From assembly GCA_964603585.1 (NCBI GenBank), contig CAZRVK010000003.1, forward strand, positions 67,693 through 131,692: a DNA stretch of 64,000 bases, given 5' to 3'. Both the position numbers and the translations under genes were made by a program. The first letter of the stretch is position 1. Each line of letters starts with the position of its first letter. This DNA is from an uncultured Planctomycetales bacterium. GTDB lineage: Bacteria > Omnitrophota > Gorgyraeia > Gygaellales > Profunditerraquicolaceae. Positions 1-64,000 of this stretch are shown piece after piece. Below the pieces are notes generated by a model. The model did no database searches and had not been told where the DNA came from. It worked only from the letters and a program-made list of their open reading frames with translations.

Positions 1-15
1 ACCAAAAGTAAGGCT

Positions 16-3000
16 TTGCGAAAGCTGCGGTCTACGGCTATAAAGCTGGGTTTGCCTGTTAATCCGCGTGGCTTTGGTTCATTCTCGTTCTTGCCTCTTT
101 GTATCATGCATAACTTTGGGTTGTTTGTGGCCTGTATACTTGTGCTGGCAGGGGTATTTTCTGTTCTTCTGTCGCATGGCCCTCCTGATGCAGGGAGGAT
201 ACATCCTTTTGTGCATCCTGGCCGCGACAAACAAAGAGAGTTTATCCTTTCCCAGGCGTTTTTCCGTGGTGAAACCAAGGTAAATGAATTATTACGCCGG
301 GCCTGTGGTTTTATGGATCTTCAGGTTTTCCTTTCCATTTTTCTCCGCGATCGCAGGAAAATAAAGATTATTGATACGAATTTAGTAGTTTTTAAAGGTA
401 GAGAAGAAGAGTTCTTTCGCGTAACCGTTGATTTTGCCTATGGTCTCCAGGCTAAACGTTATTGTTTGTTGATCGGATTCTCGGATCATTTGATGCGCTG
501 CATGTATATTGAAATACTCGATAATTGTTTTGCCCATCTGCCTTTGCATCGGATCCCTAATGCCAAAGAGATGTTTTCCCAGCGTAATTCCATGATTAGT
601 TATTCCCGTATTGCCAGAGCCTGGGTTGCGCAAGAAGCCAAACAAACTAAGCCTGTTCAGGAAATAGGGGTATACAATTATATTAAAGATAAAGCGGCGC
701 ATGGCAATGTCAACGGGGCGATGATAGGCGCATTTGATGAATTGACATCAAGGATCGTTGCCGGACTGGTTTCGAAGAACCCAAGGGTTTTTATGAGTAA
801 TTATGCCAGCCAACTATCGGACACCTGGGAAGCATATGTCAGTATCGGTACTTATCCGGATCATTTAAAAGCATGGATAGGGGATGATATCCTTGCCCAT
901 CAGGTCGCAACAGGCGTCTTACAATTTACCGGCCGGATAGTTATTTTACGCAATCTGGCAGTTGACGCCTCGGTTTGCGCTATGGCGATGACCGGTTTTC
1001 ATAGGTACGGCTTAGTTGTATCTGCACATCAGCCTTGGAGTGAGGCCTCCCGGGAATTTAATATCTCGACCGCTGCCCATGAAAATAACCACCATCTTTT
1101 CCCCGGGAAATGGAGAAAATTAAGCGTCTTGGAACAGGGGGAATTGTTAAATCGTTTTTCTTTGCGCCATCCTGCATTTTTTGCCTGTCTCCTGGATAAA
1201 CGCGATAGTTGCAGCGAAGCGATCGTTTATGAAGACGCAATGGATCTTATCAATTTTGGGCTTCTTCCGGAGTCTTTGGCGTATCCCAGAAAAGATATTT
1301 TTGTCCGGCGTAATGAAAGTAAACTTGATCCGCCGAGAGTGAATTTATCGGAACGCTCAAGAGCGCGTCTGCACCGAAAAGAGCGCATTGAGCAAAAAAG
1401 AAGTCGCCAGGGATTTGAAGGTGTAAACGAAAACCAGGATCTCTCATTCGCTTTAGCGATGGTTGTTCCGCTTCCTCTTACAGGCATTATTTTGCTTTTT
1501 GCTTTAACTGTCTTTGCCCTTGCAGTGCCTTTCAAATCTAAGGCTGCCAATGTAATCCTTATCTTAGCCAGTCTTCCAGCAAAGCTTTTGACTAAAACCT
1601 GGATCCGCAATAATGCTCTTTTTGTTGCGGCATCGCTTTTTGGCTTTGGCGTGGTTATGGTTTTTGTCCTGTGGTTAGTATTGGATAACTTCCGAGTTTC
1701 CGCGCTTATCGGGATTGTTTATCTCATTGGCTGCTTAATGGTCGTTAAACAGCTTAAACAGGATAGCATTAACCAGTCATTGGAGCAGGATAGACAAGAG
1801 GCGCGGTTAAGGCAGGTCCAGGCTAAAGAAGAGCAAAAAAGAAGAAAAGAAAAAAGAAGGGAAAGGAATTCCGTCGCCAGGGAAAAAGCGAATAGGTTAA
1901 GGCAGAAAGTCACTGTTGTTCAAGAACCTGTTAAACAAACGGTTCCGGCGAGATTACCGCCAGAGTCGGTTAAAAGCGCCAGGCAGCTTTTTGAAGAACG
2001 ATTGTTTGCATTTGCTGGAGGAAATCCTGATCAGGAGGCAATGGCGAGGATCAAGCATTTTGTTTCTTTCATTGATTTGACAGGAGTTTCGCCTATTTGG
2101 GCTTCGATATGCTCGGTATTTCTTAGCCGAGACCTTCAGGGGCGGCATGTATTCAGCGAAAGAGCCATAGCCACTTTTTTAAGGCAGATCGCCTCATCTC
2201 AATTGTCGATTTCTGTGGGATGGATTAAGGATTTCCTGAAAAAAGTCGAAAGCACGGAAGGTTTAGAAAACAGCAATGATTCAGCCAGGTTAAAGCGTAA
2301 TTATTTAGCTGCGCTTGTAATTATAGATAGTTTAGAGCTTCATCGCCCGCATTTGCTGCTGGCTGATAGCAGAGGAATAGATTTTGAACGCTTGCGTTCT
2401 TTTAAACAAAGAGGCTCTATCGAAGGGGAGTGCAGCCTTATTCGTTTACGTAGCGTGCTTGCCCAGGTGATTATGGGGCATCATGCCAGGCAGATATGTT
2501 GTGAAATAGCATTAATTTCTCCTGATTTAGCACAGCAATTAGTTTCAGAATTCCCATACAATGATAAATTGGCAAAAAAAGATAAAAAAGCGCTTCATCG
2601 GCAGCTCGATGCCGGCCTGGGCATGGGGTTTGCGGCATTAAAATCCGGCATTACCCCGGAAGATTATCTTGCCAATGCGGATTATATCGGTTTACCGTTA
2701 ATCGCTGCTTTGTATCAGACAAGAGAAGAGATGGCTGATTGTGCCTCCAGGCGAATTGCCGGGCTTTATGATTTATCAGGGATTAAGAAAGAATATTCTG
2801 AATACAGCGATACTCTTACCATAATTGATCGACTGCTTTTGCGTGTTCCCGTGACCGCGCAGGTTGTAAAAGAACATTTAAACATTTTTGGGCAGTCTGC
2901 ACAGAGAAACAGGCAGTCGACAGCGTTTACTGATAGAAACTCAAGGGATAATAAACTTATACTCGAGGCAATTGCTGCAGATAAATCCGCCGAAGATTAC

Positions 3001-6000
3001 ATAAGAAGAGAAGAAGGAGTTAAAAGAGCCCGGGCGCAAGAGTTGTTAGATGGGATTTATTTGTTAGTCAGCCAAGGCCGATATAATGAGGCAAAACCTT
3101 TGGCTGTCGAGGCATATAATCAGGATAATATATTAAAACCAGTCGTGGCGTTGGTCAATAGCCCGATCGAACGGGGTGTATTTGAGGCAAGGCTTAGAGC
3201 CTTAGCGCAAGGGCTTAAAAGCCAAAGTAAAGACGATATCGAGGCTTCTTGCGGATATTTTATGAATCTTATCGGAGAATTCCCTCAAGCAGTAAGTTTG
3301 CTGTGTTCAAGGCTTGTATTCTCTATAGATACTACTTCTATCCAGGCAGATGAGGATATATCAGTCCTTTATCTTTTTTCCCGCCTGCCTTATGGGGCTA
3401 AGTCCCAAGATATGGTGGAGAGGGCTGTAGGGTTCATGAATTACGAAGGTTATCGCCAAGAGGATGTCCTTTCGGCAGGAAGGGAATTTTTCGAGTCTCC
3501 TTTTAGCGACGGCCTGATATATATGAATCAAAAACATGTAGCCCGGGCAACTTTTGAGGATAATAAATGGTCGATGTTGGCAAAATATTTAAACGAGATT
3601 GCCGCCTTCCCGTTATTAACCCGGTTAGGTGAAATTGTCTTAGGGGTAAGGGCAAGGTTTGCCAGAGAAGCATTGAAAAACGATGCTAAAAGAAGTCTGA
3701 TTGAATCTAATTTGAGGCTTGTAATAAGCTGTGCTAAGAAATATCGCTGGTCAGGATTGCCTCTTTTAGACCTGATCGGTAACGGTAATACCGGGCTTGT
3801 GAGTGCAGTAAACGATGAAAAATGGGATCCCAGCGAGGGGAAAAGATTCTCTACTTATATATACTGGTGGATCCGTCAAGCAATTTCAAGGTTTGTTGAT
3901 AATAACAAAGACCAAATCCGGCTTCCTCCGGATAAAGTCAGGGAGATAAATTTCCTGAAAAGCTCATGTGCCCGAAATGGCTTAGACCCTTTAAATAGGA
4001 AAGTTAGTACGGATGAGATCGCAGAAGCTATCGGCATGGATCCTAAAAAGGTAAAAGCTATTCGAAGAAATATGTTCTTGACGATCTCCCTGGACCAACC
4101 CCGGGGTCATAACAATGAGGATGGGCGAGAATCAAGTATTGCCGGTATTTTAGCAAGTAATGATGATGAGGTTGGCAGGATCCCTGATTTGCGTAGTGCT
4201 TTAATTAAAGTAGTTGAGACTACGGAGAGGCGTTTACGCCAGCGTTGGATGGCGGCTGCCGAGGAGAATATAGAAAGGGATCTTAAAATATTCAGGATAA
4301 GATTAGCCTCTTTATTAGGGCTGGGAGAACGCCAGACTTTAGAGGTTTTAGGCAAGGCTACAGGAGTTACCAGGGAAAGAGTTAGGCAAATCGAGGCTAA
4401 AGCTAAGCCGGTTTTTACCGAGGAGCTGCTTGCTTCCGGTATTACCCCGGAAGAGATCGAGCTGGTGCGCAGCGATTATCATGGAAAGTATTCTAAAGGT
4501 AAAAAAGGGGACGTTTCTAATTATTCAAGCCTAGTTTTAGCCGCGTCTACTACAGTCAGTTTAAACTTTTTACTTTTGATTATACTCGTGATATGCCTTA
4601 TGGCGCAATCCCCTCGTGGACCGCCTCAGGATAAAGTTGCGCAGGGATTTCCCTTAAGCGGCTTAACTCCAATTCCTAAGTTTCATCGTGAAGGCCTCGA
4701 TGCGAGCTTTTTTCCCATAGCAGAAATTTCCGAAGTTTTAAGATCACAAGACAAAAAAGGGTCCCTCGAAGTTACTATTACTGCGCATGAAGAAGGGAAT
4801 CTGCATATCTGTCTTGTTCTCATGCCGGTTAATGAGATCCTGGCAAAGATAGAAATGAGCAGGCAGGATTATATTGTAGTGACTAGGAAGAATCCAACGC
4901 TGCCGCGCGATATTACGGATATCATTATGAAGGATGATAGCGCTGTTAGAGAGAGTGAACCTTTTTGGGTGGGAGACGTAGTTGTTACCCGGAAGTATTA
5001 TACTGATCTAAATTGGATGGCCGCTGTTACGCATTTTTGGATTCATCCATTGCTTCGGCAAAAAGGGATTGGCGATTTGTGGTATAGAGGATTTGTCGAG
5101 CCATATATCCGGGAATGCGGTTTCGATATTGTTTTGGTCAGAGGAACATGCTTGGATGATTTATATATCAGTAATTTCTGGATCGACCAAGGTTTTTCTG
5201 ACACTGCTCCGTTAACCCAGTTGATCGGAGGCGAAACATTAATGGAATATGCTTCGGTAAAGAAAATTAATTCTTCTTCGCAAGCGCAGGATCTTGGAAT
5301 AATAAGTGGAACGGATGGACAGGGATCTTCGTTTTCCATTGGTACTCCATGGATTAGTACCCCGTTTCTATTCTTGTGCACTTTTGCTTTTCTTCTCTCG
5401 GTATTGTGGGCAACTGGGAATCCGCGCGGCCCGCCGTTTGCCAATCTATATATAGAAGAAGCGACATTAAATGATGTCGAAGAAATCGGAGGTATATTTG
5501 AGAGAGAGTTATTGCCTCTTTATGAGAACGATGTAGATGGCAGTCCATTATGGACAAGGAAACAATATGCATGCAGTATCCGTGATTCTATCTCTGGGAT
5601 AAGTGAAGGGCAGAAAACCAAAGGTATTGTATTGGTGGCTAGGGTGGACGGTCGCATTGCAGGATATGTGTCTGCATGTTTTTATCCTGGAAATAACTTC
5701 GGGGAAATAGATGAGATGGCGGTTGAGAAGGCTTATCAAAAACGTGGGATAGGTACAGCGTTGCTTAGCGGGGCGGTCTTTGCTCTTAGATCTATTCCAG
5801 GAATAGAAAGGGTTGTATTAACTGCGGATATATCTAAGGGCGGGAAAACAAGTAAAATTGCCCGTAAATTAGGGTTTCGCGCTAAAAATGACGCCATGAC
5901 ATTACGGCTTGATATGCCTGATGAGAAGGAGAAACGCAGTTCTCCGGTCGGCGGAGTAGTCGCAACAGAGAATATAGCCGAACCGAAGGTATTATTCCCG

Positions 6001-9000
6001 GTCTCAGAAATAGTAAAGCTTGATGCGAGCCTTCGCGAAGAAGCCTTTAATGTCGAGACGGTGCAAGGGGATCCGTTATTAAGCGCCAAAGATATCATTG
6101 GCTTCAATTTTGAGAGAATAATAGATAAATTCCGCACCTTTATCTTAAGGCATGACAAAGAAGAATTATCCAGTTTAACGCTTTGTCAAACAGGTGATGC
6201 AATATATTTTCGGATCCGTTTATCCGAGAGATTGAGGAACAAAGGTATCGGTAGGGTGTGGTTTTATCATATCCTTTTGCCTTATTTTTCAAGCCTTGCC
6301 GATTCAGGGATACAAGATATACGTACTTATTGGTACTGTTCGGAAGGCGGCTATGGCGATTTTATTATGGAGAAGTTGCATTTTCCTCATAAAAGAGCGA
6401 TACAGCTAGATACCTACGAAATAGTCTATTTTTGCGCATCAATGGTAAATCGAAATATACAGTCCCGACAAAGCACAGAAGATGGCCAGCGAACTCATTC
6501 TAATTACGCGTTCGCCGCGCCGCTTTTAGTTTTAAATGGACCTTGGGTGCCGAATATTCCGATAATTCCCTTGGGCATTATTATAGCCGGCTTGTTCTTA
6601 TTTTTAACGATCAAGCGTTTACCTGCAGGGGAGGATACATCCGTTTCAGTTCTTTCACGTTTTCTATCCCCGCAGAATGAACTTTTAGTGCTCATAAGTA
6701 ACGCGGACCGCTGGGCAAATTTTTATGACAAAATCGCCTTCCATACTCTTGTCAGGTTGTATTGGCGATTAAAAGGTTACAGGATCAAAATAATCAATGG
6801 GGCAACAAGGCGTAATCTGCGTGATGCCTTAAAAGATAACGGCGTAAAAAATATTGCTTTGACCGGACACGGGTCCTGGTCAAGCTGGGAGGCTTCTGAT
6901 GGGATTGTCAGTGAAGCGGACATCATCCGCTGGATGGGACCTGGCGTGGCGAAGAAGGAACTGTTTACAAAGTATTTCTGTGGCATCGGCGGAGATATTC
7001 CTCTAGGCTATCATGCGGTTAATGATCCAGAAGGCCAACTGTTTGGGACTATGCATGAGGCTAGTCAAAGTTGGTGGTTCGATAAACCAGGGCTATTTTC
7101 CTTAAGACAGCTCAAAGAGAATAAAGGCTTCTGGCTTTCATTCCTGCCGTCAAAATTATATGAGCGCTTGCAACGGACCGTTTTCGTTTTTATATTTCTT
7201 GAGACAGTTTCAGCTGTCATTGCCGCTGGCCTCATAAAGTATACTGATGCAACTATCCTTGCAAGTATATGGACAGGTTCATTGTGGGCGTTAATGGTAT
7301 TTGCGCCGGCTTTTATCGCTGCCTGGATATATCGCAACTGGGAATATTCAATAAGAGTTGGATTTGGGATATCCGCGATTGTTGCGGCTGGTCTTTTAAT
7401 GGCAAGCAGTTGGGTCTTTCCCGGGGTTGCGTTAATAAGCATCTTGGTTGAGAGGCATGGCATTGGTATGATTTTGGCTGTTCAATCATTGATTTTAATT
7501 GCCGGGATACTCTTATTGCCGTGTTTCTTCGGGAAAATCAAGGATAATGGTAAGCGGCAAGAAAGAGAAGAAAATAGGGTTAACAATGAGAAAAAAAGAT
7601 GGGCGCTATATGTCTTGCCAGCGATTGCTTTAGTAGCCGCGATAGCAGTTATTGTTGCACAACTTGTTTTGCCATCCTATTTCCTGCCTGTGGGCGCAGG
7701 CGCTGTTTTATCAGCCGAATTCCTTTACATTGCAATAGCGGCGCCTATCCTTGAAGAGATCGCCTTCCGGAATTTACTGTATAAACAAACGTTACGCAAG
7801 TTTTTCGGGGTGATTGTCTCTACAGCCATTTCCTCGTTTTTATTCTCGCTTACACATTTTGTATGTGAACGCGGGCTCGGCCTTTTGGATTTCGCCGTCA
7901 TGGTTACCTATGGAGTTGTTTTTGCCGTTTGTTACGAGAAAACAAAAAGACTGTGGGTACCCATGCTTTTGCATATGGCGAATAATTGCATACTTTATTT
8001 TGTCATTACATTCGGTTTGATAAACGGAGGGAATGTTTATGCGAGTTTATTGGGTTTACGGATAGTTCTTATCGGCCTTGTCAGCGCATGGCTTTTTGCG
8101 GGGAGAAAGAATTTTGTTTCTATCTTTGATCAACAGAGTAAACTCGACCGTGCTTTGGTTAAGGGGTATGAGTGGCTTGATGATAAAGTCTCGGCTTTTC
8201 TTAAATTGTTTACTTGTGCGTCTTTTTCGGTGCTCTCGGTATTGCGGGGAAGTCAAAATCCGCGCGGCCCTCCGCAGGATAAATCCGCTTCTCATCTATC
8301 TGCTTCTGCACGCCTTGATCTGGATAATGCGGTTAAAAAAGATGATTCTTATTCAATCCTTTCTGGGGTTTCATTGCCTACGCTTCTTGGCATTTTAAGT
8401 GTTTTTATGGTTACTATTTTGGTCCTTGGAATCATCGGATTGCGGGGAGCTTCTTGTAAACAAATTGTTAGATATAATGCAGGCAAACGGCCTTTGTCTT
8501 ATTCTGGGGATGATGCCCGCCCCTGCCGTGCATTAGTTCTTGATGACCGCAGGTCGAGGTTAGAAGAAGTTGAGCAAAACCTCGCTCGTTACGGATATCG
8601 CGGGGAGCAGTTTTATACCTTGCCTCGGGCAATGGCGGCTATGCGTAAGGCGCAACGCGAAGGCGTGCCTTACAAATTAGTAGTTACTGACCTTGATTTA
8701 GGGTGGAGCATTTTAAAGCCCCAGCTTGTGGTAGAAGGGTTACGGTTTGCAATATGGGTAAGGCAGGTTTATCCGCAAACCGAAGTTATCTTGAATTCTA
8801 CGCTTTTTAACCGGGGGAGTTATGCAGTAATGCTCCCTCTTGCCTTGGGTTTTCCTCGGAAAATTGAGATTTCCGGGATCAGTATTTTAGGTAAAGATAA
8901 TATATTCGCAGCATTTCGTGGCTTGGGAATGGATGAGTTCCATCAAAAATGGCTTATCCAGAAATGCCGGGAGCTTGCGGATTTGGGATATACTTTAGCA

Positions 9001-12000
9001 TACGAAAAATTTGAAGATGAAAGTAAGGGGTTTGTACATATTTGCCAGGTAAAGCAAAATGGAATTCTTCGCGGGGCATTGAGGATCGTTGAAACAGGCG
9101 ATACTTTAGGGATCCGCGATATTTATCCTAATTTGCCTGTCGGCCATGGATATGGCCGGGCGGTTTTATTACTTATGTTGATACGGCAAAACCGCTGGCA
9201 GGGGCGAGAATTTAATTCTTTGACCAGCAGTATCGTTGCCTGCCGGATGTTCCAGAGGATGCGCCGTTTTCGCATCGATATTAAGGAAATTGGGGATAAT
9301 TTCTGGCAGGTTAACGGGAGGGTTCCATATTTTAACCAGGGTGCTTTTGATGAAATAAAGAGTTCTGGTATCTATGAAAGCCACCAGGATGCAAAAAACC
9401 TGGCTTTTGCGCCTTTATTAGGCATGGAGTTATTGGCGCAGACAGGGTTAGGCTTCTTCGCCGGGAGTATGCTTTTGTTGTTTGGATGCCTACTTTTTGC
9501 TTATAATGTGCCGCAGGAGTTTTCTTTCAGCGGCTTAACTCCGGACCAGATATATCCGGCGTATGTCTCTCGTGTGGTTTCTGCTTTAGAGAGTATGGCA
9601 GAAAATCCTGCCGGAGGCAGGGGGCTGGATTTTCTTTTAAAATGGCCCGGTAAGTTAAGGGTTGGGGAGAGGATAGCTTTTCCTGTACATATCATTATCG
9701 GGCATCTGGATGAAAAGGAATTTTACCCCCGGCACAAAAAAGAGATCGCCCGTTATTTTCTTGCACGGGAAGATATTATGCGTTCTGCTTTATTGGTCAT
9801 GGCAAAAACCATAAAGTGTGCGGGCCAGCGAAACCGGCAAAGGGTTTTTGATATTTTCGCGGAAATGTTATATTCGGCCAACTTCCGGCAGCTGCGTAAC
9901 ATCCGCCGGATTTTGAGCCGGAAGATCTTCGAATCCCGCCGGGATATTGAATATAAGCGTGCGATCTTAGAGATGATGGCAAAAATGGATTATGGGTTTG
10001 CCAGCGCTGGCGGCGAGTCTTTTTCTTCTTTTGCACCGCTTGCTATGGCAACACCGGGTATCGGCATATTGTTTTTACTCTTATTGGCGGTAGTTATGTT
10101 TGCAGAGACGGGTATTTCTTTCGCGGATCAGGCTAAAGCATTTGGATTTTTTCCTGGAGAGTCCGAAGAAAATCATCTTTCTGGCAATGCCGCCAATATA
10201 TACGAGAGCTGTCTCACTTTTACTCATTCCAACAAAATTGCCCCGCAGCTTATGTTAAAGAATCCGGATATCCAGGATCATTGTCCGGAGCCTTCAAATT
10301 TCGTTATTCCTTCGATCATTTGGAATGAGACTTTTGAGTTAGCGGCATTATTTATAGTGATTGGTATTATCGGCGCAATATGGTTGTGGAAGAAACACAG
10401 GGACCATTCTATTTATTTGTCCTCTAACCTGGATGCTCCGTATATGCCGCAGGTTTCGACTAAATTTACTTCTTCAGAAAGAGAGGATATCGCCCAATCC
10501 GCTAAAAGAGTGTACGATCTATTTTCCGAGCGGCTTAATTTCAAAGATTCCCTAATGCTGAAAAGAAAACTACAGCAGGTTAAAGTAAGGCCTTTGCCTC
10601 AAAGACTGCATTTGCGGATGGCTTATTTATTATGGGCCGCCTGCGGGTTATTCTTGTTGTGCGGAATTATTTCTGCAGATAAACAAATAATATGGTATTC
10701 GGCGGGGATTGTATTCTTTGGCAATATCGTTGCTATGATTACATACCGTTTTGGATTTCCTCCGGGAGAAAAGCAGAGATCATGGTCAAATCGATATATA
10801 TATCTTGATCGAAATGACGCAAATTCATGGGATCTGGATTATGAGCTGATCAAATATATCTTCAGCCAATTCTATTATAGCCGGGACCCCTTGGTCTCTA
10901 CGGCTATAGCACATTCATTAATTCACCTGGATAGGCCCGGGATCGCCTCTTTAATGGATCTTTCAGGGTTTAAAGAGGATATTGCCGAAGGATTATTCTC
11001 GCCCGAGGCGGTAGTTAGTAATCTGGAGGTATTCTTGGCAGGCAAATGCAGCCAAGAAGAAAGCGTGCGCAGGCAGTGCCAGCGTTATTGCGATGCAATG
11101 CGTAAAGAAAATTATATTAGCGGACATGCGGCAGAGGCAGCCGCTACAACACTTGTCCTTTGGGATCTGTATGGGGTTGAGGTTGCGAAAAGTTTTATCC
11201 TTCAATATGCGGTTAGTAATTCTGTCAGCGAGGCATTATTCCTGGCTTTGTCCTTAGGAAAGCCATGGCAGCATAAAATGATGGCTTTTTATCGTCCGTC
11301 ATTGAGGTTAATATTAGAGTTATCGGTTTCAAGTGCTTTATCTGTAATTATGCTTATCCAGAATGAATATGCCCCAGCGTTATTGTTTGCGGCATATTCC
11401 TTGTATCGTCTTGTAGGTATATTCTTCCACAAACGGATTGATTTAATAGAGTTTTGCCAGGGGATTAATGAAGATAAAGCCAAGGCTATTGAGTTTCTTG
11501 CGCCAGGAAATGTATTGAGGATGATAAAGATAAATTATGATCAGGAGCATATGCCGTGGTGCAAAAAGGTGTTGGAAGAGTTCCAGACATTTATCGCAGA
11601 AAAAGGTGACTCCTTGTCTCCACCGGATATTCAATCAAAGGCGGCAGTGGATGAAGTGCTTAGGCGTATAGAGGCATCTTACGCCGCTAAGAGCGGCAGG
11701 AATTCCAGCTCTAATCATACATTCGCGGTTTTTCCGGTGGGGGCTGGTTTATTTATTCTTTTGCTGATAGCGGCAGCTATTTTGGCGATAACGCTAATAG
11801 CCAAAAGGGCAATAACCGGACTGCATTTATCGCGAGCCCCGCCCCAGGCTGGCAATTTGCATCATCAAATCTCTAAAAGGATACGTAATGTTGTAATTGT
11901 TACTTTGGTTTGTGCTCTCGGTATATCTGTAGTGTATTCATTAGGTGGGTTTAGCGCGTATTTTGCAGTAAAGAATTCACAGCCCGCGCACTCGCTGTTC

Positions 12001-15000
12001 TATTTACCTGCTGCGCTACTTGATATTGGTTTTGGCGTGATCACCTGGTTTAGCTGTGACGCCGCCGGACAATATCTTAATGAAGGCCGTATGATCCGCA
12101 AGAAACAAAGTTTGATCGTCGGTTTATGCGGGGTCTTTCAGGGAACACTTGCGCATGTTAATTTGAATATCCCCGACCTCTTGCCTGTATTGCCGAATCA
12201 TTTTGCGCAAATGATCTTTAGGACTTTTGTCGTGCTTGCCGGAGGGGTGATAGTTTCATTTATCTTTGCCCGCGCTACATCTTTCGGCAGGCAGATCACC
12301 TCGGCACCGCAATTCTCCCGGGAAAAAGAGTGGGGTAAAACCGGGGACCTGTTTTTGGCTAAATTTATTTTAGCCCCCTTAAAATCATTCATTGTGATCA
12401 ATCTATTCCCGCCTTCGGTCAGGGTCATCAGTATGCAGGCATGGGATTACTTAATGACGATCTTCTTTGCCTATCTTATGAACCGTAAAGAGCCGTTATT
12501 CCTGCCATTCTTTAGAAAGTTGTTTTCCTTTAGAAGCATTTCTGCTTTATCTATAGGTGCTGTAAGTGTATCTTTGCAGCCGGGATGCGGAGTGATGCAG
12601 GATTTAGGCGTTTTTCCCCTGTCCCACCCCGCGGTGGAATGCAATCAAAGGGATCCTTCCTATATAAATGTAAACGGCATAAACACCCGTTATTGCTCGT
12701 TCGGGCAGGGCCAGACGGTTATTTTTATCCATGGTTTCAATTCATCGCTTGAGGAATGGTTTTGTGTGGTTAATGGGATGGAGGATTCTTATCGGATTAT
12801 TCTTATAGACCTCCCGGGATTTGGAGATACACAGTTACCTCAAGGGTTTGGCTGTAATACCTCCGATTATACTGTTTTCCTTGATTCATTTATGCGGGCG
12901 CTTGGTTTAGAGAAAGCTTCGATTGTCGGTTTTTCTATGGGGGGAAAAATCGCCTGGAGTTTTGCTGTTAGTTATCCGGAGCGCGTAGAAAAACTTGTTA
13001 TTTTGGATGCCGCCGGATACAGCGATAAGATAGATGAGGCGCGGCTGCTTTTATGGCTTAGCGGTCGTATGGATTCTGCCGGTGCATGTATTTTGACATC
13101 AGATGTGTTGGATCCCAGCGCCAGTGGCCAGATATCCGAGATTTCTGTTCCCAGTTTGATCATCTGGGGTAGTGGTGATGTAGTGATACCTTTGAGTGAA
13201 GGCTTTCGCTTTGACCGGGATATCGCTTGTTCCGAACTCAAGATCCTTTTTGGCGCCGGGCATGGTGTTCTTTGGGAAAGGCCAGTTCAGATCAGGCAGG
13301 AGCTGTTAAGGTTCCTTCCTGTATATCCTGAAGCGATATGCAGCCCGGGGATGATGTATGCCTGCGGTGCAGGGGTCTTTGGCTCTTCGGTTATAATTAT
13401 TTTTATCTTTGTGCTGATGACAGCGGTTTGGGCCGTTGACCCGAAGGGCTCCGGGCAGGTTACGGGCCTTGATTTAGGGGTTAAAGAAAAAATGGTCTTA
13501 AGAGTGTTCGGGTTTTGGTTATCCCAGCCCAATGATACCAGTTGTGTTACTATACCGGCTTTACTAAGATTTGCTGGTTACCAGGACGAGATCCTTAATG
13601 ATGAAGCCGGCAACGCATTTTTAAGATTGTCACGGCAATGCCAATTGATCAAGGTTTGCGGCAAAGATATTTATTATCCGGCAGGCAAGAGTAAAGACGC
13701 GGAAGAAAAACGAGGATTGATCGTCAAGACAATCGCTTCCCTTGCCGGAGAATATACGGATACTCCCCGGGAACTGAATAGATTAGCGAAGTTAAAAGAT
13801 GCGTTATATGAAATTACTGTTGTGCGCGTCCTGGTGCGAGACGGCAGTATTTCAGGGTTTAGGGTGGCATATAAGGATAGTTTTGGTTTTGTGCCGTTTA
13901 CTCTGCGGCCTCGGTATGGAGAGTATGTTTTTAATCAATGGCAGGTCAAGGAATGGGAAGTCTTGATAACCGGAAAATCTTTTTCTGCCCGCCTGCATGA
14001 ATTAGGAGAATATGCCGGCAGGAAAAATCCGGTATTTAATATAAAAAATGAGCCGGTTAAAGAGGCTGATGTTCCTAAGAGGGATGATTTTAAGGGGGGG
14101 GTGGCTTTTGCCAGAAGTCCCGGTAATGCAAGGCATACATGGGATGATGAAGCATCTCAAACTGCATCGTCCGGCAACGTGTTATTGGCGGCATTAAGGG
14201 ATAATGATCCTAAAAAGATTCTCAATATATTAAGGCGGTTACTGCCGCTTGATTATGGCGCTGGATGGATCGAACAAATCTTTAACGCAGAACATGGTCT
14301 TCAAAGGCAAGTTGAGCTGATAAATATTTTTAAGGATCTCCTGCGGAATATCAAGCTCCAGGAACAGGAGATCCTTGTATTCGCCAGATTATTCTACCGG
14401 GTTCGTCCCTTGCAGGCAATAGAGGAGCTTCAAGAAGTAATATCCTCATCGGCTGACCCTTGCGCGCGCCTTATTGCCGCAGAGGCGATATTTAATTTGG
14501 ACCTCCAGGGCCGGGAAGAGATTTTCTTGCGCCTGTTTAATCAGCCGGAGATGTGTTTACAGGCCAGGGCTTTAGCCGCAAAGATGTATGCGCAAACCAG
14601 CGGCCGGGCGCGGGAATATCTGGGGCATTTTATTGCGCATGACAGCCGTGATCAGATGCGCCGGGCAGCCGTGATCGGTTTATATGATGCCGGAGGCCGT
14701 GCGCGCAGGATCTTGGAAAAAAGCCTGAAGATTTCATATGATCCCGCAAGCGGTGTTATCCAAGGAAAAGGGTTTACAGACGGTTTTGTCCAGCCATCTA
14801 ACGAGCCGGGGACAAACCGGCCAGACTGTTCTTATTGTTTTGTGCCTGAAGGGATGACGGTCGCCATGGGATTTGTCATAACATCATTGTTTTTGTTTGC
14901 GTTATGCATATTTATGATGGCAGATCGTTCTGGAGGCCTGCCGTTTACTTTTTCACAAGAGGAAGCGGAGGATTTAGCGGATTTAGAGGAGAAGATCAAT

Positions 15001-18000
15001 CGAGCTCCGGAAGGCGTAAGGCATAAGCTTAAACTGCTGGTAAGAGAGCTTTTTAAAGACAGTTACGGCATATCTTTTGTCAGGTATTTTGTTGATATTG
15101 TAATCGATAATAATCTTGTGGATTCGATCCCTAAAATCGAAGAGGCCCTGCCTTGCATAAAGGAGTTCAGGCAAAGGTTTGAAGCCGCTCAAATAGAGGA
15201 ACACTTCATTCGTTCAATACTAAAAATGATATTGGCCTCTAAAGATATTGTGGGGCGCCTGCAGATCGCTTTAGATGCGGCAGGGTCATTGATGGCAGCA
15301 GGTTTGAGCAATGTTCAGTCAGCCAATATTATTAATTTGCGTATAGGAGAAAATGATGCAGAAAAGCTAAAGGCCAAGTTTGAGGCAATAGCCGTTGAGA
15401 TGAAAATGCTTAGGCAAGCCTTGCAGGCCAAAGGGTTAGGGGATTATTTTATGGATTTTGCCGGGATCATCGTTATGCAGAATGATGTGCTTGCTAAGGC
15501 ACAAGCCATAAGGGATTCTGCAGATGAGCTAAAGGATCTGATCGATTCCTTGAAAAAGATAAAAATGGAAGATAACGGCGCATTCGTGATCTTGAGGGAG
15601 GTGATCTTGCAGCCAGATATAGGGGCTGCAGCGCAAAAAATAATCCTGGACGCAGTGAGTATAGGAGATCTTTACAGGCTTAAAGAGGAAGGAGCTTTTT
15701 CTCGCAGCGTTGTAAGGGTTGTTTTGCCTGACAATAGCAGTGCCTCTGCTTTTTTCGCAAGTATCGATCGCGGTTATTATTTTCTTTTGACTAATACGCA
15801 TGTGGTTGGCCGAGACCGGGAAGTTATGCTTTTAACCAATGAGAAGACTCCGCGAAAGATAGGAACCGCGCACGTTGTCCTGCGCAATAAGGTCATTCCC
15901 AGGTTTGATTTCTTTGAGAATTCCGATTTTAACGCAACATTCGAAGAGAATGAATTTACCGATATCGCGGTCCTTGCTATTTCTGTCAAGGATGTAGAGG
16001 ATAATTTAGTCGGTGCTTTAAAGGTGATTCCGTTCTCTACAAAGATTGCCGAGCATTCTTTTTGCGCTGCTTTAAGCGGTGCTAAGGATTATTTGGGGAT
16101 TGGGATGCTGGCTTGCGCAGACAAGACCATCATGCTTAACGGCGTAAAGAATACCCCGGGTGATTCTGGCTCTCCGGTAATCGATCAGGATGGAAACGCT
16201 GTGGCAGTTATCGCCAAACGCAACGGGGGAGCGTATCTTATTACCGAGAGCGTAAAAAAAGGGCTTATCGATGCCGTTTTCGGCAGGGAATCAGAATTTA
16301 TCCCGGTAGCTGACGACCCGGATGAGCTTTTAGCCGTCCGGGAATTTGTTTTGAATATCCCTGCCATTGAAAATGAGGACATTTTAACCGGTGGGCAAAG
16401 GACGCCTGTTTCATTCATGGCTGCGCCGGTAGAGATCCTTACTAATCTGGCTTTAAGCTGGTGGATAGGATGGGGATTTTTGAATGCGGAGGTCTTACGC
16501 GCGGTAGGGATCCAGGTATCTCATGTGATAGATGTCACGCGTATTTTTATCCCGGATGTTTCAAGCCATGAAGATAGAGGCCTGAAGATCTTGCCCGGGG
16601 ATGATCTGGCCAGAGTGTTTGCCGATAACCAAAATCCGATTGTGATCGAAGTCGGGTTCGGCCGGGGGTTATTACTTGTCGAAATGGCTAAATCTAACCC
16701 CGGGATCAATTACGTTGGGGTCGAGTCCCAATTGTGTTTTGTCGAATTATTGAACCTGGAAGCTAAGCGTGCACAGGCGGCAATCGGCAATTTAAGATTA
16801 ATTGCCGCAAATGATATTACCACATTCCTGGAACAAAGGCGCCGCAATATCGTTTCCGAGATTTATTATATTGCGCTTAATCCGCGCCATGATGCGAATG
16901 CGATAAATACCCCGGCAGGTTTTAAGGCGATGGCAAGCTTATTAAAACCAGGGGGCAGGATATATATATCCACTGATACGCCGTTGTGTGAAGAGGCCTT
17001 ACGGTTATTCCATGAAGGATGTTTTAAAGATGTGACAATGGATCATAAGTTTCCCCATGCTTCAGAAGATTACGATGGTTGCGAGAACTTTAAATACGTT
17101 TTTGAGCGTAAAAAATCCGAAGAGGATAAGGTTTCTTTTATCCTCGGAGCCTTTGGCGCAGGCCAGGCCAGTGAGTTGCCGATAATGTCGGTAGTAAGTT
17201 TATTTATTCTTGCCGCAGCAATTTTATTTATCATTCAGTATGCCGTAGATTATAAAGGCACAAATCGTTTCGGCGAAGAGGCTGCAATGAATGAAGAAGT
17301 GGCTGGCTTTATCCGCAGTATAGAGGATGATTTCTTCCGCATTCTCGAAGAAGAAGGGCTGAATGATCATCCGAGATACCGCTGTATTATTGCCTCTAAA
17401 CTGCTGGCCTTCATTCTTACCGGGCATTTTGGCCTTCCGATCGGAGGCAATAATCCGGACCGCATTGAGGTGGTTCCCGGGTTTTACCGGATAAGGGATC
17501 AAGGCGGCCGTTATCATCACTGGATCGCCATTTATTTTAAGAATAAACCGGCACTTTATATTGATGCTGCGTATGGACAGTTTGATGAAGCCTGCCAATC
17601 TAAGATTATCGTGGGCCTATATCAGGATGCGGTATCCCGGTATGAGCTTACGGAGTCAAAGGATAAATTTGCGCAGATCCTTAAAGAAGAGGGGCTGGAC
17701 CCGGAATATGCTCCTTTAGCCGTTACAATACGCCCCGAGTATTGCGAGTTCTTGCGTGATACCCGCATCCGAAAAGGGGAATTGACCAATCTTGGCCGGG
17801 AAATAGAGACAAAGATCGAAAAAGCCTGCGCCGCATTTAAGGCTAAAACCAAAGAAATTAAAGAGCGGCAGAGGCAAATGGTTTCGCATGAATTAGCGGG
17901 TTGTTATCTGCATCGGTATAAAGGTCGGGTTATTCTGATCGGCGGATCCACCGGCAGCCTTGAGCCGATCAAAACTATCCTCAATAAACTGAAAGTGCCT

Positions 18001-21000
18001 TTTCCTCCGGTTATTGTCGTTAAACATTGTGTTGAACCTGATGTTGCTTTGGGCATGATCAAAGATCTTCATCTGTCTGCGCAGATAATTAAAGGCGGTG
18101 AATTGATCCTGCCGTCAAAGGTATATTTTGCCGTTTCCGGCAGGCAGCTAAATTTCGCAGAAGACGATTATGGGTACCGCCTGCGGTTGTTAAGAGCTTC
18201 AAGCAGTAAGCTCGGGTTTGTTCCGTCTATTGACAAATGCTTTAAGTCAGCGGCGAGAATTATTGGTTCGGATACAGTTGGAATAATCTTAAGCGGGTGG
18301 GGTGATGATGGGGCAAAAGGGATCGTAGATATCTATGAGGCAGGAGGGTTGACGATTGCGCAGTATCCGGAAACCTGTTTAAGGCCGGATATGCCGCTAT
18401 CGGCTATTCAGACCGGAGAGGTTAGCCATATTTTAGTCCCGGAGGCGATCGGAGATCTTATTGCTCAAAATAAAGAGCGGCCCGGGGAATTTGCATATTG
18501 TCTTATGTTTCTGCCTATCACGGCCTTTATTATTGCTTTGTTTTATTTGTTGCTGGATCCGTTTAAGTTTGCACAAGGAGTGGGGATTTCTTCGCAAGGT
18601 TTAATTAATGATAGTAATGAAAACATGGTTTGGCGGATAAAATTTTTAATGAAAAAGCGAGGTTGGAACGCATCCGGGCTTGTACGTGAAATTCATCGTA
18701 AGGCAATAGCCTTAGGCCAACTTCCGGAAACCACTCCGGAGGCGGTATGGCGCTGGCTTACTGGAGAGCACCATCCGGATATAAAGATAATCCCTGTATT
18801 AGCTGCGGCATTAAAGGTTGATCCTTGTTGGTTGGTTTCGGGCCTGCCTTTAGCGGCTGCGATGCGCCAGGAGGTTTTGCTTCCTAATGAGAAGGAAAAA
18901 GCCGGTTCAAGCTTGGGCAGGCGGGTGTTAATTTTACGCTGGGTGCGCGGGATGACATCGGTAGAACTTGCCAGGCGGGTTGGGATGAGCCTGGGTAACC
19001 TCAATAATATCGAACAGCATCTTAAAACCTATCCGCGTCCTGTATATATAGGTAAGATTGCCCAGGCCCTGGGGGTAAGTCCGGCATTGATCCTGACAGG
19101 CTTTGAACGGAACCACGTGATCGCAAACCTTAAATATCCAAAGGACAGATTTTTATTTTTGCGATTATGTGCCTGTATGACCCAGGATGAGCTTTGGGAG
19201 AAATTAGTTGATCAATATGGAGCGGATATCGAAGGCCGGCCAACCGTGGCGCAATGGGAACGGGGCGTTGTTCCAGACGCGCCGCATATAAGAAAAGCGC
19301 TTAGCAGGCTGTATGGGGTATCTTGGTCCAGGTTGAGTGCGGTTAACCAAAACGGTAAAAGGCTTAGTGAATTCATGGAACTGGAGGCGGTTGCAAAGAC
19401 GCGTAATTATTTCGCCAAGATCATTGATTCTAATCTGCCGGATTCCTCGATTGTAGTACGTTTCCCAGCGATTGTAAGCGATATTATCATGGCCGATCAA
19501 ATCGGTTATGATATTGGCCCGGTAGTCAATATACTCTTTGATCTGGTGAATAAAGATGTAAATGGCAAAAGGGCAGTCCGTATGAAGAAAATACTCCATG
19601 CCCTGGATTTTTACCAAAAACTTTTTCTTCTGCGGGCAGGGACATGGAGGGCCAGGGATGAACGGGCAAAATATTTTGCCAGCGTTGTACTCAAAGATCT
19701 TTTGAAAAAGATAAACGATTCTGGTTTAGGCAATAACCAGACGGCAAAGATAGCCCGGCAGGTTTTTTGGTGCGACATCGTAGATTTTTTAAGCGGCAAT
19801 CGCGGTAGAGAAAGTGCGGTTAAGTTCATTGAAGCGCAAAAAGATGCAGCCGTAGGTTTAAGTAGGGGACAATTGAATGGTTGTCCGGGTATCTGCCGCA
19901 GTCTTATGAATAGATATGGATTTATCAATATCGCTTTACGCCTGGGTTGGCCGATAGAGGGGATAAATTCTGGTCCCGGAGAGTTTGAAAATAACGCACA
20001 AGGATTTAAGAAACGGGTATTTGATTTTTACATTCGTAATCAACGTTTTCCTAAAGTAGAAAAAGGGGGATTAAAGGAGTCTGATGTTTGGGTGATCGAG
20101 CTTTCTAAATCGCTTCTTGGCGGCAGTCTTGCGATGTTCAAGCTAAGGTTTTTCGAAGAATTCTCCGATCAGATCAAAACATTGATACGGCGCTCTACTC
20201 CTACGGTCAAGAAACGCATGTATGCAGAATTGTTGAGCGTTTTGCCTTTTGACCGCGATGCACTGGAATTTGTATCGCAAGATGCCGTGGAACGCGCAAA
20301 AGATGAGGCGCGCATGCGTAAGATCGTGCGCGATTTTGATACTAACGTCAGGGTTTATCATTGGTATGATTACAACCTTGAAAATGATGAAAGGATATCC
20401 GAGGCGAAAGCCTCGGCTGATATGATCGTAAGTTACTCTGATTTCGGCTTGCTTTCTTCGGCGCAGCTTGTGGGTTTGTGGAGTGAAATGAAAAGAGGGA
20501 ATTCGATTGCCCGCAATTTCATTATGGATTCAAATACCGGGCTTATCGTTTCTTCAGCCCGGGATATCGCAAGGCGGCCGTTAGCGCGGAATATCAGCGT
20601 CGCGGAACTGCGCAATGAAGGGTGGTTTGGCCTGCGTATTGCCGCAGAAAGGTTTGATCCGGCACGCGGGAATAAATTTTCTACCTATGCGATGTGGTGG
20701 GTGATGCAGGCGCAGACACGGATGTGCCTGTACGGCGGCAGGACGATACGTGCGGATCCTGCCAAGGTCGCGCGTTTTTATCGTCTGCGGCAGAAATTAG
20801 CTGAACTTGATGGTGCGGGTTTCGAACAAAGGGCCAAGAAGAGTTATGCCATTATTTACGATAAGACTAAAAGGGAAGCCGATAAATTACGGGAACTTTT
20901 GGCAGGCGCGCTGAACACGAAGTCTCTAAGCGATAAAGTAGGTGCAGATGACGATGGTGCTATATTCTCGGAGTTTGTCGAGGATGTAAAATCCGAGGAT

Positions 21001-24000
21001 CCGGAAACTGCCGCAGGGATTTTCGATGAACGTGAATTTGTCAGGGATTGCCTCAAGCAAATGCCTAACGAAAGGGAAAGAAGGATACTGGAACTGCGCT
21101 ATGGCATTAACCCGCCTACTTTGGAAGAGTGGGGGATATTAAAAGGCCAAAAGCTCGGGCTTACGCGTAATCCTCTTAACGGATGGCCTAAAGGCAGGGA
21201 CCATTTAACTTTAGAAGAAGCAGGTTTGATTTACGGCATTACGCGTGAGCGTATCAGGCAGGTTGGCAAAAAAGCAGAAGAGCATTTTGCCGCGATCGTT
21301 CAGGTTTGCCGGCCTAAGGTTTGCGCTGGCCAAGGATCCGATCCGCATCGGAAAAAACCCGGGCAAACTCCCACAGAGGTTGATATGCAGGAAGATCTGC
21401 TTAGTTCCGGTTCACCTGTTGATAAGGATCCGTATCTTATAGAAGCAATCGATGAAGCACAGAGCCGCGTAGGCAGTAAAGATAGTAAAGTAATGATTGC
21501 ATTGCAGCAGTTACGGGATACTCTTGTTATTCGCGCAGGGCCGTTTAAATACATCTGGGGCGCATTTCGCGGACAAACCCTTTTTCTGGAAGAAACCCTT
21601 TTAAATGATCCTGCCTTACGTTTTGATCTTCTCGTAACTTTGATCCATGAGGCGCGCGTTATCGCTTATCCTTTAGCCAAAGATGAAGAAAATGAGACTT
21701 TTGCCCAGGATTGCATGAATTGGCTGCGTGAAGGGCTGGGGTTGGAATTTGTAGTCAAGGACCACGGGGCAAAGGATCTTGGTCCGGTGATTTATAAAGG
21801 GACTTTTTGCGATATCGCTTTGGATATTCCCGGTTATGCAAAACGCGGCATTAGTGTCCCGTTTATTTTGGATGTTACCCAGCACATGCCGCAGGGGATA
21901 TTTGAAATTATAAACCCCTTTGAGGTTAATAGCGATTGCGGCGGCAAAGGAGGTCTTAAGGAACTATTACAGGTTTGCCATCAGTACGGAATGCATCCGG
22001 TGGCGCCTGCGATCTTCAATCATATTTCTCGCTTTAGCCCTCTTTGCCGGGATCAACCCGGGTGGTTCATTCGTGACCGCCATGGTAAGATCATGTCTGC
22101 TACTGACCGGCGCCATGACGGGGTCTATTCCTGGGAGTGGCGGAACCTTGCGCAATTAGATTTAACTAACCCAAAAGTCCGGGAGTTTATTTTACAGATA
22201 GCGCGGCATCTTATTAACCTTGGTTTTGACGGTCTTTGGTTGGATGCCGCAGGTGCTTTATTAAATAGGAACATCAAGCGCAACTGGACAGATCTTTTAA
22301 GCCCGGGCGTCGGCTCTGTGATGCAGGAAGAGTTGATCCCGCAAATCTTACGCCAGATCCGCAAAATTAAACCAGAGGCCAGGCTGGTTGCCGAATCTTT
22401 TGACCCCCAGGATCGTAAAGAACTGGAGGGTATGGGGGTTGATTTAACCATGGATTGGGAGGCGATCGAAGCCATAAGCGATACATTCAAATGGCCAAAC
22501 TCTTCCAAACTTCGAGATGTCTTAAATAGCGCTTATCGGCTGAACCTGGAGAGACGGATACTCCATCGGCTTAATCATGATAAATCGGATTCCCGTACTC
22601 ATTCTGTTCATTTCTCGAGAGAAGAAGTGTCATTTACCGCGGCATTTATGGCGGCTTTGCCGGGAGCTTTCTGGTGGTTCGAAGGCGAATTGGAGGGCCG
22701 GGATTATTTTTATCATCGCAGAGGTGTAATTCCTGTTTCTTCATCGGATGATGATAAAGAATTAGCAGGTTTTTATGACGGGTTTTTAAGGTTGGTTTCA
22801 CGCCCGGTATTCCGCAGAGGTGAGTTTTATATCCTTCAGGCGAAAAACCCGGGGGATTTGATTTCTCCTGTTTGTGCCTTTGCCCGTAAACTAAAAGATG
22901 AATTGGTTATAGTGGCAGCTAATCCCAGCGTCTTTAAAGGCAATGACGGATTGTCCTGGGCAACTTTTAATCTGGAAGGCCTTATTGGTTCTGAAGATTG
23001 CGATTTTCTGGTTGAAGATTTATTGACCCAAGAACGATTCCCAGGGGTTTCCTCCCAGGTTATCCGCCGCCATGGTTTGCCGGTAGGGGTTAAGCCTAAG
23101 GGGGTGCAATATCTTAAATTGACCAGGAAGGACACCTTTGGTACAAGTAATGTTTCTTCTTTTACTTTGGGCTTATTTGCCGGGCAGGTCCTTTCAGGGC
23201 CTTTTTTAGCCTTTGCCTTTGCGATCATTTGCTTAATGTTGATAATGCCCCAATATGCGGTTGGAGTATCGGGTAAGGTTATTAATTCAGCAAATATGGG
23301 GGGAGAAAAAGAAAATGACTATTTATCTTCTCCGCATCTGCCGTATCGGTATGTTACTTTTAAATCGGATCATTTCTATGCCATTACAGCGCTTTGCGGG
23401 ATTAAATCCCTTCCTATGGATATCCAGCCTGCCTGCGGCGGGGTGGTGTTTAGAGAATATCCCGGGTGTGATCTTTGCGAGCAGGCGGTGGTCAGTTCTG
23501 CGAAAGAAGAAGCCAAAATATTAGCAGCGGAAACTGACCGGATATCCGCATTGTGGAATATTTATTTAAGAGGCGCGGCAACCGTGATCATTTCAGACGG
23601 AAAAATAAGCAAAAAAAATGTTTTATCTGTTTGGGCGCGGTATTTAGCGGCAAGAAAAATGCTGGGGTGGCGCTATATAGTTACCTCCGATCTGGGGACA
23701 ACCGAGCAGGATATGAATGTTATCCGAGATAGTGCTTATGAATCGGCCCTGCAGGGATATCTTGGCCGCGGGCATATTAAACGTTATGCTAAATCCCGGA
23801 TAAAAAGGATTTTACGCCAAAAGGATTGGGAAAAGCTTGACCATGGTCTTTCCTGGAGGTTAAAGTTGATCAATCCGGCTGCCGGAGCAACCGAGGACAG
23901 GGGGGGGTATCCGCCTTTTGCTTGGTTATTGGGAGGGATCAGTTTAGTCTCGGTGATCAGGATGGTGTTAGGTCTGAAGGATTATTCCGAAGTCACGAAC

Positions 24001-27000
24001 ATTATTGTAGATGGTTTTGGCCGAACGGGTCAGATGATTACCAGGGCTTTGATCACTAATCTTCCGGAAGATATACGGTTTATCGGTATTTCCGGCAAAG
24101 GAGCGCTTGCAAAAGGTATTTATAGCAGTGTCGGTATCGATAAGATTGACCTTTTAAAATGTATCCCGGAAGTTGAAAAGGGCCAGGATGTGAGTTTAGT
24201 CCCGATTTTTGCCGATAAATGCCGTATCCTGGATAAAGAAGAAATGCTGGCGCAGGAAACAGGTATTGTTATCCTTGCTGACCGCGATCGTAAACTGGGA
24301 TTGGATGAGCTTGGTAGAATTAAAGCGGCGGTTGTAGTGGAAGCCATTCCCGGGATATTGTCGCGCCGCCAGATCGAATGGCTGCGCAGCCAGGGCAAGT
24401 TATATGTTTCCCCAGTCTGGGTAAATGGAGGGATACTTTTTGGCGCTCGAGAGGAGATCCTGCACCGGCTCTCAACCAAGGAGAATAAACATATTTCCGA
24501 TATGCATTGGCATGTGCAAAGCGGGGCAAGTGAATTTGCTTTTGCCACCGTATTCGAAGAATTTATCCGGTGTGAACGGGAAGGTTTTCCCAACACCGTA
24601 AATCCAGGGGCGTGGCATATGGGCCGGGAAATGGCGGCTCTTATCCGCAGGCGGGAATATTTATTTTGGATGAAGGTTCAAGCAATGTCGAAGAGAATCC
24701 ATAAAAATGGGTTGCAGGGTCTTGTGGATACAAAAGATGGATGGCGGGCAGGCATGAAATTGATGCCATACTCTGAAAACGAGTTTATTCCGGTGATAAA
24801 CCTGGCGATCATGAATTATTTTAAAGGCAGGAATTGCGCCTTTTCTTTTAGCAGTGCGATAGCCGAAATCGCCCGCCAAGAGATCATCTTTAATGATGCT
24901 TCCGCAGAGGATGCGGTTGGTGCCTTAAAAATTGACCGGAATGAGCTGTTTAATTCTGTTTTCGACCTGTGGAAGCTAAACCAACGACTCACGGTACAAC
25001 AGGCAATGGATATCCTGGGGTTGACTGGCCGGTATAAAGCCGAGTTGATCCATTACGCTCTGTTGAGGATTAACCGGATCAGCCAGGCAGGAGACTTTTC
25101 GATAGATGATAAAGATAAGGTTTTAGAACAACTCTTGGTCATTGATGAACGGATAAAGCGAGTAGCGGCTTTTAATTTGAGCCGGCTGTCCCGCTCTCTG
25201 GATAAATTGGATTTGATCGATGATGCTGTGGATGGATTATTAAAACAATTGAAAGACGGCAGTTCTTTCCATATCCGGGCTAATTCTGCTCATGCCCTGG
25301 GATTTATTTATCCATATATACACCGGGATGAACAGAGGAATGCCGTGGCCAGAGGCCTGCTAAGCGCATTTTCCGACCGTAATGAAGAAGTTTCGAGTTG
25401 GGCTTATTGGGCTATTTCGGTAAATGATATTGATCTTAAGGCGATGATCGGGCAGGTTTGCCTGGAAATAAAGTCTCTGCGCAGGGTGATTGCGGCTAAA
25501 CCCGGGCATATAGAAGTTTATTTGACCCGGTTAGGTAATTTATATCAGCTCAAAGCCAATATCCATGATTTCAATGGATCAAAGAAAAAGGCCCTGCATT
25601 GCCGTTTGCTGGCGCAAGAAGCATATAAAAAAGCGGAAAAAAGGCATGGGCCGCTGGCGTTGGAATATGCGCTTGTGTTAGCCAGGAGCTATCAGCAGTC
25701 AGGGAATATTCCGGCGGCAATCCGTGAATATCTTCATTTGGTTAACCCGTCATTGTTTAAAATAAGGGCAGGGTATCTTTATTCCGGGGATTTGGCGGAA
25801 CAGTCCCGCCTGTTGGCTTTAGAGGGGATCCTGCATATATATTGCCCGCTTTATTCGGATGCGAACATTCTTATTGCCGCCAGATTAAGTGATATTATGA
25901 CCAGCGTTAATTCTGGAAACATGCCCGGCCTTGATGCAGGATCGTGGCAGGCCAGGTTATTCAAGGCGGTGATACTTACCAATACGGATTTATCGGGATA
26001 TCAGATACCTTATCTGGGCTTACTGCTTGTTTATGGCACAGAGATCTTTCGTCAGCCAGATCAAATGCGGATACAGAATCTTTTAAGGGATATTTTGATG
26101 TTCCGGGGATTTTCTACTAAAAAAGGTAATACCAGATCAGAGTTTAAAATAAAACAAATGCTGCGTGCCCGGATCCGTTCAATGGGGCTTACGGCAGAAG
26201 AGGGCAGTCAGATAATGACCCTTTTTGAAGATTTGAATATTTTGGGAGGGCACAATGACTCTTTCCCGCAGCTTGCCGGCCCGGCCATACATCCTATCAC
26301 TGCCGGTGCAATGTTTAAGGCAGCCAAGGTTTATAAGAACGTTAAGGGTATAGCGGATAGATTTAAAAGGCTGGGGAATATTTTTTTAATGCTGGCTGTT
26401 GTATATACAAATGCCGGGCAGATGAAATATGCGGTGGATTCCGGTAAATTAACCGGCCCGCCGGCGCGGCAGGCAATAGAAGAATATATTATGGCTTTAA
26501 ATGATAACCAGTTAGAAGCCCTTCGGAATTATCCATTGGCGACAAATCTTACCTGGGATCTTGCGCTTAAACGAAAGACCCGGGCAATACTTAAGAAATT
26601 AGGCTATTCAAGCCAAGAAACGGATTTTTGTATAGAGCAGATCGATATCCATGAAGCATCCCGGTTTGAAGAACAAGCTATAAAGGCGCAGGCCTGTTCT
26701 TTGGCCAGATCTAAAAAGACGTTTGCCGAACCTGCCGTGGATGTGTGTTTAGATAAAAATGGTTTTAAGGAGATAAGGGTACCGCAGCTTCGTGGTAATT
26801 TGTTGATAACCGATGTTTCTTTCTCTCCGGTTGATGGTCGTATTTTGGAACTGACGCGTTGTGTTCTGGAAGAGGTCATTCGCCCCGGATACAAAGTCCT
26901 TGATCTGGGCACTGGCCCCGGGACAAATGGCATCATTGCCGGACAGGTGTTTAAACAGCAGGGCGATAAAGGTGAAATATTCCTTAGTGATATCGTTGCC

Positions 27001-27435
27001 TCTAACCTTAAATTGGCAAGAAAAAACTTAGCAAGGTTCGGTTTGGAACATTTTGCCAGGTTTTTCGTTCCGGGGGATCTTTTTGATCCGGCAATTGAAA
27101 ACGGGGTTAAATTCAATGTGGTTATTTTTAATCCTCCTTGGTGGAAAGGTCTGCCGGCCAATGACGCACAACGCGCCCGGATTGACCCCGGAGAGCTTAT
27201 CCACAGGTTTTTCCAGCAGGTGATGCGGGTCGCGGATAAAGATGATTTCCACATCGTTTTCATTTATGGAACGCGCCGCAGCCGTATCCCGGCTGTTAGT
27301 ATGGCTGAACTGGGGCATCTTATTGAAAAAAACGGTTTTGTATTTGCAAAAACACATTTTCATTTTCCGGATAATGGATATAAGACCTGTGTTTACGTGC
27401 ATCAATTACGCCCGAAGGAACAGGCCCAGAGATAA
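16..27435 (+). CDS. Giant multidomain, membrane-associated mosaic protein (>=9139 aa). The reading frame is open to nt 1, so the 5' end is probably outside the window
   Basis: Stop-free frame of 27.4 kb (chance expectation is about one stop per 21 codons at this GC). The same frame contains many recognisable domains (sigma-70 r2/r4, GNAT, CPBP, alpha/beta hydrolase, trypsin-like, TrmB-like, transglutaminase-like, CheB-like, HTH-XRE, GH13-like, ELFV-dehydrogenase-like, NPPW methyltransferase). Flanking genes use TAA/TAG/TGA as stops. The first codon listed (TTG at 16) is only the first start-like codon; codons 1..15 in this frame contain no stop. The frame terminates with TAA at 27433..27435. 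Confidence 0.85.
   Translation: [9139 protein letters not shown]
1440..1920 (+). other. Cluster of about 4 predicted TM helices followed by a highly charged K/R/E-rich (coiled-coil-like) segment within the giant ORF
   Basis: Hydrophobic stretches [47 protein letters not shown] and [16 protein letters not shown], then [43 protein letters not shown]. Confidence 0.5.
3525..4410 (+). other. Sigma-70-like module 1 (regions 1.2/2-4) embedded in the giant ORF
   Basis: [16 protein letters not shown]...[44 protein letters not shown] matches sigma-70 region 2 (the FSTYAxWWIRQAI hallmark). [22 protein letters not shown] matches the region 4.2 HTH. Confidence 0.8.
4540..4690 (+). repeat. Copy 1 of a protein-level repeat module: hydrophobic helix + (Q)SPRGPPQDK + GFPLSGLTP
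   Basis: [51 protein letters not shown]. The SPRGPP codons lie at 4609..4626. Confidence 0.6.
4766..5160 (+). other. GNAT-like acetyltransferase domain 1
   Basis: [36 protein letters not shown] resembles the GNAT motif A (R/Q-x-x-G-x-G/A) followed by the C-terminal helix. Confidence 0.5.
5350..5440 (+). repeat. Copy 2 of the TM-helix + NPRGPP module
   Basis: [29 protein letters not shown]. The NPRGPP codons lie at 5419..5436 and match copy 3 at 17/18 nt. Confidence 0.6.
5560..5900 (+). other. GNAT acetyltransferase domain 2
   Basis: [84 protein letters not shown] is a classic GNAT motif A/B arrangement. Confidence 0.7.
6190..6390 (+). other. Possible third, degenerate GNAT-like segment
   Basis: [26 protein letters not shown]. 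Only motif-A-like similarity. Confidence 0.3.
7700..8000 (+). other. CPBP/CAAX-protease (Abi) family intramembrane metalloprotease domain
   Basis: All three CPBP motifs are present in order: EEIAFR (EExxxR), FSLTHF (FxxxH) and HMANN (HxxxN), within hydrophobic helices. Confidence 0.75.
8190..8285 (+). repeat. Copy 3 of the TM-helix + NPRGPP(QDK) module
   Basis: [33 protein letters not shown]. The NPRGPP codons lie at 8257..8274. Confidence 0.6.
8525..8830 (+). other. Response-regulator receiver (REC)-like domain
   Basis: [61 protein letters not shown] follows the pattern of beta1 acidic pair (LVLDD) ... phospho-acceptor-like D in VVTDLDL. Confidence 0.45.
8830..12600 (+). other. Long polytopic membrane region (more than 12 predicted TM helices). 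It contains a 4th, partial copy of the repeat module ([29 protein letters not shown], about 9440..9560)
   Basis: Numerous 18-24 aa hydrophobic stretches, e.g. [114 protein letters not shown]. Confidence 0.5.
12672..13320 (+). other. Alpha/beta-hydrolase fold domain
   Basis: [10 protein letters not shown] (oxyanion HG), [11 protein letters not shown] (G-x-S-x-G nucleophile elbow), ...GSGDVVIP (acid) ...[10 protein letters not shown] (His). Confidence 0.8.
14461..14730 (+). other. HEAT/PBS-lyase-like repeats
   Basis: [15 protein letters not shown] ... [14 protein letters not shown] ... [14 protein letters not shown] show a repeated (R/A)xAAxxALgxxg pattern. Confidence 0.4.
15775..16260 (+). 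other. Trypsin-like (chymotrypsin-fold, DegS/HtrA-like) serine protease domain
   Basis: LLTNTHVV (His), FTDIAVLAI (Asp), [21 protein letters not shown] (GDSGSP serine motif). The triad is complete and in canonical order. Confidence 0.8.
16525..17040 (+). other. TrmB-like (tRNA m7G46-type) class I SAM methyltransferase domain
   Basis: [31 protein letters not shown] aligns with TrmB [42 protein letters not shown] aligns with [25 protein letters not shown] aligns with LQLGGVFHMATDW. The FPDPWHK motif is degenerate here (ALNPRHD), so the domain may be catalytically altered. Confidence 0.7.
17368..17590 (+). other. Transglutaminase-like / papain-like cysteine protease core
   Basis: [23 protein letters not shown] (Cys + GIPAR-like segment) ... 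[12 protein letters not shown] (His) ... ALYIDAAYG (Asp) has the spacing of the Transglut_core C-H-D triad. Confidence 0.55.
17923..18470 (+). other. CheB-like methylesterase domain
   Basis: [15 protein letters not shown] aligns with CheB IAIGASTGGTEAI (Ser). VIVVKHC aligns with LLITQHMP (His). [34 protein letters not shown] aligns with [34 protein letters not shown] (Asp). Confidence 0.75.
18640..19100 (+). other. Two tandem HTH-XRE (Cro/C1-type) DNA-binding domains
   Basis: [28 protein letters not shown]...[14 protein letters not shown] and [30 protein letters not shown]...[16 protein letters not shown]. A possible third lies at about 19150..19330 ([16 protein letters not shown]...[15 protein letters not shown]). 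Confidence 0.6.
20430..21290 (+). other. Sigma-70-like module 2 (regions 1.2/2-4, with an insertion of about 25 aa in region 4)
   Basis: [47 protein letters not shown]...[39 protein letters not shown] (region 2) and [11 protein letters not shown]...[25 protein letters not shown] (region 4.2). Confidence 0.8.
21913..22470 (+). other. GH13 (alpha-amylase family) catalytic-core-like domain
   Basis: [39 protein letters not shown] (GG..L.e.ldyl. + region I DAVFNH-like), [17 protein letters not shown] (region II GFDGFRxDAA with the nucleophile Asp), [10 protein letters not shown] (region III, acid/base Glu). Confidence 0.6.
23990..24460 (+). other. Glu/Leu/Phe/Val-dehydrogenase-like NAD(P)-binding (Rossmann) domain
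   Basis: [13 protein letters not shown] aligns with [54 protein letters not shown] aligns with [39 protein letters not shown]. No convincing N-terminal catalytic half. Confidence 0.55.
26840..27300 (+). other. C-terminal class I SAM methyltransferase domain of the N6-adenine / HemK (PrmC)-like type with NPPW motif
   Basis: [17 protein letters not shown] (motif I) ... [11 protein letters not shown] (motif IV, NPPW). Confidence 0.75.
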
Positions 27436-27539
27436 GGCCGGAGCCCCGGGTTGGAAGAAATAAATAACAGGGCATTTAATTCAGGATAGTTTATGATACA
27501 TTAGATTATGAGATAAGGATTACTAAAAAGGAGGCGCAA

Positions 27540-28244
27540 ATGCAAGAACAGCGGAAATTATCGAGGTTGATCACTAAACGCAAAGTCAAGGTTCTGCTTA
27601 ATGGCGCGCATGCCTATGTCAGCGGCTATCTGATCGATCTTAACCTGAAGGGCGGTCAGCTTGCTTTACCGATCAAATTGCCGGTAGATACTTTTTTGAA
27701 AATGTCTTTGGTGCTTTGCGATGATTTTGTCCTGGATATCGAAGTTTGGATCGTCTGGAACAGTTTGAGGCACGGGCTTAATGTTTACGGCCTGTATTTC
27801 AGCCGGATAAAAGATGAGGATAAGGAGAAAATATATAAATTGCTGTTAAGGGATTATTCCAGCCAATTAAACCAGAGATGGTGGGGGGCTAATAGAAAAG
27901 GAGGGCATGAAATGAAAATCGAAGCATATAATGACAAAAGGACTTTTGCCCGATTCCCGGTCCAGTTTTCCGCAAGGTTGTTGTCAGCGCAGTTGGATAA
28001 AGAAGTCCTTGCCCAGGTGCGGGATATCAGTGCCAAAGGGGTAGGTTTAGCCGCAAAGGTAAGATTGCCTGCTCGTACTGCCCTGGAATTATGGCTGGAT
28101 ATTCCGGATGATGCGGAACCGCTTTACTCCCGCGGGGAGGTTGCTTGGTGTGGGGAAGGTGCGGCCGATGAGTACCGGATGGGGGTATCTTTAGAAAAAG
28201 CGGATTTTATGGGATTGGCAAGGGTCTTAAGAGTAAAACAGTAG
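27540..28244 (+). CDS. Tandem PilZ-domain protein (putative c-di-GMP receptor)
   Basis: RBS AAAGGAGG at 7 nt upstream. The second half has canonical RTFAR (RxxxR) + DISAKG (DxSxxG). The first half has RKLSR + DLNLKGG (S->N variant). Stop codon is TAG. Confidence 0.7.
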   Translation: MQEQRKLSRLITKRKVKVLLNGAHAYVSGYLIDLNLKGGQLALPIKLPVDTFLKMSLVLCDDFVLDIEVWIVWNSLRHGLNVYGLYFSRIKDEDKEKIYKLLLRDYSSQLNQRWWGANRKGGHEMKIEAYNDKRTFARFPVQFSARLLSAQLDKEVLAQVRDISAKGVGLAAKVRLPARTALELWLDIPDDAEPLYSRGEVAWCGEGAADEYRMGVSLEKADFMGLARVLRVKQ

Positions 28245-28366
28245 GGGATGGTTTTTGAAGAAAAAACCTTGAAATATTGATAAATGTATGTTAAATTTTA
28301 GTATTGTCTTTACTGCCTAAAAACGGCTTTTTGCATACCTATACTAATGTAATCTGGAGAGGATAA

Positions 28367-29671
28367 ATGCTAAAATTGAGAAAATACCCGGGGTTTGTGT
28401 TACTATTCATGGTTTTTAATATGCTGGGTTGTAATTCGGAGCCGGTAAGCAAGGTTTCCAGTATAACCATTTGGCACTGGATGACTGACCGGGAACCGGC
28501 ATTCCGGGAATTAGCCAGAAGATACGAAGAAAAATCAGGGGTAAAAATAAACTTTGAGCTTTACGCTCCATCAGATGCTTATTCACAGAAAGTCCGTGCA
28601 GCAGCTCAAGGTTCAACCCTGCCGGATATATTTGGTTTATTAGGGGAGAAAAGGGATTTTGCTTCTTTTGTCAAATCCGGGCATATCTTGAATTTATCAA
28701 CTTATATGGATGAAGCCGGAGGATCATGGAAAAATAGGTTTTTTGCTAAAGCCTTAGCAGTAAATGAATTTAGCTCCGGAAATATTTACGGGGCTCCGGC
28801 CGGGATTTACGGGGCGCCGATTGATATTATGACCATCCAGATGATTTACAATAAAGACCTTTTTAAGGAGTTAGGGCTTAATCCTAATAAGCCCCCGGTG
28901 ACTTTTGCGGAATTCATAAGTATCGGTAATAAGATAAAAGCCAAGAATATGCAAGGGTTAGTTTCCGGCTGGGGTGAAGTTTGGATGATTGATTGCCTGG
29001 CTAATAATTTCGCTTTTAATCTTATGGGGAAAGATAAGGTATTGGCTACGATTAAAGGGGATTTGCCGTATACCGATCCGGACTGGATCAGGGTCTTTAC
29101 TTTATTTAAAGAGATGCAAGAGTCGGGAGTGTTGGCCAGCGGGGTGGTGACAATGGTGAACAAGACAGCGGAACAGCTTTTTGCTAACGGTAAGGCGGTA
29201 TTTGCCTTTAATGGCTCATGGTGCGTAAATGTTTATAAGGGGATGAACCCTGGTTTAAATTATGCCCCAATGCTTCCACCCAAAGTATCTGAAAAGTATC
29301 CTGTAAGTATTTGGGGCGGGGCAGGGTCGTCTTTTATGGTGAATGCCAATTCAAAGAACCGGGAAGAAGCGGTTAAATTCCTTAAATGGCTGACTGATAA
29401 GGATCAACAGGCGTATTTAGCGGATGCAACTTCTAACTTACCTGCGAACAAGGATTGTTTGAACAAGATTTCCCCGTTATTAGCACAATTTGCGGACGAT
29501 ATAGATAATACTACTCATCCTAACGTTTGGGGAGTATCTGAATTCCCTGCGGTTATCGAGGCTCTGGATAGGGGCTTACAGTCTATAATTATTGGTGAAA
29601 AAACCCCCGAGGCCGTGGCCCAGGCAGTGCAAAAAATAAAAGAAAGGGAATTAGCAAAGAAAAGGAACTAA
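28367..29671 (+). CDS. ABC transporter substrate-binding lipoprotein, CUT1 (sugar/oligosaccharide) family
   Basis: Signal peptide with lipobox (LLFMVFNMLGC|N). Family-1 SBP-like composition. Directly upstream of two MalF/MalG-type permeases. Confidence 0.75.
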   Translation: MLKLRKYPGFVLLFMVFNMLGCNSEPVSKVSSITIWHWMTDREPAFRELARRYEEKSGVKINFELYAPSDAYSQKVRAAAQGSTLPDIFGLLGEKRDFASFVKSGHILNLSTYMDEAGGSWKNRFFAKALAVNEFSSGNIYGAPAGIYGAPIDIMTIQMIYNKDLFKELGLNPNKPPVTFAEFISIGNKIKAKNMQGLVSGWGEVWMIDCLANNFAFNLMGKDKVLATIKGDLPYTDPDWIRVFTLFKEMQESGVLASGVVTMVNKTAEQLFANGKAVFAFNGSWCVNVYKGMNPGLNYAPMLPPKVSEKYPVSIWGGAGSSFMVNANSKNREEAVKFLKWLTDKDQQAYLADATSNLPANKDCLNKISPLLAQFADDIDNTTHPNVWGVSEFPAVIEALDRGLQSIIIGEKTPEAVAQAVQKIKERELAKKRN

Positions 29672-29689
29672 TTCGGATTATCACTGCAC

Positions 29690-30571
29690 ATGAAAATAAA
29701 ATCCACTTTTGAGAATTATATTTTTGTCCTGCCGGCTTTACTGATCTTCTCTATATTTTATATCTTTCCTTTTTTAAATGTTCTTACTTTGAGTTTCTAT
29801 GACTGGGATGGGATCTCGCGTAACCCCGGATTTATCGGATTTTGGAATTTTAAAGAGATATTTCTCCAGGATAAGAACTGGTGGCAGGCGATGTGGAATG
29901 CAAGCTATATAACTTTGATCGCTTTGACCTTCCAGAACATCCTGGCTTTTTTGCTGGCTTGGGCCTGTGACCGGGAAATCCGGATGAAGAATTTTTACCG
30001 GGTAATATTTTTTATTCCTCCGATTTTATCCGAGATAGTGGTGGGTATGGCTTGGCGGTTCATTATTAACGATATCGATGGCGCAAATATGATCAACCGC
30101 GCCTTGACAACTATGGGTTTTCCTAATTTAGTTAATAATTGGCTTTCTAATCCTAAGACGGCTTTGACTACCGTGGCTTTGGTGCATTGCTGGAAAGGGT
30201 TTGGCTGGGGATTTTTGATATTTCTGGCCGGGCTACAAACTATTCCCCGTGAGCTTTATGAAGCGGCGCGCGTGGATGGGGCTAATGCCTGGGATTCGTT
30301 CAAGAAAATAACTGTGCCTTTGATGATACCGGTCACAGTGGTGGTAATGATACTTACGGTATTGGGGTCTATGCAGGTGTTCGCTTTAATTATTGGCCTT
30401 GTCGGAGGGGAATTCGCCGGGCACACCTCGGTCCCGGTGTTGAGGATACTGGCTTCAATGCGCGGTTCATCGCGTTTTGGTTATGCCTGCGCGCAAGGGA
30501 TCACCTTTGGCGTGATCCTGGTGATCATTTCATTTATTCAAGACCGTTTCTCCAAGAAAGCAAAAACATAA
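29690..30571 (+). CDS. Sugar ABC transporter permease (MalF/UgpA-like)
   Basis: Six TM segments. EAA loop ELYEAARVDGANAWDSFKKITVPLM. Confidence 0.8.
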   Translation: MKIKSTFENYIFVLPALLIFSIFYIFPFLNVLTLSFYDWDGISRNPGFIGFWNFKEIFLQDKNWWQAMWNASYITLIALTFQNILAFLLAWACDREIRMKNFYRVIFFIPPILSEIVVGMAWRFIINDIDGANMINRALTTMGFPNLVNNWLSNPKTALTTVALVHCWKGFGWGFLIFLAGLQTIPRELYEAARVDGANAWDSFKKITVPLMIPVTVVVMILTVLGSMQVFALIIGLVGGEFAGHTSVPVLRILASMRGSSRFGYACAQGITFGVILVIISFIQDRFSKKAKT

Positions 30572-30573
30572 AA

Positions 30574-31422
30574 ATGAAGACATCGGCGTATTACAAAACA
30601 AAAAAGATTGTTGTTAATCTGTTGATCCATCTTTTCCTGATCAGTGTGGCAATCACCTGCCTTTATCCGGTATTCTGGATGATTTCTTCAAGCCTGAAAA
30701 CCCAGGATACGGTGTTTAATGATATTTCCCTTATCCCGCACCAGTTTCATTTTGAGAATTATAGCGATGCCTGGCGTGAGGGTGGATTTGGAGGGAATTT
30801 CTTAAATAGCATATTTTATACGGTTTCTGTGGTTTTGGGGATTGTAATCATTTCCTCCATGGCGGCATATGCCTTTGCCCGGCTGCGTTTTCCAGGCAGG
30901 AATATTATGTTTTTTATTTTTATGGCGGCGATGATGATCCCTATACCGGGGAGTTTCGTCGCATTATATGTTTTGTTGAACAAACTTCATTTAAGGAATA
31001 CCCCTATAGGATATATCTTATGCATGATCAATGTGGGGCTGTCCACCAGTATTTTCCTTTTGAAGACATTCTTTGATAAAATGCCAAAGGAGTTGGAGGA
31101 CGCCGCCCGTATTGACGGTTGTTCAAAGATCGGTATCTGGTGGCATGTGGCATTGCCTTTAGCTAAGCCGGTTTTGGCGGTTGTCGTGGTATTTAATGCC
31201 TTGAATGTCTGGAATGAATATATACTTGCATTGATCATTTTTGATTCAAGGAAATATATGCCTTTACAGGTAGCGCTTCAGACTTTTCAAGGGGAGTTTG
31301 TTACTAATTATCCTCTTTTAATGGCCGGGTTAACCATTACCGCCTTACCTATTATATTAGTCTATCTGTTAATGCAGAAGTATATTATTAAAGGCGTTAC
31401 AGCCGGGGCGATTGTCGGATGA
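30574..31422 (+). CDS. Sugar ABC transporter permease (MalG/UgpE-like)
   Basis: EAA loop ELEDAARIDGCSKIGIWWHVALPLAKP. 3 nt after the upstream permease. Confidence 0.8.
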   Translation: MKTSAYYKTKKIVVNLLIHLFLISVAITCLYPVFWMISSSLKTQDTVFNDISLIPHQFHFENYSDAWREGGFGGNFLNSIFYTVSVVLGIVIISSMAAYAFARLRFPGRNIMFFIFMAAMMIPIPGSFVALYVLLNKLHLRNTPIGYILCMINVGLSTSIFLLKTFFDKMPKELEDAARIDGCSKIGIWWHVALPLAKPVLAVVVVFNALNVWNEYILALIIFDSRKYMPLQVALQTFQGEFVTNYPLLMAGLTITALPIILVYLLMQKYIIKGVTAGAIVG

Positions 31423-33731
31423 TGAATTTAACAGGTGAGAACTCCTTAGGATTAAATACGCATTGGCTTAAATGCCTGGTGTTGATACCTTGTTTTATCG
31501 TATGCCTGGTATTTAATGCCGAGGCGCAGGATAAGCCTTCTTCTTCAGAACTTGTCAATAAGGCCTGGGGGGAGAAAGATGTGGAGTCCAAGTTCAAATA
31601 TACCCAGCAGTGTATTGATTTGTATGAGGATGAGGCCAGAAGACAGCAGGGTTCTTTAAAGGTTTTACCAAAGGGGAAAGATGAGATTGCCTCGGTGCAG
31701 ATATTGAATGATGTCGCTACCGCTTATTTTATTCAAGCGGAATCTTATATGAACCAGGGCAGGAAGGATGAGGCGATAAGGTTGTTTAAGATTTGTATCG
31801 AACAGTATCCTTTTGGCCAGGCATGGGATCCCCGCGGATGGTTTTGGCAGATAGCCAAGGCTTCCCAGGAAAGTATTGATAAGTTGGAGGGCCGGGCTAA
31901 GCCGGTTGCGCCTCCGAAACCGTCGGTTTCCATGACCCCGACCAAAATAGTCCTTTATGACTCCGGCAAAGAGGATATTGTCAATTATGAGCAATATGGC
32001 GAGTTCCAGAATGTCGGTACTAAAGATTATAAGTATGTTGTTAAAGACCAGGAAGGTTTAAGTGCAGCTGTTGGTGAGGGGATTTATCCTAATACCACTT
32101 CGATACGCTGGGACCCGGAGTTTAAAAAAGCTCAAAAGGAAAAAAGGCTGGAAGGCAGCCAGTGGGATTTCGTTCATTCTCCGGACCTGCAAGCGGCATT
32201 TTTAAAATGGGTGACTACTTCCGAGCCGCAGCCGGTAAAAATGTTTTACACGGCTTTGATGCTGGAGAAATCCGGATTGATCAAACATGCGATCAAATGC
32301 TATTATGCGATAGTAGTACATTACCCAGGTAGTTACGGCTGGACTTATTGGCATACCCCGTGGTATCTGGCTCAAGCAGCGATCTCTAAGATAAATTTTC
32401 TTTTACGCCAAAACCCCAGTATCGGATACCGGTTAGATAATGCCGATATCCAGATCATTAACGGTTTTGATAATGATATTTCCAATGATATTGTCGTTAC
32501 CAATCCCGGCAAGTTTGTTAAAGGAAGGCCTACGGCAAAGTTTAAATCCCGGGTTCCTGTAGATCTCTTGAGTATTAAGAAGCGCCGCGGTAAGGGCAAG
32601 GTGAATTTGATTCAGTATGAGACCGGTGATTGGCAATTAATGGTTAACTCCAAGCCTTATATCATTAAGGGAGTAACTTATGCCCCGACTAAAGTAGGGG
32701 AATCCCCGGACAATGGGACCCAGACCAATTGGATGGAAAACGATTTTAACCATAATGGCTTGATTGACGGACCTTATGATGCGTTTGTAGATAAGAACCG
32801 TAATAACCTCCAGGATCGTTTCGAACCGAGTGTGGGAGATTTTAAATTGATGAAAGATATGGGGGTTAATACGATCCGGCTTTACCATCAGCCATTTAAA
32901 GTAAATAAAGAACTGCTTAGAGATTTATATGATAAATACGGGATCATGGTGATCATGGGTGATTTCTTCGGTAAATACGCTATTGGCTCAAAGGCCCCCT
33001 GGAACCCCGGGACGGATTATAATAACCAGGAACAGAAAAATAACATGCTTGAGTCGGTTACTGCGATGGTCAAGGAATTTAAGGATGAGCCGTATATATT
33101 ATTCTGGCTTTTAGGAAATGAGAATGTCTATGGTTACGGTTGTAATGCAGACAGCCAGCCGGATGCCTTCTTTAAGTTTGCCAATGAGGCGGCCCTTGCC
33201 ATAAAGGCTATCGACCCGGAACATCCGGTGGCGATTTGTAACGGTGATGTGGTATTCCTGGATAAATTCGCGCAAAATGCCCCGGATATAGATATCTTCG
33301 GGACTAATGCTTATCGCGGCGATTATGGTTTTGGGTTTATCTGGAGGCAGTTAAAACAGATGGCAGACCGCCCGGTATTTATTACCGAGTTCGGCTGTCC
33401 GGCTTATGCCGATGGAAAGAACCCGTATGAATCAGAAAAATTACAAGCCGAGTATCATCGCGCCGCATGGATGGATATAGAGGATAATATGGCGTTTTCT
33501 TTAGGTTCAGGCAATTCGATCGGCGGAGTGGTTTTTGAATGGCTGGATGAGTGGTGGAAAGGTTACGAACCGGCATTGCACGACACTAAAGGTTTATGGG
33601 CGGGGCCGTTTCCTGATGGATATATGCATGAAGAGTGGCTTGGAGTTTGTTCCCAGGGGGACGGCAACTCCAGCCCATTTTTACGGCAATTGCGTCAAAC
33701 ATATTTTACATATAAAAAGTTATGGCGTTAG
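31419..33731 (+). CDS. Secreted TPR-like + clan GH-A (TIM-barrel, GH5/GH2-like) glycoside-hydrolase-like protein, 770 aa
   Basis: Start overlaps the upstream stop (ATGATGA). Signal-peptide-like N-terminus. C-terminal half has YIIKGVTYAP (strand 1), LFWLLGNENVYGY (NE acid/base) and VFITEFGCPAY (nucleophile Glu). Paralogue of 34956..36269. Confidence 0.6.
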   Translation: MMNLTGENSLGLNTHWLKCLVLIPCFIVCLVFNAEAQDKPSSSELVNKAWGEKDVESKFKYTQQCIDLYEDEARRQQGSLKVLPKGKDEIASVQILNDVATAYFIQAESYMNQGRKDEAIRLFKICIEQYPFGQAWDPRGWFWQIAKASQESIDKLEGRAKPVAPPKPSVSMTPTKIVLYDSGKEDIVNYEQYGEFQNVGTKDYKYVVKDQEGLSAAVGEGIYPNTTSIRWDPEFKKAQKEKRLEGSQWDFVHSPDLQAAFLKWVTTSEPQPVKMFYTALMLEKSGLIKHAIKCYYAIVVHYPGSYGWTYWHTPWYLAQAAISKINFLLRQNPSIGYRLDNADIQIINGFDNDISNDIVVTNPGKFVKGRPTAKFKSRVPVDLLSIKKRRGKGKVNLIQYETGDWQLMVNSKPYIIKGVTYAPTKVGESPDNGTQTNWMENDFNHNGLIDGPYDAFVDKNRNNLQDRFEPSVGDFKLMKDMGVNTIRLYHQPFKVNKELLRDLYDKYGIMVIMGDFFGKYAIGSKAPWNPGTDYNNQEQKNNMLESVTAMVKEFKDEPYILFWLLGNENVYGYGCNADSQPDAFFKFANEAALAIKAIDPEHPVAICNGDVVFLDKFAQNAPDIDIFGTNAYRGDYGFGFIWRQLKQMADRPVFITEFGCPAYADGKNPYESEKLQAEYHRAAWMDIEDNMAFSLGSGNSIGGVVFEWLDEWWKGYEPALHDTKGLWAGPFPDGYMHEEWLGVCSQGDGNSSPFLRQLRQTYFTYKKLWR

Positions 33732-33808
33732 AAAGGAGGCAGCAAATTAAACCTAAATATAGAAATCCAATATTAGTAATAGCAACTAAATACAAGGAGG
33801 TTGTAGCG

Positions 33809-34975
33809 ATGAAGAAATGGTTAATGGTTTTGTTGGCATTGTTTTTGGCAATCCCGGTCTGTGGATTTGCCCAGGAAGCGGCACAGACGTCAGCGCCTGC
33901 TTCTGCAGGCAAGACTTTTGTAGTCTATGCAGATAAAAAGTCCGCAGAAAATCATTTCATCCCTTCAGGATGGATGGGGGACACCGGAGATATCAAAATG
34001 AACGACGCGGCCGCGGATAATCCTTATACCGGGACTACCGCCATACAGTTCGAATACTCCGGTAAAAAAGCCCAGGGTCAGGGTTGGGCAGGGGTGTATT
34101 GGCAGAATCCCGCTAATAACTGGGGTTCTAAAAAAGGCGGTTTTGATTTAACGGGTATGACTAAAGTTACTTTTTGGGCGCGCGGTGCAAAAGGCGGAGA
34201 GGTGATACAAAAGTTTGTAGTCGGCGGCGTAAAAGGCACATATCCTGATTCGGCCAATGTGGAGATGGGCCCGGTGGAATTGACGGATACTTGGAAAGAA
34301 TACACAATTAACCTTGCCGGCAAGGATCTTTCTTATGTAAGCGGTGGTTTTGGGTGGGTAACTACTTCTGATCTAAATCCCAATGGAGCAGTTTTTTACA
34401 TCGATGAAATAAAATATGTTGCTGATGATTCCATGAAGCCGGAAGGCAAAAAGGTGGAAAACATGCCTTTTTATGTTTACTCCGACCGGTCGAGCCCCAA
34501 GAACCATTTTATCCCTTCGGGATGGATGGGTGATTACAGTGATATAAAATATGACGGTGCTGCCAAAGATGACCCTTATTTAGGGGATACCTGCATCAAA
34601 GTTGTTTACAATAATAAAGCTACCCAGGGGTCACGTTGGGCAGGGATGTATTGGCAGAATCCTGCTAATAATTGGGGAAACACTGATGGTGGGTATGATC
34701 TTTCCAAAGCCACGAAAGTCACTTTCTGGGCTAAAGGAGTAAACGGTGGAGAAAGGGTCGAGGAGTTCAAGATCGGAGGGATCATGGGTGAATATTCCGA
34801 TTCTGATATGGCCAGTATCGGACCGGTGGTCTTGAATAAGGAGTGGACCCAATATACCATTGATCTTAAAGGAAAAGATATTTCCTATATTATTGGAGGT
34901 TTTTGTTGGGCGACCAACTTAGACGCGAATCCAGAAGGGGCAACTTTTTATTTGGATGAGATCAAGTACGAATAA
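33809..34975 (+). CDS. Secreted protein with two tandem carbohydrate-binding-module-like domains of about 190 aa
   Basis: RBS AAGGAGG at 33794..33800, ATG at 33809, signal peptide MKKWLMVLLALFLAIPVCGFAQEA. Internal tandem duplication: HFIPSGWMGD...WAGVYWQNPANNWG...TKVTFWARG // HFIPSGWMGDYSD...WAGMYWQNPANNWG...TKVTFWAKG. Confidence 0.65.
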   Translation: MKKWLMVLLALFLAIPVCGFAQEAAQTSAPASAGKTFVVYADKKSAENHFIPSGWMGDTGDIKMNDAAADNPYTGTTAIQFEYSGKKAQGQGWAGVYWQNPANNWGSKKGGFDLTGMTKVTFWARGAKGGEVIQKFVVGGVKGTYPDSANVEMGPVELTDTWKEYTINLAGKDLSYVSGGFGWVTTSDLNPNGAVFYIDEIKYVADDSMKPEGKKVENMPFYVYSDRSSPKNHFIPSGWMGDYSDIKYDGAAKDDPYLGDTCIKVVYNNKATQGSRWAGMYWQNPANNWGNTDGGYDLSKATKVTFWAKGVNGGERVEEFKIGGIMGEYSDSDMASIGPVVLNKEWTQYTIDLKGKDISYIIGGFCWATNLDANPEGATFYLDEIKYE

Positions 34976-36269
34976 TAAAACAGAACTAAGAGCTAAGAGC
35001 TCAGAACTAAGAAAACTTAGGACAGGGGCATTTATTGCCTCTGTCCTAAGTTTTGTTTTTACCTGTACGTTTTTCTTTAATGCATTTGCTAAGCCCAATC
35101 CTAAAGTCTATATTAAAAAACTCAAGAATTCCCATTATCAGTTGATGGTCCAAGGCAAGCCCTATATCGTCAAAGGTGTCTGTTATAATCCTATTCCTAT
35201 TGGGCAGAATCATGAATATGACTGGTGGGCTGATCCAGCTAAGCCATGGCTGGCTGATGGTAAACTAATGAAGGAAATGGGCATCAATTCTGTAAGGATA
35301 TACCAAACCGGAGAGAATCCTGAACAGGTCAAGATGGTCATTCGGGATTTATATGAACAATTCGGTATCCGGGTGGCATTGGGTAGTTGGCTGGGGTTTT
35401 GGGAGTATCCTTGCCCTTTATATGGTAGTAAGGCCTTTCAGGAAAAGGTTAAAAAGGAAGTCCTGGATATGGTTAATTTATATAAGGATGAACCAGGCGT
35501 GCTTTTCTGGATCTTAGGCAATGAGAATAACTATTCCTGCCTGGGCCGGGTAAATCCCTGGTCTTCGCCAGAGGTGGAGAAGGAGCCGGACCCTCAAACA
35601 CAGAATTTTATCCGGGCCAAGATCTATTATTCTTATGTCAATGATATTGCCCGCGAAATACATAAGATCGACCCTAATCATCCGGTAGCCTTAGGTAATG
35701 GAGAGTTGGTGGGATTAGATGCAGCGGCTAAATTCGCTCCGGATATAGACCTTATTGCCTGTATTATTTATCGCGGCAGGAGTTTCGGTAATTTATTTAA
35801 CTCCCTGCGTAATACGTTTGACAGGCCGATAGTATTAAGTGAATTCGGTGCGGACGCGTATGATTCCTTACTGGCTAAAGAAGACCAGAATCACCAGGCA
35901 TTCTTCCTGGAATGGCAGTGGAGGCAAATTTACGATAATCTTGCCAATAAAAAGAAAGGCGCAGGAAATTGTTTAGGGGGATTTATTTTTGAATGGACCG
36001 ATGAATGGTGGAAGCATAACGAATATGACCCGGCAGGTTGGAATATCCACGATACAGCTTCTGGTTGGGGTAATGGCAGTTATTATTTTGATGCTGCGGT
36101 AAAAGGCGGCAAGAATATGACTGAAGAGTGGTTTGGGATAGTTTCGTTATCCCCTGGGACAGACGGATTGGATAAGCGTATTCCCCGCAAGGCATATTAT
36201 GTTATCAGGGAATTCTGGAAGAATCCTGTTCCAGTCAAACAGGATAAAAAGGCAAAGGACAGCAAATGA
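34956..36269 (+). CDS. Clan GH-A glycoside-hydrolase-like protein, 437 aa (paralogue of the 770 aa protein)
   Basis: YIVKGVCYNP, VLFWILGNENNYS, IVLSEFGADAYD. Hydrophobic signal-like segment after about 22 aa. The start overlaps the upstream gene by 20 nt, so start choice is uncertain. Confidence 0.55.
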   Translation: MRSSTNNKTELRAKSSELRKLRTGAFIASVLSFVFTCTFFFNAFAKPNPKVYIKKLKNSHYQLMVQGKPYIVKGVCYNPIPIGQNHEYDWWADPAKPWLADGKLMKEMGINSVRIYQTGENPEQVKMVIRDLYEQFGIRVALGSWLGFWEYPCPLYGSKAFQEKVKKEVLDMVNLYKDEPGVLFWILGNENNYSCLGRVNPWSSPEVEKEPDPQTQNFIRAKIYYSYVNDIAREIHKIDPNHPVALGNGELVGLDAAAKFAPDIDLIACIIYRGRSFGNLFNSLRNTFDRPIVLSEFGADAYDSLLAKEDQNHQAFFLEWQWRQIYDNLANKKKGAGNCLGGFIFEWTDEWWKHNEYDPAGWNIHDTASGWGNGSYYFDAAVKGGKNMTEEWFGIVSLSPGTDGLDKRIPRKAYYVIREFWKNPVPVKQDKKAKDSK

Positions 36270-37891
36270 TTATAACTCGGATTAAAATCTTCTGGAATAT
36301 TGTTTTCGCGGTTTGCATTATGTCAGGGAATATCCCTTTTCTTTCTGCCCAAGAGGATAACACGAAAATATCTGTTTTAAACCGGCAGATCATTGAAGCC
36401 AAATCGGCAAATGAGTTGTACGGTTTTTTTGAGGAGTTAAAGAACTATTATTTCCAAAACAATAAATATAATGATTTCGCGGTTTTCTTAAGATCGCTTG
36501 AAGGCAAAAACGATCCCGCCAGGCCTTTTGTCAGCTACTATATGGCACTTAATCGTTATTATCAGCTAAAACACCTGGAGAAAAACGAGGATTGGGATGA
36601 ATATTTTTCCAAAGGCAATGCTTATCGTGATGAGCTCAACCAGCATGCTCTGGATGCTATAGCTTTGACTGCAACGAACAGCCCGTTGCATTTACAGGCC
36701 CGTCTGCTTATCTGGCAATTCCATAAAGATCAGGAGGATACATTTACCTTAGAGGCATTGCAGGAACTGATAGAGGCGGCTAAGCAATATTCTAAAGATG
36801 CTCAAGATCTGCTTGTTTTAAAAGAAGTTGCCGACAGGCTCAATCTTAATCAGGAGAAAGCCAAGGCAAAAGAGGTATACCAGCTTTATCTGGATAATAT
36901 GATCAATGCAGAAATGTCTGAACAGGAAATCAAGGCAGTCGCGGAAGGATTCTATAAGGATGGTAACCTGGATCTGTCTGAACAGGTTTTCGATATTTAT
37001 ATTGAGCGGGCCCAGGATTCCTTATCCAAGGAAGAACTAACACTTGTTCTTATAAATATCGCCAAGGATTTTTCCTCCAGTGCCTCAAGCGGGCAGCTTT
37101 ATGCCGAAAAGATCTTTAAGAAAATAGAGGAAATCGCCGGCCTGGACTCTTTTGATGAGGAATTGATTTATTTGCGCGCCTTTAACTTAGAAAAGACCGG
37201 GGAGTATCCCCCGGCAAAAAATTATTATGATGAATTGATCAAACGCTATCCTGCAAGTTTACATCGCAATGAAGCTTGTTTCAAATCAGGGGTTATTGCC
37301 GCGTATGCTTTGGCGGATATAAAAGCGGCAAGGGGTTATTTTGAGGATATGCTTTCTTCCTTGGATCTACCTTCCGGAGCAAATGGCAAACATATCTCCA
37401 GTCTTTATCAGCTGGGGATCTTAAGCCAGTGGGAGAATGATTTTGTTGCGGCAAATAAATATTTTACCCGACTAGTGGAATTGGCAAACGGTAATTTCTC
37501 CCAGAAAACCTCTCAAGCTCAACAGCGTCTTAAAGAGATTGCTGAAGAAAGACCCATGGAGCATAACCTTAAAAGTTTCTTGGATATTGCTTTAGCTAAA
37601 AAGGCATCTTTGGATCCAAGTGTCCAGTCTGCTGATTTAAGGGTATCTCCGGCCAGGGTGAAAAAAGGGCTCCCGGTTGAGGTTGTTTCTAATTTTTATC
37701 TGGCTGCCAGCGGCTGTTTGCCTCAAGAGATACAATATTCTTGGTCTGGAGATACCGGTACCAGCCAGGACTTTGAGCAAACAACTTTCTTGACCCAATA
37801 TCCTGAACCCGGTATTTGGGTCCTCAATTTGGTCGTAGTTTCTTCATCTGTTCCCCAGGCCCGCGGTTTTGTGATGGTGGACGTAGAGTAA
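36266..37891 (+). CDS. Secreted alpha-helical (TPR-like) repeat protein
   Basis: N-terminal signal peptide (IFWNIVFAVCIMSGNIPFLSAQE). Helical repeat composition. Overlaps the upstream stop (ATGA). Confidence 0.5.
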   Translation: MIITRIKIFWNIVFAVCIMSGNIPFLSAQEDNTKISVLNRQIIEAKSANELYGFFEELKNYYFQNNKYNDFAVFLRSLEGKNDPARPFVSYYMALNRYYQLKHLEKNEDWDEYFSKGNAYRDELNQHALDAIALTATNSPLHLQARLLIWQFHKDQEDTFTLEALQELIEAAKQYSKDAQDLLVLKEVADRLNLNQEKAKAKEVYQLYLDNMINAEMSEQEIKAVAEGFYKDGNLDLSEQVFDIYIERAQDSLSKEELTLVLINIAKDFSSSASSGQLYAEKIFKKIEEIAGLDSFDEELIYLRAFNLEKTGEYPPAKNYYDELIKRYPASLHRNEACFKSGVIAAYALADIKAARGYFEDMLSSLDLPSGANGKHISSLYQLGILSQWENDFVAANKYFTRLVELANGNFSQKTSQAQQRLKEIAEERPMEHNLKSFLDIALAKKASLDPSVQSADLRVSPARVKKGLPVEVVSNFYLAASGCLPQEIQYSWSGDTGTSQDFEQTTFLTQYPEPGIWVLNLVVVSSSVPQARGFVMVDVE

Positions 37892-37913
37892 TCCCTCCGC
37901 TTCAAAACATCCC

Positions 37914-37942
37914 TTGACTTATAATCAGCTATTCGTTATAAT
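37914..37942 (+). promoter_or_regulatory. Near-consensus sigma-70-type promoter upstream of the first PilB-like gene
   Basis: TTGACT (37914..37919), 17-nt spacer, TATAAT (37937..37942). Flanked by an imperfect inverted repeat TTGACTTATAA ... TTATAAcacAAGTCAA. Confidence 0.5.
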
Positions 37943-37965
37943 TTTTTATAACACAAGTCAAAACA

Positions 37966-39669
37966 ATGATTTATTCCAAGCGCCAGATCATACAATTGTT
38001 GGTTCAAAAAGGCTTGCTGACCCTTCAGAAGACCGCGGAATTATTAAGTATGCATAAGCGCGGAAGTGGCCGGTTAAGTTTTTTGTTGGTTGAAAAAGGT
38101 TTTGTCCCAAAAGAGTCATTGTTAAGATTCATCAATGAAAATTTCCGCCTTCCCACTTTTGATGTTTCCCAGCTTACGATAACCCCCGAAGCTCTTAGTT
38201 CGATCCCCGAAGGGATTGCCCAGGAATACGGTATTTTCCCTCTGATGAAGAGTGATTCCGGACTCACGATTGGTTTAAGTGACCCTTTGGCTGTTTTTGA
38301 TCTGGAAGAGGTCAAAGAATTAAAGGATCAGAAGGTCAATCCTGTATTGGTGCCGGTGACAGAAATGGCGAAATTAGTGAAGAAACATTATGCCCGGCAG
38401 GGTTCTTCAGATGACAAAACGCAAGGTAGTGAACCGCTTAAAGGAAATAACGAAGAACAAAGCATGGAGGAGATTTTAGGCACTACTTTTTCCGATGTTT
38501 CTGTAAAGACGGAAGCCGAAATAGCGACTGCCGAACTGGTGCAGATAACCCAGGAGATGCCGATTGTCAAGGCCACTAACTTTATCCTGGATAAAGCCAT
38601 TGCCGCCAAGGCAAGCGATGTTTTGATTGAACCTCTTGAGACTTCAACCCGCATACGTTTACGCGTGGATGGGATATATCATAAGGTAGAAAGTTTACCC
38701 CGGTCATTCCACCCCTTTATTATCTCAAGGATCAAGGTTCTCTCTGATCTTGATATCGCTGAACATCGTTTCCCGCAGGACGGGCAATTCAAGATAAAAT
38801 TAAGGGATAAGGATGTTGATTTCCGCGTTTCAGTTTTTCCGACTATTACCGGGGAAAAGGTTGCCATAAGGATCCTTGATAAATCGCTGGGACTTTTGGA
38901 TATCGATAACCTGGGTTTAAGCCCGGAGGTGATAGAAGGTTTAAAGAAGGCATCTGCTTCTCCGCATGGGATGATGCTGGTTTGCGGGCCTACCGGTTCA
39001 GGGAAGACTTCTACGCTTTATTCGATACTTAAATATGTGCACAGCCCGGAAAAAAATATCATTACAGTCGAGGACCCTGTGGAGTACCAAATAAAAGGGA
39101 TCAATCAGGTCTCGGTAAATATCAAGACCGGCTTGAATTTTGCGCGATGTTTGCGGTCGATCTTAAGGCAGGATCCGGATATTATCATGATCGGGGAGAT
39201 CAGGGATTTTGAGACGGTTGATATTGCAATTAAGGCTGCGCTTACCGGACACTTGGTGTTAAGTACTTTGCACACCACTACAGCGGCCGGCACGATCGTC
39301 AGGCTTGTGGATATGGGGGTAGAGCCTTTTTTGATCAATGCCTCTTTATTGAGCATTGTTTCACAAAGGCTGGCGCGGAGGATTTGCCTGCAATGCAAGG
39401 AGCAGATTACCGGACAGGTGTATTTCCGCGGGCGCGGGTGTAAGGAATGTTTAAATACCGGGTACAAGGGCAGGGTGCTTTTGACCGAGGTTTTGCATAT
39501 GAGCCCGGCTATTCGCGATGAGATAGTTTCTGGCAAGTTGGAAGAAAAAAAGATCAAGGAGTTGTCACGCAAGGAAGGGATGAAAACTTTGCGCGAAGCC
39601 GGGGAGGAGCTGGCCCGTCAAGGCATTACCAGTATGGAAGAAGTATTCAGGGTTACCCCGATCGATTAA
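37966..39669 (+). CDS. pilB: Type IV pilus assembly / type II secretion ATPase (PilB/GspE family), paralogue 1
   Basis: N-terminal GspE_N-type domains. Walker A GPTGSGKTS. Asp/His boxes. Tetracysteine motif CLQC...CKEC. Confidence 0.8.
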   Translation: MIYSKRQIIQLLVQKGLLTLQKTAELLSMHKRGSGRLSFLLVEKGFVPKESLLRFINENFRLPTFDVSQLTITPEALSSIPEGIAQEYGIFPLMKSDSGLTIGLSDPLAVFDLEEVKELKDQKVNPVLVPVTEMAKLVKKHYARQGSSDDKTQGSEPLKGNNEEQSMEEILGTTFSDVSVKTEAEIATAELVQITQEMPIVKATNFILDKAIAAKASDVLIEPLETSTRIRLRVDGIYHKVESLPRSFHPFIISRIKVLSDLDIAEHRFPQDGQFKIKLRDKDVDFRVSVFPTITGEKVAIRILDKSLGLLDIDNLGLSPEVIEGLKKASASPHGMMLVCGPTGSGKTSTLYSILKYVHSPEKNIITVEDPVEYQIKGINQVSVNIKTGLNFARCLRSILRQDPDIIMIGEIRDFETVDIAIKAALTGHLVLSTLHTTTAAGTIVRLVDMGVEPFLINASLLSIVSQRLARRICLQCKEQITGQVYFRGRGCKECLNTGYKGRVLLTEVLHMSPAIRDEIVSGKLEEKKIKELSRKEGMKTLREAGEELARQGITSMEEVFRVTPID

Positions 39670-39689
39670 CCTTAAAGAGAAATTTATAT

Positions 39690-41396
39690 ATGGCTAAGAC
39701 CAAGATCAATTTAACTAAGATCCTTCTGGACTCCAAGAAGATATCTTCAGAGGACCTGGCAAAAGCGATATCAATCCAGAAAAAAACTGGACGTGAACTT
39801 AAACAGATATTGATAAGCGAGAACCTTCTCAATGAAGATGAGATCCTTTCTTTGATTGCCTACCATCTGAATGTCCCTTTTATCGACCCGACTAAATATG
39901 ATATTGATCCTCACGTGGTTACTTTGATCCCGGAGAGCCTGGCCCGCCGGTATGCCTTTTTCCCTCTATACAGAATAGGCGATACTTTACTGATTGTGGT
40001 TGCCGAACCTTTGGATATCCTTACACTGGATAATCTTCGTCTTTCTATTGGGTATGAGATCAAACAGGTTTTGGCTAAAGAAAAAATAATCGCTGATTGC
40101 ACGGATAATCTTTATGGGCAGGCCAAGTCACAGAGTTTGCCCGATATCCTTAAGTATGAAGAGTCTTTAGAGGTTGTGCGCATAAAAAAGCCTGAAGAAA
40201 GTGAATCTGCCGATTTGATCGAGGAAAGCCAGAAGGAGCCGATCATTCAGGCGGTTAATCATATTGTAGGAGAGGCCATAACCAAGCGCGCTTCCGATAT
40301 ACATCTTGAGCCTACCGAAGAAGATTTGACTATCCGTTACCGCATTGACGGCATATTGCATAAGGTTTATTCCTTGCCGAAAAAAACCCAGAGAGGCATA
40401 TGCGCACGGCTTAAAATACTTGCTAACCTGGATATTACCAAATTCTATTTACCTCAAGACGGCAGGTTTCAGCTCTCAAGCCACGGTAAACAAATAGATT
40501 TTCGTGTTTCTTCACTGCCGACTATTTTTGGGGAAAAGTTTGTTTTAAGGATATTGGACAAATCCAACGCCATGGTCAAACTTACTGATCTGGGGTTTTC
40601 GGAGCATTCGCTTCGCCTGCTTAAAGAGGGGATCGCTAAAGACCATGGGATGATCCTGGTCACCGGGCCTACCGGCAGCGGGAAATCCACGACCTTGTAT
40701 TCCATACTGACAGAGTTAAATACCGAATCCAGGCATATCGTTACTATCGAGGATCCTGTAGAGTATCAGCTCGAAGGGGTGGCGCAGACACCCATCCGTT
40801 CGGAGATAGATTTTACCTTTGCCCTTGCGCTTCGCGGACTTTTAAGGCAAAGCCCGGATGTAGTTATGTTAGGGGAGATCCGGGATGCCGAAACCGCTGA
40901 TATCGCCATTAAGGCTTCCTTGATTGGCCAGTTGATCTTAAGCACCTTGCATACTAATGATGCGATCACTGCCTTTGCCAGGCTTATTGATATGGGAGTA
41001 GAACGTTATTTGGTGGCTTCTTCCCTGGTTTTAATTTGTGCCCAGAGGCTTTGCCGTAAGATATGCCCGAAATGCAAAGAGCCTTTTATGAATGTTCCGG
41101 ATTATATGCTGCATGAATTGGGTATCCCTCCTAGCAAAGAGGTAAAATTCTATCAGGGTAAAGGCTGCAGTAATTGTTACAATACCGGGTATAAAGGCAG
41201 GGTGGCTTTATTGGAGGCGTTGGCGGTAGATGATTATATAAAGAGCCTGGTAATTAAAGAAGAACCTTTTGATCAGATCAAGGAATTTGCCATAAAAGAC
41301 GGCCGCCTGATCACTTTACGAAATGACGGGATCGCCAAGGCGCTTGCAGGCGTGACCACTATCGAGGAAGTATACAGGGTAACCGCAAAGGATTAA
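39690..41396 (+). CDS. pilB: Type IV pilus assembly ATPase (PilB/GspE/MshE family), paralogue 2
   Basis: Walker A GPTGSGKST. CPKC...CSNC. N-terminal GspE_N domains. 568 aa, so not a PilT-type retraction ATPase. Confidence 0.8.
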   Translation: MAKTKINLTKILLDSKKISSEDLAKAISIQKKTGRELKQILISENLLNEDEILSLIAYHLNVPFIDPTKYDIDPHVVTLIPESLARRYAFFPLYRIGDTLLIVVAEPLDILTLDNLRLSIGYEIKQVLAKEKIIADCTDNLYGQAKSQSLPDILKYEESLEVVRIKKPEESESADLIEESQKEPIIQAVNHIVGEAITKRASDIHLEPTEEDLTIRYRIDGILHKVYSLPKKTQRGICARLKILANLDITKFYLPQDGRFQLSSHGKQIDFRVSSLPTIFGEKFVLRILDKSNAMVKLTDLGFSEHSLRLLKEGIAKDHGMILVTGPTGSGKSTTLYSILTELNTESRHIVTIEDPVEYQLEGVAQTPIRSEIDFTFALALRGLLRQSPDVVMLGEIRDAETADIAIKASLIGQLILSTLHTNDAITAFARLIDMGVERYLVASSLVLICAQRLCRKICPKCKEPFMNVPDYMLHELGIPPSKEVKFYQGKGCSNCYNTGYKGRVALLEALAVDDYIKSLVIKEEPFDQIKEFAIKDGRLITLRNDGIAKALAGVTTIEEVYRVTAKD

Positions 41397-41401
41397 ATAT
41401 T

Positions 41402-44400
41402 ATGCCAGATTCGCAGGAAAATCTTATTTTCATCGATGACCTTACCGGATTATTCAACCGGCGGTATCTTTATTCACAATTGCCTAAAGATCTTGAAGAG
41501 GCGCGTATCAATAAACAGAACCTCTGGGTGTTCATGCTGGATATGGATGGCTTTAAAATGATAAATGACAGTTATGGCCATCTTAGCGGAGATGAGATAA
41601 TAAAAGACCTCTCGCTGATCATTAAAGAAAATACCAAGGTCAGTGATAAAAAGATACGTTATGCCGGAGATGAATTCACGATCATTATCCCGAATATCGA
41701 TGCCAAGGATGTTTTAGCTATTGCCGGCAGGTTAATTTCAAAGGTAGATACCCATCGTTTCCGGGAGAAGCATTCCGGGAAAGAGATACATGTTACTATT
41801 AGTGTCGGTATTGCCGGGTATCCTCAAGACAGCTCGGACCCTGTAGAATTGATCAATCTTGCCGATAAAGCCCTCTATATTTCGAAACAAAAAGGTAAGA
41901 ATTGCGCCTCTACTGTATCAGAGATCACTACGGATCTATTCTGGAAAAAAGGCCTTTTAGAAAGGTTTCCTTGTCCGGTTTTGGTCGGCAGGGAACATGA
42001 ATTTGAGGTGTTAAATGGCGCTTTAAAACAGGCATTTCTTTCTACGGCTTCATTTGTATTGATCAATGGCCCGCTTGGTGTGGGTAAAAGCCGCCTGCTG
42101 CATGAATTCGAAAGGTCTATTCGGCCTCAAGAAGCGTTGATCTTCTCCGCGAAATGCGAAGATAAGTTCCTGCTTCAGCCGTTTTATACCTTAGGGAGGC
42201 TTTTGAATGATTATTTCTTGAGCCTGGAAAAGATACCTTCGGATCTGTTCGAAGGACTGACTGGCACAGAAGCCAATGCCTTAACCGTTTTTATGCCTGT
42301 ATTAAAAGAGCCCCTTAAAAGCATTTCCAAGGCAACTGTTGATAAATATGAGGACACGGATTTGATCGAGGCTTTTATAAAGGTGCTGCATAATATTGCC
42401 AAAAAACTGCCTCTTTGTATGGTTTTTGATGATCTGCATTATCTGGATGTTCAAAGTTTGACTGTATTGGAACGTTTTTCACAATCCAGCCGGAAAGAAG
42501 CGGTTCTATTGTTAGCCGCTTTTTCCGATCAAGGGTTATCCATCGCAGGGATTGGGGAATCGCCTTTAGCTGATCTATTGAAAAAAGAACCATTCCAGGC
42601 GAACATCGAGGACCTTAATTTGTCCGCATTGAGCGAGCAACATGTCGAAAAAATGGTTTCAAGCATATTCTCCAACATTTTAGTGACTAAGGACCTGGCC
42701 GGCATAATTTATCAAAGGACAAAAGGTAACCCTCTTTTTGTGGAGGAGCTGTTGAAATACCTGATCGAGAAAGAATTTATATATTATAAGAATGGCAATT
42801 GGGCAATAAAACCTTTTACCGGAGAAAATTTGCCATCCTCCTTTGAAGAGGCGATCAAAAGCCGGCTTGCAGATTTAGATGATGAAACAAAATCCATGAT
42901 CGCTAAGGCCGCGGTTATTGGAGATGATTTTCAGGTCGACCTGCTGCATAAGATCGATAGTGATGACCGGGGATATGTCCTTGATCTTATGGAATCCGCC
43001 AAGAAGATAGGGTTGATCTATCAAAAAGGTGCATCCGGAAAAGATGAGTTCAGTTTCGCTACAGCAGAGATCAGGAATATACTTTTGAACGCTATCGGCA
43101 GTGAACAAACCAAACATCTTTATTCCCAGCTGGGAGATTTAAAAGAGCGCATCAATCCGGATAAACTTAATAGTATCGCCGGCGAGCTGTATTATAATTT
43201 CAAGAAGGCTCAAGACCAGGTGCGGGCTGATCAATACGCCATGGTCGCTAAAGAGGGTAAAGGTGCACTCTATGACCGGACGATGAGCTATGCACAATCG
43301 TTGATGGAAAGCTCTTCCCAGGAAAAAATGCTGGTGTCTTTGGATAAGAAGGTCTGGGGCCTTGTTCCGGCGGTGATAAAAGGGATATATATGGCCGGGG
43401 TCAATCTTATGCTTTATCCTCCTAATAATAAAATGTGCATTCAATCGGTTGAAGATGCGCATAAGAAACTTTCGGAGGTTTTTAGCGATGTGGATCTTTT
43501 AAATATCGCGGTGGTCGGACAGACGATTATTGTAAATAAAAAGAAAGTCGGCAAGGAACTGGCAAGTTTCTTTCTGGATTCATTTATTTCGGTCTTGCGG
43601 AATTTAGGGGTAGAGAGCATTTCCTTTCAAAAAGGTGTTGAGGTCGATGAGTTGGCTTCTTTTATCATGATCTTGAATACTCAAGGCAAAAGCGAAGCCA
43701 GTATTTCGGATATGTTAAAGGAAAAGAATGTCAGGCATATCCAGGTTAATGAAGTAACCTATGATATCGCAAAGAAAAAGACAAAGGAAAAAGAAAGCCT
43801 TGAAGAGATCATGCTGGTGGATTATCTTTTAGGCAAACTCCCTGCATCAGGGGATAAAATGGATCTGCCTGGGCAAGTCTCTGGGCATGCCAAGGAGATC
43901 GCCCAGGCTTTAGATAAGCTGGGCGAAGAAGCCAGTAAAAGCTCCGGAAAGAATAAGGAGGCAGTTAAAGCCGAGATTATGGCTAAAAGCATAGAGCGGC
44001 TTGGGCAGAAGGCGATTGAAAAAGGCCAGGATTTTGCCAAATATAAAGAAGACCTGGCTAAAACCATATTGTCCATGGAGCCTGCGTTAAGGGCGAATAT
44101 CTTTTCTCAAGAAGGTGCAGAGATCATCGGTAAGGATGATAAAAGAATCAATATTATGCATGAGTTAAGCCGTGAGCTCCCGGAAGACGTGATAGTGGAT
44201 GTATTAAAGAACCAGTATCTGCAAAAAGATACGGATATCTTAAAGATGAAGAATATGGTGGACAGGTTTTTATCCGATCCGGCAAAAAGAGAGAAAATCG
44301 CCCCTCTCTTGAAGAAAGAACTGAAGCAGTTAGGGGCAGAGCCGGAGGAGTGCGAGTGGATCCTGGATAGTTCTTCATGGGATAGTTTATCCGCAAGCGA

Positions 44401-45418
44401 TAAGGCAAAAAAGATCGTTGATCTGCCGATGAAGACATTGATCAAATTATTGCCTTTAGTAAATTTCGGTCAATTGATGAAAGAATTATTATCGCTGGGC
44501 GCTGATTCACAGATGGAGGCAGTTTGGGAAAAATTAATTAAGGCTTTTAAGGAAGAGCAGATCAATCCGGAAGTATTTGTAGGGTATTGCCGTGAGATCT
44601 TAGAAGTCCTGATGCAGCATCCGCAAAACAAGATGCTACCTCAATTCCTTTCCCGGCTGTTAAAGCTTTATGATGAAAAGGCGCAGAACCAGCAGGCGCT
44701 ATTTGCTGTGGTGACACCTTTTCTGGTAAAAATAACCGACATTTTCTTAAAAATAGAGAATTTCGCTTCAATAAAAGACATTTTGCGGGTTTACACGGAG
44801 AATCCTGCCGGTATCCAGGAGTATTCAAGAATTATCGAGATAGTCGCTGTTAACCTGGTAGATGACTTGGTAAAGAGGATTGATCTTGGCCATGATTGGC
44901 AGGGCGTAGCGCTTTGTGCAGGTTTATTAAGGCCTATTACCATAAAATTATTACTGGATAAGGCTTTATTCGAAACCGGTGTCCCGGAAGGTAAATATTT
45001 CGAAGCTTATTTACGAAGAAGGATGGTGGGAAAAGTCCTGGAGAACATGCCTGTTGCAGATCTTTTAGCTGTTATTAACGAAGGAATGTTCGATAACTCC
45101 AAGCCGTATATTGTCAAGAACCTGATTGAGATTATCGGGGCGATGGATAATCCCGAGGTGATCAAAGTTTTAAGTATTCCGCTTAAGAACCCCGATGCCA
45201 CGATCCGCAGAAAGGTAGTTTTTACTTTAAGCCGGATGCGGGATATAGAAAGCACCCGGCTTTTAGGATTAGCCCTGAAAGACGGGGATACGGCTTTACG
45301 CCAGGAGGCATTGCAGTATTTAAAAGCAAGAAAAGACGATTATAGTGTTAATTTGTTGCAGTCGTGTTTGCAGGATGAGAGTTTACCCGAGGATATCCGC
45401 GATGGGTTATCTAAATAA
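41402..45418 (+). CDS. GGDEF-domain (AGDEF variant) - STAND/AAA ATPase - HEAT-repeat protein, 1338 aa
   Basis: N-terminus LTGLFNRRY...DMDGFKMINDSYGH...RYAGDEFTIII (diguanylate-cyclase fold, A-site AGDEF). Walker A INGPLGVGKS. C-terminal PBS-lyase/HEAT repeats (EVIKVLSIPLKNPDATIRRKVVFTL...). Confidence 0.7.
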   Translation: MPDSQENLIFIDDLTGLFNRRYLYSQLPKDLEEARINKQNLWVFMLDMDGFKMINDSYGHLSGDEIIKDLSLIIKENTKVSDKKIRYAGDEFTIIIPNIDAKDVLAIAGRLISKVDTHRFREKHSGKEIHVTISVGIAGYPQDSSDPVELINLADKALYISKQKGKNCASTVSEITTDLFWKKGLLERFPCPVLVGREHEFEVLNGALKQAFLSTASFVLINGPLGVGKSRLLHEFERSIRPQEALIFSAKCEDKFLLQPFYTLGRLLNDYFLSLEKIPSDLFEGLTGTEANALTVFMPVLKEPLKSISKATVDKYEDTDLIEAFIKVLHNIAKKLPLCMVFDDLHYLDVQSLTVLERFSQSSRKEAVLLLAAFSDQGLSIAGIGESPLADLLKKEPFQANIEDLNLSALSEQHVEKMVSSIFSNILVTKDLAGIIYQRTKGNPLFVEELLKYLIEKEFIYYKNGNWAIKPFTGENLPSSFEEAIKSRLADLDDETKSMIAKAAVIGDDFQVDLLHKIDSDDRGYVLDLMESAKKIGLIYQKGASGKDEFSFATAEIRNILLNAIGSEQTKHLYSQLGDLKERINPDKLNSIAGELYYNFKKAQDQVRADQYAMVAKEGKGALYDRTMSYAQSLMESSSQEKMLVSLDKKVWGLVPAVIKGIYMAGVNLMLYPPNNKMCIQSVEDAHKKLSEVFSDVDLLNIAVVGQTIIVNKKKVGKELASFFLDSFISVLRNLGVESISFQKGVEVDELASFIMILNTQGKSEASISDMLKEKNVRHIQVNEVTYDIAKKKTKEKESLEEIMLVDYLLGKLPASGDKMDLPGQVSGHAKEIAQALDKLGEEASKSSGKNKEAVKAEIMAKSIERLGQKAIEKGQDFAKYKEDLAKTILSMEPALRANIFSQEGAEIIGKDDKRINIMHELSRELPEDVIVDVLKNQYLQKDTDILKMKNMVDRFLSDPAKREKIAPLLKKELKQLGAEPEECEWILDSSSWDSLSASDKAKKIVDLPMKTLIKLLPLVNFGQLMKELLSLGADSQMEAVWEKLIKAFKEEQINPEVFVGYCREILEVLMQHPQNKMLPQFLSRLLKLYDEKAQNQQALFAVVTPFLVKITDIFLKIENFASIKDILRVYTENPAGIQEYSRIIEIVAVNLVDDLVKRIDLGHDWQGVALCAGLLRPITIKLLLDKALFETGVPEGKYFEAYLRRRMVGKVLENMPVADLLAVINEGMFDNSKPYIVKNLIEIIGAMDNPEVIKVLSIPLKNPDATIRRKVVFTLSRMRDIESTRLLGLALKDGDTALRQEALQYLKARKDDYSVNLLQSCLQDESLPEDIRDGLSK

Positions 45419-45472
45419 AAGTGGTTTTTAACGCCGGGATGATTAAAACAGGAAACTTAAGCCAAATTAATC

Positions 45473-45500
45473 TTGTGATTATATTGTTTGCAGATATAAT
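45473..45500 (+). promoter_or_regulatory. Candidate promoter upstream of the MshEN-like gene
   Basis: TTGTGA (45473..45478), 16-nt spacer, TATAAT (45495..45500). RBS AAGAGG at 45506. Confidence 0.35.
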
Positions 45501-45519
45501 AAAGTAAAGAGGACATCAT

Positions 45520-46035
45520 ATGGGGAATGAGCGCCATAGCGAAAGAATAGTAGCCAAGAAGAACCTGATCGGTCAGATGCTGATCAGGCGCGGCTTAATT
45601 ACGGAAAAACAGCTTGAAGAGGCGTTAAATATACAGAAAAAGAACGGGGGTTTTTTAGGGGATATCCTGACCGAGAATAAGTTCGTTTCCCAGGAGATAT
45701 TGAGCCTGGTTTTAGCCAGCCAGACAGAAGTGGTTTATTTACCGATCGAGAAATATAAGATATCAAAAGAGGTTTTAGGTCTGATCCCCAGAGAGATAGC
45801 TTACAAATACCATTGTGTCCCCTTGGAGAAAATGGGTGATGTCCTGGCTATCGCCATGGTTAATCCTTTAGATAAGGCGGCGACGCTTGAGATAGAGAAA
45901 GTGTCCCATTATAAACTGGTTTCGATGATCGGGACCAAGGAGCAGATCGAGAAGGCCTTGCAGGATAACTATCCAGTATCAGGAGATGTCGAGGACAGCT
46001 CTATTGTAAAATCAAAGGAGAATCCGGATGCCTAA
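45520..46035 (+). CDS. Stand-alone GspE/MshE N-terminal-domain (MshEN-like) protein, candidate c-di-GMP receptor
   Basis: LIGQMLIRRGLITEKQLEEALNIQKKNGGFLGDIL matches the MshEN RLGxxLxxxGxIxxxQLxxAL signature. Confidence 0.55.
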   Translation: MGNERHSERIVAKKNLIGQMLIRRGLITEKQLEEALNIQKKNGGFLGDILTENKFVSQEILSLVLASQTEVVYLPIEKYKISKEVLGLIPREIAYKYHCVPLEKMGDVLAIAMVNPLDKAATLEIEKVSHYKLVSMIGTKEQIEKALQDNYPVSGDVEDSSIVKSKENPDA

Positions 46036-47251
46036 GTTTATTTATACTGCAAAAGATAAAGAATCACGCCCGATCAACGGAACCATGGATGCCCAGGATA
46101 AAGCCAGTGTTATCCATGAACTAAAAAAGAATAATTTAACCATTATTGATGTAGTTTTGGAAGAAACCCAGAAGAAGTCTGCCCCGGGCCTGCATCCAAA
46201 ACAGCCTAAAGGCAAGGTAAAGCCGATGGACCTGGTGGTTTTATCCCGCCAGTTAGCGACGTTGATCGATTCGGGGGTTTCTCTTATTACCGGGTTGAAC
46301 ATACTCCATGACCAGGTAGAAAACCCCTATCTTAAGAAAATCGTGGTGAATATTAAAAGTGATATTGAGGCCGGGAACAGTTTATCCGCTTCTTTTGCAA
46401 AATACCCTGATGCCTTTCCCAGTATATTCGAGAATATGATAAGAGCCGGGGAATCCAGCGGCAGTTTGAATGAGATCCTTGAGAGGGTGGCGGATTATCT
46501 TGAACGGACAGAGAACCTTCGGCGTAAAATAACCTCAAGCCTTACCTATCCGATACTGATTTTGAGCATGGCCGGGATTATTGTAGCATTCTTGCTGCTT
46601 AAGGTTGTCCCGACATTCAAGAGTATTTTTACCAGCCTTGGAGGAGACCTGCCTGCCCCGACACAGTTATTGGTGACTATAAGCGATGTGGGGGTAAAAT
46701 TCTTCCCGTTTGTTGTGGTTATCGGGGTAGTTGCTTATATTTCTTTTGTGAAGTTCATTAACAGCCCAAAAGGCAGGATCAAATTCGATGCCTTTAAGCT
46801 GGATATGCCGGTGTTTGGCCAGATAGTCAAAAAGATCGCGATCAGCAAGTTTGCCCGGACCCTGGCTACTTTAGTAAAAAGCGGGGTAAGTATTTTAGAG
46901 GCATTTGAGATCGCCGGTAAAGTCTCCGGCAATAAGGTGATCGAGTTGGCTACGGAACAGATCCGGACTAATATGCGCGCAGGAGAGACGATCTCTGCCC
47001 CTATGGAGCAAACAGGGAAGTTTCCTCCGTTTGTCGTAAAAATGATCGCGGTAGGAGAACAAACCGGCGAGTTGGAAAGAATGCTTACGAAGATCTCGGA
47101 TTATTATGAAGTGCAGGTTACCGATTCCCTTAATGAGCTTACCTCGTTGATCGAGCCGCTGGTAATTTCATTTATGGGTGTTACTATAGGTTTTATTGTT
47201 GTGGCGATGTTTATGCCAATATTTAATCTGACTAAGCTCATCAATAAATGA
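46028..47251 (+). CDS. pilC: Type IV pilus inner-membrane platform protein PilC/GspF
   Basis: Two T2SSF repeats (…GSLNEILERVADYLE… / …GELERMLTKISDYYE…). Three TM segments. Confidence 0.8.
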   Translation: MPKFIYTAKDKESRPINGTMDAQDKASVIHELKKNNLTIIDVVLEETQKKSAPGLHPKQPKGKVKPMDLVVLSRQLATLIDSGVSLITGLNILHDQVENPYLKKIVVNIKSDIEAGNSLSASFAKYPDAFPSIFENMIRAGESSGSLNEILERVADYLERTENLRRKITSSLTYPILILSMAGIIVAFLLLKVVPTFKSIFTSLGGDLPAPTQLLVTISDVGVKFFPFVVVIGVVAYISFVKFINSPKGRIKFDAFKLDMPVFGQIVKKIAISKFARTLATLVKSGVSILEAFEIAGKVSGNKVIELATEQIRTNMRAGETISAPMEQTGKFPPFVVKMIAVGEQTGELERMLTKISDYYEVQVTDSLNELTSLIEPLVISFMGVTIGFIVVAMFMPIFNLTKLINK

Positions 47252-47700
47252 GAAAAAAGGCGTTTACCCTTTTTGAGATCATGGTTTCTTCGATCATCCT
47301 TGTGGGGGTATTATTAGGGATATTCAGCCTTTTAATTTATTGCAATGGATTAGAGGAGACGTCGGTTAATATCTCTACCGCGATTTCGCAGGTGCGGACA
47401 AAATTCGAAGAGATAAAGGCCACGCCTTTCGATAATATTATCGGCAGTTTCAATAATCAGGAATCCGCGATAACCGGCATTATTAACGGCAAGATCCTTA
47501 CCACTGCATCTTATGCCGCAGGCAGTAATAACCGCCTGATTAATATCCGGATCGTTGCCGCCTGGCCGCAGCACGGCAACCGGATTATCGGCGAAGGCCG
47601 GTGGGACCAGGGGGTGTTCTCTTTCTTTGATCAAAATAACAATTCCCGGATAGATTCTCCGGTTGAGATATCCACGGCAATAGCAAAAAAACAAGAATGA
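47248..47700 (+). CDS. Prepilin-type N-terminal-domain protein (pilin/pseudopilin), Ala at -1
   Basis: MRKKAFTLFEIMVSSIILVGVLLGIF matches the class III signal F-T-L-x-E, but with KAFTL instead of GFTL. Confidence 0.65.
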   Translation: MRKKAFTLFEIMVSSIILVGVLLGIFSLLIYCNGLEETSVNISTAISQVRTKFEEIKATPFDNIIGSFNNQESAITGIINGKILTTASYAAGSNNRLINIRIVAAWPQHGNRIIGEGRWDQGVFSFFDQNNNSRIDSPVEISTAIAKKQE

Positions 47701-48224
47701 GAAAAAAGGCCTTTACTCTTATTGAGGTCATGATCTCTCTGGTGCTGTTCGGGGCGATATTAGGCACGGTGTTTCTGGTTTTAAACAGCAATAAACAGAT
47801 GCTTGATCTTGGTTTTGCAAAGCAGGAAATTGAAAACCAGGCCCGCCAGGCATTGGAGCAGATGATCAATGACCTTTACGGGACCAATGCCGGAAAAGTG
47901 CAAATCTCTGCCGGAAACATAATCTTTCAGGTCCCGGTTGGCTATGATGCCAGCGGTAATATGCTTTGGGGCGCAGAATCCCAGGCCGGTAATAAGATCC
48001 AGTTTATCTTAGATACAAACAGCCGAAGTGTCTTGCGCAGGATCCTGGATTCCTCTAATAACCCCATAGCAAATTCCCCGATAAGGGTTTTATCAACTAA
48101 TACTCAAAATCTGGCATTTACTGTCTCCGGAAGCACATTGGATATTTCGATAACTAACCAGAAGAATGCGCGGCGGGGGCCTTTATCCCATACGCAGTCG
48201 TCCAAAGTAAACTTCAGGAATTAG
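47697..48224 (+). CDS. Prepilin-type N-terminal-domain protein (pilin/pseudopilin), Ala at -1
   Basis: MRKKAFTLIEVMISLVLFGAILGTVF. The 5' 50 nt are near-identical to the upstream gene, indicating tandem duplication. Confidence 0.65.
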   Translation: MRKKAFTLIEVMISLVLFGAILGTVFLVLNSNKQMLDLGFAKQEIENQARQALEQMINDLYGTNAGKVQISAGNIIFQVPVGYDASGNMLWGAESQAGNKIQFILDTNSRSVLRRILDSSNNPIANSPIRVLSTNTQNLAFTVSGSTLDISITNQKNARRGPLSHTQSSKVNFRN

Positions 48225-48287
48225 CCGAAAATGCCCTTTGGAATTACAAGATGAGTGCATGCTATACTTTTTCTAAGGAGTTAGCAG

Positions 48288-50738
48288 ATGGTTAATCTCA
48301 AAGATAATAAGACAGGAATGATCTTAATTGCCACGCTTTTAGTGGCAATGGTTGTTTTTATCCTCTCCGGCGCCTATGTTACAAGCTCTCTTGTGCATAA
48401 TCAGTCTGTGCAAAGGCAGAGGGATGCGATTCGCGCCTTTTATTTGGCGGAAAAAGGCACGGAATATGCCTTTGTTGAGTCGCGTAATAACGCCTGGAAC
48501 TGGCGGACCCATGAGATCGCGGCAACCGATATAGATAGCAATGGTTTAGTCGATGACCTGCAATTGGTTGCAACTCCGCAGGCTGTCAGTATTACTGATC
48601 CGGGTGTGCAGTATAATAGCGCCACCGGGTGGGTTTATACAATCGTTAATCCGCAAAACCCCGCGGAGCGGGTTGAAATAAAGACTTATACTGATCCGGC
48701 TCAACCAGGGGAAACTTGGGTATTAAGCCGGGCGGTTGTCAATGGCGCGCAAAAGCTGGTGCGGTATAAGATCAGCCGCAACTCAATGTTCAAGTGTTTC
48801 TTTTATTATCCCGGCAGTACTACTTTATCCAACAGGACTTTTGATGGTAAAGGTGTCGGGAAGATATTCGTTAACGGCAATATTTATCTGCACAATGTCA
48901 ATTTTATTGATATGGCAGAGATATCGACAAATAGTTCCGGGTATATCTCAAAACATTCTTTTTCTTATGAGGCGCCGTATCAATTAGATGATATGGATGG
49001 ATCCCGTGACGGCAGGGTGTTCCTGCCAGAGCTGGCTAATCCGCATATATACAGTCCATCCAATCCTTATCCCTGGAAAAGCAGTTCTTTTCCCCCCAGT
49101 GCCTGGCCGCCGTATCCTCTCTGGAATGTCAACCGGCATTTTTACTATGATCCGCCTTCCGGTTATACGTACAAAACTGCAACTTTTAATGGAGTGGATC
49201 TGCCGGTGAGTTTGGCTCAAAGCTGGACCTGGAGTAAATATAATTACGGGGTTCCTTCTACCGGAGGCCCGGAGCAGGATGTAGAGTTTTATGATGCCAA
49301 TGGCAATATCGCCGATAACCTGTATTGGAATCAGCTGATTGCGGCATACAACTATATTGATCCCGATTTCTTAACTAACAAGAAGTATCAGCGGACTAAT
49401 GCTACGGCAACGGTTAATTTTTTAAACACTGCTTATCAAGCAAGCGATTGGAACGCCTGGTTAAATGCAAACAGCCTGTCGGGCAAGATCAAAGAATACA
49501 GTTCCGGGGCAAAGGATATGGCCCCGCAGCAGATCCCGGGATATTATTCGGATTTAGCTCAAAACAACGGGCTTTATATCGACGGAAATATTTCTGGCGG
49601 CAGTTCGCCGCAAATCCTGCTTAACGGGGGTGTGATCGGGGATTTGAATAATTTGCCCTCCTGGCTCACGATCAAGCAGTTTGTCAATCCTTTATACTCC
49701 GGATATTCTTCTCCGACGCCGTCAGAGGTCCAGCCGTCTTTACAAAAAGTAATAGAGATCGATGTCGCACAACTGAAGGCGTCCGGGGTTCTTATCAATA
49801 ATAATGTGATCTATGTCAGGGTAGATGAGGCGGCTAATAACGCTAAATATGGAATTAAACTGGTTAATGCCCAGGAATTGCCGGATGCCGGTCTTGCCGG
49901 AAACAGTAATGGCTTGGTAGTAGTTTCCCCATACAATGTTTTTCTGCAAGGGTCTTTTAATCATAACCCCAGTAATCCTAATTATACTTCAAAACCTTCT
50001 GCGGTGATAACTAACAGCCGGTTTTATACCTTATCCGCACAATTCAACGATCCGCAGTATCCCACGATGTCATTATATCCTCCAGGATACCCGTATGAAC
50101 TGAATTATATCAGTGCGGAATTAACTACCTATCTGAATGCAGTTACCCAGGCCGATAAACAGGCGGCATTGCTGGCTTTGGAACAAAAGTGCCAGGAGCA
50201 GTTTATTTTGCCTAATTCTTTTAATATCCATTCTGCCCCTCCGGCTAACCTGACGGATTTACAGAGTGTTATTCGTTACGCATATAATGCGTATAACCAG
50301 CAATATATGCCCAATAAAGTTACAAGCGAGACGGTTTATAATGTAGCCGTAGCTACTCCGGAGGCTCCGCAAGGGATAGTGCTGGAACGCTGGCAGAATG
50401 AATCTTTTGGCACTGCCCCGGCTTGGTCGTATCAGCCAAAGATCATCGGTGCGTTTGTGCAGTTAAAAAACAAATGGTCGGCTATGTATGATACCCCGGA
50501 TTTTTATGGTTTCAAAAGGTTCCGTCCTAATGGAACAGGTATATATTCAAAATACACCTTTAGCCCGGGGACTTCTACAAGTTATCATGCTACGTCCCCG
50601 TCAGCTTTTCTTGAATATAATACCATTTTCGGCTCGGCAGGACAAGGCGGGTTGGGGGCTGCGGATTTGCTTGCCGGTACTCAATCCCTTTGGGAGGAGA
50701 TAAGCCCTACGGATTTTAATTTTAATCATCATATTTAA
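48288..50738 (+). CDS. Large PilX_N-domain pilus-associated protein (816 aa)
   Basis: RBS AAGGAG. N-terminus KTGMILIATLLVAMVVFILSGAYVTSSLVHNQSVQRQRDAIRAFYLAEKGTEYA matches the PilX N-terminal domain. The large C-terminal region shares VIEIDVAQLK and other motifs with the next protein. Confidence 0.6.
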   Translation: MVNLKDNKTGMILIATLLVAMVVFILSGAYVTSSLVHNQSVQRQRDAIRAFYLAEKGTEYAFVESRNNAWNWRTHEIAATDIDSNGLVDDLQLVATPQAVSITDPGVQYNSATGWVYTIVNPQNPAERVEIKTYTDPAQPGETWVLSRAVVNGAQKLVRYKISRNSMFKCFFYYPGSTTLSNRTFDGKGVGKIFVNGNIYLHNVNFIDMAEISTNSSGYISKHSFSYEAPYQLDDMDGSRDGRVFLPELANPHIYSPSNPYPWKSSSFPPSAWPPYPLWNVNRHFYYDPPSGYTYKTATFNGVDLPVSLAQSWTWSKYNYGVPSTGGPEQDVEFYDANGNIADNLYWNQLIAAYNYIDPDFLTNKKYQRTNATATVNFLNTAYQASDWNAWLNANSLSGKIKEYSSGAKDMAPQQIPGYYSDLAQNNGLYIDGNISGGSSPQILLNGGVIGDLNNLPSWLTIKQFVNPLYSGYSSPTPSEVQPSLQKVIEIDVAQLKASGVLINNNVIYVRVDEAANNAKYGIKLVNAQELPDAGLAGNSNGLVVVSPYNVFLQGSFNHNPSNPNYTSKPSAVITNSRFYTLSAQFNDPQYPTMSLYPPGYPYELNYISAELTTYLNAVTQADKQAALLALEQKCQEQFILPNSFNIHSAPPANLTDLQSVIRYAYNAYNQQYMPNKVTSETVYNVAVATPEAPQGIVLERWQNESFGTAPAWSYQPKIIGAFVQLKNKWSAMYDTPDFYGFKRFRPNGTGIYSKYTFSPGTSTSYHATSPSAFLEYNTIFGSAGQGGLGAADLLAGTQSLWEEISPTDFNFNHHI

Positions 50739-50914
50739 CTTTTCTCAAGCTTTATTTTATCCTGATACTTCAATCATACGAACATCTTAGAAGATTGTTT
50801 TTGCCTCTAAAATGTGGTATGCTTTAAATAAGACAGGAAAACATACTTTTAGTGCGCTGTTTTGCATGAAATGTGTAGGCAGCGGGTTCCGCAAAAAGAG
50901 GTTCTATAGGGTAT

Positions 50915-53857
50915 ATGTCAGCTAAGCCGTTCACAGGATCAGCTGGTTTAAAAGATCAAAGAGGTTTTGTTCTCATCTTTTCTTTACTGGTCATGGTGAT
51001 GCTTATGGGCGTGTCGGCGGTGGTTGTTTTGCGGACAATAAATGAAACTAACCTTGCCCGCCGCCGGAACAATTCAATGCAAGCCTTGTATGAAGCCGAA
51101 CGCGGTATTGCTTATGCTTATGCTGAAGAAGCCGCCGTAGGTTTTACCTGGTTTACCCATAAGGACAGGAATACACCGGTAACCAGTAATGAGAATGTTA
51201 CAAAAGGAAGTATTACTGTAGAGTTTGTCGCTCCAGTCCCGATTACTGCCACCGGCGCTCAATTAGATGGTGCAGGCAATTACTTTGCCAACGGCCGGTC
51301 TTTTTTGGTCAAGGCGTACCCGGAAGAGATAAATAACTCCTATACCGGAGTGGTTGTCATTCATTCCCAGGCAACAGTAAACGGCGTGACCCGGGTGATC
51401 GAATACCGCCTGGGCCAGGTTTCCCCGTACCAGTATTTCTTTTTCTATCCTACAGACCATACCTTTGGTTCCGAGGTTTATGACGGCCGTAATTACGGCG
51501 GGATACATGCTAATGGAGATATCCTTTTAACCAATAACCCCGGTTTCTACTTCCTGACCGAGCTTACCTCTGGGTCCAATGTCCCAGGGAAAGGATTTAT
51601 AAAACGGGTCTTTAACACTACTTATGCCACTTATCAGGGTGATCAAAGCACTCCTCTTGTTTGGTCGGATTTAAGGCGTATGTATAACAACTCACAGTAT
51701 CATGTAAGTACCGGTAATGTGACTTTTAAATATGGGAATTTGAGTTCTGCATCTACAAAGATCCTGCCATATTATCTTTTAGATAATGCCGGCACTGCCG
51801 CCTGGAATACTAATAATTATCCGGTCAATGGGCTTAACCCCGCCTATTGGAACATTACTAACGCTAATTTAGTTAATCAGGCAATCACTGAATTAGCGGG
51901 TAACTCTTTGCCAGTAAAGTTGCTATCCACCACTAAAAACATTACCGGGTTAGCTGGGATTGACGACGGTAATGAAGAGTATGTCTTTAGGCAGATGTAC
52001 AGCAAATACGGCACGGATATGGCTAATGGGGTATGGCAGCAGTTTTGGCAGAAATGGAAGGCCAATTATGACGGCACTTATCCGGCTCTTTCTGAACGTT
52101 ATGGTGATTGGGAGCGGCAGTATCTTCTTGCGACCAATGATTGGGCGATGAATGCCTCTAATATGATCGATGGGATCAACCGGGAGTGGTGGGAGGATTT
52201 GCAATACGGAGATGACGCCAAAAACCCTGCCCAGGCCGATGATACTGTTACTGGTTTAGCTACCCAGGGGTATATTTTAAATACTTCAAATCAAAGTGCC
52301 GCCTGGCAGGCATGGCTGGCAGAGCAGGATGGTAATGGGCTCACCCTTAATGCCAGAGGCCAAGATAGGACCTTTATCCAGGATGCCTCCCAGGGAGGAA
52401 GTTTTATTGATCCGGGCAAAATAGTCAGTTCACAAACAAGCAATGCTGAAATCAAGAAAAAGGCTAAGAACGGGGGGATATATATTGGCCCGGAAGGCCC
52501 GCTTCTTGGTGATGTGAACGGGGATTTACAAGTTGATTGGCAGGATGAGCAAATATTCTGGGATCAACTGGATTCTTGCGGCCCGGGGTTGTCCGCAGAC
52601 CTTACTGGTGATGGTTGTGTTGATTGGGACGATGCAGATATATTGTACACTAATTATGGCGCAGTTGCCCCGATTGTCAATCCGATCTCTGACTGTACAA
52701 CCGATAAGAGTTTTTATAATGCGCTTCATCCTGCCCGTTGGGGTTTACGTTATAGCCCCAGTAAGGTTTTGGAGATCGACATCGCACAGCTTAAACAGAA
52801 GATCGAGAATGAGATGCCGAATTTTAATGGAGTGCTTTATATCGACCTGGCGGGTTATAATCCGAATGATTGGTCCGGCAGTACCGGGGTCATGTTAGTT
52901 AACGGACAACGTCTCCCTGATGGGGGGTTAAGTGTCGCCAGTTCCAATAATATATATATAAAAGGCGATTATAATCTTGATCCTGACGGAGATAGCGATA
53001 AGAACCGTGTTCAAGATGATGTGGCTGTTACCAGTAAATACACCGGTTTAGAGTGGCAGCCGGCGGAGATCATTACACAACGGGCAGTGTACACAGTTTC
53101 CAGCAGTTTTTCCGAGCCGCAAGTTATGCCGTTACTTAGCCACCAGTACTATCAGTATTATGATGAGCATTATAATTATACTAATGCCGATGTGGTTACG
53201 GACCCGCGATGGGGTAAGCCAGGGGCGAGTTGGATGCCTTCAGAGAGTGATACTTCCTGGTCAGCCAAGATAACCAGCTGGTTGACTTTGTCAGGAACAA
53301 CTTTGGACCTGTCAAGTAAGTCCGCGATAGAGGGTATGTCTTATAATGGGATTTCCTGGGGTGTGTACGACCCCAGTGACCCCTATGTGTATTTTTATGA
53401 TAAGGGGACTGCAGATATTGCCGATGACGTCTATATCCTGCGCCGGGATTTAAAAACTGATCTTGAAAGTAAAGTGCGCACTAATTATAATGCCAAGTAT
53501 ACCTATGACCCGGCGCGCGAGGCAGATGAATATCAAAAAGCAAATCCGGTAAGCGTAAAGCATATATATAATGCCGCCATAGTTACCCCGTATTCTACCG
53601 ACCCGTATGTTTTAGAGAATTGGGGGTCTACCCAAAGGGTAGTAAACGGAGCTTTTATCCAACTGCCGGATTCGTCTAAATTAAATATTCCAAGTTTATC
53701 TTATTGCGGTAGTGATTACAGGGTTTCTAATCCTTCCAAGGTCTTTAATTATGAAACGCGTTTCGGTAGAGGTGCCAATAGCTCTGACCGTCCGAGAGTC
53801 GGGTTGGTTTTCGCCGGTGATTCATCCTGGCGGACGATCGGCCTATCGGATTTTTAA
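50915..53857 (+). CDS. Large PilX_N-domain pilus-associated protein (980 aa) with dockerin-like Ca-binding repeats
   Basis: QRGFVLIFSLLVMVMLMGVSAVVVLRTINETNLARRRNNSMQALYEAERGIAYA (PilX_N). DVNGDLQVDWQDEQIFWDQL...DLTGDGCVDWDDADILYTNYG is a dockerin type-I-like duplicated D-x-N/D-x-D-G loop. Confidence 0.6.
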   Translation: MSAKPFTGSAGLKDQRGFVLIFSLLVMVMLMGVSAVVVLRTINETNLARRRNNSMQALYEAERGIAYAYAEEAAVGFTWFTHKDRNTPVTSNENVTKGSITVEFVAPVPITATGAQLDGAGNYFANGRSFLVKAYPEEINNSYTGVVVIHSQATVNGVTRVIEYRLGQVSPYQYFFFYPTDHTFGSEVYDGRNYGGIHANGDILLTNNPGFYFLTELTSGSNVPGKGFIKRVFNTTYATYQGDQSTPLVWSDLRRMYNNSQYHVSTGNVTFKYGNLSSASTKILPYYLLDNAGTAAWNTNNYPVNGLNPAYWNITNANLVNQAITELAGNSLPVKLLSTTKNITGLAGIDDGNEEYVFRQMYSKYGTDMANGVWQQFWQKWKANYDGTYPALSERYGDWERQYLLATNDWAMNASNMIDGINREWWEDLQYGDDAKNPAQADDTVTGLATQGYILNTSNQSAAWQAWLAEQDGNGLTLNARGQDRTFIQDASQGGSFIDPGKIVSSQTSNAEIKKKAKNGGIYIGPEGPLLGDVNGDLQVDWQDEQIFWDQLDSCGPGLSADLTGDGCVDWDDADILYTNYGAVAPIVNPISDCTTDKSFYNALHPARWGLRYSPSKVLEIDIAQLKQKIENEMPNFNGVLYIDLAGYNPNDWSGSTGVMLVNGQRLPDGGLSVASSNNIYIKGDYNLDPDGDSDKNRVQDDVAVTSKYTGLEWQPAEIITQRAVYTVSSSFSEPQVMPLLSHQYYQYYDEHYNYTNADVVTDPRWGKPGASWMPSESDTSWSAKITSWLTLSGTTLDLSSKSAIEGMSYNGISWGVYDPSDPYVYFYDKGTADIADDVYILRRDLKTDLESKVRTNYNAKYTYDPAREADEYQKANPVSVKHIYNAAIVTPYSTDPYVLENWGSTQRVVNGAFIQLPDSSKLNIPSLSYCGSDYRVSNPSKVFNYETRFGRGANSSDRPRVGLVFAGDSSWRTIGLSDF

Positions 53858-53864
53858 GGATAGT

Positions 53865-54269
53865 ATGAAAAAAGCTACTAAGAATAATCCGTTTTCCAGA
53901 GGGTTCAGTTTATTGGAAGTATTGGTTGCGGCTGCTATTTTAACCACGGCCGCGGGGATTTATTTGGGTGTTTTAGTCCAGACTTCAGTGCTTTCAGAAA
54001 CTAACCAGATGGAGGATCTTGCGCTTAATGCGGCACAGTCTAAGATAGAGGAGATCTCCCAATCCAATATTAGTATGATCATGACGAATTATCACAATAA
54101 GACTTTTCCTGTTGCAGGGTTAGTGCCTCCGGCAGGGCAGGCGAATCCTTTGTTAGTTACGGTTACGGGGTCAAATCAGTTGTTCCATGTCACAGTAACC
54201 GTAAGATGGCTGCAAAGAGGCAGGGTTATCCAAAGATCGGTCTCTACCACCGTAGTGAATAAAGGTTAA
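53865..54269 (+). CDS. Prepilin-type N-terminal-domain minor pilin
   Basis: Internal ATG at 53865 with AAGGA RBS. MKKATKNNPFSRGFSLLEVLVAAAILTTAAG has canonical G-F-S-L-L-E. The longer frame listed at 53712 overlaps the upstream gene. Confidence 0.65.
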   Translation: MKKATKNNPFSRGFSLLEVLVAAAILTTAAGIYLGVLVQTSVLSETNQMEDLALNAAQSKIEEISQSNISMIMTNYHNKTFPVAGLVPPAGQANPLLVTVTGSNQLFHVTVTVRWLQRGRVIQRSVSTTVVNKG

Positions 54270-54274
54270 ACCTT

Positions 54275-54886
54275 ATGCTAAAGGATGTATTGCGGTTTAG
54301 ATTATCCGGGGGATTCACTTTACTTGAGCTTATGGCGGTGGTGGGGGTATTTGGGCTGACGGTTGCAGTTTCCGGCGTCCTGTTAACTACCTCCAGGAAC
54401 TACGGCGATTTTAATGAGGCTAAACTTCAGGCAAAGGAATCTGCACGTATTGCCTTGGAGCGGATAAATCAGGAACTGCGCCTTTCCAGCCCCAGCAAGG
54501 TCAGTATTTCCAATCTTGTTAGCTGGGCCCCCTCTTCTAATGAGCCTCAACCCGGAAGCGTGATCAATTTCCAGATCCCGGTAGGGATATACAGCAATCT
54601 TGATTTAACCTCCAGCAATGAGCTTAAGTGGGGTTCAGCCTTTAATGAGGGTTCTTATTTAGCTTATTCTGTTAATGGGAATTCGCAGCTGGTGAAATCT
54701 ACTTATACTTCTGCCTCCGGGGCTAATCCCACAACTGAATTAGTATCTAATCATATTGGAAGCATAACTTTTAGCCGGACGGATACCTCTTCTTCGTTAA
54801 TACGTGTTGTAATTACCGCAATTGCCATCTTTAGGCAAAATCCGATTTCAGAAAGTTTAACTGTTGATATTAAATTGAGGAATTGA
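54275..54886 (+). CDS. Prepilin-type N-terminal-domain minor pilin
   Basis: LSGGFTLLELMAVVGVFGLTVAV. Confidence 0.65.
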   Translation: MLKDVLRFRLSGGFTLLELMAVVGVFGLTVAVSGVLLTTSRNYGDFNEAKLQAKESARIALERINQELRLSSPSKVSISNLVSWAPSSNEPQPGSVINFQIPVGIYSNLDLTSSNELKWGSAFNEGSYLAYSVNGNSQLVKSTYTSASGANPTTELVSNHIGSITFSRTDTSSSLIRVVITAIAIFRQNPISESLTVDIKLRN

Positions 54887-54898
54887 ACCTGTTTATTT

Positions 54899-55927
54899 TT
54901 ACTCTTCCAGGGCAAGGCCTATGGCAACGGCAAGGTAAGGGGAGAGTTTGGTGACATTTTCCGCAGGGATATTCGGAGAAATGGATAAATTCTTTAATGG
55001 GTCAAGAGTTACGATCTCAAGCCCTAAATATCCGCCTAAGAATTCTTTCAGTCCGTAGAGCTGGGATGAGCCTCCGGTTATATACATCTCCTGGATCTTT
55101 TGTTCGGTTAAATTCTCGAAAAAATCAATAGAAACAAAGATCTCATTCAGTAGTGTTGCCAGGGTGGTTTTGATGATCTTTGAAACATCCTCGTGGGCAT
55201 TCTTTAAATTGAATTTCAGATCCTCGGCAGCTTTGCGGTCTAATTCCAGTTTGGTTTGCAACAAAGAAGTTACGGATTCTCCTCCAAAACGGGTGTCCCG
55301 GACAAAATAGGGGATCTTCTCCCGCATAATTACCAGATTAGTTATCTTGTCCCCGATATTCAGGAAGGTAATATTGGTTTGGTTCTTTGCCGGGTAGTTG
55401 AAATAAAGGGTGTTCATCATGGTCAATGCATCCATGGTGATCAGATGCGGTTCAAGCCCGGCCTTACGGATCAAATCTATGCGCATATCGATCATTTCTT
55501 TGCGTGTGGCGACTAAGAAAACCCGCATCCGGTTAGCGGAATTAGGTTCATCTCCTACAATATGAAAGTCAAAATATACTTCTTCCGGCTTAAAAGGTAT
55601 ATGATCTTCAAGCTCGAACAGGATCGCCTTTCTTAATTCATCCTCGCTCATTTTAGGTAGTGATAAATGCCGGGCAACTACGCTTTCTCCGGACAAGGAG
55701 ATATTGGCTTCTTTAGTGTGGATGTGCGCTTCATCAAGGATTTGTTTTATCTCAAGGGAGAGATCTTTGGTTTCCCGGATATCTTTCATTGCGGCAGCGG
55801 TAATAAGACTGTTTGAACCGGATTTCTCGATTTCCACCACCTTGAGATTACAACTGCCGATATCCAGGCCGACAGATTTTTTATTTTTTTCTTTTGTACC
55901 AAAAGAGAATAGGTTTTTTATGTTCAT
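54899..55927 (-). CDS. pilM: Type IV pilus assembly ATPase-fold protein PilM
   Basis: Actin-like fold motifs VGLDIGSCNLKVVEI and MYITGGSSQLYGLKEFL. Confidence 0.75.
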   Translation of the reverse strand: MNIKNLFSFGTKEKNKKSVGLDIGSCNLKVVEIEKSGSNSLITAAAMKDIRETKDLSLEIKQILDEAHIHTKEANISLSGESVVARHLSLPKMSEDELRKAILFELEDHIPFKPEEVYFDFHIVGDEPNSANRMRVFLVATRKEMIDMRIDLIRKAGLEPHLITMDALTMMNTLYFNYPAKNQTNITFLNIGDKITNLVIMREKIPYFVRDTRFGGESVTSLLQTKLELDRKAAEDLKFNLKNAHEDVSKIIKTTLATLLNEIFVSIDFFENLTEQKIQEMYITGGSSQLYGLKEFLGGYLGLEIVTLDPLKNLSISPNIPAENVTKLSPYLAVAIGLALEE

Positions 55928-55941
55928 TCAGCGGATTTGGG

Positions 55942-57393
55942 TTATTTTTTCGCCGGAAGGGGCGTTTTATTTAAAGCATCGGCAATGATGAAATTTCTTA
56001 GATGTTCTTTTTTCGCTTTGGTTAAGCCGGCGAGTTCTTCGTTTGAATCTGTAAAGTTGCGTTTTTCCCTTTTTGTCATGAGCATGCCGTCCATGATATG
56101 CGGGGTGATAAAAATTATCAGCTCTTGGTCGGTGGTGGTATTTTTTATTTTACTAAAAAGGATCTTTCCCAGAAAGGGGATATCCCCTAAAAGAGGGATT
56201 TTCTCAACCGTTGTAGAAATATCCTTTTTCTTTAACCCCCCGATTACCGCGGTATATCCGTCTTGGAGCATAAAATTGGTGGATACTTTACGGGAATCAA
56301 TAGAAGGTTCGTTAGTGGTGCCTACGAAGGCCGCGGCGAAACTTTGTTCACCCTGGACATTTAAGGAGATGGTTTGATCCTGGGTTATATGGGGAGTAAC
56401 ATTTAATTTTATCCCCACATCCTTAAATTGTGTGCTGGTGACTGAAGATGAGCTCTGGGTGCTGGTGGAAACATAAGTATAAGGCACTTGTTCATTGATC
56501 TCGATCTGTGCCGGAAGGTTATCTAAAGTAAGGACCCGTGGGTTAGCCAGGATGCTTACACGGTCATCCGAAGCAAAGGCAGTAATCTCGGCGTCTAACT
56601 GCCATGTAGGCAGGATGCTTTTGCGGGTAATAAGATCAAGCGCGGTCCCGGCGGTGGATTTGAGCACTTGTTTGACGGATCTATCGGCACGGTTTTTATT
56701 TTGTGCTGTCCAGTTTACGCCGTAACCTAAAAGATCGGTGCGTTTAACGCTGATGATCAAGGCTTCTACCATTACCTGGGGAGTGCGCCTGTCTAAATTG
56801 GTGATAATATCATGCATTTTCAAGATTATATCCGGGGAATCATTTATGATCAGGGAATTTGTCGGGATGTTTACTTCTATACTGCCTCTGGGCGAGAGCA
56901 TTTTAGTCAGTGATTTCTGGATTTCCTCTGCTTTGGCAAAGTTAAGCGTAATGATCTTTGTGGATAAAGGCAGTGTTTCATCCTCTTTTTTCACGGTAGC
57001 CAATGTCATGACACGGATGATATTATCCTGTGTCCGGTAAGTAAACTCATTTGTCTTTAAGATGTTGTCTAAGGCGGTTTGCCAGGACACGTCTTTTAGG
57101 GTTACATTTATCTTTGCTTTGACATCCTTATCCAGGATGATATTCATGCCGCTTGCCTCTGAAATAATTTTTAATGCATCCTCGATATTCACGTCTTTGA
57201 GGTTAAGGCTGATAAGATTTGCTGCCGGGGATGTTTTTGTTTGCGGAGCGGGTTTCTCCTGTGAATAAATCAATTCCGATGATGAAAGAGTAAAGACCAG
57301 GAGTAAGATCGATACAAGCGGTTTATTTATTCTCATCATTTTTATTGGCATTTTTATCTGCTTCCCATTTAATTTCAAATAGGGTTCCTCCAT
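55942..57393 (-). CDS. pilQ: Type IV pilus secretin PilQ (the true start is probably the internal MMRINKP, about 57339)
   Basis: Signal peptide LVSILLLVFTLSSSELIYSQE. Secretin C-domain VIGGLKKKDISTTVEKIPLLGDIPFLGKILF. Confidence 0.75.
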   Translation of the reverse strand: MEEPYLKLNGKQIKMPIKMMRINKPLVSILLLVFTLSSSELIYSQEKPAPQTKTSPAANLISLNLKDVNIEDALKIISEASGMNIILDKDVKAKINVTLKDVSWQTALDNILKTNEFTYRTQDNIIRVMTLATVKKEDETLPLSTKIITLNFAKAEEIQKSLTKMLSPRGSIEVNIPTNSLIINDSPDIILKMHDIITNLDRRTPQVMVEALIISVKRTDLLGYGVNWTAQNKNRADRSVKQVLKSTAGTALDLITRKSILPTWQLDAEITAFASDDRVSILANPRVLTLDNLPAQIEINEQVPYTYVSTSTQSSSSVTSTQFKDVGIKLNVTPHITQDQTISLNVQGEQSFAAAFVGTTNEPSIDSRKVSTNFMLQDGYTAVIGGLKKKDISTTVEKIPLLGDIPFLGKILFSKIKNTTTDQELIIFITPHIMDGMLMTKREKRNFTDSNEELAGLTKAKKEHLRNFIIADALNKTPLPAKK

Positions 57394-57733
57394 AAGTTAC
57401 GACCACCATATCCGGGGTAATCTTTTCGATCGTCATTTCTTTGAAGACTTCGCCTTCTTTTACCAGTTCTCCATCAATCAAGGCGTAAAACTTATCTTTG
57501 AGCTTGCTTATCCCCATCAATGTTACCTTTGGGGCGGCTTTTTCTATGGTCGGTTTTTTGAAGTCCCTTCTTAATTCACCCTTTGCATCCACCAGCGGAA
57601 GAAAAGGGTCATGTTTATCCAGTTCATTATAAACAAATTCTTCGTTTTGTGCAAATGTAATTATAGAAAAATTAATACTGTATATTAATATAAGAAATAA
57701 TATATGTAATACCCTTGAGTTATATCTTTTCAT
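57323..57733 (-). CDS. pilP: PilP-like pilus assembly lipoprotein
   Basis: Small signal-anchored protein. C-terminal beta-domain ALIDGELVKEGEVFKEMTIEKITPDMVVV. Its position lies between the pilO-like gene and pilQ. Confidence 0.5.
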   Translation of the reverse strand: MKRYNSRVLHILFLILIYSINFSIITFAQNEEFVYNELDKHDPFLPLVDAKGELRRDFKKPTIEKAAPKVTLMGISKLKDKFYALIDGELVKEGEVFKEMTIEKITPDMVVVTYGGTLFEIKWEADKNANKNDENK

Positions 57734-58314
57734 TGTCCCTTTGCATAAATTAGTAAAGGTATCCTAAATTTCAGTTGCACCTCGTGGTTCCAGATATCTT
57801 GAGGGTTATTTTGTATCCGGATGTCATTTATAATGATCAGCTTATCGAAGTTCTCTATTTTGCTTAAGAACACCAGGAGTTGTTTGTAATCACAGTTTAA
57901 CCTTATTTCAAGGGAAAGCATTTCCAGTGATATATCCTTTCGCCCGGATATTTCCATTCGCACCCTTTCTGCAGGGGTGATGCTTCGGATGCTGATGTCG
58001 GATGTTTGCGCAAAGCGGTTCATCCTGGTTAATACCTCTTCAATGTCCGTGAAGAATTTCTTCTCGTTTTCTTTTGATTCCTGGGTTAGTTTGCCGCTTT
58101 CTTTATCCAAAGCCGCCTGCATTACTGCCAGATTCCCGGCATTGGCGATCTCTGCCTTTATCTTGTTTATTTCTTTGTTAAGGCTGGAATTCTTAATCCA
58201 AAGGCCTGCGGCCAGTTTTAAGAACCCAGCCACAATAAGTATCAGCACAAGTATTATTAGTGCGGATTTTATTCTTGGATCTTTGGATAGTTGATTGAAG
58301 TTTATCGCGGCCAT
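57730..58314 (-). CDS. pilO: PilO-like inner-membrane pilus assembly protein
   Basis: N-terminal TM helix, then coiled coil, then alpha/beta domain. Overlaps pilP by 4 nt (ATGA). Confidence 0.55.
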   Translation of the reverse strand: MAAINFNQLSKDPRIKSALIILVLILIVAGFLKLAAGLWIKNSSLNKEINKIKAEIANAGNLAVMQAALDKESGKLTQESKENEKKFFTDIEEVLTRMNRFAQTSDISIRSITPAERVRMEISGRKDISLEMLSLEIRLNCDYKQLLVFLSKIENFDKLIIINDIRIQNNPQDIWNHEVQLKFRIPLLIYAKGQ

Positions 58315-58318
58315 ATAC

Positions 58319-58975
58319 TTAGGATTTGCAGTAAATCACAAAACTCATGATTATTAAATTGCCTCTTTTATCAGATTGCAACGAACCAAGTTTAATATCC
58401 GGGAACTCTTTAACAAAATCCGCGTCTTTTTTCAGCGCTTCCACGAATTGGGTGATCGAAGAGATTATCTCTGGTTCAACAAGAGATGTAGCCGAGCCTT
58501 TTATAGTCAATATCGTATTTGTCTGCGGTTTTGCCTTAAGGTCGGCCTTTGAACTATCCGGCTTTGTAGTTTTTGATTCCAGGTTTATATTGGTTAGCCA
58601 TACTTGCGCCGGAAGAAGTTTGTGGATCAGGTAAAGTTTTTGTGTCCAGATGGTCTTGTTTTGAGAATTTTCTTTTAAGAATGCGATCGAGCCTTCGATT
58701 TCTTTTTTCTTGGCAGTGAGTTCATCCAGTTTCTTCCTGCCGGTCTTTAATTCAGTGCTTTTTTTGTTCAATTCGGCAAGTTTCTTTTCGTTGCCGTTTA
58801 CCTGCACGAACAGGCCGCCGAGGATCAGCAGGAATAAAGGGACGATGATAACTAAAGGTAATTTAAAAGGTATTTCTGGCGACAATTGGGGGATAACGGG
58901 GGCTTTAGTATCCTTTTTGGTAGGATGCGGTGATTTCTTTACGGTTTCCGGAAGTAAATTTATCAGTGGCATCAA
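58319..58975 (-). CDS. pilN: PilN-like inner-membrane pilus assembly protein
   Basis: N-terminal PINLLPE (the PilN INLLP motif), TM helix, coiled coil. Confidence 0.6.
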   Translation of the reverse strand: MMPLINLLPETVKKSPHPTKKDTKAPVIPQLSPEIPFKLPLVIIVPLFLLILGGLFVQVNGNEKKLAELNKKSTELKTGRKKLDELTAKKKEIEGSIAFLKENSQNKTIWTQKLYLIHKLLPAQVWLTNINLESKTTKPDSSKADLKAKPQTNTILTIKGSATSLVEPEIISSITQFVEALKKDADFVKEFPDIKLGSLQSDKRGNLIIMSFVIYCKS

Positions 58976-59027
58976 GGTATCCTGCCCGGCCTTTTGTATC
59001 GCAATGCCGCAAAAGGGGAAGGCATCT

Positions 59028-59216
59028 TTATGGAAGAATCAACTTGTTTTTATAATGCAAGATATTTTCTATGTCTTTTTTAGTGAATATCCTGTGCCCG
59101 TTACGGTCTCTTTTGACTTCCGGGATCTTTTTATTCCAGAACCATAAAAAAAGCGTGGTACGAGAGATGCCTATTTTTTTAAGAACATCTTTGGTTTTTA
59201 AATATTTGTTTTCCAT
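59028..59216 (-). CDS. AlpA/MerR-like HTH (excisionase-family) small DNA-binding protein, 62 aa
   Basis: YLKTKDVLKKIGISRTTLFLWFWNKKIPEVKRDRNGHRIFTKKDIENIL fits the AlpA-type winged HTH pattern. First gene upstream of pilN on the minus strand. Confidence 0.5.
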   Translation of the reverse strand: MENKYLKTKDVLKKIGISRTTLFLWFWNKKIPEVKRDRNGHRIFTKKDIENILHYKNKLILP

Positions 59217-59318
59217 TTTTTGGGATCACTGGCTATTTTTTATATACCTTAATATAGTTAAGCATAGACTACTATGATTAATAAGTATTGTCAAGCAGTT
59301 TTTTTCAATTAAAAATAC

Positions 59319-59347
59319 TTGACTTGTGCGGGCTTTAGTAGTATAAA
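59319..59347 (+). promoter_or_regulatory. Candidate sigma-70-type promoter for the ROK-family gene, in a divergent intergenic region
   Basis: TTGACT (59319..59324), 17-nt spacer, TATAAA (59342..59347). Partial inverted repeat ATTGTCAAG / CTTGACttg nearby. Confidence 0.45.
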
Positions 59348-59411
59348 TTAAAATAACAAAAAATATATGGACTGATGTGCCGGTATACCTAAACCTAAGG
59401 GAATCAAATAA

Positions 59412-60647
59412 ATGCAAACCTTGGATTTTAAGAAAGAAGAATTGAACGAAAAGGAAAAACGTAATATTACCATCCTTGATATCTTAAGAAGGCGCGGCCC
59501 CATCAGCCGCCCTGATATTTCACGCTCAATGGGGATCAATGTCGTTACCATCTCCAATTATATCGATGATTTCATAAAACATAATCTGGTGTATGAAAAA
59601 GAACTGGATGTCTCCGAGGGTGGGAGGCGTCCGACTTTGCTTGACCTGAATAACCAGGCCGGTTATATTATCGGCGTGGGGCTGAACTTAATGAATATGG
59701 TGGGGATCCTGGTGGATCTCAAAGGTAATATTGTTACTAAAACCCAGATCGCCCGTCCACGTCCTTCGGTCAAGGATATTACCGAATGCGTGCTGGAGAT
59801 CATCCGTGAAATACTCCGCCGTTCGAAGGAGTATACCGGCAGTATAAAAGGCGTAGGCGTGGGGATAGCCGGTTTAGTCAATAAAAGGGATGGCTCTATA
59901 CACTGGCCACAGAAAATGGACCATTATTACACCTATGCTTCAGTAGATCTTCCTTTGCGTAATCTTATTGAAAAAGAATTTAATCTGCCGACGATGATCG
60001 AGAATGACGCGACCTGCGCCTGTTTCGGCGAGCATTGGCTTGATTTAGCCCGTGAGTTAAAGAATGTCATTTATATGTTCTCTGGTGTAGGCTGCGGGAT
60101 CATGATCAACGGTGAGATCTATACCGGTGCCCGCGGATACGCGGGAGAAATCTCCATTTATAATTTTATGGAACAGGATTCTCTTAAATGCCAGATGGAT
60201 CAAGGTTGTTTCATGAAAAGGTGGGAGATGGATATAGGTATTCTTGATGATGCCCGGTCAATGTTGAACCGGGATAAAATTGCCGCCGAGAAATTCTTCC
60301 GGCTTACCTCCAGCAATATAAATAATGTTGACCTGAAAAGTGTGTTTATTGCTAACCGCGCCAATGACCCGATAGCCCGTTCGGCTTTGAATTTGGCTGC
60401 CAAGCGCCTGGGGATGAAGATCGCATTCCTGGTGAATTTGTTGAACCCAGAAGTTGTAATTATCGGAGGCGGTTTGGAGGATGCCGGAGAGGAATTCTTA
60501 AGCACTGTAAATTCCACTGTTAAAGAATGGTCGTTTCGAGAAACTACCGAGGGCTTGGGAATAGTTTATTCCGAACTTAGGGAGAATGCGGTGGCCCAAG
60601 GCGCGGCAAGTTTGGTGATGCAAAAAGTATTTGCCCAATTGCTTTGA
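59412..60647 (+). CDS. ROK-family protein (NagC/XylR-type repressor or sugar kinase) with N-terminal winged HTH
   Basis: N-terminal HTH ILDILRRRGPISRPDISRSMGINVVTISNYI. ROK signatures GVGLNL..., ENDATCACFGEHW, FSGVGCGIMINGEIYTGARGYAGEI. Confidence 0.75.
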   Translation: MQTLDFKKEELNEKEKRNITILDILRRRGPISRPDISRSMGINVVTISNYIDDFIKHNLVYEKELDVSEGGRRPTLLDLNNQAGYIIGVGLNLMNMVGILVDLKGNIVTKTQIARPRPSVKDITECVLEIIREILRRSKEYTGSIKGVGVGIAGLVNKRDGSIHWPQKMDHYYTYASVDLPLRNLIEKEFNLPTMIENDATCACFGEHWLDLARELKNVIYMFSGVGCGIMINGEIYTGARGYAGEISIYNFMEQDSLKCQMDQGCFMKRWEMDIGILDDARSMLNRDKIAAEKFFRLTSSNINNVDLKSVFIANRANDPIARSALNLAAKRLGMKIAFLVNLLNPEVVIIGGGLEDAGEEFLSTVNSTVKEWSFRETTEGLGIVYSELRENAVAQGAASLVMQKVFAQLL

Positions 60648-60718
60648 TAGATAAGTTAAGCGGAATAGTTATTTTAATCAGGCATATTTTATAAGCCACT
60701 GATCATTATCAAGGAGGA

Positions 60719-61894
60719 ATGATGGAGCAGAAAGCCAAGATTGTCATAATTGCACTTGCAGGGCTTTTAGTAATAAGCGTCTTCTTTGCTATACAATTAT
60801 ATGCTTCAGGGCAAAGGTTATTAAAAGAAAATATGAGTTTAACCAGCGAAAAAACGGCTTTAGATGAAAAGTTGAATAAAGTAGTTAAGGATTACCGCAA
60901 GTTAGAGGAAAAAGCTAATTCCCTGAATCAACATGTGGAGCGCGTTACTAAGGAAAAAGATCAATTGCAGACCCAGTTCGATCTGGTCAATAAGGCCAAC
61001 CAGGATTTGGTTGAACGCTTAAAGTCGGTTAAAGAAAAAGTCGAAACACAGGCAGAAGCGGTTGCTGCCGCTCCCGCGCTGGGTTCCAACGATGCCTATT
61101 GGGCAGGGATCCTTAAGGCTAAGGCTAATCTCGAGATGCAGTTGGAAACGTTACGCAGCCAGTTGAAGACCGCACAGATCAATGCGGAGCAGTTGCAGAG
61201 GGAAAAGAGTGCGTTGAGCTTAGAACTCAATAATCTGAATCTTGAAAAACAGAATTTGAACAGGCAATTGGAGTATAGCCAGAAGCAGTTGGGTTACAGC
61301 CAAAAAGCCATTGATAATATTACTTTAGAGCTGGTTGGAGAGAAAAACGATAAATTGCAGATCGATGAGAATTTAAAGACGGTCAAGAATGAGAGTGCGC
61401 TTTTAAGAAGGCAATTAAAGAGTTTAAACGCCCGCAAGGTCGCCTTAGAAAGGAAGATCCAGGAGTTACAAGAGGAAAACAAGAAGTTTGACCGCAGATT
61501 CACCGATATGGATATCCTGCTTAAGGATAAAGCGATCCAGATAGAATCTTTGAAAAAAAGCCTGGCTTTGGGTGGTGTCGTAGAACAAAAAAGCGGGCAA
61601 AGTCAGGATTCATCTGTCGAGTTGCCTACGATAGTGGTACGTCCGCAATCAGAAACCTCTTTGCAGCAGCCTTTATCTGCCACAGCTAAGGTGGTGGCGG
61701 TAAATAAGGACAATAATTTCGTGATTATTGACCTTGGGGAAGACTCCGGAGTGAGAATAGGAGATACCTTCAGGGTGTTTAAGAATGAGGCGGTTATCGC
61801 TAATCTCGAAGTTATGCAGGTTCGTAAAGGTATCTCTGCTTGTGATATTAAGAAGGAAAGCGCTCCTATTAGTGTAGGTGATGCAGTCAGGTAA
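60719..61894 (+). CDS. Membrane-anchored long coiled-coil protein with a small C-terminal beta-domain (NfeD/OB-like?)
   Basis: RBS AAGGAGG. One N-terminal TM helix. About 270 aa of heptad-rich sequence with an internal LEYSQKQLGYSQKA repeat. C-terminal VVAVNKDNNFVIIDLGEDSGVRIGDTFRVF. Confidence 0.45.
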   Translation: MMEQKAKIVIIALAGLLVISVFFAIQLYASGQRLLKENMSLTSEKTALDEKLNKVVKDYRKLEEKANSLNQHVERVTKEKDQLQTQFDLVNKANQDLVERLKSVKEKVETQAEAVAAAPALGSNDAYWAGILKAKANLEMQLETLRSQLKTAQINAEQLQREKSALSLELNNLNLEKQNLNRQLEYSQKQLGYSQKAIDNITLELVGEKNDKLQIDENLKTVKNESALLRRQLKSLNARKVALERKIQELQEENKKFDRRFTDMDILLKDKAIQIESLKKSLALGGVVEQKSGQSQDSSVELPTIVVRPQSETSLQQPLSATAKVVAVNKDNNFVIIDLGEDSGVRIGDTFRVFKNEAVIANLEVMQVRKGISACDIKKESAPISVGDAVR

Positions 61895-61936
61895 TTTGTA
61901 ATTCGCTGTCTTCTATCTTATATTAAACAGGGTTTT

Positions 61937-61962
61937 GCCGGAGTAATATCCGGCTTATTCTT
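61937..61962 (+). terminator. Candidate rho-independent terminator after the coiled-coil gene
   Basis: GCCGGAgtaataTCCGGC hairpin (6-bp stem) followed by the T-rich ttattcttcg. Confidence 0.35.
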
Positions 61963-61994
61963 CGTCAGAAATATAAACCGTCTTTATATTAATT

Positions 61995-63020
61995 GTGCGT
62001 AAAAAGATCTCTCCCTCCCAGAGTATTTCTATTGAAGATGTTGCTCGCGCTTCAGGTGTTTCGGTAGCTACAGTTTCCCGGGTCATCAATAAACTCTCTT
62101 CAGTTAAAGACAAGAACCGGATTAAGGTGTTGGAGGCAGTAAAGAAGCTGAATTTTCATCCTTCGGTATTTGCGCAACGCCTGGCTACCGGTAAAACCAA
62201 TACTATTGCCCTGGTAATTCCGCGTTATGAGGGGATGTTCTATTCTTTTTATGTGTTAGAGCTTATTCGTGGTATCGGGACTCTATGCGAAGTTTTAAAA
62301 CTGGATTTGTTGCTTCATTTAGCTGATGCACACCTGCCGTTTAATTTAACCGGCACCGGAGGAGTGATCTTTGCCGATATTATCGCTAATCGCCAGCAGC
62401 TTGATGAAGCCATCGCCAGCGGTATTCCTTGCGTTGTGATCAATAATTATGTCGAGGACCTGGATGTGAATTGTATTGCCGTGGATAATGTCGGCGGGGC
62501 GGAAACCGCGGTTGATTACCTCATAAGCCTGGGGCATAAAAAGATCGGGCATATCGCCGGGGATTTGATCACACAGGCTGCTTCTCAACGTCTCGAGGGT
62601 TATCGGCGGTCACTGAAGAAGAATAATATCCCTTTGAATGAAGATTATATAATTAAAACTGACTACTCACGAGGTCAGGCTCGTCAGGCAGCAGAACGTT
62701 TGATCTCTATGCCGGATGCGCCTACCGCATTTTTTGTGGCCTCGGACTCTATGGCACTTGAGGCAATGGCGGTTGCCAGGGAAAAAGGCAGGAATATCCC
62801 GGCGGATATTTCGATTGTGGGATTTGATGATAATCCTTCCGGGCTTTACGGCCCAGTGGCTTTGACGACTGTCAGGCAGCCTTTAGTGAGGATGGCCCAG
62901 ATGAGTGTAGAGCAGTTGAACCTTATTATTGGGCAGAAGAAAATTCCTAAAGCAAAAAAAATTGTATTACCCGCAGAGTTGGTTATAAGAGAATCTTGCC
63001 GGGCATTAGGTGCGGTTTAA
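61995..63020 (+). CDS. LacI-family transcriptional regulator (GTG start)
   Basis: N-terminal HTH SIEDVARASGVSVATVSRVIN. Periplasmic-binding-protein-like sugar-binding core. Confidence 0.8.
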   Translation: MRKKISPSQSISIEDVARASGVSVATVSRVINKLSSVKDKNRIKVLEAVKKLNFHPSVFAQRLATGKTNTIALVIPRYEGMFYSFYVLELIRGIGTLCEVLKLDLLLHLADAHLPFNLTGTGGVIFADIIANRQQLDEAIASGIPCVVINNYVEDLDVNCIAVDNVGGAETAVDYLISLGHKKIGHIAGDLITQAASQRLEGYRRSLKKNNIPLNEDYIIKTDYSRGQARQAAERLISMPDAPTAFFVASDSMALEAMAVAREKGRNIPADISIVGFDDNPSGLYGPVALTTVRQPLVRMAQMSVEQLNLIIGQKKIPKAKKIVLPAELVIRESCRALGAV

Positions 63021-63094
63021 AAGGCGTTCCTCGACTCGTGATACAATATGTGGTAGATGGTCTGGCTCTTGGCACCATGGGTTGTATTTTTTTG

Positions 63095-63123
63095 TTGACA
63101 GCAATTTGAGCGGATGATATACT
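63095..63123 (+). promoter_or_regulatory. Near-consensus sigma-70-type promoter upstream of nrdJ
   Basis: TTGACA (63095..63100), 17-nt spacer, TATACT (63118..63123). GAGGTG RBS at 63158, ATG at 63168. Confidence 0.5.
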
Positions 63124-63167
63124 TCAATACAATTAATCTAACTTCCCTTTAACTTGCGAGGTGAAAG

Positions 63168-64000
63168 ATGGCGTTAAAATTATCGGACAATGCTTTAAAG
63201 GTGCTAAAGAGGCGGTATTTAAAGAAGGACCAGTTCGGCAATGTTGTAGAAACGCCCGAAGAGATGTTCCGCCGGGTGGCCTCTGCTGTAGCTTTGGCAG
63301 ATAAGTCTTACGGACGTACCGAAAGGGATATACGGGAGACGGAGGAGGCATTTTATCAGATCATGACTGCATTGGAATTTATCCCTAACTCTCCGTGTCT
63401 TATGAATGCTGGACGGGACCTTGGGCAGTTAAGCGCCTGTTTTACCCTTCCGATCGACGATTCCATGGAATCTATCTTCGAGACTTTAAAGGCTACGGCG
63501 ATGATCCATAAGTCCGGCGGCGGGACAGGGTTTTCTTTTTCCCGCCTGCGCCCGAAAAACTCCGTGGTCAAGACTACCGGCGGGGTTGCTTCAGGGCCGG
63601 TGTCTTTTATGAAGGTGTATGATTCTGCAACGGAGGCGGTAAAACAAGGAGGAACGCGCCGCGGGGCGAATATGGGGATCTTAAGGGTGGATCATCCAGA
63701 TATTATCGAGTTCATCGGCTGTAAAGAGAACAATAAACAAATCAATAATTTCAATATTTCTGTTGCGATTACCGACGAGTTCATGGAGAAAGTGAAAAAC
63801 GGCGGTGATTATGATTTGATCGAGCCGCATTCCGGCGAGGTAGTGGAGAAGCTTAATGCTAAAGAAGTATTTGATCTTATCGTAAAGCAGGCGCATAAAA
63901 ATGGAGAGCCGGGGGTTATTTTTATTGACCGTATTAATCAATATAATCCTACCCCTAAGCTTGGCAAGATCGAAAGTACCAACCCTTGCGGAGAGCAGCC
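63168..64000 (+). CDS. nrdJ: Class II (adenosylcobalamin-dependent) ribonucleotide reductase, N-terminal part (continues beyond window)
   Basis: [18 protein letters not shown]..., [33 protein letters not shown]. These are hallmark RNR class II/I active-site segments in order. No stop before the window end. Confidence 0.8.

Follow-up and report, generated by a model that had tools for sequence, protein, structure and literature searches.

Giant genes are already known from Omnitrophota, and the question they leave is whether such a gene makes one protein or many. The window, that is, the whole 64,000-nucleotide stretch of DNA analysed here, begins inside a gene of this kind and supplies concrete junctions on which to consider the question: a 'small/Phe' pair ahead of a hydrophobic helix and '[RH][GA]PP' behind it.

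The open frame and its locus

The window opens within a single reading frame:

nt 1..27435, + strand: giant ORF, 3' part; 9,144 codons and a TAG stop, with the 5' end outside the window

This frame (+1) runs from nt 1 to the TAG at 27433-27435 without a stop, covering 27,432 nt and 9,144 sense codons. An earlier note had described a stop-free ORF of at least 27.4 kb (>9,100 aa), and its figure of 9,139 sense codons is reproduced by an ORF call that starts at the first TTG, nt 16 (9,139 aa). Because the frame is still open at nt 1, the visible part is limited to 9,144 aa; the gene is cut off by the window edge and is larger than what is seen, as the note held. The runner-up among stop-free runs in all six frames of the window measures 4,089 nt. 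Given the local base composition, stops should fall about every 17 codons, and the chance of 9,144 open codons is ~1e-239. The remaining two frames of the giant ORF carry 32-61 stops per 2 kb. Codon usage in every 3-kb tile resembles that of the neighbour genes (cosine 0.93-0.96 in frame versus ~0.79 out of frame). This coding signal and the chance estimate both support the claim that selection maintains the frame. Downstream genes end in TAA, TAG and TGA, so the genome is not recoded, which had also been proposed.

Another reading is that the frame is an artefact or a decaying gene: a chimera made in assembly, or else a pseudogene or fused operon whose translation departs from the annotation. 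This is highly improbable. Errors break frames rather than create them, codon usage is uniform along the length of the giant ORF, and catalytic motifs are kept intact in many of its modules. Its DNA offers no repeats for mis-joining: large repeats are absent, no direct repeat longer than 42 nt was found, and the single tandem repeat, of 34 nt, is trivial. Two Logan assemblies, SRR15237810 (nt 17540-30369) and SRR15237811 (nt 21856-28333), are 100% identical to the window; they are independent, so the 3' 10 kb is independently reproduced. The 5' 17.5 kb lies outside their cover, and its want of a second assembly counts on the side of an artefact. A scan of JGI metagenome contigs for an exact match to window nt 1-40 gave none. 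A relative of one module (L085, GCA_041653115.1) carries an in-frame TAA inside the shared module and shows that such frames can be interrupted.

Downstream of the giant ORF lie the following genes:

nt 27540-28244, + strand: PilZ (c-di-GMP receptor), directly 3' of the giant ORF
nt 28367..31422, + strand: ABC importer; solute-binding protein (SBP; 28367-29671) and two permeases (29690-31422)
nt 31419..37891, + strand: four signal-peptide proteins, two with a GH2-type TIM barrel (31419-33731, 34956-36269) and two without assignment
nt 37966..47251, + strand: two GspE/PilB-type ATPases, a GGDEF-AAA-HEAT protein (1,338 aa), an MshEN-domain protein and a GspF/PilC platform protein
nt 47248..54886, + strand: pilin/pseudopilin genes with prepilin leaders RKKA/FTLFE, RKKA/FTLIE and GG/FTLLE
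nt 54899..58975, - strand: PilM, secretin, a T2SSB-like protein, PilO and an unannotated ORF, forming a PilMNOPQ-like block

The pilin cluster includes two very large pilin-like proteins of 816 and 980 aa. A giant ORF with pilZ, SBP and permeases, GH genes and a T2SS/T4P-like cluster has been described for Omnitrophota (West-Roberts et al. 2023, bioRxiv 10.1101/2023.11.21.568195), as has the same giant-gene locus context (Nielsen & Lui 2026, bioRxiv 10.64898/2026.06.07.730766). The window has pilZ directly 3' of the giant ORF, then the SBP, permeases and GH2-like genes, and a T2SS/T4P-like set of two T2SSE, T2SSF, pseudopilins, PilM, PilO and secretin. All of this set is downstream, whereas the pilus/secretion cluster lies upstream of the published giant genes. 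The locus is of the published Omnitrophota giant-gene kind, in the 'Archaeovorin' or multi-enzyme class.

Further likenesses to that class are the very long single ORF, its numerous hydrophobic helices, a sequence that is almost unique, and diverse Pfam families (methyltransferases, GNATs, a glycoside hydrolase, peptidases, HEAT) with no dominant repeat. The Archaeovorin-type domain set comprises glycosyltransferases, methyltransferases, glycoside hydrolases, peptidases, NUDIX and HEAT (West-Roberts et al. 2023), from which the visible part has methyltransferases, GH13, peptidases and weak HEAT matches. Glycosyltransferase, NUDIX, SecA_DEAD, C39 and S8 domains are absent from the visible 9,144 aa; in the published giants, which also show a signal peptide, the C39/S8 peptidases and SecA-like domain sit in the N-terminal part, and here that part lies beyond the window. 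Measured by the multi-enzyme class of Nielsen & Lui 2026, the frame holds ~14 distinct domain regions, with sigma-70 (n=2) and GNAT-like (n=3) as the top copies. Unlike the Archaeovorin giants, it contains two complete sigma-70 modules, and the word 'sigma' is not mentioned in West-Roberts et al. 2023 or Nielsen & Lui 2026. The 9,144 aa visible here stand against published length cutoffs on whole ORFs, which for the Archaeovorin-type set means >30,000 aa (>90 kb; West-Roberts et al. 2023).

Omnitrophota had been named as the lineage for comparison, and this holds for the published gene order, the best matches of the secretion ATPases (Omnitrophota MAGs and Ca. Gygaella, at 43-48% identity only) and the five-gene cluster T2SSE-T2SSE-GGDEF/AAA-MshEN-T2SSF, which is collinear with two Omnitrophota MAG loci (L003, L004). 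The rarity ascribed to such giant genes was overstated, as thousands of ORFs of at least 10,000 aa are now catalogued in Omnitrophota, the longest of 147,155 aa. The 10-kb flanks of the Omnitrophota MAG loci contain no giant ORF of any kind, segment aa 1495-2830 of the present one has no relative at E<=1e-3 among 5.8 billion indexed proteins, and no ribosomal marker occurs in the window. Very probably, nt 1-27435 form the 3' terminus of a real giant gene of the Archaeovorin/multi-enzyme class from a divergent bacterium of the Omnitrophota lineage.

Modules along the chain

The visible 9,144 aa string together ~25 modules with no relation to one another, among them enzymes, DNA-binding regulators, sigma factors and proteases. 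The earlier count of more than 15 domains is about right, since ~14 regions are significant or near threshold in Pfam and further ones are recognisable by motif. The assigned modules are as follows:

nt 3583..4476, + strand: sigma-70 module 1 (aa 1195-1492), regions 1.2 to 4.2, from Pfam, NCBIfam and motifs
nt 4624..6525, + strand: three consecutive GNAT-type modules (aa 1542-1782, 1808-1985, 1985-2175)
nt 7180..8103, + strand: CPBP/Rce1-like intramembrane protease module (aa 2394-2701; Pfam E=3e-18)
nt 12670..13320, + strand: α/β-hydrolase module (aa 4224-4440; Pfam E=4e-25, PDB match, motifs)
nt 15745..16209, + strand: S1 (trypsin-like) serine protease module (aa 5249-5403; Pfam Trypsin_2 E=8e-4, under the family cutoff)
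nt 16630..17037, + strand: TrmB-like SAM methyltransferase module (aa 5544-5679; Pfam E=8e-15, NCBIfam TIGR00091, motif I)
nt 17932..18462, + strand: CheB-type methylesterase/deamidase catalytic module (aa 5978-6154; Pfam E=4e-33)
nt 18913..19089, + strand: XRE-type HTH (aa 6305-6363)
nt 20443..21276, + strand: sigma-70 module 2 (aa 6815-7092), motifs 'FSTYAMWW' and 'TRERIRQ' kept
nt 21901..22620, + strand: GH13 α-amylase-type module (aa 7301-7540; Pfam E=1e-4, at the family cutoff)
nt 23323..26244, + strand: Glu/Leu/Phe/Val-dehydrogenase-like and HEAT/TPR module (aa 7775-8748)
nt 26881..27159, + strand: C-terminal SAM methyltransferase (aa 8961-9053), motif I 'LDLGTGPG', motif IV 'NPPW'

Sigma-70 module 1 aligns with PDB RpoS (60-333/336, E=5e-34) and keeps the promoter-recognition motifs 'FSTYIYWWIRQ' and 'TRERVRQIE'; its closest relatives are stand-alone RpoD/SigA proteins at 36-42% identity. 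Each of the three GNAT-type modules has motif A, '[QR]xxGIG', with a Pfam GNAT match at aa 1874-1960, and between them lie one helix-bearing junction (J1783) and a linker, 'KRSSPVGG', without a helix. The α/β-hydrolase module has a GFSMG nucleophile elbow and a candidate catalytic His in 'GAGHG', and the Ser-His-Asp triad of the CheB module is conserved in the alignment to 1CHD. The GH13 module carries region II 'GFDGLWLDAAG', 'VAESF' and 'NHD'. It shares a helix-free stretch of 1,530 aa with the XRE-type HTH and sigma-70 module 2.

Proteases account for two or three modules of the visible part, and two of these are embedded proteases with intact active-site motifs. The CPBP module has ~10 helices and retains EEIAFR, FSLTH and HMANN (pattern EExxxR, FxxxH, HxxxN). 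The S1-like module, under its Pfam cutoff, has the His, the Asp and GDSGSP; a search of the PDB gave nothing significant for it, the matches being to the GDSG motif of alphavirus capsid proteases (E ~0.5). A third region (M07, aa 2205-2392) gives a faint Peptidase_C25 hint (E=0.23). The predicted structures of the S1-like module (pLDDT 33) and M07 (pLDDT 40) are unusable models.

This inventory bears on the idea that the product is mostly an extracellular protein that binds and degrades the prey envelope. The GH2-like genes, sugar importer and pilus/secretion cluster of the locus fit such a role, as do the one GH13 module and the HEAT/TPR repeats of the giant ORF and the secretory signal peptide on a stand-alone homologue of one module. 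The idea is unlikely nonetheless, as cytoplasm-type domains dominate (two sigma factors, HTH, CheB, the TrmB-like and NPPW methyltransferases, three GNATs), and adhesin-type repeats, dockerins, lectins and lytic transglycosylases were not found in the visible ORF.

The dehydrogenase-like and HEAT/TPR module at aa 7775-8748 has 39 relatives, some within other large or giant proteins and some stand-alone. Eight large proteins that contain it have no other module in common with the window, and its flanks differ in each. By these comparisons the module is an evolutionarily mobile unit with new neighbours in each giant protein. At one locus (L001) the homologue stands as a gene by itself, begins with a signal peptide and belongs to an array of such genes; the gene upstream of it showed no match to modules of known giants. 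About half of the relatives with readable flanks have no hydrophobic helix within ~110 aa upstream of the shared module, so the helix is not obligatory.

Junctions between the modules

Hydropathy gives ~37 candidate hydrophobic helices in the giant ORF, roughly one per 250 aa, between modules. For 94% of long Omnitrophota proteins a membrane location is predicted, at a density of about one helix in every few hundred residues. Five junctions of the window read as follows:

nt 82..186, + strand: junction J0028; 'GS-F-SFLPL', helix, 'SHGPPDAG'
nt 4513..4680, + strand: junction J1509; S/N-rich tail, helix, 'SPRGPPQDKVAQGFPLSGLTP'
nt 8188..8295, + strand: junction J2730; helix, then 'GSQNPRGPPQDK'
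nt 11713..11850, + strand: junction J3905; 'NSSSNHT-F-AVFPVG', helix, 'KRAITGLHLSRAPPQAG'
nt 23161..23280, + strand: junction J7723; 'SNVSS-F-TLGLFAG', helix; directly 5' of the dehydrogenase-like module

J1783, between the GNAT-type modules, reads 'SS-F-SIG', helix, 'WATGNPRGPP', and has a 42-nt stretch in common with J2730 at 83% identity. The post-helix motif '[RH][GA]PP', defined after looking, occurs 5 times against 0.21 expected, a count reached in none of 1,000 shuffles. Ahead of the helix, a small residue and Phe are found at 10 of ~14 isolated helices; this motif was also defined post hoc and is statistically soft (12 of 34 helices, with 6 expected). The sequence 'LSVLWATGNPRGPP' is similar to the N-terminal signals '...ILWANPD' (P0012) and '...VVWANPE' (P0028), and a protein of another lineage (P0020) has five copies of its own junction cassette at 75-86% identity. 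For Ser-run linkers, enrichment reaches significance in P0003, P0005 and P0025 only and is modest in the window, so 'SSS' was rejected as a general sign of module boundaries.

None of the modules has its own translation start. A Shine-Dalgarno motif with a start codon occurs at only 17 sites in 9,144 codons, and their positions do not track the junctions; internal starts at junctions were rejected on these grounds. Candidate roles of 'NPRGPP' in 2A-like skipping or in an EF-P-dependent pause at an XPPX motif were also set aside: 2A skipping belongs to eukaryotic ribosomes, and 'NPRGPP' lies too near the helix for a simple targeting pause. The junctions look like recognised elements and may be cut sites.

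The charge pattern around the helices is uniform. K/R bias falls on the C side in 10 of 12 junction helices, consecutive helices included, and on the N side in none of the 12, with small differences of 1-2 residues. The ten helices of the CPBP module alternate perfectly in K/R bias. The signal peptide of the stand-alone homologue is a classical N-in signal, opposite in charge bias to the window junction helices.

One explanation of the junctions treats the modules as giant 'pilins': degenerate class III signals would be cut by prepilin peptidase before each helix, and a T4P/T2SS-like machine would extract and assemble the products. The junction directly 3' of the shared module in P0004, 'SRSG/FSLIETMVAVSALAGL', comes near the Pfam N_methyl cutoff (E=6e-4, 19.8 bits versus a 21.2-bit cutoff), and the small residue and Phe ahead of window helices look similar. 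The window pseudopilins with Ala at position -1, its two outsized pilin-like proteins and the pilus/secretion cluster conserved beside giant genes also speak for it. Within the window, however, prepilin-type junctions were rejected on the Pfam N_methyl test (0 of 8 junctions, even at E<=10) and on the charge bias, which puts the positives on the C side and so runs contrary to a prepilin. In addition, Glu+5 is absent from these junctions, the window shows no gene for a prepilin peptidase, and in an intact chain just every second junction could face the cytoplasm. Giant pilins are very improbable.

The default literature reading is an uncut megaprotein: a membrane-threaded 'beads on a string' scaffold that would co-localise enzymes and regulators at the envelope, with junctions as insertion signals or flexible linkers. 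Detected peptides map to the V. archaeovorus giant ORF, the giant ORF of the window shows no internal starts, long Omnitrophota proteins are mostly predicted to be membrane proteins, and Ser-rich linkers are common flexible linkers that are not universal among relatives. Cytoplasm-type modules (sigma, GNAT-like, GNAT) lie on both sides of single helices, however, and single helices force an alternating in/out topology, so SAM-, acetyl-CoA- and RNAP-dependent modules would be placed outside the cell. West-Roberts et al. 2023 (bioRxiv 10.1101/2023.11.21.568195) also remarked on implausible localisations, and stated that cleavage points, like the choice between one protein and many, are unknown. 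Against an uncut chain, too, the junction-helix charge bias does not alternate while that of the CPBP domain does, the aa 7775-8748 module is elsewhere a separate signal-peptide protein, and holoenzyme function is hard to square with the tethering of a sigma factor in so long a chain (>9,000 aa). An uncut scaffold is a serious candidate, though its odds are well short of even.

The preferred reading, with a rough probability of 0.5 as a whole, is one membrane-threaded chain, encoded by a real giant gene and cut at its junctions, whose products act jointly with the pilus and importer. The chain would be translated as a single polypeptide from a start upstream of the window, and the junction helices would thread it into the cytoplasmic membrane. 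Cleavage at or near the junctions, by the CPBP and S1-type proteases of the chain itself and perhaps by signal peptidase, would yield separate membrane-anchored or released proteins. On contact with host or prey cells, these would work together with the sugar importer and with the c-di-GMP-controlled pilus/secretion machine encoded alongside. Taken on its own, proteolytic maturation at the junctions is a reasonable possibility at somewhat less than even odds.

Significance and likeness to other systems

New at this locus are the junction motifs, the lack of internal starts, the uniform charge bias and the recurrence of one module in eight large proteins. Among the relatives, one has a junction that is a real gene boundary and a second has a prepilin-type motif, giving further leads. 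Housekeeping-type sigma factors can be captured into giant genes. If cutting is true, these would be the largest polyproteins known and a new mode of organising gene expression in very small symbiotic bacteria. A fuller version, offered tentatively, is a true cellular polyprotein: a product of >9,000 aa would be cut at lineage-specific cassettes into at least 25 proteins, including two promoter-competent sigma factors active only on release. Giants would then be 'stop-less operons', with cassettes doubling as in-frame recombination sites for module swapping.

Two other kinds of giant protein do not fit. The visible ORF has no condensation, adenylation or carrier domains and no KS, AT or ACP domains in Pfam and NCBIfam, unlike an NRPS/PKS megasynthase, and its repeat content, set out above, is not that of a giant Bap, RTX or Ig-like adhesin.

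MARTX toxins, the multifunctional autoprocessing RTX toxins of Vibrio and relatives, are giant single chains whose unrelated effector modules are reshuffled between strains and cut apart by an embedded protease. The giant ORF resembles them in its chain of unrelated modules, embedded protease and cytoplasm-type activities. It differs in that hydrophobic helices separate the modules; neither Pfam nor NCBIfam gave a match in the giant ORF or neighbour genes to RTX/glycine-rich repeats, to a CPD cysteine protease or to type I secretion genes.

In Bacillus, pro-sigma-K is a membrane-associated pro-sigma factor released by an intramembrane protease. Here the sigma factors lie thousands of residues deep between modules, the protease is of a different family and release is putative, but the setting is alike: a sigma factor within a predicted membrane-associated precursor, with an intramembrane protease, the CPBP module, at hand.

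Flavivirus and pestivirus polyproteins are encoded by one ORF with internal signal/anchor helices and are cut by an embedded serine protease and signal peptidase. The present gene is cellular and about three times longer or more, its cleavage is putative, and at most of its junctions one helix stands in place of a signal/stop-transfer pair. It shares with them the single ORF, the separation of its putative products by internal helices and a predicted embedded serine protease, the S1-like module. Read in this way, the giant ORF would encode a polyprotein of cellular origin, akin to those of flaviviruses or to MARTX toxins.

The giant frame and its genomic setting

Frame +1 is free of stops from nt 1 to a TAG at 27433-27435 (27,432 nt, 9,144 codons); otherwise no frame of the window stays open for more than 4,089 nt. 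The local base composition predicts a stop about every 17 codons, giving a chance probability of ~1e-239 for such a run. In the remaining two frames of this DNA, stops number 32-61 per 2 kb, and every 3-kb tile of the giant ORF resembles the neighbouring genes in codon usage (cosine 0.93-0.96 in frame, ~0.79 out of frame). The long open frame claimed in the earlier note is therefore real. Its claim that the genome is not recoded also holds, since TAA, TAG and TGA all end downstream genes, and its interpretation was correct overall.

Repeats in the giant-ORF DNA are confined to a single 34-nt tandem repeat and direct repeats of at most 42 nt, making repeat collapse or mis-joining unlikely. Two independent Logan assemblies from different runs, SRR15237810 and SRR15237811, match window nt 17540-30369 and 21856-28333 at 100% identity. 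Together they confirm the last 10 kb of the giant ORF and its link to the genes that follow; its first 17.5 kb lies outside their coverage. A 219-aa antisense ORF (26604-27263, minus strand), which the 3′ part of the giant gene encloses entirely, most likely arises from codon bias on the coding strand.

Genes downstream of the giant ORF, in order
First genes 3′ of the giant ORF: PilZ, solute-binding protein, two ABC permeases
Next: four signal-peptide proteins, two with GH2-type barrels
Next: two GspE/PilB ATPases, GGDEF-AAA-HEAT protein, MshEN protein, GspF/PilC, several prepilin-type genes
Opposite strand: PilM, secretin, T2SSB-like protein, PilO

The same arrangement surrounds the Omnitrophota giant genes of West-Roberts et al. 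2023 (bioRxiv 10.1101/2023.11.21.568195), and the pattern also appears in Nielsen & Lui 2026 (bioRxiv 10.64898/2026.06.07.730766). Leaving aside length, N-terminal peptidases and a SecA-like domain, for which the missing 5′ end would be needed, the giant gene fits the testable context and architecture features of this published class. Identities as an NRPS/PKS, a repeat adhesin or a MARTX toxin were all rejected.

In GTDB, searched at one genome per species, the first ATPase is matched best by Omnitrophota MAGs and by Ca. Gygaella obscura, with identities of just 43-48%. Two of the matched loci are collinear with the window (T2SSE-T2SSE-GGDEF/AAA-MshEN-T2SSF-large pilin-like gene). We conclude that the window probably represents a divergent Omnitrophota-lineage genome absent from this collection.

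Several further features of the neighbourhood were recorded. Three c-di-GMP-related genes lie on the plus strand, PilZ at 27540-28244 and others at 41402-45418 and 45520-46035. The GGDEF-AAA-HEAT protein (1,338 aa) has the secretion ATPases on one side and the platform protein on the other, and MshEN domains occur both in the stand-alone protein and in the two ATPases. Two adjoining pseudopilin genes (47248-48224, plus strand) have Ala where Gly is usual at the predicted cleavage site (MRKKA|FTLFEIM, MRKKA|FTLIEVM). They are followed by two very large proteins of 816 and 980 aa (48288-50738 and 50915-53857, plus strand) that lack Pfam domains and have prepilin-like N-termini (KTG|MILIATLL, QRG|FVLIFSLL), with weak conservation at the same position in two Omnitrophota MAG loci, L003 and L004. 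After the pilus cluster, 59412-64000 encodes a ROK-family regulator, a coiled-coil membrane protein, a LacI-family regulator and the start of a ribonucleotide reductase.

Modules of the chain

Modules were recognised by Pfam, NCBIfam and PDB sequence searches; Pfam matches are absent over about half of the visible chain.

Modules of the giant protein (plus strand; residues counted from nt 1)
aa 1195-1492: sigma-70 factor 1, regions 1.2-4.2, aligning with RpoS residues 60-333 of 336 (E=5e-34)
aa 1874-1960: GNAT domain
aa 2572-2664 (best match): CPBP/Rce1-type intramembrane protease
aa 4224-4354: α/β-hydrolase
aa 5249-5403: S1-like serine protease, scoring under the Pfam cutoff
aa 5544-5679: TrmB-like methyltransferase
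aa 5978-6154: CheB catalytic domain
aa 6305-6363: XRE-type HTH
aa ~6815-7092: sigma-70 factor 2
aa 7301-7497: GH13 domain
aa 7775-8748: Glu/Leu/Phe/Val-dehydrogenase-like region with HEAT/TPR repeats (the shared module)
aa 8961-9053: C-terminal methyltransferase with NPPW motif

Two more GNAT-like modules were recognised by motif A. Judged by their retained catalytic and recognition motifs, the modules look functional. CheB keeps its Ser-His-Asp triad in an alignment to 1CHD, and signature motifs are found in the CPBP, hydrolase, S1, GH13 and methyltransferase modules. Both sigma modules retain 'FSTY..WW..Q' in region 2.3/2.4 and 'TRER[VI]RQ' in region 4.2, which we take, by E. coli sigma-70, to be promoter-recognition determinants. 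Sigma module 1 is most closely related to ordinary, stand-alone RpoD/SigA/RpoS proteins (280-600 aa, 36-42% identity), with no giant protein among the best 120. A text search for 'sigma' found no mention of sigma factors in West-Roberts 2023 or Nielsen & Lui 2026. The domain set is mostly of cytoplasmic type and only weakly fits the published idea of adhesion and cell-wall digestion. The longest helix-free run of the visible protein, 1,530 aa (aa 6190-7720, window nt 18568-23160), holds HTH domains, an unknown region, sigma module 2 and the GH13 domain.

Relatives of the shared module

The giant protein is nearly unique. Among 5.8 billion proteins in an indexed search, one relative was found for aa 7760-8950, and the same kind of search returned none for aa 1495-2830. 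With aa 7700-8850 as query, an exhaustive HMMER search yielded 39 relatives of the shared module. It is embedded in eight large proteins (2,129-6,904 aa, mostly ending at contig ends), with different flanks in all eight; apart from one short stretch in P0007, no second module is common to these proteins and the window. In L001 (Logan SRR33235153), from an organism of 38% GC, the module forms a gene by itself (1,001 aa), with stop codons on both sides and its own N-terminal signal peptide (MKYILNHYKQCIAMIVSLSLVVTSLPAQA...); similar signals open the two neighbouring genes. Because the module occurs either embedded with varying flanks or alone with a signal, modules of this kind appear to be mobile, self-contained units.

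Of the relatives whose flanks can be read, about half have a helix or signal just 5′ of the module. The N-terminal signals '...ILWANPD' (P0012) and '...VVWANPE' (P0028) are similar to the window-internal 'LSVLWATGNPRGPP'. Nt 123-4828 of L001 carry three consecutive genes with similar signal peptides (...SFSMVASGMP, ...SLSLVVTSLPAQA, ...SISLVMTGMP). Two of the three products end in '...SSL' or '...RSL', and the array resembles a dismantled giant gene.

Other lineages carry repeated junctions of their own (P0020, P0003, P0005, P0025, P0037). P0020 (6,753 aa) has a hydrophobic cassette of ~105 aa between modules, in five copies at aa 3254, 3690, 4547, 5479 and 6047 with 75-86% mutual identity (GAGMIPVVREWLGETWARRVQALGEQ...HFIPSHMPRPPTWR...). 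Ser-run linkers are significantly enriched in P0003, P0005 and P0025, and P0037 repeats 'LDNGG'. P0007 (5,930 aa) ends within the dehydrogenase/HEAT module at an in-frame TAA (L085 nt 17830-17832; GCA_041653115.1, JBAZGA010000023.1). Past this codon, same-frame homology to the window runs on into an ORF of at least 2,947 aa, giving a single frame of at least 8,900 aa interrupted by this stop. Sequencing error, nonsense mutation and read-through are candidate explanations.

Junctions and maturation of the chain

Hydropathy identifies 37 candidate helices in the giant ORF. Ten belong to the CPBP domain, a few are grouped in small clusters and ~14 stand singly between soluble modules. The single helices follow a common pattern: an S/N-rich tail, then a small residue plus Phe (such as SS-F-A, YA-F-A, LA-F-A, HT-F-A, SS-F-T, VS-F-I), often Pro or Gly a few residues further on, a ~20-aa helix and basic residue(s). 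Five junctions carry '[RH][GA]PP' after the helix (NPRGPPQDK, SPRGPPQDK, NPRGPPFAN, SHGPPDAG, SRAPPQAG) against 0.21 expected; none of 1,000 shuffles reached five, and the motif is clearly non-random. The pre-helix motif, defined post hoc, precedes 12 of 34 helices where 6 are expected, and two junction pairs have 40-42 nt in common at 80-83% identity. Strong SD sequences with an adjacent start codon are rare (17 in 9,144 codons) and never at junctions, suggesting that the modules are not separately translatable by ordinary initiation.

In P0004 (aa 1250-1290; L084, JGI 3300033141), whose contig is one ORF end to end, the junction directly after the shared module reads 'SRSG|FSLIETMVAVSALAGL'. 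This prepilin-type motif at a module boundary inside a giant protein is near-canonical (Pfam N_methyl E=6e-4, 19.8 bits against a cutoff of 21.2), and is of note given the pilus/secretion cluster conserved beside giant genes. For the window itself, prepilin-type junctions were rejected and are only a lead: none of eight junctions matches N_methyl even at E<=10, and their charge bias is opposite to that of prepilins.

In an uncut chain, successive single helices need alternating orientation. The ten CPBP helices, an internal control, alternate perfectly in K/R counts on their N/C flanks (3/1, 1/2, 1/1, 1/4, 4/0, 0/3, 4/1, 1/3, 3/1, 0/3). Among 12 junction helices, consecutive ones included, the C side is richer in K/R in 10, two are ties and the N side is never richer. 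This missing alternation is suggestive evidence against uncut threading, with differences of only 1-2 residues. An uncut, membrane-threaded scaffold is the main rival, and we consider it a possible, somewhat doubtful reading. Cytoplasm-type modules also flank single helices on both sides (sigma factor, helix, GNAT-like, helix, GNAT), and the chain embeds two protease modules with intact motifs. Together with the charges and the L001 gene boundary at a junction, these features tentatively favour a chain that would be matured by cutting at its junctions, at a probability of about 0.4.

The concrete additions made here are the signatures at the junctions, the evidence that modules are autonomous and the capture of two sigma factors; all three bear on whether giants are one protein or many. 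In mechanism, the nearest analogues of the proposed cutting model are MARTX toxins and flavivirus polyproteins.

Follow-up and report, generated by a model that had tools for sequence, protein, structure and literature searches.

Two sigma-70 units in an Omnitrophota-type giant mosaic protein and their recurrence in related giants

Related systems described before are IutY, in which sigma and anti-sigma share one polypeptide and Prc and RseP free the sigma domain (PMC5411451), and the giant genes of Omnitrophota, the context of which has been described (bioRxiv 10.1101/2023.11.21.568195). The published giants are predicted to have largely a signal peptide with transmembrane segments (SP+TM) or a signal peptide only and are interpreted as prey-targeting; for the TM-only class, the literature proposes anchoring in the inner membrane and domains in the cytoplasm. 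In view of these systems, and of the NCBI label 'sigma-70 family RNA polymerase sigma factor' already standing on Omnitrophota relatives of 1-3.6 thousand residues (kaa), the lack of a described precedent suggested in the preliminary description was overstated; pro-sigma-K is a further precedent. The published class is presented without mention of sigma content and sigma units in giant proteins are apparently not discussed in the literature. What is added here to the already published gene class is the recurrence of embedded sigma units across related Omnitrophota giants.

In the window, the whole stretch of 64,000 nucleotides that was analysed, the first 27.4 kb were assigned with high confidence to one gene encoding an Omnitrophota-type giant mosaic protein (Table 1). 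Between base 1 and 27433, frame 1 had zero stop codons; in the same 28 kb 581 and 689 stops were counted for the other two plus-strand frames, thus an ORF of this length is not due to chance. Since there is no in-frame stop from base 1, the ORF probably continues past the left edge of the window. Composition and GC skew were uniform along it, and two independent Logan assemblies matched positions 17540-30369 and 21856-28333 with 100% identity, the 12.8 kb of identical sequence taking in the 3' 9.9 kb of the ORF with sigma unit 2 and the stop codon. The protein is made up of at least 15 domain-sized soluble modules, hydrophobic helices between them (approx. one per 300 residues) and polytopic regions. 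The interval 3525..21290, where two sigma modules had been noticed before, corresponds to residues 1170-7092; the two units are indeed in frame and start 16.9 kb apart.

Table 1. Features of the giant ORF and its surroundings (window positions; residues of the giant ORF).
Feature	Position	Strand	Residues	Basis or remarks
Giant ORF	1..27435	+	at least 9,139	single stop-free frame, stop codon 27433-27435
First junction-like element	61..186	+	16-57	sequence: NPRG, GSFSFLP, hydrophobic helix, SHGPP
ARM/HEAT-like helical N-extension ahead of sigma unit 1	3295..3570	+	1094-1185	kept across embedded-sigma family
Sigma-70 unit 1, regions 1.2-4.2	3571..4425	+	1186-1470	Pfam, NCBIfam, PDB match, AF2 model
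Junction after sigma unit 1	4513..4626	+	1500-1537	sequence: VSNYSSL motif, hydrophobic helix, QSPRGPP
Junction	5317..5439	+	1768-1808	sequence: SSFSIGT motif, helix, GNPRGPP
GNAT acetyltransferase domain	5617..5880	+	1868-1955	Pfam Acetyltransf_1 46.8 bits, cut-off 20.7
Polytopic CPBP (Rce1-like) intramembrane glutamic protease region	7168..8115	+	2385-2700, core 2567-2659	Pfam 68.8 bits, cut-off 22.4
Hydrophobic segment, then QNPRGPPQDK	8188..8277	+	2725-2754	sequence; directly 3' of CPBP region
Candidate segment, probably the 'receiver-like' domain described before	8533..8805	+	~2840-2930	Response_reg 13.4 bits, cut-off 30.2
Alpha/beta-hydrolase domain	12715..13335	+	4234-4440	Abhydrolase_1 94.2 bits; NCBIfam matches below equivalog cut-offs
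Trypsin-fold serine protease-like domain	15745..16209	+	5244-5398	Trypsin_2 23.9 bits, cut-off 27.6; TNTH5262V, D5316IAVL, GDS5384GSP
TrmB-like (Methyltransf_4) SAM methyltransferase domain	16630..16866	+	5539-5617	Pfam, NCBIfam
CheB-type methylesterase domain	17932..18462	+	5973-6149	CheB_methylest 118.2 bits; below CheB subfamily cut-off
XRE-type helix-turn-helix array	18628..19335	+	~6205-6440, top copy 6311-6358	HTH_3 43 bits, cut-off 23
Sigma-70 unit 2	20446..21288	+	6811-7091	Pfam, NCBIfam, PDB match
Alpha-amylase-like (GH13-type) TIM-barrel segment	21901..22404	+	7296-7463	Alpha-amylase 24.5 bits, cut-off 22
PrmC/HemK-like SAM methyltransferase domain, near C-terminus	26884..27159	+	8957-9048	MTS 30.5 bits; RF_mod_PrmC 41 bits, below equivalog cut-off
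Flanking genes	27540..57393			PilZ, ABC sugar importer, GH2-like hydrolases, two T2SS-E ATPases, GGDEF-AAA-HEAT protein, T2SS-F, canonical pseudopilins, PilM, secretin

Both sigma-70 units are flanked by hydrophobic helices and are complete by Pfam, TIGR02937 and PDB alignments, the last covering regions 1.2/2 to 4.2. In unit 1 Sigma70_r2 (43.6 bits, cut-off 24) and r3 (27.7, cut-off 25.3) scored above the Pfam cut-offs, r4 (22.7, cut-off 24.1) and r1.2 (20.6, cut-off 22) below; unit 2 gave 36.9 bits for r2 and 32.7 for r4. With TIGR02937, the NCBIfam model of the sigma-70 superfamily (cut-off 42.9), the units reached 67.5 and 57.1, respectively. Using phmmer against the PDB, unit 1 was aligned with residues 60-333 of RpoS (E=1.1e-35) and unit 2 with SigA (E=3.4e-27), the latter with an insert of about 30 residues ahead of region 4.2. 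The AF2 model of unit 1 had a pLDDT of 86.4, and its top Foldseek matches were holoenzyme-bound sigma factors. The strings quoted before were located at residues 1278-1293 (FSTYIYWWIRQAISRF) and 1452-1460 (TRERVRQIE, region 4.2) in unit 1, and at 6888-6903 (FSTYAMWWVMQAQTRM) and 7076-7084 (TRERIRQVG, region 4.2) in unit 2. Region 2.2 reads DLIGNGNTGL in unit 1 and ELRNEGWFGL in unit 2, region 2.3/2.4 reads FSTYIYWWIRQAISR and FSTYAMWWVMQAQTR.

The preliminary description had pointed to the core-binding and -10-recognition residues. Those for DNA recognition (FSTY..WW..Q..[ST]R; TRER.RQ) are kept in both units as well as in the family consensus, but the core-binding Q406/E407 of region 2.2 are not conserved: unit 1 has G/N in their place, and unit 2 has N/E together with N409W. 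In the embedded-sigma family Q406/E407 are about 30% conserved versus more than 90% in canonical sigmas; since they are poorly kept, binding of RNA polymerase by the sigma units is not assured.

Unit 1 can be assigned with high confidence to a so-far undescribed family, in which an ARM/HEAT-like N-extension precedes sigma regions 1.2-4.2; unit 2 is without the extension. An exhaustive HMMER search with unit 1 was carried out on 1.8 billion proteins, and the best matches were proteins of 2-6.4 kaa with internal sigma units, the alignment taking in the N-extension. The family unit was found repeatedly in many independent MAGs and metagenomes, almost always within proteins of 0.8 to over 9 kaa (0.8-7.6 kaa among the best matches) and often in 2-4 copies per protein; all 13 of the 13 taxon-labelled members belonged to Candidatus Omnitrophota. 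The N-termini of most complete relatives resemble signal peptides: a hydrophobic core comes after a basic n-region, and behind an A-x-A-like site stands [AT]L[ARSV]P. These starts suggest export over cytoplasmic action. Since an extracytoplasmic location of the sigma modules had been named beforehand as an argument against the earlier reading, such starts would speak against a self-contained cytoplasmic signalling device. Most relatives have no TM helices near the sigma units, and many have no obvious junction motif or protease. In the relative P0151, SLDNGG occurs 24 times at distances of 150-530 residues, the last site lying ahead of the terminal sigma unit, and in P0050 SGARLA occurs 8 times, with sites 1576 and 2018 bracketing the sigma unit at 1722-1990. 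Lineage-specific motifs at such domain-sized spacing around the sigma units would look like polyprotein processing sites.

The membrane-spanning character of the giant is supported by hydropathy, its sole basis, which gave about 30 hydrophobic helices (28 segments at Kyte-Doolittle of at least 1.9). The junctions share S-x-[YF]-[SA]-[FSI] ahead of the helix and NPRGPP behind it. The motif recovered by Gibbs sampling upstream of 13 single helices scored 188.9 versus a control maximum of 180, a modest statistic; PRGPP occurs three times, always at most 6 residues after a helix and with differing synonymous codons. The uncharged junction stretches are 22-47 residues long, mostly 29-40, and rich in Pro and Gly. 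The junction-like element nearest to the left edge has the look of an internal junction, which suggests a further module upstream. Single helices divide the CheB, the HTH/sigma-2 and the SAM/NAD-type C-terminal segments, and if the chain were uncut and canonically threaded, these predicted segments cannot all be cytoplasmic. The helices between the sigma units number about 30, give or take 3, too uncertain a count for assigning sides.

Of the two proteases proposed before, the CPBP protease was confirmed, its motifs EEIAFR (2580), FSLTH and HMANN being intact. Its nearest NCBIfam models are MroQ, MrtJ and MrtZ, maturation or sorting proteases (every score below cut-off), and CPBPs of this kind cut adjacent to TM helices. 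The trypsin-like domain has the complete His/Asp/Ser signature, each motif of which occurs once in the entire giant, but its Pfam score stayed below the cut-off. We tentatively favour, at somewhat less than an even chance, a membrane-inserted precursor cut at its junctions. As we infer, cuts at the conserved junctions, made by cellular proteases or by the CPBP-type intramembrane or trypsin-fold protease of the giant itself, would yield separate products, and the freed sigma units, about 450-900 residues including extensions, would bind core RNA polymerase as alternative sigma factors, their release and compartment of action being proposed along with the cleavage. A transcription programme would thereby be coupled to the synthesis and processing of the giant. 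From the earlier idea of a self-processing signalling polyprotein, junction cutting receives circumstantial support from the junction motifs, the motifs bracketing the sigmas of relatives and the intact residues of both proteases, but its DegS/RseP form does not.

In that form, a signal-regulated device of intramembrane proteolysis (RIP), the trypsin-like domain would stand for DegS (site 1) and the CPBP for RseP (site 2), under the control of the receiver and the HTHs. Both protease-type domains do share one chain with the sigma units, and PrsW, a CPBP-superfamily relative, acts on an anti-sigma factor as its site-1 protease. IutY also demonstrates that a tethered sigma can be freed by RIP (PMC5411451). 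However, Pfam and NCBIfam searches detected no PDZ, M50 site-2 protease or anti-sigma domain in the giant ORF, the CPBP is outside the S2P family, and the receiver was unconfirmed (Response_reg E=0.087; zero matches at E<=1 in a PDB sequence search), only the XRE-type HTH of the control elements being upheld. The proteases are about 1,100 and 3,800 residues from unit 1, in other inter-helix segments, and since the sigma units of the family are mostly without TM flanks, membrane tethering with RIP is not a conserved feature; this device is therefore quite improbable. An uncut scaffold pinned to the membrane, which we consider doubtful, would have the junctions as anchors, possibly re-entrant hairpins, and all modules on the cytoplasmic face, with the sigmas either sitting there as an inactive reservoir or drawing RNA polymerase together with promoters to the membrane. 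The long Pro/Gly-rich uncharged junctions would fit hairpin anchors and solve the topology paradox with no cleavage, TM-only giants are read as inner-membrane-anchored, ARM/HEAT scaffolding precedes the sigma unit, and the linker of about 30-40 residues that separates region 4.2 of unit 1 from the helix behind it could let RNA polymerase bind at the membrane. Against it, the peptide-level conservation of the junction motifs and the motifs bracketing relatives' sigmas are more easily explained as processing sites, two intact proteases are built in, and we know of no sigma factor that works with thousands of residues attached at both ends.

The surroundings of the gene bear on another alternative. 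The giant matches the published Omnitrophota class in being giant, multi-TM and multi-enzyme and in adjoining T2SS-like and sugar-import genes; the abstract of a preprint on Omnitrophota giants reportedly states that giant genes are adjacent to such neighbours. Section 21 of a 2026 preprint repeats the point on adjacency. Predatory or episymbiotic Omnitrophota could export the giant and its relatives, secreted or surface-exposed, as a prey-directed effector array with MARTX-like logic, whose built-in proteases free the modules and whose sigmas, in the manner of phage sigma factors, redirect the polymerase of bacterial prey. The signal-peptide-like N-termini of most complete family members, the prey-targeting interpretation of the mostly SP+TM or SP-only published giants and the T2SS/T4P-like cluster with secretin, sugar importers and glycoside hydrolases are in line with this, as are the diversified core-binding residues, the several divergent sigma units per protein and the enzyme modules, every one of which scored far under the housekeeping equivalog cut-offs of NCBIfam. 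Nevertheless we regard it as unlikely: the roughly 30 hydrophobic helices and the polytopic enzyme domains mean that at least part of the giant must stay in the producer's membrane, no route of delivery into a prey cytoplasm is known, the giant's own N-terminus is outside the window, and the prey of the one cultured relative is an archaeon, in which a bacterial sigma would be useless. A chimeric assembly, or a series of fused genes in decay, with non-functional sigma-like segments would agree with the relaxed conservation of region 2.2, with the low equivalog scores and with a check by independent assemblies that begins at position 17540. It is very improbable in view of 9,139 stop-free codons versus about 600 stops per alternative frame, the uniform composition and GC skew, the identical independent assemblies, the intact catalytic and DNA-recognition residues, the confident AF2 model and the recurrence of the embedded unit in independent MAGs and metagenomes.

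Other modules of the giant were also met in relatives. Methyltransf_4 and a sigma unit occur together in P0272, and P0028 directly matches the TrmB-like segment of the giant. The XRE array matches HTH repeats in the sigma-bearing relative P0030; its match to P0050, which has its own HTH by Pfam, is weaker. Within the giant, the alpha-amylase-like segment and sigma unit 2 share one inter-helix segment.

Frame 1 of the forward strand was found in a frame scan to be free of stop codons from base 1 to 27433 of the window, and the other two forward frames contain 581 and 689 stops in this part of the sequence. The giant ORF is real and encodes at least 9,139 aa, being open at the left edge of the window. 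Since its first 57 residues already resemble one of its internal junctions (a short motif, a hydrophobic helix and then an NPRGPP-like motif, located between soluble modules), the ORF probably extends further upstream. Its base composition and GC skew are even along the whole length, and the Logan assemblies of two runs, SRR15237810 and SRR15237811, match window positions 17540-30369 and 21856-28333 with 100% identity; these independently assembled stretches cover the second sigma unit as well as the gene's end. That the gene is an artefact or a relic seemed barely credible to us. Internal duplication was not detected in the giant protein by self-BLAST, and scans of the genome and metagenome collections returned no relatives of its N-terminal 495 aa. 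Antisense ORFs, one of 158 and one of 219 aa, are contained in the giant ORF and are most likely spurious shadow ORFs.

The preliminary description had reported two sigma-70 modules in one chain, within positions 3525-21290 (aa 1170-7092), and all four sequence strings quoted there were found in their places. This assignment was confirmed by Pfam, by the sigma-70 superfamily model of NCBIfam and by alignment with RpoS and SigA. The Pfam regions 1.2, 2, 3 and 4 of Sigma70 were detected at aa 1190-1463 (unit 1), and regions 2 and 4 at aa 6850-7087 (unit 2). Both units score above the cut-off with PF04542, the region 2 model (43.6 and 36.9 bits, cut-off 24), and with TIGR02937 (67.5 and 57.1, cut-off 42.9), while in case of PF04545, the region 4 model, unit 2 is above the threshold (32.7 vs 24.1) and unit 1 is just below it (22.7). 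Nevertheless, unit 1 aligns through region 4.2 of RpoS with the TRERVRQIE motif conserved. Among the solved structures unit 1 matched residues 60-333 of RpoS (E=1.1e-35), and unit 2 matched SigA (E=3.4e-27), with about 30 residues inserted ahead of region 4.2. The AlphaFold2 model of aa 1091-1485 had a mean pLDDT of 86.4, and in Foldseek it matched best with sigma factors from structures of the holoenzyme. The relationship between the two units is only a distant one (E=2e-10), and every NCBIfam equivalog for RpoD, RpoS and RpoH remained far below its cut-off for both of them, the best scores being 170.5 vs 378.7 for unit 1 (rpoS_proteo) and 112.2 vs 384.5 for unit 2 (Sig70-cyanoRpoD). Both units are thus genuine group 1/2-like sigma domains, which may bind the core RNA polymerase.

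The residues of E. coli sigma-70 that serve in -10 recognition and melting (Y430, W433, W434, Q437, T440 and R441) correspond to Y, W, W, Q, S and R in unit 1 and to Y, W, W, Q, T and R in unit 2; the Y425 position is occupied by K and N, respectively. The TRER.RQ motif of region 4.2 is retained in both units. Region 2.2, the contact site of the beta-prime coiled coil, has the sequence DLIGNGNTGL (unit 1) or ELRNEGWFGL (unit 2) in place of the canonical DLIQEGNxGL, so that the contact positions D403, Q406, E407 and N409 are D, G, N, N and E, N, E, W, respectively. Conservation of Q406 and E407 is about 30% in the embedded family, compared with more than 90% in 232 canonical sigma factors.

An ARM/HEAT-like helical N-extension (aa 1094-1185; consensus ..LDF.S..N.A.L..L.ELP.EYK..FLDYKG..AG..FF.SIPDE..) is situated directly upstream of region 1.2 in unit 1 and is absent before unit 2. 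A sigma 1.1-like or anti-sigma-like nature of this extension was ruled out by its ARM/HEAT fold. Just after unit 2 there is a short "HEA" element (…VIRAGPF…LIHEARVIAYPLAKDEENETFAQ), which matches an element present in the relative P0002 before all three of its sigma units (…VRAPP…LHEASxLAYP..DE.NE.FAQ).

At least 12 distinct domain families tile the giant ORF. Scans with Pfam and NCBIfam detected a GNAT domain, an alpha/beta hydrolase, a TrmB-like methyltransferase, a CheB methylesterase domain, an amylase-like barrel, HEAT repeats and a PrmC-like methyltransferase. All enzyme modules are far below the housekeeping equivalog cut-offs and are thus specialised paralogues. Of the further domains claimed earlier, the XRE-type HTHs were confirmed, in the form of an array (PF01381, 43 bits vs 23), and so was the CPBP/Rce1-like intramembrane protease, a polytopic domain scoring 68.8 bits vs 22.4 with PF02517 and having all three catalytic motifs intact (EEIAFR for EExxxR, FSLTH for FxxxH and HMANN for HxxxN). 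The curated NCBIfam models closest to the CPBP region are those of MroQ, MrtJ and MrtZ, with scores of 47.7 vs 270, 46.8 vs 75 and 21.4 vs 325, all below the cut-off. The trypsin-like domain was supported in part: TNTHV, DIAVL and GDSGSP each occur singly and in the correct order, but the Trypsin_2 score of 23.9 bits is under the cut-off of 27.6. A match to the arterivirus Peptidase_S32 model was weak and below the threshold (E=0.0095). The receiver-like domain could not be upheld, since PF00072 gave 13.4 bits vs 30.2 (E=0.087) and the PDB sequence search had no match at E<=1. Neither a PDZ family, nor a Peptidase_M50 or RseP model, nor an anti-sigma family matched anywhere in the giant ORF in the Pfam and NCBIfam scans, and the C39 and S8 peptidases and SecA-like domains stressed for published giants were not found in this ORF. 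Near the C-terminus one weak copy of a small domain was noticed (ADNRPGK..WNYGL....I..LL...Y.....W FI.QV..HES), which is present in several copies in the relatives P0020 and P0002; the copy of the giant matches P0018 and P0020 with E values of about 1e-5.

We searched 1.84 billion representatives exhaustively with HMMER, taking the whole segment aa 582-1504 as the query. Proteins of 2,000-6,375 aa with an internal match ranked above all ordinary sigma factors, and the family match reached about 130 aa upstream of region 1.2. A cluster mate of one of these matches is P0151, a protein of 7,587 aa encoded on a JGI contig of 64,944 bp. In the local analysis 34 embedded modules were collected, nearly all of them in proteins of 600-9,139 aa, whereas the 232 canonical sigmas used for comparison are about 250-1,600 aa long and mostly shorter than 650. 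Up to three or four units occur per protein (P0002, P0020). All 13 taxon-labelled members belong to Candidatus Omnitrophota and are already named "sigma-70 family RNA polymerase sigma factor" at NCBI. Beyond the sigma unit, the giant and its relatives have in common the XRE HTH (P0030, P0050), the TrmB-like methyltransferase (P0028) and a few small pieces, and P0272 carries the same methyltransferase family (Methyltransf_4) as the giant. Since so little is common to the relatives besides the sigma unit, the giants are mosaics reusing this unit and not orthologues of each other. Tight transmembrane flanks around the sigma unit are not a family trait either, most relatives having no nearby helices or only an N-terminal one.

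The smallest complete members have about 780-816 aa. At the start of complete members there is typically a basic n-region, then a hydrophobic core, then an A-x-A-like site and, behind this site, [AT]L[ARSV]P (P0001, P0004, P0012, P0016, P0026, P0032, P0050, P0067, P0272 and others; e.g. YALRPIAA, YGLAP, AQALAP), and these N-termini look, by inspection, like Sec signal peptides. At the C-terminus many of these members have -AA or -SA, which recalls degrons of the ssrA type. Two contigs contain complete genes: Ga0272444_10006897 (9,642 bp) has an ORF of 2,774 aa with two units of N-extension plus sigma, and Ga0116247_10001753 encodes P0272 (2,762 aa), in which Sigma70_r2 and the TrmB-like Methyltransf_4 are paired as in the giant. 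The neighbours of P0272 are VWA, TPR and AAA proteins. A word-indexed protein search returned no match for a 5,000-aa query or for the N-extension alignment, and with N-extension plus sigma only canonical primary sigmas were returned. Since there was no match even for queries present in the collection as giants, giant ORFs seem to be effectively invisible to this kind of search, and surveys relying on such an index would miss the family. The string PLLT..GE was ruled out as a family signature, about 38 of its 42 metagenome matches being ordinary sigmas of 300-490 aa; E. coli sigma-70, too, has LLTREGEI.

Hydropathy analysis of the 9,139 aa gave 28 strong hydrophobic segments, of which 13 are single helices parting large soluble segments. 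Placing the sigma units by helix parity was dropped, the number of helices between units 1 and 2 being about 30, with an uncertainty of 3; the CPBP-orientation anchor is uncertain by one helix. An unbiased Gibbs search of the 34-residue stretches preceding the 13 single helices found the motif S-[NS]-[YF]-[SA]-[FSI]-[LA] with a score of 188.9; none of the 40 control runs exceeded 180. Behind the helices there are three copies of PRGPP, together with the variants SHGPP and SRAPP, and each copy of this type is at most 6 residues from the helix end (positional coincidence about 8e-6). The PRGPP copies use different synonymous codons; thus it is the peptide and not the DNA that is conserved. PRGPP/SRAPP bear some resemblance to the SecM/RAPP-type ribosome-arrest motifs, to 2A-like NPGP skipping and to the N-P autocleavage site NPTH of FlhB, and a role of one of these kinds was considered as a conceivable but unsupported idea.

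Junction-type signals are much stronger, at the sequence level, in the sigma-bearing relatives P0151 and P0050 than in the giant. P0151 has 24 copies of [SN]LDNGG about 150-530 aa apart, the last one ahead of its terminal sigma unit, and its cluster mate P0008 has 13 copies of LDNGG. Each copy in P0151 lies within a polar or basic linker, and the copies part segments which resemble, by eye, glycosyltransferase, dehydrogenase, methyltransferase, PRTase and M23 peptidase, and the terminal sigma unit. The motif looks like a putative set of polyprotein cleavage or linker sites; the Asn-Gly bond, invariant in LDNGG, is chemically labile. In P0050 (3,286 aa, NCBI MGH7198068.1, Ca. Omnitrophota) SGARLA occurs eight times with a spacing of 170-570 aa, the copies at 1576 and 2018 bracket the N-extension plus sigma unit, and an XRE HTH is found about 270 aa beyond sigma. 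If the chains were cut at the motifs of P0151 and P0050, the resulting sigma proteins would have an ordinary size of about 440-540 aa. In the giant, SGLTP occurs twice, 10-20 residues after a junction helix, and resembles GL[AS]P behind the N-terminal hydrophobic segment of P0004, P0016 and P0025; this likeness could mean that the N-terminal leader of the family has been internalised, in copies, at the junctions. Two other identities of the junctions were considered. They are not prepilin class III signals for the neighbouring T2SS/T4P genes, since they have no Gly at -1 and no Glu at +5, unlike the pseudopilins of the window itself, which carry the canonical KKAFTL[FI]E. Their helices as internal signal peptides were also unsupported, an objective rule giving Ala at -1 in 5 of the 13 (p about 0.1).

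The CheB, the HTH/sigma-2 and the C-terminal dehydrogenase/methyltransferase segments, all of them cytoplasm-type domains, are parted by one helix each. With canonical threading of an uncut chain these modules would thus alternate between the two sides of the membrane. This conflict leaves three alternatives, for which we regard the topology argument as robust: the chain is cut, or the helices are non-spanning anchors, or half of the modules are outside. A recurring short motif at the module boundaries and an in-chain protease with intact catalytic residues are both present in the giant. Taking the topology argument together with the motifs at the junctions and with the two intact proteases of the chain, we tentatively favour, at a little under an even chance, a processed polyprotein: the chain would be cut at the junctions and the sigma units would be set free. 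Cleavage, release, RNA polymerase binding and compartment are all parts that we infer. An uncut scaffold pinned to the membrane is a rival reading that we consider unlikely.

That the giant is an exported array of effectors directed at prey is also an unlikely reading, though several observations agree with it, namely the signal-peptide-like N-termini of the relatives, the adjoining secretion-system genes, the published topology survey of giants and the diversified core-binding residues. Its boldest form joins export with processing: Omnitrophota would pack sigmas, XRE repressors and acetyl- and methyltransferases into exported or membrane-inserted giant polyproteins cut at motifs that differ by lineage (NPRGPP in our protein, SLDNGG and SGARLA in relatives), and the freed sigmas would enter bacterial prey or hosts and seize their RNA polymerase, as a cellular MARTX-like array with transcription machinery as the cargo. 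We hold this version to be distinctly improbable. The preliminary description had proposed regulated intramembrane proteolysis of the DegS/RseP type, coupled to a receiver. This is very improbable, since the PDZ-S1C, M50, anti-sigma and receiver components were not found in the ORF, Trypsin_2 is under its cut-off and the domain upstream of unit 1 is ARM/HEAT-like.

Returning to the processed polyprotein, the known tethered or precursor sigmas differ from the giant in sigma group, scale and protease type. In IutY of Pseudomonas putida a sigma domain and a membrane span are in one chain and proteolysis releases and activates the sigma (PMC5411451); the giant likewise has both in a single polypeptide. 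IutY is, however, a small ECF (group 4) sigma with a single transmembrane segment and a periplasmic anti-sigma part, cut on siderophore by the separate Prc and RseP proteases (PMC5411451). In contrast, the giant has group 1/2-like units, no anti-sigma domain, more than 9,000 aa and its own candidate proteases. Pro-sigma-K with SpoIVFB and pro-sigma-E with SpoIIGA of Bacillus are inactive membrane-associated precursors activated by a membrane-embedded protease; these are group 3 sigmas of Firmicutes with N-terminal pro-peptides of about 20-30 aa and separate protease genes, and unlike the giant they have no polyprotein context. In the RseA-DegS-RseP and RsiW-PrsW-RasP systems a membrane-linked proteolytic cascade frees the sigma factor, and PrsW is distantly related to the CPBP superfamily, but there the sigma is a protein of its own, bound by an anti-sigma factor, and the defining PDZ-S1C and M50 proteases of these systems are absent from the giant.

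Modular self-processing chains are known in the form of viral polyproteins, which are equipped with chymotrypsin-like proteases, and of MARTX toxins, which contain an autoprocessing protease of their own. The giant is similar in its long chain of unrelated modules, recurring inter-module motifs and in-chain protease; it differs in that its junctions include hydrophobic helices, its cargo consists of bacterial regulators including sigma and its processing is predicted. MroQ, MrtJ (from the JDVT-CTERM system) and the myxosortase MrtZ, CPBP proteases of sorting and maturation, cut a short motif beside a transmembrane helix followed by basic residues. The junctions of the giant have the shape of such substrate sites, and its CPBP core has all three catalytic motifs, whereas the substrates of these enzymes are separate proteins with C-terminal signals and not internal junctions.

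We regard the gene as a member-like case of the giant-protein class already published for Omnitrophota (West-Roberts et al. 2023, bioRxiv 10.1101/2023.11.21.568195; Nielsen & Lui 2026, bioRxiv 10.64898/2026.06.07.730766, "multi-enzyme" class). It resembles these giants in being a single ORF of many kb with many distinct Pfam families, none dominant, in having about one transmembrane helix per 300-370 aa, in its GNAT, methyltransferase, HEAT and regulatory content, and in directly adjoining both T2SS-like and carbohydrate-import genes. The abstract of the 2023 preprint is said to describe such a secretion and sugar-import context for giant genes. This adjacency is restated in the 2026 preprint, which leaves function and topology open (bioRxiv 10.64898/2026.06.07.730766), while the earlier one noted numerous transmembrane regions and asked about cleavage of the product (bioRxiv 10.1101/2023.11.21.568195); self-processing was raised there and left unresolved. 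With at least 9.1 kaa our protein differs in being just under the 10-kaa catalogue threshold, unless it extends upstream, and the nearest relatives of its sigma unit are what points to Omnitrophota as the host phylum. Sigma-70 domains, XRE HTHs and junction motifs are not mentioned in the 2023 and 2026 preprints or in one supplement, and a full-text literature search linking Omnitrophota, sigma factor and giant returned nothing relevant. Neither the gene class nor its annotation labels are new; for the ARM/HEAT plus sigma unit, its multiplicity in giants and the lineage-specific junction motifs no description was found in the literature searched.

Sigma factors are, in the textbook view, small, free and diffusible specificity subunits, and Omnitrophota is a phylum of ultra-small, host-dependent bacteria. 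Here a sigma family that has an ARM/HEAT-like extension of its own is found almost exclusively inside proteins of thousands of residues, as modules of which there are several per chain. The embedded modules would surprise a specialist of transcription; the mechanism is what we infer. If the units are cut free, this would be a cellular polyprotein strategy of bacteria tying a transcription programme to the production of a giant membrane protein, and in the case of export no sigma-type effectors outside phages would have preceded them. In both cases the question of the giant-gene papers, one chain or cut, becomes directly testable, the junction motifs being concrete candidate cleavage sites and the sigma units offering an easy functional read-out (RNA polymerase binding, promoter-specific transcription).

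Features of the giant gene and its surroundings, in window positions
Feature	Position	Strand	Remark
Giant ORF	1-27435	+	at least 9,139 aa, open at left edge
Sigma unit 1	3571-4425	+	aa 1186-1470
SGLTP	4657-4671	+	aa 1548-1552
SGLTP	9529-9543	+	aa 3172-3176
Sigma unit 2	20446-21288	+	aa 6811-7091
"HEA" element	21553-21765	+	aa ~7180-7250
Antisense ORF	24120-24596	-	158 aa
ADNRPGK..WNYGL domain	26551-26709	+	aa 8846-8898
Antisense ORF	26604-27263	-	219 aa
PilZ-domain protein	27540-28244	+	starts 105 bp past the stop codon of the giant
Two tandem T2SS-E/PilB-type ATPases	37966-41396	+	with MshEN domains
GGDEF-AAA-HEAT protein	41402-45418	+	1,338 aa, within T2SS-like cluster
Four pilin-like ORFs	47248-54886	+	canonical class III signals (KKAFTL[FI]E, RGFSLLE, GGFTLLE)

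Downstream of the giant gene the PilZ gene is accompanied by an ABC sugar importer, GH2-like hydrolases, the two T2SS-E ATPases and the GGDEF-AAA-HEAT protein, and further downstream T2SS-F, canonical pseudopilins, PilM/N/O and a secretin are encoded. The nearby PilZ and GGDEF-AAA-HEAT proteins suggest c-di-GMP control of the secretion or pilus system adjoining the giant gene. Two large ORFs of the pilin-like region (816 and 980 aa) have pilin-like hydrophobic N-termini and no Pfam match, and among the ORFs of at least 150 aa in this cluster (37966-41396 and 47248-54886) no prepilin peptidase was found. From position 1 to 54886, with the exception of the shadow ORFs, every ORF of at least 150 aa is on the forward strand. 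The GC skew is positive in every 2-kb bin of this region, which indicates that the whole of it is on the leading strand of one replichore.

What the first reader, a model, noticed from the sequence alone, without database searches (positions are those of the whole stretch)
4540..9560. Repeated 'TM helix + NPRGPP(QDK) + GFPLSGLTP' module (3 full copies, 1 partial) as a candidate processing or sorting signal
Three near-identical peptide modules occur within 4 kb: ...LVICLMAQSPRGPPQDKVAQGFPLSGLTP, ...FLLSVLWATGNPRGPPFA and ...FSVLSVLRGSQNPRGPPQDKSAS. A fourth, hydrophobic helix + QEFSFSGLTP, lies at about 9.5 kb. Each copy sits at a domain boundary immediately before a GNAT or REC-like domain. 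Copies 2 and 3 are also about 95% identical at the nucleotide level, whereas copy 1 uses different codons, which indicates protein-level constraint. Helix-then-proline-rich motifs at domain junctions are what one expects of protease cleavage or sorting sites in a polyprotein.
Basis: seen in the sequence. Interest (0 to 1): 0.7.

Follow-up and report, generated by a model that had tools for sequence, protein, structure and literature searches.

The report
Repeated membrane-helix linker in giant gene
A 9,000-residue bacterial gene joins unrelated enzyme and regulator domains with short membrane helices, several ending in the same proline-rich tag (PRGPP); the tag is real, under selection and found only in this gene, but nothing shows that the protein is cut there.

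Summary
The motif is real. PRGPP occurs three times (nt 4612, 5422, 8260) in one >9,144-aa ORF, always within 6 residues after a hydrophobic helix and nowhere else in six frames. The 4th copy (SGLTP, nt 9529) is statistically marginal. Nucleotide identity between copies 2 and 3 is 83% over 42 nt, not 95%.

The three copies are the best-preserved members of a wider linker cassette: S-[FY]-[AS]-x cap, hydrophobic helix, then [R/H]-[G/A]-P-P-[Q/D]. This cassette joins domains in the N-terminal half: sigma-70, two GNAT folds, a newly recognised caspase/CHAT-like domain, CPBP and a weak REC-like domain.

Copies 2 and 3 share a recent DNA ancestor. Copy 1 keeps PRGPP with all five codons changed, which indicates selection on the peptide.

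The motif is private to this gene. It is absent from 5.8 billion proteins, GTDB genomes, JGI metagenomes and all domain homologues, and matches no curated sorting signal.

The locus (PilZ, T2SS/T4P genes) matches published Omnitrophota giant-gene loci.

My best reading is internal signal-anchor/stop-transfer linkers with a helix-terminating diproline cap. Cleavage stays plausible because three protease-type domains lie in cis and relatives carry Tat- or lipobox-like signals at equivalent junctions, but it is untested.

The parts
1..27435 (+). Giant ORF (>9,144 aa; the start lies left of the window) that contains all the modules.
   Evidence: Its last 3,508 aa and the downstream genes also occur on an independent Logan assembly contig.
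61..189 (+). Degenerate 'copy 0': NPRG, GFGSFSF, a hydrophobic helix, then HGPPD. It follows the tail of a sigma-70 region 4.2-like sequence (TKSKALRKLR).
3583..4404 (+). Complete sigma-70 unit (regions 1.2, 2, 3, 4) immediately upstream of copy 1.
   Evidence: Pfam.
4519..4671 (+). Copy 1: NYSS cap, hydrophobic helix (nt 4531-4608), SPRGPPQDK (nt 4609-4635), GFPLSGLTP (nt 4645-4671).
   Evidence: Flank charges are +4 on the N side and +2 on the C side.
4675..5292 (+). Domain A: GNAT fold with no Pfam hit. It begins at PKF, directly after copy 1.
5329..5436 (+). Copy 2: SFSI cap, hydrophobic helix (nt 5356-5415), GNPRGPP (nt 5416-5436). The first strand of the next GNAT domain begins 3-4 residues later.
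5620..5880 (+). GNAT acetyltransferase domain (Pfam Acetyltransf_1/7).
6676..7173 (+). Domain D: caspase/CHAT-like (clan CD) fold with a conserved GHG...C dyad, fused upstream of the CPBP domain.
7174..8106 (+). Multi-pass CPBP / Rce1-like intramembrane protease domain (Pfam core at nt 7714-7992).
8194..8283 (+). Copy 3: short hydrophobic segment (nt 8194-8247) followed by GSQNPRGPPQDK (nt 8248-8283).
   Evidence: The closest homologue, P0003, has a lipoprotein-signal-like segment at this position.
9448..9543 (+). Marginal 'copy 4': hydrophobic helix followed by PQEFSFSGLTP.
   Evidence: The DNA match to copy 1 is within the chance range.
11728..11850 (+). Degenerate member: hydrophobic helix followed by LSRAPPQAG.
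15745..16209 (+). Trypsin_2-like serine protease domain with an intact His/Asp/Ser (GDSGSP) triad.
27540..28244 (+). PilZ gene immediately downstream of the giant ORF (locus signature).
   Evidence: Compared with West-Roberts 2023.

Best explanation
The modules are copies of a reusable inter-domain membrane linker in an Omnitrophota-type giant mosaic protein. Each linker has a polar S-[FY]-[AS]-x cap, a 18-30-residue hydrophobic helix and, in five to seven cases, a C-terminal cap [R/H]-[G/A]-P-P-[Q/D]. PRGPP(QDK) is the best-preserved form of that cap.

Inferred mechanism:
- The helices act as internal signal-anchor and stop-transfer segments. They thread successive domains alternately out of and back into the cytoplasm: sigma-70 inside, GNAT-fold domain A outside, Pfam GNAT inside, caspase-like domain D outside.
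- The Arg-Gly-Pro-Pro cap ends the helix at the membrane interface. It separates the helix rigidly from the first strand of the next domain.
- The cap always follows the helix in the order of synthesis and contains a diproline, so it may also slow the ribosome just after each helix is made.

What is shown:
- The motif and its positions.
- Copies 2 and 3 descend from a recent intragenic duplication or gene conversion of a cassette of about 26 codons.
- The peptide cap is under purifying selection.

What is inferred: membrane insertion, the alternating topology and any pausing.
For: - Position: all PRGPP copies lie within 6 residues after a hydrophobic segment and within 3-21 residues of the next domain.
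- Diprolines: 6 of the 16 PP dipeptides in 9,144 aa follow a hydrophobic segment at the set threshold (p=0.0014). Copy 3, just below the threshold, is a seventh. The background rate is 8.5%.
- N-edge cap: S-[FY]-[AS]-x marks at least 8 isolated linkers (the pattern was defined post hoc).
- Ancestry: copies 2 and 3 use the same codon at 9/10 conserved residues (2.9 expected). Their DNA match of 41 bits exceeds every one of 40 shuffles. Copy 1 keeps PRGPP with 5/5 codons changed.
- Export of flanking domains: some standalone homologues of domain A have N-terminal signal peptides. Homologues of domain D are directly preceded by Tat-like signals. P0003 has a lipoprotein-like signal at the position of copy 3.
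- Topology: two helices lie between sigma-70 and the Pfam GNAT domain. That keeps both cytoplasmic and puts domain A outside, which agrees with the flank charges of copies 1 and 2.
- Literature: polyproline motifs are enriched at domain boundaries and downstream of TM helices in E. coli (PMC5811046). Omnitrophota giant proteins are known to have many TM helices.
Against: - No topology predictor or experiment was available. Flank charges are weak or contradictory for several linkers, for example the helix before domain D.
- A generic helix cap would not need five invariant residues.
- PP after a helix is not enriched in related giant proteins (4/141), so this is not a general property of the class.
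- An exported GNAT-fold domain would lack acetyl-CoA.
- Only a minority of the linkers carry the full motif.
Confidence: 0.45

Rival explanations
1. Polyprotein processing sites. The giant protein is cut at or beside the helix + PRGPP junctions. The enzyme would be signal peptidase (each copy has L-x-[A/G] three to five residues before [N/S]PRGPP, which fits the -3/-1 rule) or one of the proteases encoded in cis (caspase/CHAT-like domain D, CPBP, trypsin-like). Cutting would release, for example, a membrane-tethered sigma factor and exported enzymes.
For: - Three protease-type domains lie in the ORF: CPBP, a trypsin-like domain with an intact triad and clan CD-like domain D.
- Domain D and CPBP lie between copies 2 and 3.
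- Two sigma-70 units are each followed by a helix + GPP cap. Sigma factors need release to act.
- Relatives carry internal Tat-like and lipobox-like signals at junctions.
- The motif is under peptide-level selection.
- P-R-G resembles sites of Arg-specific endopeptidases (my own knowledge).
- Cleavage of Omnitrophota giant proteins is an open hypothesis in the literature.
Against: - No cleavage data exist.
- The motif is at only 3-5 of about 16 linkers and in no homologue.
- It would face opposite sides of the membrane in copies 1 and 2.
- The residue at the trypsin S1 position (six before the catalytic Ser) is Lys, not Asp.
- It matches no curated sorting or processing signal model.
Confidence: 0.3
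2. Neutral remnant of intragenic duplication. A linker cassette was copied when domains were added, and the shared residues reflect ancestry only, with no specific function.
For: - Copies 2 and 3 clearly share recent DNA ancestry.
- The motif is private to this gene.
- It is not seen in related giant proteins.
Against: - Copy 1 versus copies 2/3: five of five synonymous positions have changed, yet PRGPP (and QDK in copies 1 and 3) is intact while the flanks have diverged beyond recognition.
- Degenerate members keep [G/A]-P-P-[Q/D].
Confidence: 0.15
3. A DNA- or RNA-level element (mobile insertion, recombination site, DGR repeat, or regulatory hairpin) that happens to be read in frame.
For: Copies 2 and 3 are more alike at the DNA level than the peptide requires. 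The core CCGCGCGG is palindromic.
Against: - Folding is no more stable than for shuffled sequence (z from -0.6 to +0.2).
- There are no flanking inverted repeats and no Rfam family.
- Copy 1 conserves the peptide but not the DNA.
- Mismatches are not adenine-specific, and no reverse transcriptase was found in the window.
Confidence: 0.03

Closest known systems
Omnitrophota giant genes ('Archaeovorin', Dockerin-type and multi-enzyme classes; West-Roberts et al. 2023 bioRxiv 10.1101/2023.11.21.568195; 2026 preprint 10.64898/2026.06.07.730766)
   Same: - An uninterrupted ORF of more than 9,000 aa with many interspersed TM helices.
- A mosaic of GNAT, methyltransferase, peptidase and regulator domains.
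- A PilZ gene immediately downstream, with GspE/F/D and PilM genes nearby.
   Different: - Neither paper, in the passages I searched, describes a junction motif, and the first states that cleavage points are unknown.
- This protein has no SecA, C39 or dockerin domains.
- Taxonomic placement was not tested here.
Flaviviridae-type polyproteins with internal signal and stop-transfer sequences
   Same: Unrelated domains are joined by single hydrophobic helices that alternate sides of the membrane. A chymotrypsin-fold protease is encoded in the same polyprotein (analogy from my own knowledge).
   Different: This is a bacterial chromosomal gene. No cleavage has been demonstrated, and there is no sequence relationship.
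C-terminal sorting signals (PEP-CTERM/exosortase, LPXTG/sortase, GlyGly-CTERM/rhombosortase)
   Same: A short signature motif is combined with one hydrophobic helix.
   Different: - The order is reversed: helix first, then motif.
- The position is internal rather than C-terminal.
- There is no basic tail, no HMM match and no sorting enzyme in the window.
Polyproline (XPPX) translational pause motifs relieved by EF-P (Qi et al. 2018, PMC5811046)
   Same: A diproline placed just after a TM helix and 3-21 residues before a domain start, which are the positions where such motifs are enriched in E. coli.
   Different: Stalling here is untested. The invariant P-R-G before PP is not explained by pausing alone.
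Membrane-tethered sigma and anti-sigma systems released by proteolysis (pro-sigma-K/SpoIVFB, RsiW/PrsW-RasP; CHAT-domain anti-sigma DdvA, PDB 8rot)
   Different: All parts are fused in one giant ORF. No anti-sigma domain was recognised. The relation is an analogy only.

Membership tests
Omnitrophota-type giant membrane mosaic gene | An uninterrupted ORF of at least 7,000 aa. | tested here: met
   >9,144 aa, open from base 1 to 27435.
Omnitrophota-type giant membrane mosaic gene | Numerous TM helices interspersed among unrelated Pfam domains. | tested here: met
Omnitrophota-type giant membrane mosaic gene | A PilZ gene directly downstream and type II/IV secretion genes in the locus. | tested here: met
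   PilZ at 27540-28244; two GspE-like genes, GspF, secretin and PilM, as described.
Omnitrophota-type giant membrane mosaic gene | The genome belongs to phylum Omnitrophota. | not testable with these tools
   No close relative in GTDB representatives or JGI metagenomes. There is no rRNA gene in the window.
C-terminal sorting signal (PEP-CTERM, LPXTG, GlyGly-CTERM and similar) | A signature motif, then a TM helix, then a basic cluster at the extreme C-terminus. | tested here: not met
   The motif follows the helix, and the modules are internal.
C-terminal sorting signal (PEP-CTERM, LPXTG, GlyGly-CTERM and similar) | A match to a curated signal model. | tested here: not met
   NCBIfam scan of five modules at E<=10 gave only noise.
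Sec/Tat/lipoprotein signal peptide | A positive n-region, an h-region, and a c-region with small residues at -3/-1 (or a lipobox, or an RR motif). | tested here: inconclusive
   - L-x-[A/G] lies 3-5 residues before [N/S]PRGPP in all three copies (by eye).
- The n-region is positive only in copies 1 and 3.
- There is no lipobox or RR motif in the modules.
- No SignalP-type predictor was available.
Sec/Tat/lipoprotein signal peptide | Located at the N-terminus of the translated product. | tested here: not met
   The modules are internal, at residues about 1,510-3,180 of the ORF.
Polyprotein cleavage site | A protease encoded in cis. | tested here: met
   CPBP, trypsin-like domain with triad, caspase/CHAT fold.
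Polyprotein cleavage site | A site motif recurring at junctions and conserved in homologues. | tested here: not met
   Present at 3-5 of about 16 linkers. Absent from all 150 best domain homologues and from all the databases searched.
Polyprotein cleavage site | Observed cleavage products. | not testable with these tools
   No proteomic data for this organism.
EF-P-dependent polyproline pause motif | Consecutive prolines in an XPPX context. | tested here: met
   GPPQ or GPPF in all three copies.
EF-P-dependent polyproline pause motif | Demonstrated ribosome stalling. | not testable with these tools
   Would need toeprinting or ribosome profiling.

The most novel reading that the evidence does not exclude
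The helix + PRGPP cassettes, and the wider S-F-A / helix / GPP linkers, are the long-sought processing and export punctuation of an Omnitrophota giant polyprotein. Each linker is an internal signal sequence. The protein is cut there by signal peptidase or by its own caspase-like/CPBP protease pair. This releases membrane-tethered sigma factors into the cytoplasm and GNAT-fold and caspase-like enzymes to the cell surface. The internal Tat- and lipobox-type signals seen in related giant proteins would be other dialects of the same system.
Probability: 0.2. Interest if true: 0.8.

Novelty: new variant of a known kind. Interest (0 to 1): 0.5.

Why it matters
The published work on Omnitrophota giant genes explicitly asks whether giant proteins of more than 10,000 residues act as one chain or are cut into pieces. 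It also states that no cleavage points are known.

This window offers concrete, short, selectively maintained junction elements at mapped domain boundaries, next to three candidate proteases. Together they make a defined test set for topology reporters, N-terminomics and mutagenesis.

It also shows that the domains between the linkers have standalone or differently arranged homologues with genuine export signals. This suggests that internal hydrophobic segments in giant proteins should not be dismissed as prediction artefacts.

If the motif proves to be only a helix cap, the result is modest: a gene-specific linker reused by intragenic duplication.

Tried and rejected
1. Close relatives of the giant protein. 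None were found by the word-indexed search with nt 4390-9600 or by scans of GTDB genomes and JGI metagenomes. Conservation in orthologues could therefore not be tested.
2. The module profile against 5.8 billion proteins gave 14 word-sharing candidates, none scoring.
3. The degenerate DNA pattern for PRGPPQDK gave 19 hits in GTDB genomes and 30 in JGI metagenomes. Nearly all are out of frame, and none has an upstream helix, so they are chance matches. A recurrent hit on Chloroflexi-like contigs is read through stop codons and is unrelated; it has no Rfam family.
4. RNA structure at the modules is no better than in shuffles.
5. A mobile element or DGR is rejected. There are no inverted repeats, no reverse transcriptase and no adenine-specific mismatches.
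6. Lipoboxes in the PRGPP modules: none is convincing.
7. Curated sorting-signal models gave no match.
8. PP after a helix as a class-wide rule is not seen in related long proteins.
9. A type IV prepilin-like reading of the S-F-A cap is rejected because Gly at -1 and Glu at +5 are absent (by eye).
10. An Arg-specific S1 pocket in the trypsin-like domain is not supported; the residue there is Lys.
11. The profile of domain D against PDB sequences found nothing. The fold search was needed.


Full report
**What is there**

The finding lies inside one uninterrupted reading frame, window nt 1-27435 on the + strand. The listed ORF is 9,139 aa from the first TTG, but the frame is open from base 1, so the gene starts left of the window. 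The pentapeptide PRGPP occurs at nt 4612, 5422 and 8260. SGLTP occurs at nt 4657 and 9529. Neither occurs anywhere else in the six frames of the 64 kb. From the residue composition, about 0.003 PRGPP are expected in 9,144 residues. Each copy lies within six residues after a hydrophobic segment.

A self-comparison of the protein finds only two kinds of internal repeat: the two sigma-70 units and these short islands. The copies are therefore not parts of larger duplicated domains.

**Corrections to the observation**

- Copies 2 and 3 are 35/42 nt identical (83%). With two in-frame indels they align over about 78 nt, or 26 codons. Only the 18-nt NPRGPP core reaches 94%.
- This is still the strongest direct DNA repeat in the ORF: 41 bits, against at most 33.4 bits in 40 codon-shuffled controls.
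- At the ten residues that copies 2 and 3 share, nine use the same codon (2.9 expected). This pair has a recent common DNA ancestor.
- Copy 1 shares PRGPPQDK with copy 3 but differs at the third position of all five PRGPP codons, and its flanks are unrelated. That pattern is what peptide-level purifying selection produces.
- The link between copy 4 and copy 1 (7/10 residues; 31.5 bits of DNA) is within the chance range for an ORF this long. Only its position after a helix speaks for it.

**A wider linker family**

The ORF has only 16 Pro-Pro dipeptides. Six of them directly follow a hydrophobic segment at my threshold, and copy 3, just below it, makes seven. The background rate is 8.5% (p=0.0014). 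The seven are:

- HGPPD (nt 175-189)
- the three PRGPP copies
- GFPPGEK
- SRAPPQ (nt ~11830)
- LFPPS

At the N-terminal edge of at least eight isolated hydrophobic linkers there is a polar S-[FY]-[AS]-x cap: SFSF, SFAL, NYSS, SFSI, NYAF, SYSI, SFSS, TFAV (this pattern was defined post hoc). The three copies are therefore the best-preserved members of a linker cassette used repeatedly in the N-terminal half of the protein.

**The domains that the linkers join**

| Feature | Position | Evidence |
|---|---|---|
| Sigma-70 unit | before copy 1 | Pfam |
| GNAT (Pfam) | after copy 2 | |
| CPBP/Rce1-like domain | before copy 3 | Pfam |
| REC-like region | after copy 3 and one further helix | E=0.017, below cutoff |

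- Further downstream Pfam finds alpha/beta hydrolase, trypsin-like, TrmB-type methyltransferase, CheB, HTH, a second sigma-70, alpha-amylase-like and methyltransferase domains.
- In copy 2 the motif abuts the first strand of the GNAT domain (PRGPP-FAN-LYIEEATLNDV). In copy 1, domain A begins at PKF immediately after GFPLSGLTPI, exactly where its homologues begin.
- The trypsin-like domain has an intact His/Asp/Ser triad.
- The window also opens in the tail of a third sigma-70 region 4.2-like sequence, which is followed by the degenerate copy 0.

**Is the motif found elsewhere?**

No.

- A search with nt 4390-9600 found nothing at E<=1e-5.
- A profile of the four modules found only 14 word-sharing candidates among 5.8 billion clustered proteins, and none scored.
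- A back-translated PRGPPQDK pattern gave 19 hits in 185,579 GTDB species genomes and 30 in JGI metagenomes. Nearly all are out of frame or unrelated, and none has an upstream helix.
- An exhaustive phmmer search of 1.84 billion representatives with residues 1505-2704 found 1,737 proteins at E<=1e-3. None of the best 150 contains PRGPP.
- The hits match single domains. Many lie in other long proteins (1,900-6,600 aa), and the domain order is not conserved.
- PP after a helix is not enriched in those relatives (4/141).
- No curated sorting-signal model matches.

The motif is therefore not a compositional artefact, but it is private to this gene.

**Clues from relatives**

- Several standalone homologues of domain A begin with ordinary N-terminal signal peptides.
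- In three relatives the caspase-like domain D is directly preceded by an internal twin-arginine-type signal (TRRDFLK plus a hydrophobic region). One of these gives a weak Pfam TAT_signal hit.
- The closest homologue of the CPBP region (P0003, 44-48% identity) aligns through the hydrophobic part of copy 3. It then carries a lipoprotein-signal-like KKIILPVLFAFSLLFLGGC where this protein has ...SVLRGSQNPRGPP.
- Another relative (P0018) has at least two internal copies of an 'SSPIS / basic / hydrophobic / [IM]SGC' module; I read a third, more divergent one by eye.

Hydrophobic junction elements that look like export signals are thus a recurring feature of this class, each protein with its own version.

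**Context**

The giant ORF is followed at once by a PilZ gene. After that come an ABC sugar transporter, GH2-like genes, two GspE-type ATPases, a GGDEF-AAA-HEAT protein, GspF, a secretin and PilM. West-Roberts et al. describe exactly this neighbourhood for Omnitrophota giant genes and state that cleavage points are unknown. The 2026 preprint lists GNAT and methyltransferase 'module 1' architectures and TM-only topologies. I could not test the taxonomy directly. The C-terminal 3,508 aa and the downstream genes occur on independent Logan assemblies, so the ORF is not an assembly artefact of a single data set.

**Mechanism**

I favour internal signal-anchor and stop-transfer linkers with a helix-terminating Arg-Gly-Pro-Pro cap (confidence 0.45).

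- Two helices (copies 1 and 2) lie between sigma-70 and the Pfam GNAT domain. This keeps both cytoplasmic and places domain A outside.
- That arrangement agrees with the signal peptides of domain A homologues and with the flank charges (+4/+2 for copy 1, 0/+1 for copy 2).
- On this reading the cap faces the periplasm in copy 1 and the cytoplasm in copy 2. That argues against a protease confined to one compartment.
- It favours a role tied to the order of synthesis: helix termination, rigid spacing from the next domain, and possibly a diproline pause. Such motifs are enriched at these positions in E. coli (PMC5811046).

These steps are inferred. The charge evidence is weak and contradictory for the helix before domain D.

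Rival explanations:

- **Cleavage sites (0.30).** This explains the five invariant residues better. It is made plausible by three cis-encoded protease-type domains and by the need to free sigma factors. Against it, the motif is sparse and unconserved.
- **Neutral duplication remnant (0.15).** This is contradicted by the codon pattern of copy 1.
- **DNA- or RNA-level element (0.03).** This is disfavoured.

**Verdict**

This is a real, selectively maintained, gene-specific junction motif in a giant mosaic membrane protein of a known kind. Its reading as a processing signal remains an open, testable hypothesis.

Noticed in passing
[not shown]
   Followed up: yes
window 1-189: The window opens in the tail of a third sigma-70 region 4.2-like sequence (TKSKALRKLR). 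It is followed by NPRG, GFGSFSF, a helix and HGPPD. Two of the three sigma units are therefore followed by a helix + GPP linker; the third, at nt ~20500-21300, is not.
   Followed up: partly
window nt 79, 1444, 4519, 5329, 6502, 8347, 10018, 11719 (first base of each cap): A polar S/N/T-[FY]-[AS]-x cap sits at the N-terminal edge of at least eight isolated hydrophobic linkers (post hoc pattern, p about 1e-5). The relative P0003 has the same 'SSTFAF' before a helix.
   Followed up: partly
proteins P0018 (res. 146, 163, 816), P0030 (208), P0033 (533), P0034 (729), P0047 (643), P0003 (927): Related long proteins carry internal twin-arginine-type (TRRDFLK) and lipobox-type signal sequences hundreds of residues from their N-termini, in three cases directly before the caspase-like domain. 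The 2026 Omnitrophota preprint suppressed internal signal-peptide calls as chunking artefacts.
   Followed up: partly
window 5932-5952 (RSSPVGG) and relatives P0002, P0009, P0010, P0018, P0019, P0020, P0029, P0030: A short 'SSP[VIA]' motif recurs in inter-domain linkers of the related giant proteins, often just before the hydrophobic or signal-like segment. The window protein has one clear instance before the second GNAT-like domain.
   Followed up: no
window 15745-16209: The Trypsin_2-like domain scores below the Pfam cutoff (E=4.9e-4) but has an intact His/Asp/Ser triad (TNTHVV, TDIAVL, GDSGSP). The residue six positions before the catalytic Ser is Lys.
   Followed up: partly
window 27540-57393: The locus downstream of the giant ORF holds PilZ, an ABC sugar transporter, GH2-like genes, two GspE-type ATPases, a 1,338-aa GGDEF-AAA-HEAT protein, GspF, a secretin and PilM. 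This is the neighbourhood published for Omnitrophota giant genes.
   Followed up: partly
window ORF, whole: The pentapeptide LDAAG also occurs three times in the giant ORF. Its positions and context were not examined.
   Followed up: no
L007, L012, L017, L022, L023, L027, L033, L034, L041, L042, L045, L047, L049, L051: The PRGPPQDK DNA pattern repeatedly hit one conserved sequence on contigs of about 50% GC; the three GTDB hits among them are Anaerolineales, Anaerolineae and Chloroflexia MAGs. In that frame it reads through stop codons. There is no Rfam family there, it is presumably coding in another frame, and it is unrelated to the finding.
   Followed up: partly

Follow-up and report, generated by a model that had tools for sequence, protein, structure and literature searches.

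Diverged enzyme-like modules and recurrent membrane-helix junctions in a giant gene of Omnitrophota type, a possible self-processed polyprotein

Background

Two classes of giant genes have been described in Omnitrophota, the Archaeovorin type and the multi-enzyme metabolic cluster type (Kizina 2022; Seymour 2023, PMC10066038; West-Roberts 2023, 10.1101/2023.11.21.568195; Nielsen & Lui 2026, 10.64898/2026.06.07.730766), and their hosts are tiny, probably predatory bacteria of this phylum. The published giant ORFs are tiled with methyltransferase, GNAT, HAD and sugar-enzyme domains (10.1101/2023.11.21.568195; 10.64898/2026.06.07.730766), and the cleavage points of the giant proteins are not known, according to West-Roberts (10.1101/2023.11.21.568195). 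Text searches of these two preprints for sigma-70 modules, junction or linker motifs and stalling gave no mention of any of them. Proteins of 10,000 to more than 100,000 residues in bacteria whose genomes span 1-2 Mb raise the question of their synthesis, insertion and use; for this question, the junction cassette described below, the strongly avoided stalling tetrapeptides that mark module boundaries and an in-cis protease module together provide concrete, testable sites.

The giant ORF and its genomic setting

The window, i.e. the whole stretch of 64,000 nucleotides analysed, begins with a giant ORF followed by genes of sugar uptake and of secretion or pilus systems:

1-27435, + strand: giant ORF in frame 1, at least 9,139 codons, stop codon at 27433-27435
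27540-28244, + strand: PilZ gene, directly 3' of the giant ORF
28367-31422: sugar ABC importer, after the PilZ gene
Downstream of the sugar ABC importer: GH2-like genes
37966-41396: two GspE/PilB ATPases, downstream
41402-45418: GGDEF-AAA-HEAT protein, downstream
After the GGDEF-AAA-HEAT protein: GspF, pseudopilin, PilM and secretin genes

Frame 1 is open from position 1, with the earliest start codon at 16, and the ORF probably extends upstream beyond the window start. The interval 4766-27300, in which the sequence-only reading had placed a series of enzyme-type domains, covers the 3'-terminal four-fifths of a giant gene that measures at least 27.4 kb; these domains were borne out by Pfam, PDB and NCBIfam matches and by the single open frame, and the domain calls also confirm that they are joined in that frame with sigma modules and proteases. 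At least 17 autonomous modules, strung together, make up the ORF; each one is a complete domain or a small domain group and resembles known families at the superfamily level only: TrmB, HemK/PrmC, GNAT, GH13, Glu/Leu dehydrogenase and CheB, as well as sigma-70, HTH, S1 protease, CPBP, alpha/beta hydrolase and caspase-fold protease. About 45 hydrophobic segments were counted in it by a simple hydropathy scan, which underlies the transmembrane (TM) calls throughout.

The SBP gene beside the giant ORF is 64-76% identical to genes in 80 loci, mostly labelled as Omnitrophota MAGs, and in about 30 of these loci the end of a giant ORF lies upstream of it. The order of neighbours is the same as that of Omnitrophota giant genes, with pilZ next and T2SS-like and carbohydrate-import genes near. 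Judged by its gene content and order, the locus is an Omnitrophota giant gene in a typical setting (PilZ, sugar ABC importer, T2SS/T4P genes). Phylum, an ORF of more than 20 kb, many TM helices and poor sequence conservation are likewise shared, and the ORF falls within the size class set for these genes (>20 kb, at least 7,000 aa, numerous TM helices). So is the tiling with methyltransferase, GNAT, HEAT and glycoside-hydrolase domains. The 9.1 kaa inside the window, from which the N-terminal end of the ORF is missing, gave no match to domains of the Archaeovorin type (SecA_DEAD, C39, S8, TSP3). Domain recruitment into such an ORF is not new, because this multi-enzyme class with its tiling has already been published for Omnitrophota (10.1101/2023.11.21.568195; 10.64898/2026.06.07.730766), and the proposal of a novel multi-enzyme assembly line was overstated.

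Enzyme-like and protease modules

The modules for which domain matches or predicted folds are discussed here are the following:

4633-5325, + strand: module M3, divergent GNAT-fold domain (aa 1545-1775; RQKGIG at nt 5056)
5443-6495, + strand: module M4, canonical GNAT (Pfam match at nt 5617-5832; QKRGIG at nt 5737)
6631-7200, + strand: caspase-fold (clan CD-like) module (alignments A2 and A3; AlphaFold2 pLDDT 82.5)
7714-7992, + strand: CPBP/Rce1-like intramembrane protease domain (Pfam PF02517, E 5e-19)
15745-16209, + strand: trypsin-like S1 protease module (motifs TNTHVVG and GDSGSPV)
16630-17040, + strand: TrmB-like SAM methyltransferase module (aa 5544-5680; Pfam Methyltransf_4)
17932-18462, + strand: CheB-type methylesterase domain (GGSTGS at nt 17941; Pfam E 5e-34)
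21883-22932, + strand: GH13-like (neopullulanase/cyclomaltodextrinase-like) catalytic barrel
23341-24435, + strand: Glu/Leu-dehydrogenase-like module, both halves
26698-27432, + strand: C-terminal HemK/PrmC-like amino-methyltransferase module (motif I, VLDLGTGPG, at nt 26896; motif IV, FNPPWW, at nt 27127)

The TrmB-like module matches Pfam Methyltransf_4 (E 3e-15, 56.5 bits; GA 24) and aligns to B. subtilis TrmB 7nyb (E 1.6e-9), with SAM motif I retained (IEVGFGRG, nt 16645-16668, equivalent to IEVGTGKG of 7nyb). The catalytic/tRNA-binding motif is degenerate (YIALNPRHDANA, nt 16867-16902), as had been read from the sequence (ALNPRH in place of FPDPW): in the 7nyb alignment the TrmB motif DPWPKKRHEKRR (DPWPKKRHxKRR) becomes NP----RHDANA, and both the Asp of DPW and the basic KRR tRNA-binding stretch are lost. 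A similar module with a likewise degenerate motif is present in the giant ORF of locus L064, whereas a free-standing protein (P0001) keeps HPDPWFKTKHHKRR. The score against TIGR00091, 64.8 bits, is under the equivalog cut-off of 112.65. The C-terminal methyltransferase matches Pfam MTS (29.9 bits; GA 23) and HemK 1sg9 (E 8.6e-7), to which motifs I and IV both align; this alignment covers query aa 99-201 only, which is the catalytic domain, and the N-terminal part of HemK has no match in it. Against TIGR03534 the module reaches 43.2 bits, under the cut-off of 199.1. The giant ORF of L048 carries a homologous NPPW module, with FNPPWF, in an internal position.

M3 has no Pfam or NCBIfam family match, and it was predicted to adopt a GNAT fold (AlphaFold2 pLDDT 87.9); its Foldseek matches in the PDB include the ICL2 GNAT domain, Ard1, Naa60 and RimI (E about 1e-4), and also the toxins TacT and AtaT. 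Homologues of M3 occur both as free-standing proteins and in giant ORFs (family alignment A1). M4 matches Pfam Acetyltransf_1 (PF00583; E 2e-12, aa 1873-1944) and has a second, M3-like motif region at aa 2074-2097. The acetyl-CoA motif Q/RxxGxG/A is present in both modules.

The GH13-like module was detected by Pfam Alpha-amylase PF00128 (26 bits; GA 22), by neopullulanase 2z1k (E 1.4e-9) and by NCBIfam cyclomaltodextrinase NF041090 (E 7e-14, aa 7295-7644, 350 aa), and it is collinear with these enzymes over the catalytic barrel. The GH13 regions I (FNH), II (GFDGLWLDA), III (VAESF) and IV (NHD) are recognisable, regions III and IV being placed by motif and spacing only. The nucleophile Asp aligns, and, on the same criteria of motif and spacing, a putative acid/base Glu and the NHD appear to be retained; Trp stands in place of the invariant Arg at the second position ahead of the nucleophile, and the Lys/His following the nucleophile are lost.

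The matches of the dehydrogenase-like module are weak and below family thresholds, yet mutually consistent and collinear with ELFV dehydrogenases over both domains: Pfam ELFV_dehydrog_N gives 16.5 bits (under GA 25.3), the N-terminal half matches LeuDH 8hpe (E 3.7e-4), and the Rossmann half matches T. maritima GDH 2tmg (E 0.016) and NCBIfam GdhA_Arch (E 9e-4, 18.5 bits against a cut-off of 750). The catalytic half, which had been thought missing, was found, with an N-terminal substrate-binding domain at aa 7781-7911, but both lysines are replaced, K68 of LeuDH (substrate) by Ile and K80 (catalytic) by Ala. The GG motif, the Asp (SDLGT) and the Rossmann motif GFGRTG, which corresponds to the GxGxxG of ELFV dehydrogenases, are kept. 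The CheB-type domain is the best-scoring enzyme domain of the range, with 104 bits in NCBIfam against a cut-off of 293.

Three protease modules accompany these domains. The candidate dyad of the caspase-fold module is formed by GHG (nt 6865-6873) and Cys2327 (nt 6979-6981), the segments IALTGHG and KYFCG each coming after a predicted strand. Caspases take all of the top 36 places among the Foldseek matches in the PDB (best E 3.7e-5), with SAVED-CHAT next, at modest TM-scores of about 0.4; Pfam Peptidase_C25 gives a faint match (E 0.24). In the family, the Cys is nearly invariant and the His is replaced by Asp or Glu in some members. On the predicted model, the presence of a caspase-fold module within such an ORF is apparently new. 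The CPBP domain contains the motifs EExxxR, FxxxH and HxxxN as LEEIAFRN, FSLTHF and LHMANN. The S1 protease module scores 24 bits against Pfam Trypsin_2, under GA 27.6, and a homologous module is carried by the giant ORF of L077.

Age and origin of the modules

None of the enzyme-like modules comes near its NCBIfam equivalog cut-off, searches across 5.8 billion proteins yielded almost no close homologues, and self-BLAST of the giant ORF revealed no internal paralogues. An exhaustive HMMER search with aa 1561-2760 as the query matched single modules at 34-52% identity, in other ORFs of 1.9-6.6 kaa and in free-standing proteins of 210-325 aa. Some free-standing homologues of one module have signal peptides, and long ORFs contain internal Tat-like signals after SSPV. 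In the giant ORFs of L064 and L048 the TrmB-like and NPPW modules reappear, at different positions. From these comparisons, the enzyme-like modules are best described as old, strongly diverged paralogues shared among giant ORFs and free-standing small proteins of the phylum. A recent intragenomic origin appears unlikely, given the sub-cut-off scores (64.8 against 112.65 for TrmB), the few close homologues and the lack of internal paralogues.

The sequence-only reading had also considered a graveyard of captured gene fragments. Against it stand the full-length domains, the intact cofactor motifs, two high-confidence predicted folds, the conservation of families elsewhere at 35-52% identity and a run of 27 kb free of stop codons. 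In codon usage and GC3, moreover, all modules fall within the range of the flanking genes, with uniform, host-like usage. It is very improbable that the ORF is a decaying fusion or an artefact, with fragments in frame by chance, through mis-assembly or under a non-standard genetic code. The degenerate state of several catalytic motifs and the many stretches without a detectable family would fit such an origin, but 9,139 stop-free codons cannot come about by chance, and two independent assemblies (Logan contigs SRR15237810, 17540-30369, and SRR15237811, 21856-28333) are 100% identical to the window, across the 3' 9.9 kb. The flanking genes, too, translate normally under table 11 and are 64-76% identical to Omnitrophota genes, cofactor motifs are intact, and two unannotated modules are predicted to fold (pLDDT 82-88) and belong to the families kept at 35-52% identity.

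The cofactor motifs for SAM, acetyl-CoA and NAD(P) are thus intact rather than disrupted throughout. The TrmB-like and dehydrogenase-like modules keep their SAM and NAD(P) motifs while lacking catalytic or substrate-binding residues, which supports the suggestion that some modules have been repurposed. Since several modules are without catalytic or substrate residues, some of them probably work on new substrates or as cofactor-binding or regulatory domains. Housekeeping-type domains of this kind do not testify to recent gene capture or to a new assembly line; as old, diverged and partly catalytically altered modules, they are typical of a known giant-gene class.

The signal peptides on free-standing homologues and the Tat-like signals after SSPV in long ORFs also bear on the idea of an effector arsenal, in which toxin or host-modifying modules would be released from a polyprotein and exported to prey via the adjacent T2SS/T4P-like machinery. 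Candidates would be GNAT toxins, RNA or protein methyltransferases and the glycosidase. Secretin, GspE/F and pilin genes do adjoin the giant gene, the GNAT-fold matches include TacT and AtaT, and a predatory or epibiotic role has been proposed in the literature. We nevertheless regard this explanation as quite unlikely: sigma-70, HTH and CheB-like esterase modules are not typical effectors, the TrmB-like and dehydrogenase-like modules are without catalytic residues, and profile searches of the giant ORF revealed no known toxin or immunity family.

Junction cassettes and arrest cores

About 16 module boundaries carry a recurrent cassette of about 35-45 aa, with 16 cassettes aligned. A Ser-rich linker leads into the S[SY]F[AS] signature; a Pro/Gly break and a single hydrophobic helix come next, and Φ-A-x-small closes the cassette. 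Cassettes and linker motifs referred to here are:

76-186, + strand: J1, 37 aa, GSFSF signature, TM helix, SHGPP
4516-4626, + strand: J3, 37 aa, SNYSS signature, TM helix, MAQS, then PRGPP
5323-5436, + strand: J4, 38 aa, GSSFS signature, Pro break, TM helix, WATG, then NPRGPP
8209-8274, + strand: J6, after the CPBP domain, ending in NPRGPPQDK
11713-11844, + strand: J9, 44 aa, NHTFA signature, TM helix, SRAPP
13348-13461, + strand: J10, TM helix ending in WAVD-PKG
17128-17265, + strand: J13, between the TrmB-like module and the next, VSF signature, Pro break, TM helix, YAVD-YKG
23146-23283, + strand: J15, between the GH13-like and dehydrogenase-like modules, VSSF signature, TM helix, YAVG
26254-26463, + strand: J16, before the C-terminal methyltransferase, DSF signature, weaker hydrophobic helix, YAVD-SGKL-TGPP
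5938-5949, + strand: SSPV linker motif, between the two GNAT regions of M4
21409-21420: GSPV, second linker copy, between the sigma and GH13 modules

Such a membrane-helix junction cassette between modules, often ending in a ribosome-stalling motif, is apparently new. Five cassettes end in arrest cores (RGPP in three, RAPP and HGPP in one each), located 3-12 aa past the junction helix. Of the arrest cores, RGPP and RAPP are the most robust and are refractory to EF-P, and across 10 major bacterial groups no tetrapeptide is avoided more strongly than RGPP (PMC12992588). In the giant ORF [RH][GA]PP was observed five times against 0.19 expected, always within the 11.6% of positions directly after a hydrophobic core, and it is absent from the remaining 12.4 kaa of window ORFs. 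PRGPPQDK is identical in J3 and J6, with five synonymous sites differing between the two copies. The five arrest-core cassettes may derive from one duplicated cassette and are therefore not five independent events. The motif [YW]AVD was found three times against 0.12 expected, each time at a junction end, in the same ORF as the caspase-fold module.

Giant fragments of relatives contain 10 copies of R[GA]PP where 1.25 are expected, and their other ORFs two where 3.9 are expected; in two relatives (L078, L082) the giant ORF has CRGPP followed by the stop codon as its end, directly ahead of the next gene. The TM+RGPP and [YW]AVD patterns were not seen in relatives, and the TM+RGPP pattern was not found in a scan of JGI metagenomes for PRGPPQDK. 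Omnitrophota ribosomes may simply tolerate RGPP. The linker motif of SSPV type, [SA]SP[VLAI], is clade-wide and biased to rare codons.

Proposed processing of the giant protein

Most junctions have a single hydrophobic helix, so that modules dependent on SAM, CoA or DNA would come to lie now on one side of the membrane, now on the other; this argues for processing or a non-canonical topology. It is possible, but rather unlikely, that the product remains an uncleaved scaffold, one giant protein anchored in the inner membrane whose modules all form a cytoplasmic regulatory and metabolic hub, RGPP having no translational role; the hydrophobic helices would then serve only as anchors or hairpins. 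This is how Nielsen & Lui (10.64898/2026.06.07.730766) interpret TM-only giant proteins whose content includes methyltransferase, GNAT and HATPase domains; for the giant protein of V. archaeovorus, peptides were detected but no sign of fragments; and SAM, acetyl-CoA and NAD(P) sites, as well as sigma and HTH modules, make sense only in the cytoplasm. The single helix at most junctions would, however, force an alternating topology on such a protein. The occurrence, five times, of strongly avoided arrest tetrapeptides, always directly after junction helices and kept despite synonymous change, also argues against it, as do three to four protease modules in cis and the signal peptides on free-standing homologues of one module.

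We incline slightly to the view that the locus is an Omnitrophota multi-enzyme giant gene of old, diverged modules which yields a membrane-threaded, punctuated and self-processed polyprotein. The chain would thread the membrane as it is made, translation would pause at the arrest cores, about one exit-tunnel length past each module, and the protein's own proteases (caspase-fold, CPBP, S1) would probably cut it at the junctions into membrane-anchored units. These units might work together with the products of the adjacent c-di-GMP-controlled pilus/secretion and sugar-uptake genes.

A more specific form of this reading, a bacterial polyprotein with built-in translational punctuation, in which EF-P-refractory cores follow the modules by 37-44 aa, combined with self-cutting, is unlikely as far as the sequence can tell. 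The ribosome would wait at RGPP, RAPP or HGPP until the preceding module is folded, inserted or translocated; the caspase-fold protease would cut sites of [YW]AVD type, or the CPBP domain would cut within the membrane, and [SA]SP[VLAI] might be the soluble-linker form of the same punctuation.

Comparison with known systems

The two methyltransferase modules belong to the same Rossmann-fold families as TrmB and HemK/PrmC, with SAM motif I in both and NPPW in the C-terminal one, at bit scores of about half the equivalog cut-offs or less. Unlike these enzymes, both modules would be embedded in the proposed membrane polyprotein.

Polyproteins of the virus type contain embedded proteases and 2A StopGo sites (NPG|P) with the motif D(V/I)ExNPGP. 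They resemble the giant ORF in having one long reading frame, autonomous modules, proteases in cis and a short Pro/Gly motif at boundaries (here NPRGPP). The giant ORF differs from them in being a bacterial chromosomal gene, in a motif other than D(V/I)ExNPGP and in the TM helices of its junctions, and its processing is proposed from sequence features.

Tripartite C-terminal sorting signals are used by sortases, exosortases, rhombosortases and myxosortases of CPBP type. The cassettes likewise combine a signature, a TM helix and a short polar or basic tail, and a CPBP protease is encoded in the same ORF; a dedicated sortase gene was not seen within the window. Sorting signals are C-terminal, while the cassettes are internal and repeated, with a signature matching no described sorting motif.

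The known arrest peptides are proteins of less than 300 aa with one motif near the C-terminus, which regulate a downstream cistron, and in known monitoring substrates the signal is already outside the tunnel; here the motifs are internal and repeated in more than 9,000 aa, with a TM helix 3-12 aa before each. The arrest peptides ApdA, ApdP and ApcA (and SecM with RAGP) nevertheless share the same cores, placed just past a membrane-targeting hydrophobic segment (PMC12992588, PMC10951233, PMC7897499).

Extent and setting of the giant ORF

Frame 1 of the plus strand is free of stop codons from the first base of the window until the stop codon at 27433-27435 (9,144 translated codons), and the earliest start codon is found at position 16. 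The interval 4766-27300, to which the sequence-only reading assigned its enzyme domains, is the 3' four-fifths of this single ORF. Since the translation starts within a junction-like element (aa 26-62), the gene almost certainly extends upstream of the window. Two independent Logan assemblies (L001 and L002, from SRR15237810 and SRR15237811) match the window with 100% identity, over 12.8 kb and 6.5 kb respectively, across the 3' end of the giant ORF and the downstream genes, which makes mis-assembly unlikely; being identical, these copies offer no polymorphism from which dN/dS could be estimated, and the remaining homologues have less than 52% identity. The following features are located downstream of the giant ORF:

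27540-28244, gene of a PilZ protein
downstream of the giant ORF, ABC sugar importer
31419-33731 and 34956-36269, two GH2-type TIM-barrel genes, one with TPR repeats, between the sugar importer and the secretion ATPases
37966-41396, two GspE/PilB-type ATPases, each with an MshEN domain
41402-45418, GGDEF-AAA-HEAT protein
among the coordinates of the c-di-GMP circuit (41402-45418, 27540-28244, 37966-41396, 45520-46035), a stand-alone MshEN domain
together with the c-di-GMP genes, GspF, a pseudopilin, PilM and a secretin

A c-di-GMP circuit, composed of the GGDEF-AAA-HEAT protein, the PilZ protein and three MshEN domains, thus adjoins the giant gene. The GH2-type genes fit the carbohydrate-processing theme proposed for Omnitrophota giant-gene loci. 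The gene of a sugar-binding protein (SBP), located just 3' of the giant ORF, has 64-76% identical homologues at 80 GTDB loci, mostly labelled as Omnitrophota MAGs, and at about 30 of these a long ORF runs off the locus upstream, which represents the same giant-pilZ-SBP synteny.

Identity of the enzyme-like modules

For domain calling, the translation was divided into ten overlapping pieces of 1,000 aa and scanned against Pfam; PDB sequence searches and NCBIfam were used in addition. The enzyme-like modules found in the giant ORF (window 1-27435, plus strand) are:

aa 1545-1775, GNAT-fold module
aa 1873-1944, canonical GNAT (E 2e-12)
aa 5544-5680, TrmB-like module (Methyltransf_4, E 3e-15; Bacillus subtilis TrmB 7nyb, E 1.6e-9)
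GH13-like module (PF00128, 26 bits with GA 22; neopullulanase 2z1k, E 1.4e-9; cyclomaltodextrinase model, E 7e-14 over 350 aa)
N-terminal half of a Glu/Leu-dehydrogenase-like module (LeuDH 8hpe, E 3.7e-4; Pfam ELFV_dehydrog_N, 16.5 bits, below GA 25.3)
Rossmann half of the same module (Thermotoga maritima GDH, E 0.016; GdhA_Arch, E 9e-4)
C-terminal methyltransferase (MTS domain, 29.9 bits; HemK 1sg9, E 8.6e-7; motifs VLDLGTGPG and FNPPWW)

The matches behind the dehydrogenase-like assignment are weak but collinear in Pfam, PDB and NCBIfam. The concatenation of enzyme-type domains in one ORF, noted earlier from the sequence alone, is correct; the strongest enzyme domain of the interval, a CheB methylesterase (E 5e-34), was absent from that list. 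The plural "GNATs" is also justified: the module at aa 1545-1775, which matches nothing in Pfam or NCBIfam, is predicted with a pLDDT of 87.9 when aligned with homologues from an exhaustive HMMER search, and its predicted structure matches the GNAT domain of ICL2, Ard1, Naa60, RimI and TacT. When ten unannotated modules were searched against Pfam again, allowing E values up to 1, the only matches were faint ones to Peptidase_C25 (0.24) and Response_reg (0.08).

The giant ORF also carries two sigma-70 modules, one with regions 1.2/2/3/4 (nt 3583-4410, aa 1195-1470) and one with regions 2/4 (nt 20563-21276, aa 6855-7092), the latter preceded by Cro/C1-type HTH domains; the word "sigma" is absent from the preprints of West-Roberts et al. 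and Nielsen and Lui.

Cofactor and catalytic sites

The cofactor motifs are all preserved: SAM motif I is found in both methyltransferases, NPPW in the C-terminal one, Q/RxxGxG in the GNATs and GFGRTG in the Rossmann domain of the dehydrogenase-like module. The residues for catalysis and substrate contact have changed in some modules. In the TrmB-like module, the stretch DPWPKKRHEKRR of TrmB is replaced by NP----RHDANA in the alignment to 7nyb, which bears out the degeneracy of this motif noted earlier; a second TrmB-like module, in the giant ORF of a relative (L064), is degenerate at the same place, and a free-standing 205-aa homologue retains HPDPWFKTKHHKRR. The claim that the dehydrogenase-like part lacks its catalytic half was wrong, as the half is present and has lost its lysines: the positions of LeuDH K68 and K80 are occupied by Ile and Ala, and the Asp of SDLGT is kept. 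Thus, the most interesting hint of the sequence-only reading, that some modules are repurposed as binding domains, is supported for two modules, in which cofactor motifs are kept and catalytic or substrate residues are lost.

In the GH13-like module the nucleophile Asp is aligned (GFDGLWLDA) and the invariant Arg two residues ahead of it is Trp; VAESF and NHD can be assigned to regions III and IV only from their motifs and spacing. The CheB Ser motif, the S1 motifs (TNTHVVG, GDSGSPV) and the CPBP motifs (EExxxR, FxxxH, HxxxN) are present at the sequence level.

Origin and circulation of the modules

For all modules tested, the scores fall far short of the NCBIfam equivalog cut-offs (TrmB 64.8 against 112.65, PrmC 43.2 against 199, CheB 104 against 293, cyclomaltodextrinase 51 against 540, GdhA 18.5 against 750), and in all 19 of 19 module segments GC, GC3 and synonymous codon usage are inside the range of 15 downstream genes. 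Self-BLASTP of the giant ORF revealed no internal paralogues, and no relative turned up when GTDB genomes were scanned with the C-terminal methyltransferase module. A recent intragenomic origin, raised earlier as one of two alternatives, is made unlikely by these scores and by the host-like codon usage, and the enzyme-like modules appear to be ancient paralogues rather than recent captures.

In a word-indexed search of 5.8 billion proteins, the TrmB-like module gave one weak match and a 1,160-aa query of the GH13-like and dehydrogenase-like modules gave none. For aa 2166-2830 this search found no match at 1e-8, whereas exhaustive HMMER matches reach E 7e-74; hence the word-indexed negatives are partly due to the word filter. 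With aa 1561-2760 as a query, exhaustive HMMER with an E cut-off of 1e-3 recovered 1,804 proteins, and the top-scoring ones match one module apiece: P0002 (1,944 aa) has 49% identity to aa 2223-2494, P0003 (2,609 aa) 52% across the CPBP region and P0004 (2,248 aa) 34% across the GNAT-fold module. Several proteins of 4.8-6.6 kaa each likewise match one module, and many free-standing proteins of 210-325 aa consist of a single module alone. Free-standing GNAT-fold homologues, some of them starting with a signal peptide, end exactly where the linker and junction begin in the window. Furthermore, local phmmer located the NPPW methyltransferase module internally in another giant ORF (L048), with FNPPWF kept.

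The recurrence of modules in other long ORFs and in free-standing proteins argues for purifying selection and, together with the conserved FNPPW, speaks against the earlier suggestion of a "graveyard" of captured fragments; given also the two identical independent assemblies, decay or artefact is very unlikely. Judged by sequence comparison, the giant ORF is modular, and its enzyme-like modules are ancient, diverged, cofactor-competent and partly altered in their catalytic residues.

Junction cassettes with arrest-type tetrapeptides

A hydropathy scan revealed about 45 hydrophobic segments in the giant ORF, 16 of which lie between recognisable modules and share a common architecture. In these cassettes a Ser-rich linker leads into a signature of the S[SY]F[AS] type (9 of the 16 contain "SF"), after which come a Pro/Gly break, a single helix of roughly 20 aa and a Φ-A-x-(D/G/S/N) end. 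This recurrent cassette is apparently undescribed. Five cassette ends carry statistically improbable tetrapeptides of the form [RH][GA]PP, and a sixth cassette carries TGPP:

aa 59, HGPP
aa 1539, 1809 and 2755, RGPP
aa 3945, RAPP

By composition, 0.19 [RH][GA]PP would be expected in the giant ORF against the five observed; all five fall within the 11.6% of positions directly after a hydrophobic core, and the other 12.4 kaa of ORFs in the window contain none. Similarly, [YW]AVD occurs three times (0.12 expected), each time at the end of a junction helix. The eight residues PRGPPQDK are identical in the junction cassettes J3 (4516..4626) and J6 (8209..8274) despite five synonymous differences, which points to selection on the peptide. 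A DNA-level repeat origin of the junctions was rejected, as self-BLASTP detects no internal paralogues and the copies differ at synonymous sites.

According to Fujiwara et al. (PMC12992588), no ribosome-arrest cores are more robust than RGPP and RAPP, which are EF-P-refractory; among all 160,000 tetrapeptides RGPP is the one most under-represented in 10 major bacterial groups, HGPP is likewise avoided, and natural carriers are small secretory or TM proteins. The distances from the signature to the last Pro in the cassettes are 37, 37, 38 and 44 aa, close to the length of the ribosome exit tunnel. At the arrest point, the helix would still be inside the tunnel and the upstream module would have just emerged, so that translation of the giant ORF may be punctuated.

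The DNA pattern for PRGPPQDK gave 30 matches in JGI metagenomes, none of which lies in a long ORF or follows a TM helix. On peat and soil contigs (L083, L084, L088, L094, L095, L102, L103, L106, L108, L110, L112) the matches belong to a short element, ...TPDY.(M/V)NHAR.PRGPPQDK..., which recurs in 40-75-codon ORFs of numerous unrelated contigs and probably represents conserved non-coding or repeat DNA matched by chance.

Punctuation in relatives

Relatives use a different punctuation mark, [SA]SP[VLAI], which was seen in the giant-ORF fragments of L014, L015, L028, L030, L043, L056, L062, L077 and other loci and recurs every 200-400 aa at apparent module boundaries. It occurs 145 times in giant fragments (11 expected) and 49 times in other ORFs of the same loci (33 expected); with expectations of 1.1 and 0.08, SSPV alone and SSSPV were counted 48 and 19 times, respectively. 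The SSP motif is also strongly biased in codon usage (TCG 47% against 9% background, CCG 73% against 33%). Only two clear copies, both inter-module, are present in the window:

nt 5938-5949 (aa 1980), SSPV-type linker
nt 21409-21420 (aa 7137), SSPV-type linker

At the end of the GNAT-fold module, P0004 reads ...SVKKLTTTSSPA; the corresponding part of the window is ...SVKKINSSSQ...GSSFS followed by a helix, so the S[SY]F signature looks like a derivative of the clade-wide motif. Term searches of the West-Roberts et al. and Nielsen and Lui preprints brought up nothing relevant to linker or junction motifs of this kind.

R[GA]PP is enriched in the relatives' giant fragments (10 against 1.25 expected) and depleted elsewhere (2 against 3.9), but it does not consistently follow helices, and a general rule of TM helix plus R[GA]PP was rejected; [YW]AVD is not enriched in relatives. 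In some long ORFs (P0030, P0033 and P0035 of the caspase-fold alignment A2, and L015 at aa 2674) a signal peptide directly follows SSPV, either Tat-type (SSPVDVTRRDFLKRILGSAGAVV) or Sec-type (…AAQA|QQ), as if a new exported protein began. Two giant ORFs, L078 (ORF end 6796) and L082 (ORF end 8720), finish in ...CRGPP-stop, with about 1-1.3 kb between this end and the SBP gene downstream; a strong arrest core would thereby be located at the extreme C-terminus, like that of SecM/ApdA-type regulators of a downstream cistron.

Proteases in cis and possible processing

Several protease modules are encoded in cis. Besides a CPBP domain, an S1-like domain and an alpha/beta hydrolase, the giant ORF contains an unannotated module (aa 2211-2400) predicted with a pLDDT of 82.5. 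In a Foldseek search of the PDB with this module, caspases take the first 36 places and SAVED-CHAT comes next (best E 3.7e-5, TM-score about 0.4). The module's IALTGHG and KYFCG are positioned after predicted strands, as are the motifs of clan CD peptidases. In this family the Cys is nearly invariant and the His is replaced by Asp or Glu in some members, which makes the activity of the module uncertain; its alignments A2 and A3 lack any conserved stretch of 7-10 columns. The first module (aa 66-480), which matches no family at E up to 1, bears an HExxH motif (AAHENNHH, nt 1072-1095, aa 358-365) and may be a metalloprotease. A link between the Asp-ending junction motif and the caspase fold in one ORF is suggestive but unproven.

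With single-helix junctions, modules that depend on SAM, CoA, NAD or DNA would come to lie alternately on the two sides of the membrane, which supports processing or a non-canonical topology; similarly implausible localisations have been reported for giant proteins (West-Roberts et al., 10.1101/2023.11.21.568195). The favoured reading is punctuated translation together with proteolytic processing into membrane-anchored units. Its chief competitor is the scaffold proposed by Nielsen and Lui (10.64898/2026.06.07.730766), which would face the cytoplasm and stay uncleaved; an effector arsenal is a less likely alternative. The cassette with its arrest cores and the caspase-fold module, both added here to the earlier reading, offer specific sites at which the cleavage and pacing of giant proteins can be addressed by experiment.

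Comparison with known giant genes

The neighbourhood in the window is that of the Omnitrophota giant genes described by West-Roberts et al., which are "immediately followed downstream by ... pilZ homologs" (10.1101/2023.11.21.568195). Nielsen and Lui distinguish a "multi-enzyme metabolic cluster" class among such proteins and report that methyltransferase, HATPase, GNAT and HAD domains form a Pfam co-occurrence module in them (10.64898/2026.06.07.730766), and Seymour et al. noted Omnitrophota giant ORFs with poor conservation and few annotated domains (PMC10066038). Because of these descriptions, enzyme-type domains tiled along a giant ORF are an already known phenomenon rather than the "novel multi-enzyme assembly line" suggested earlier. 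BLASTP against 86 kaa of relatives' giant-ORF fragments gave only four weak module matches, and the ORF is a new, very divergent example of this known giant-gene class.
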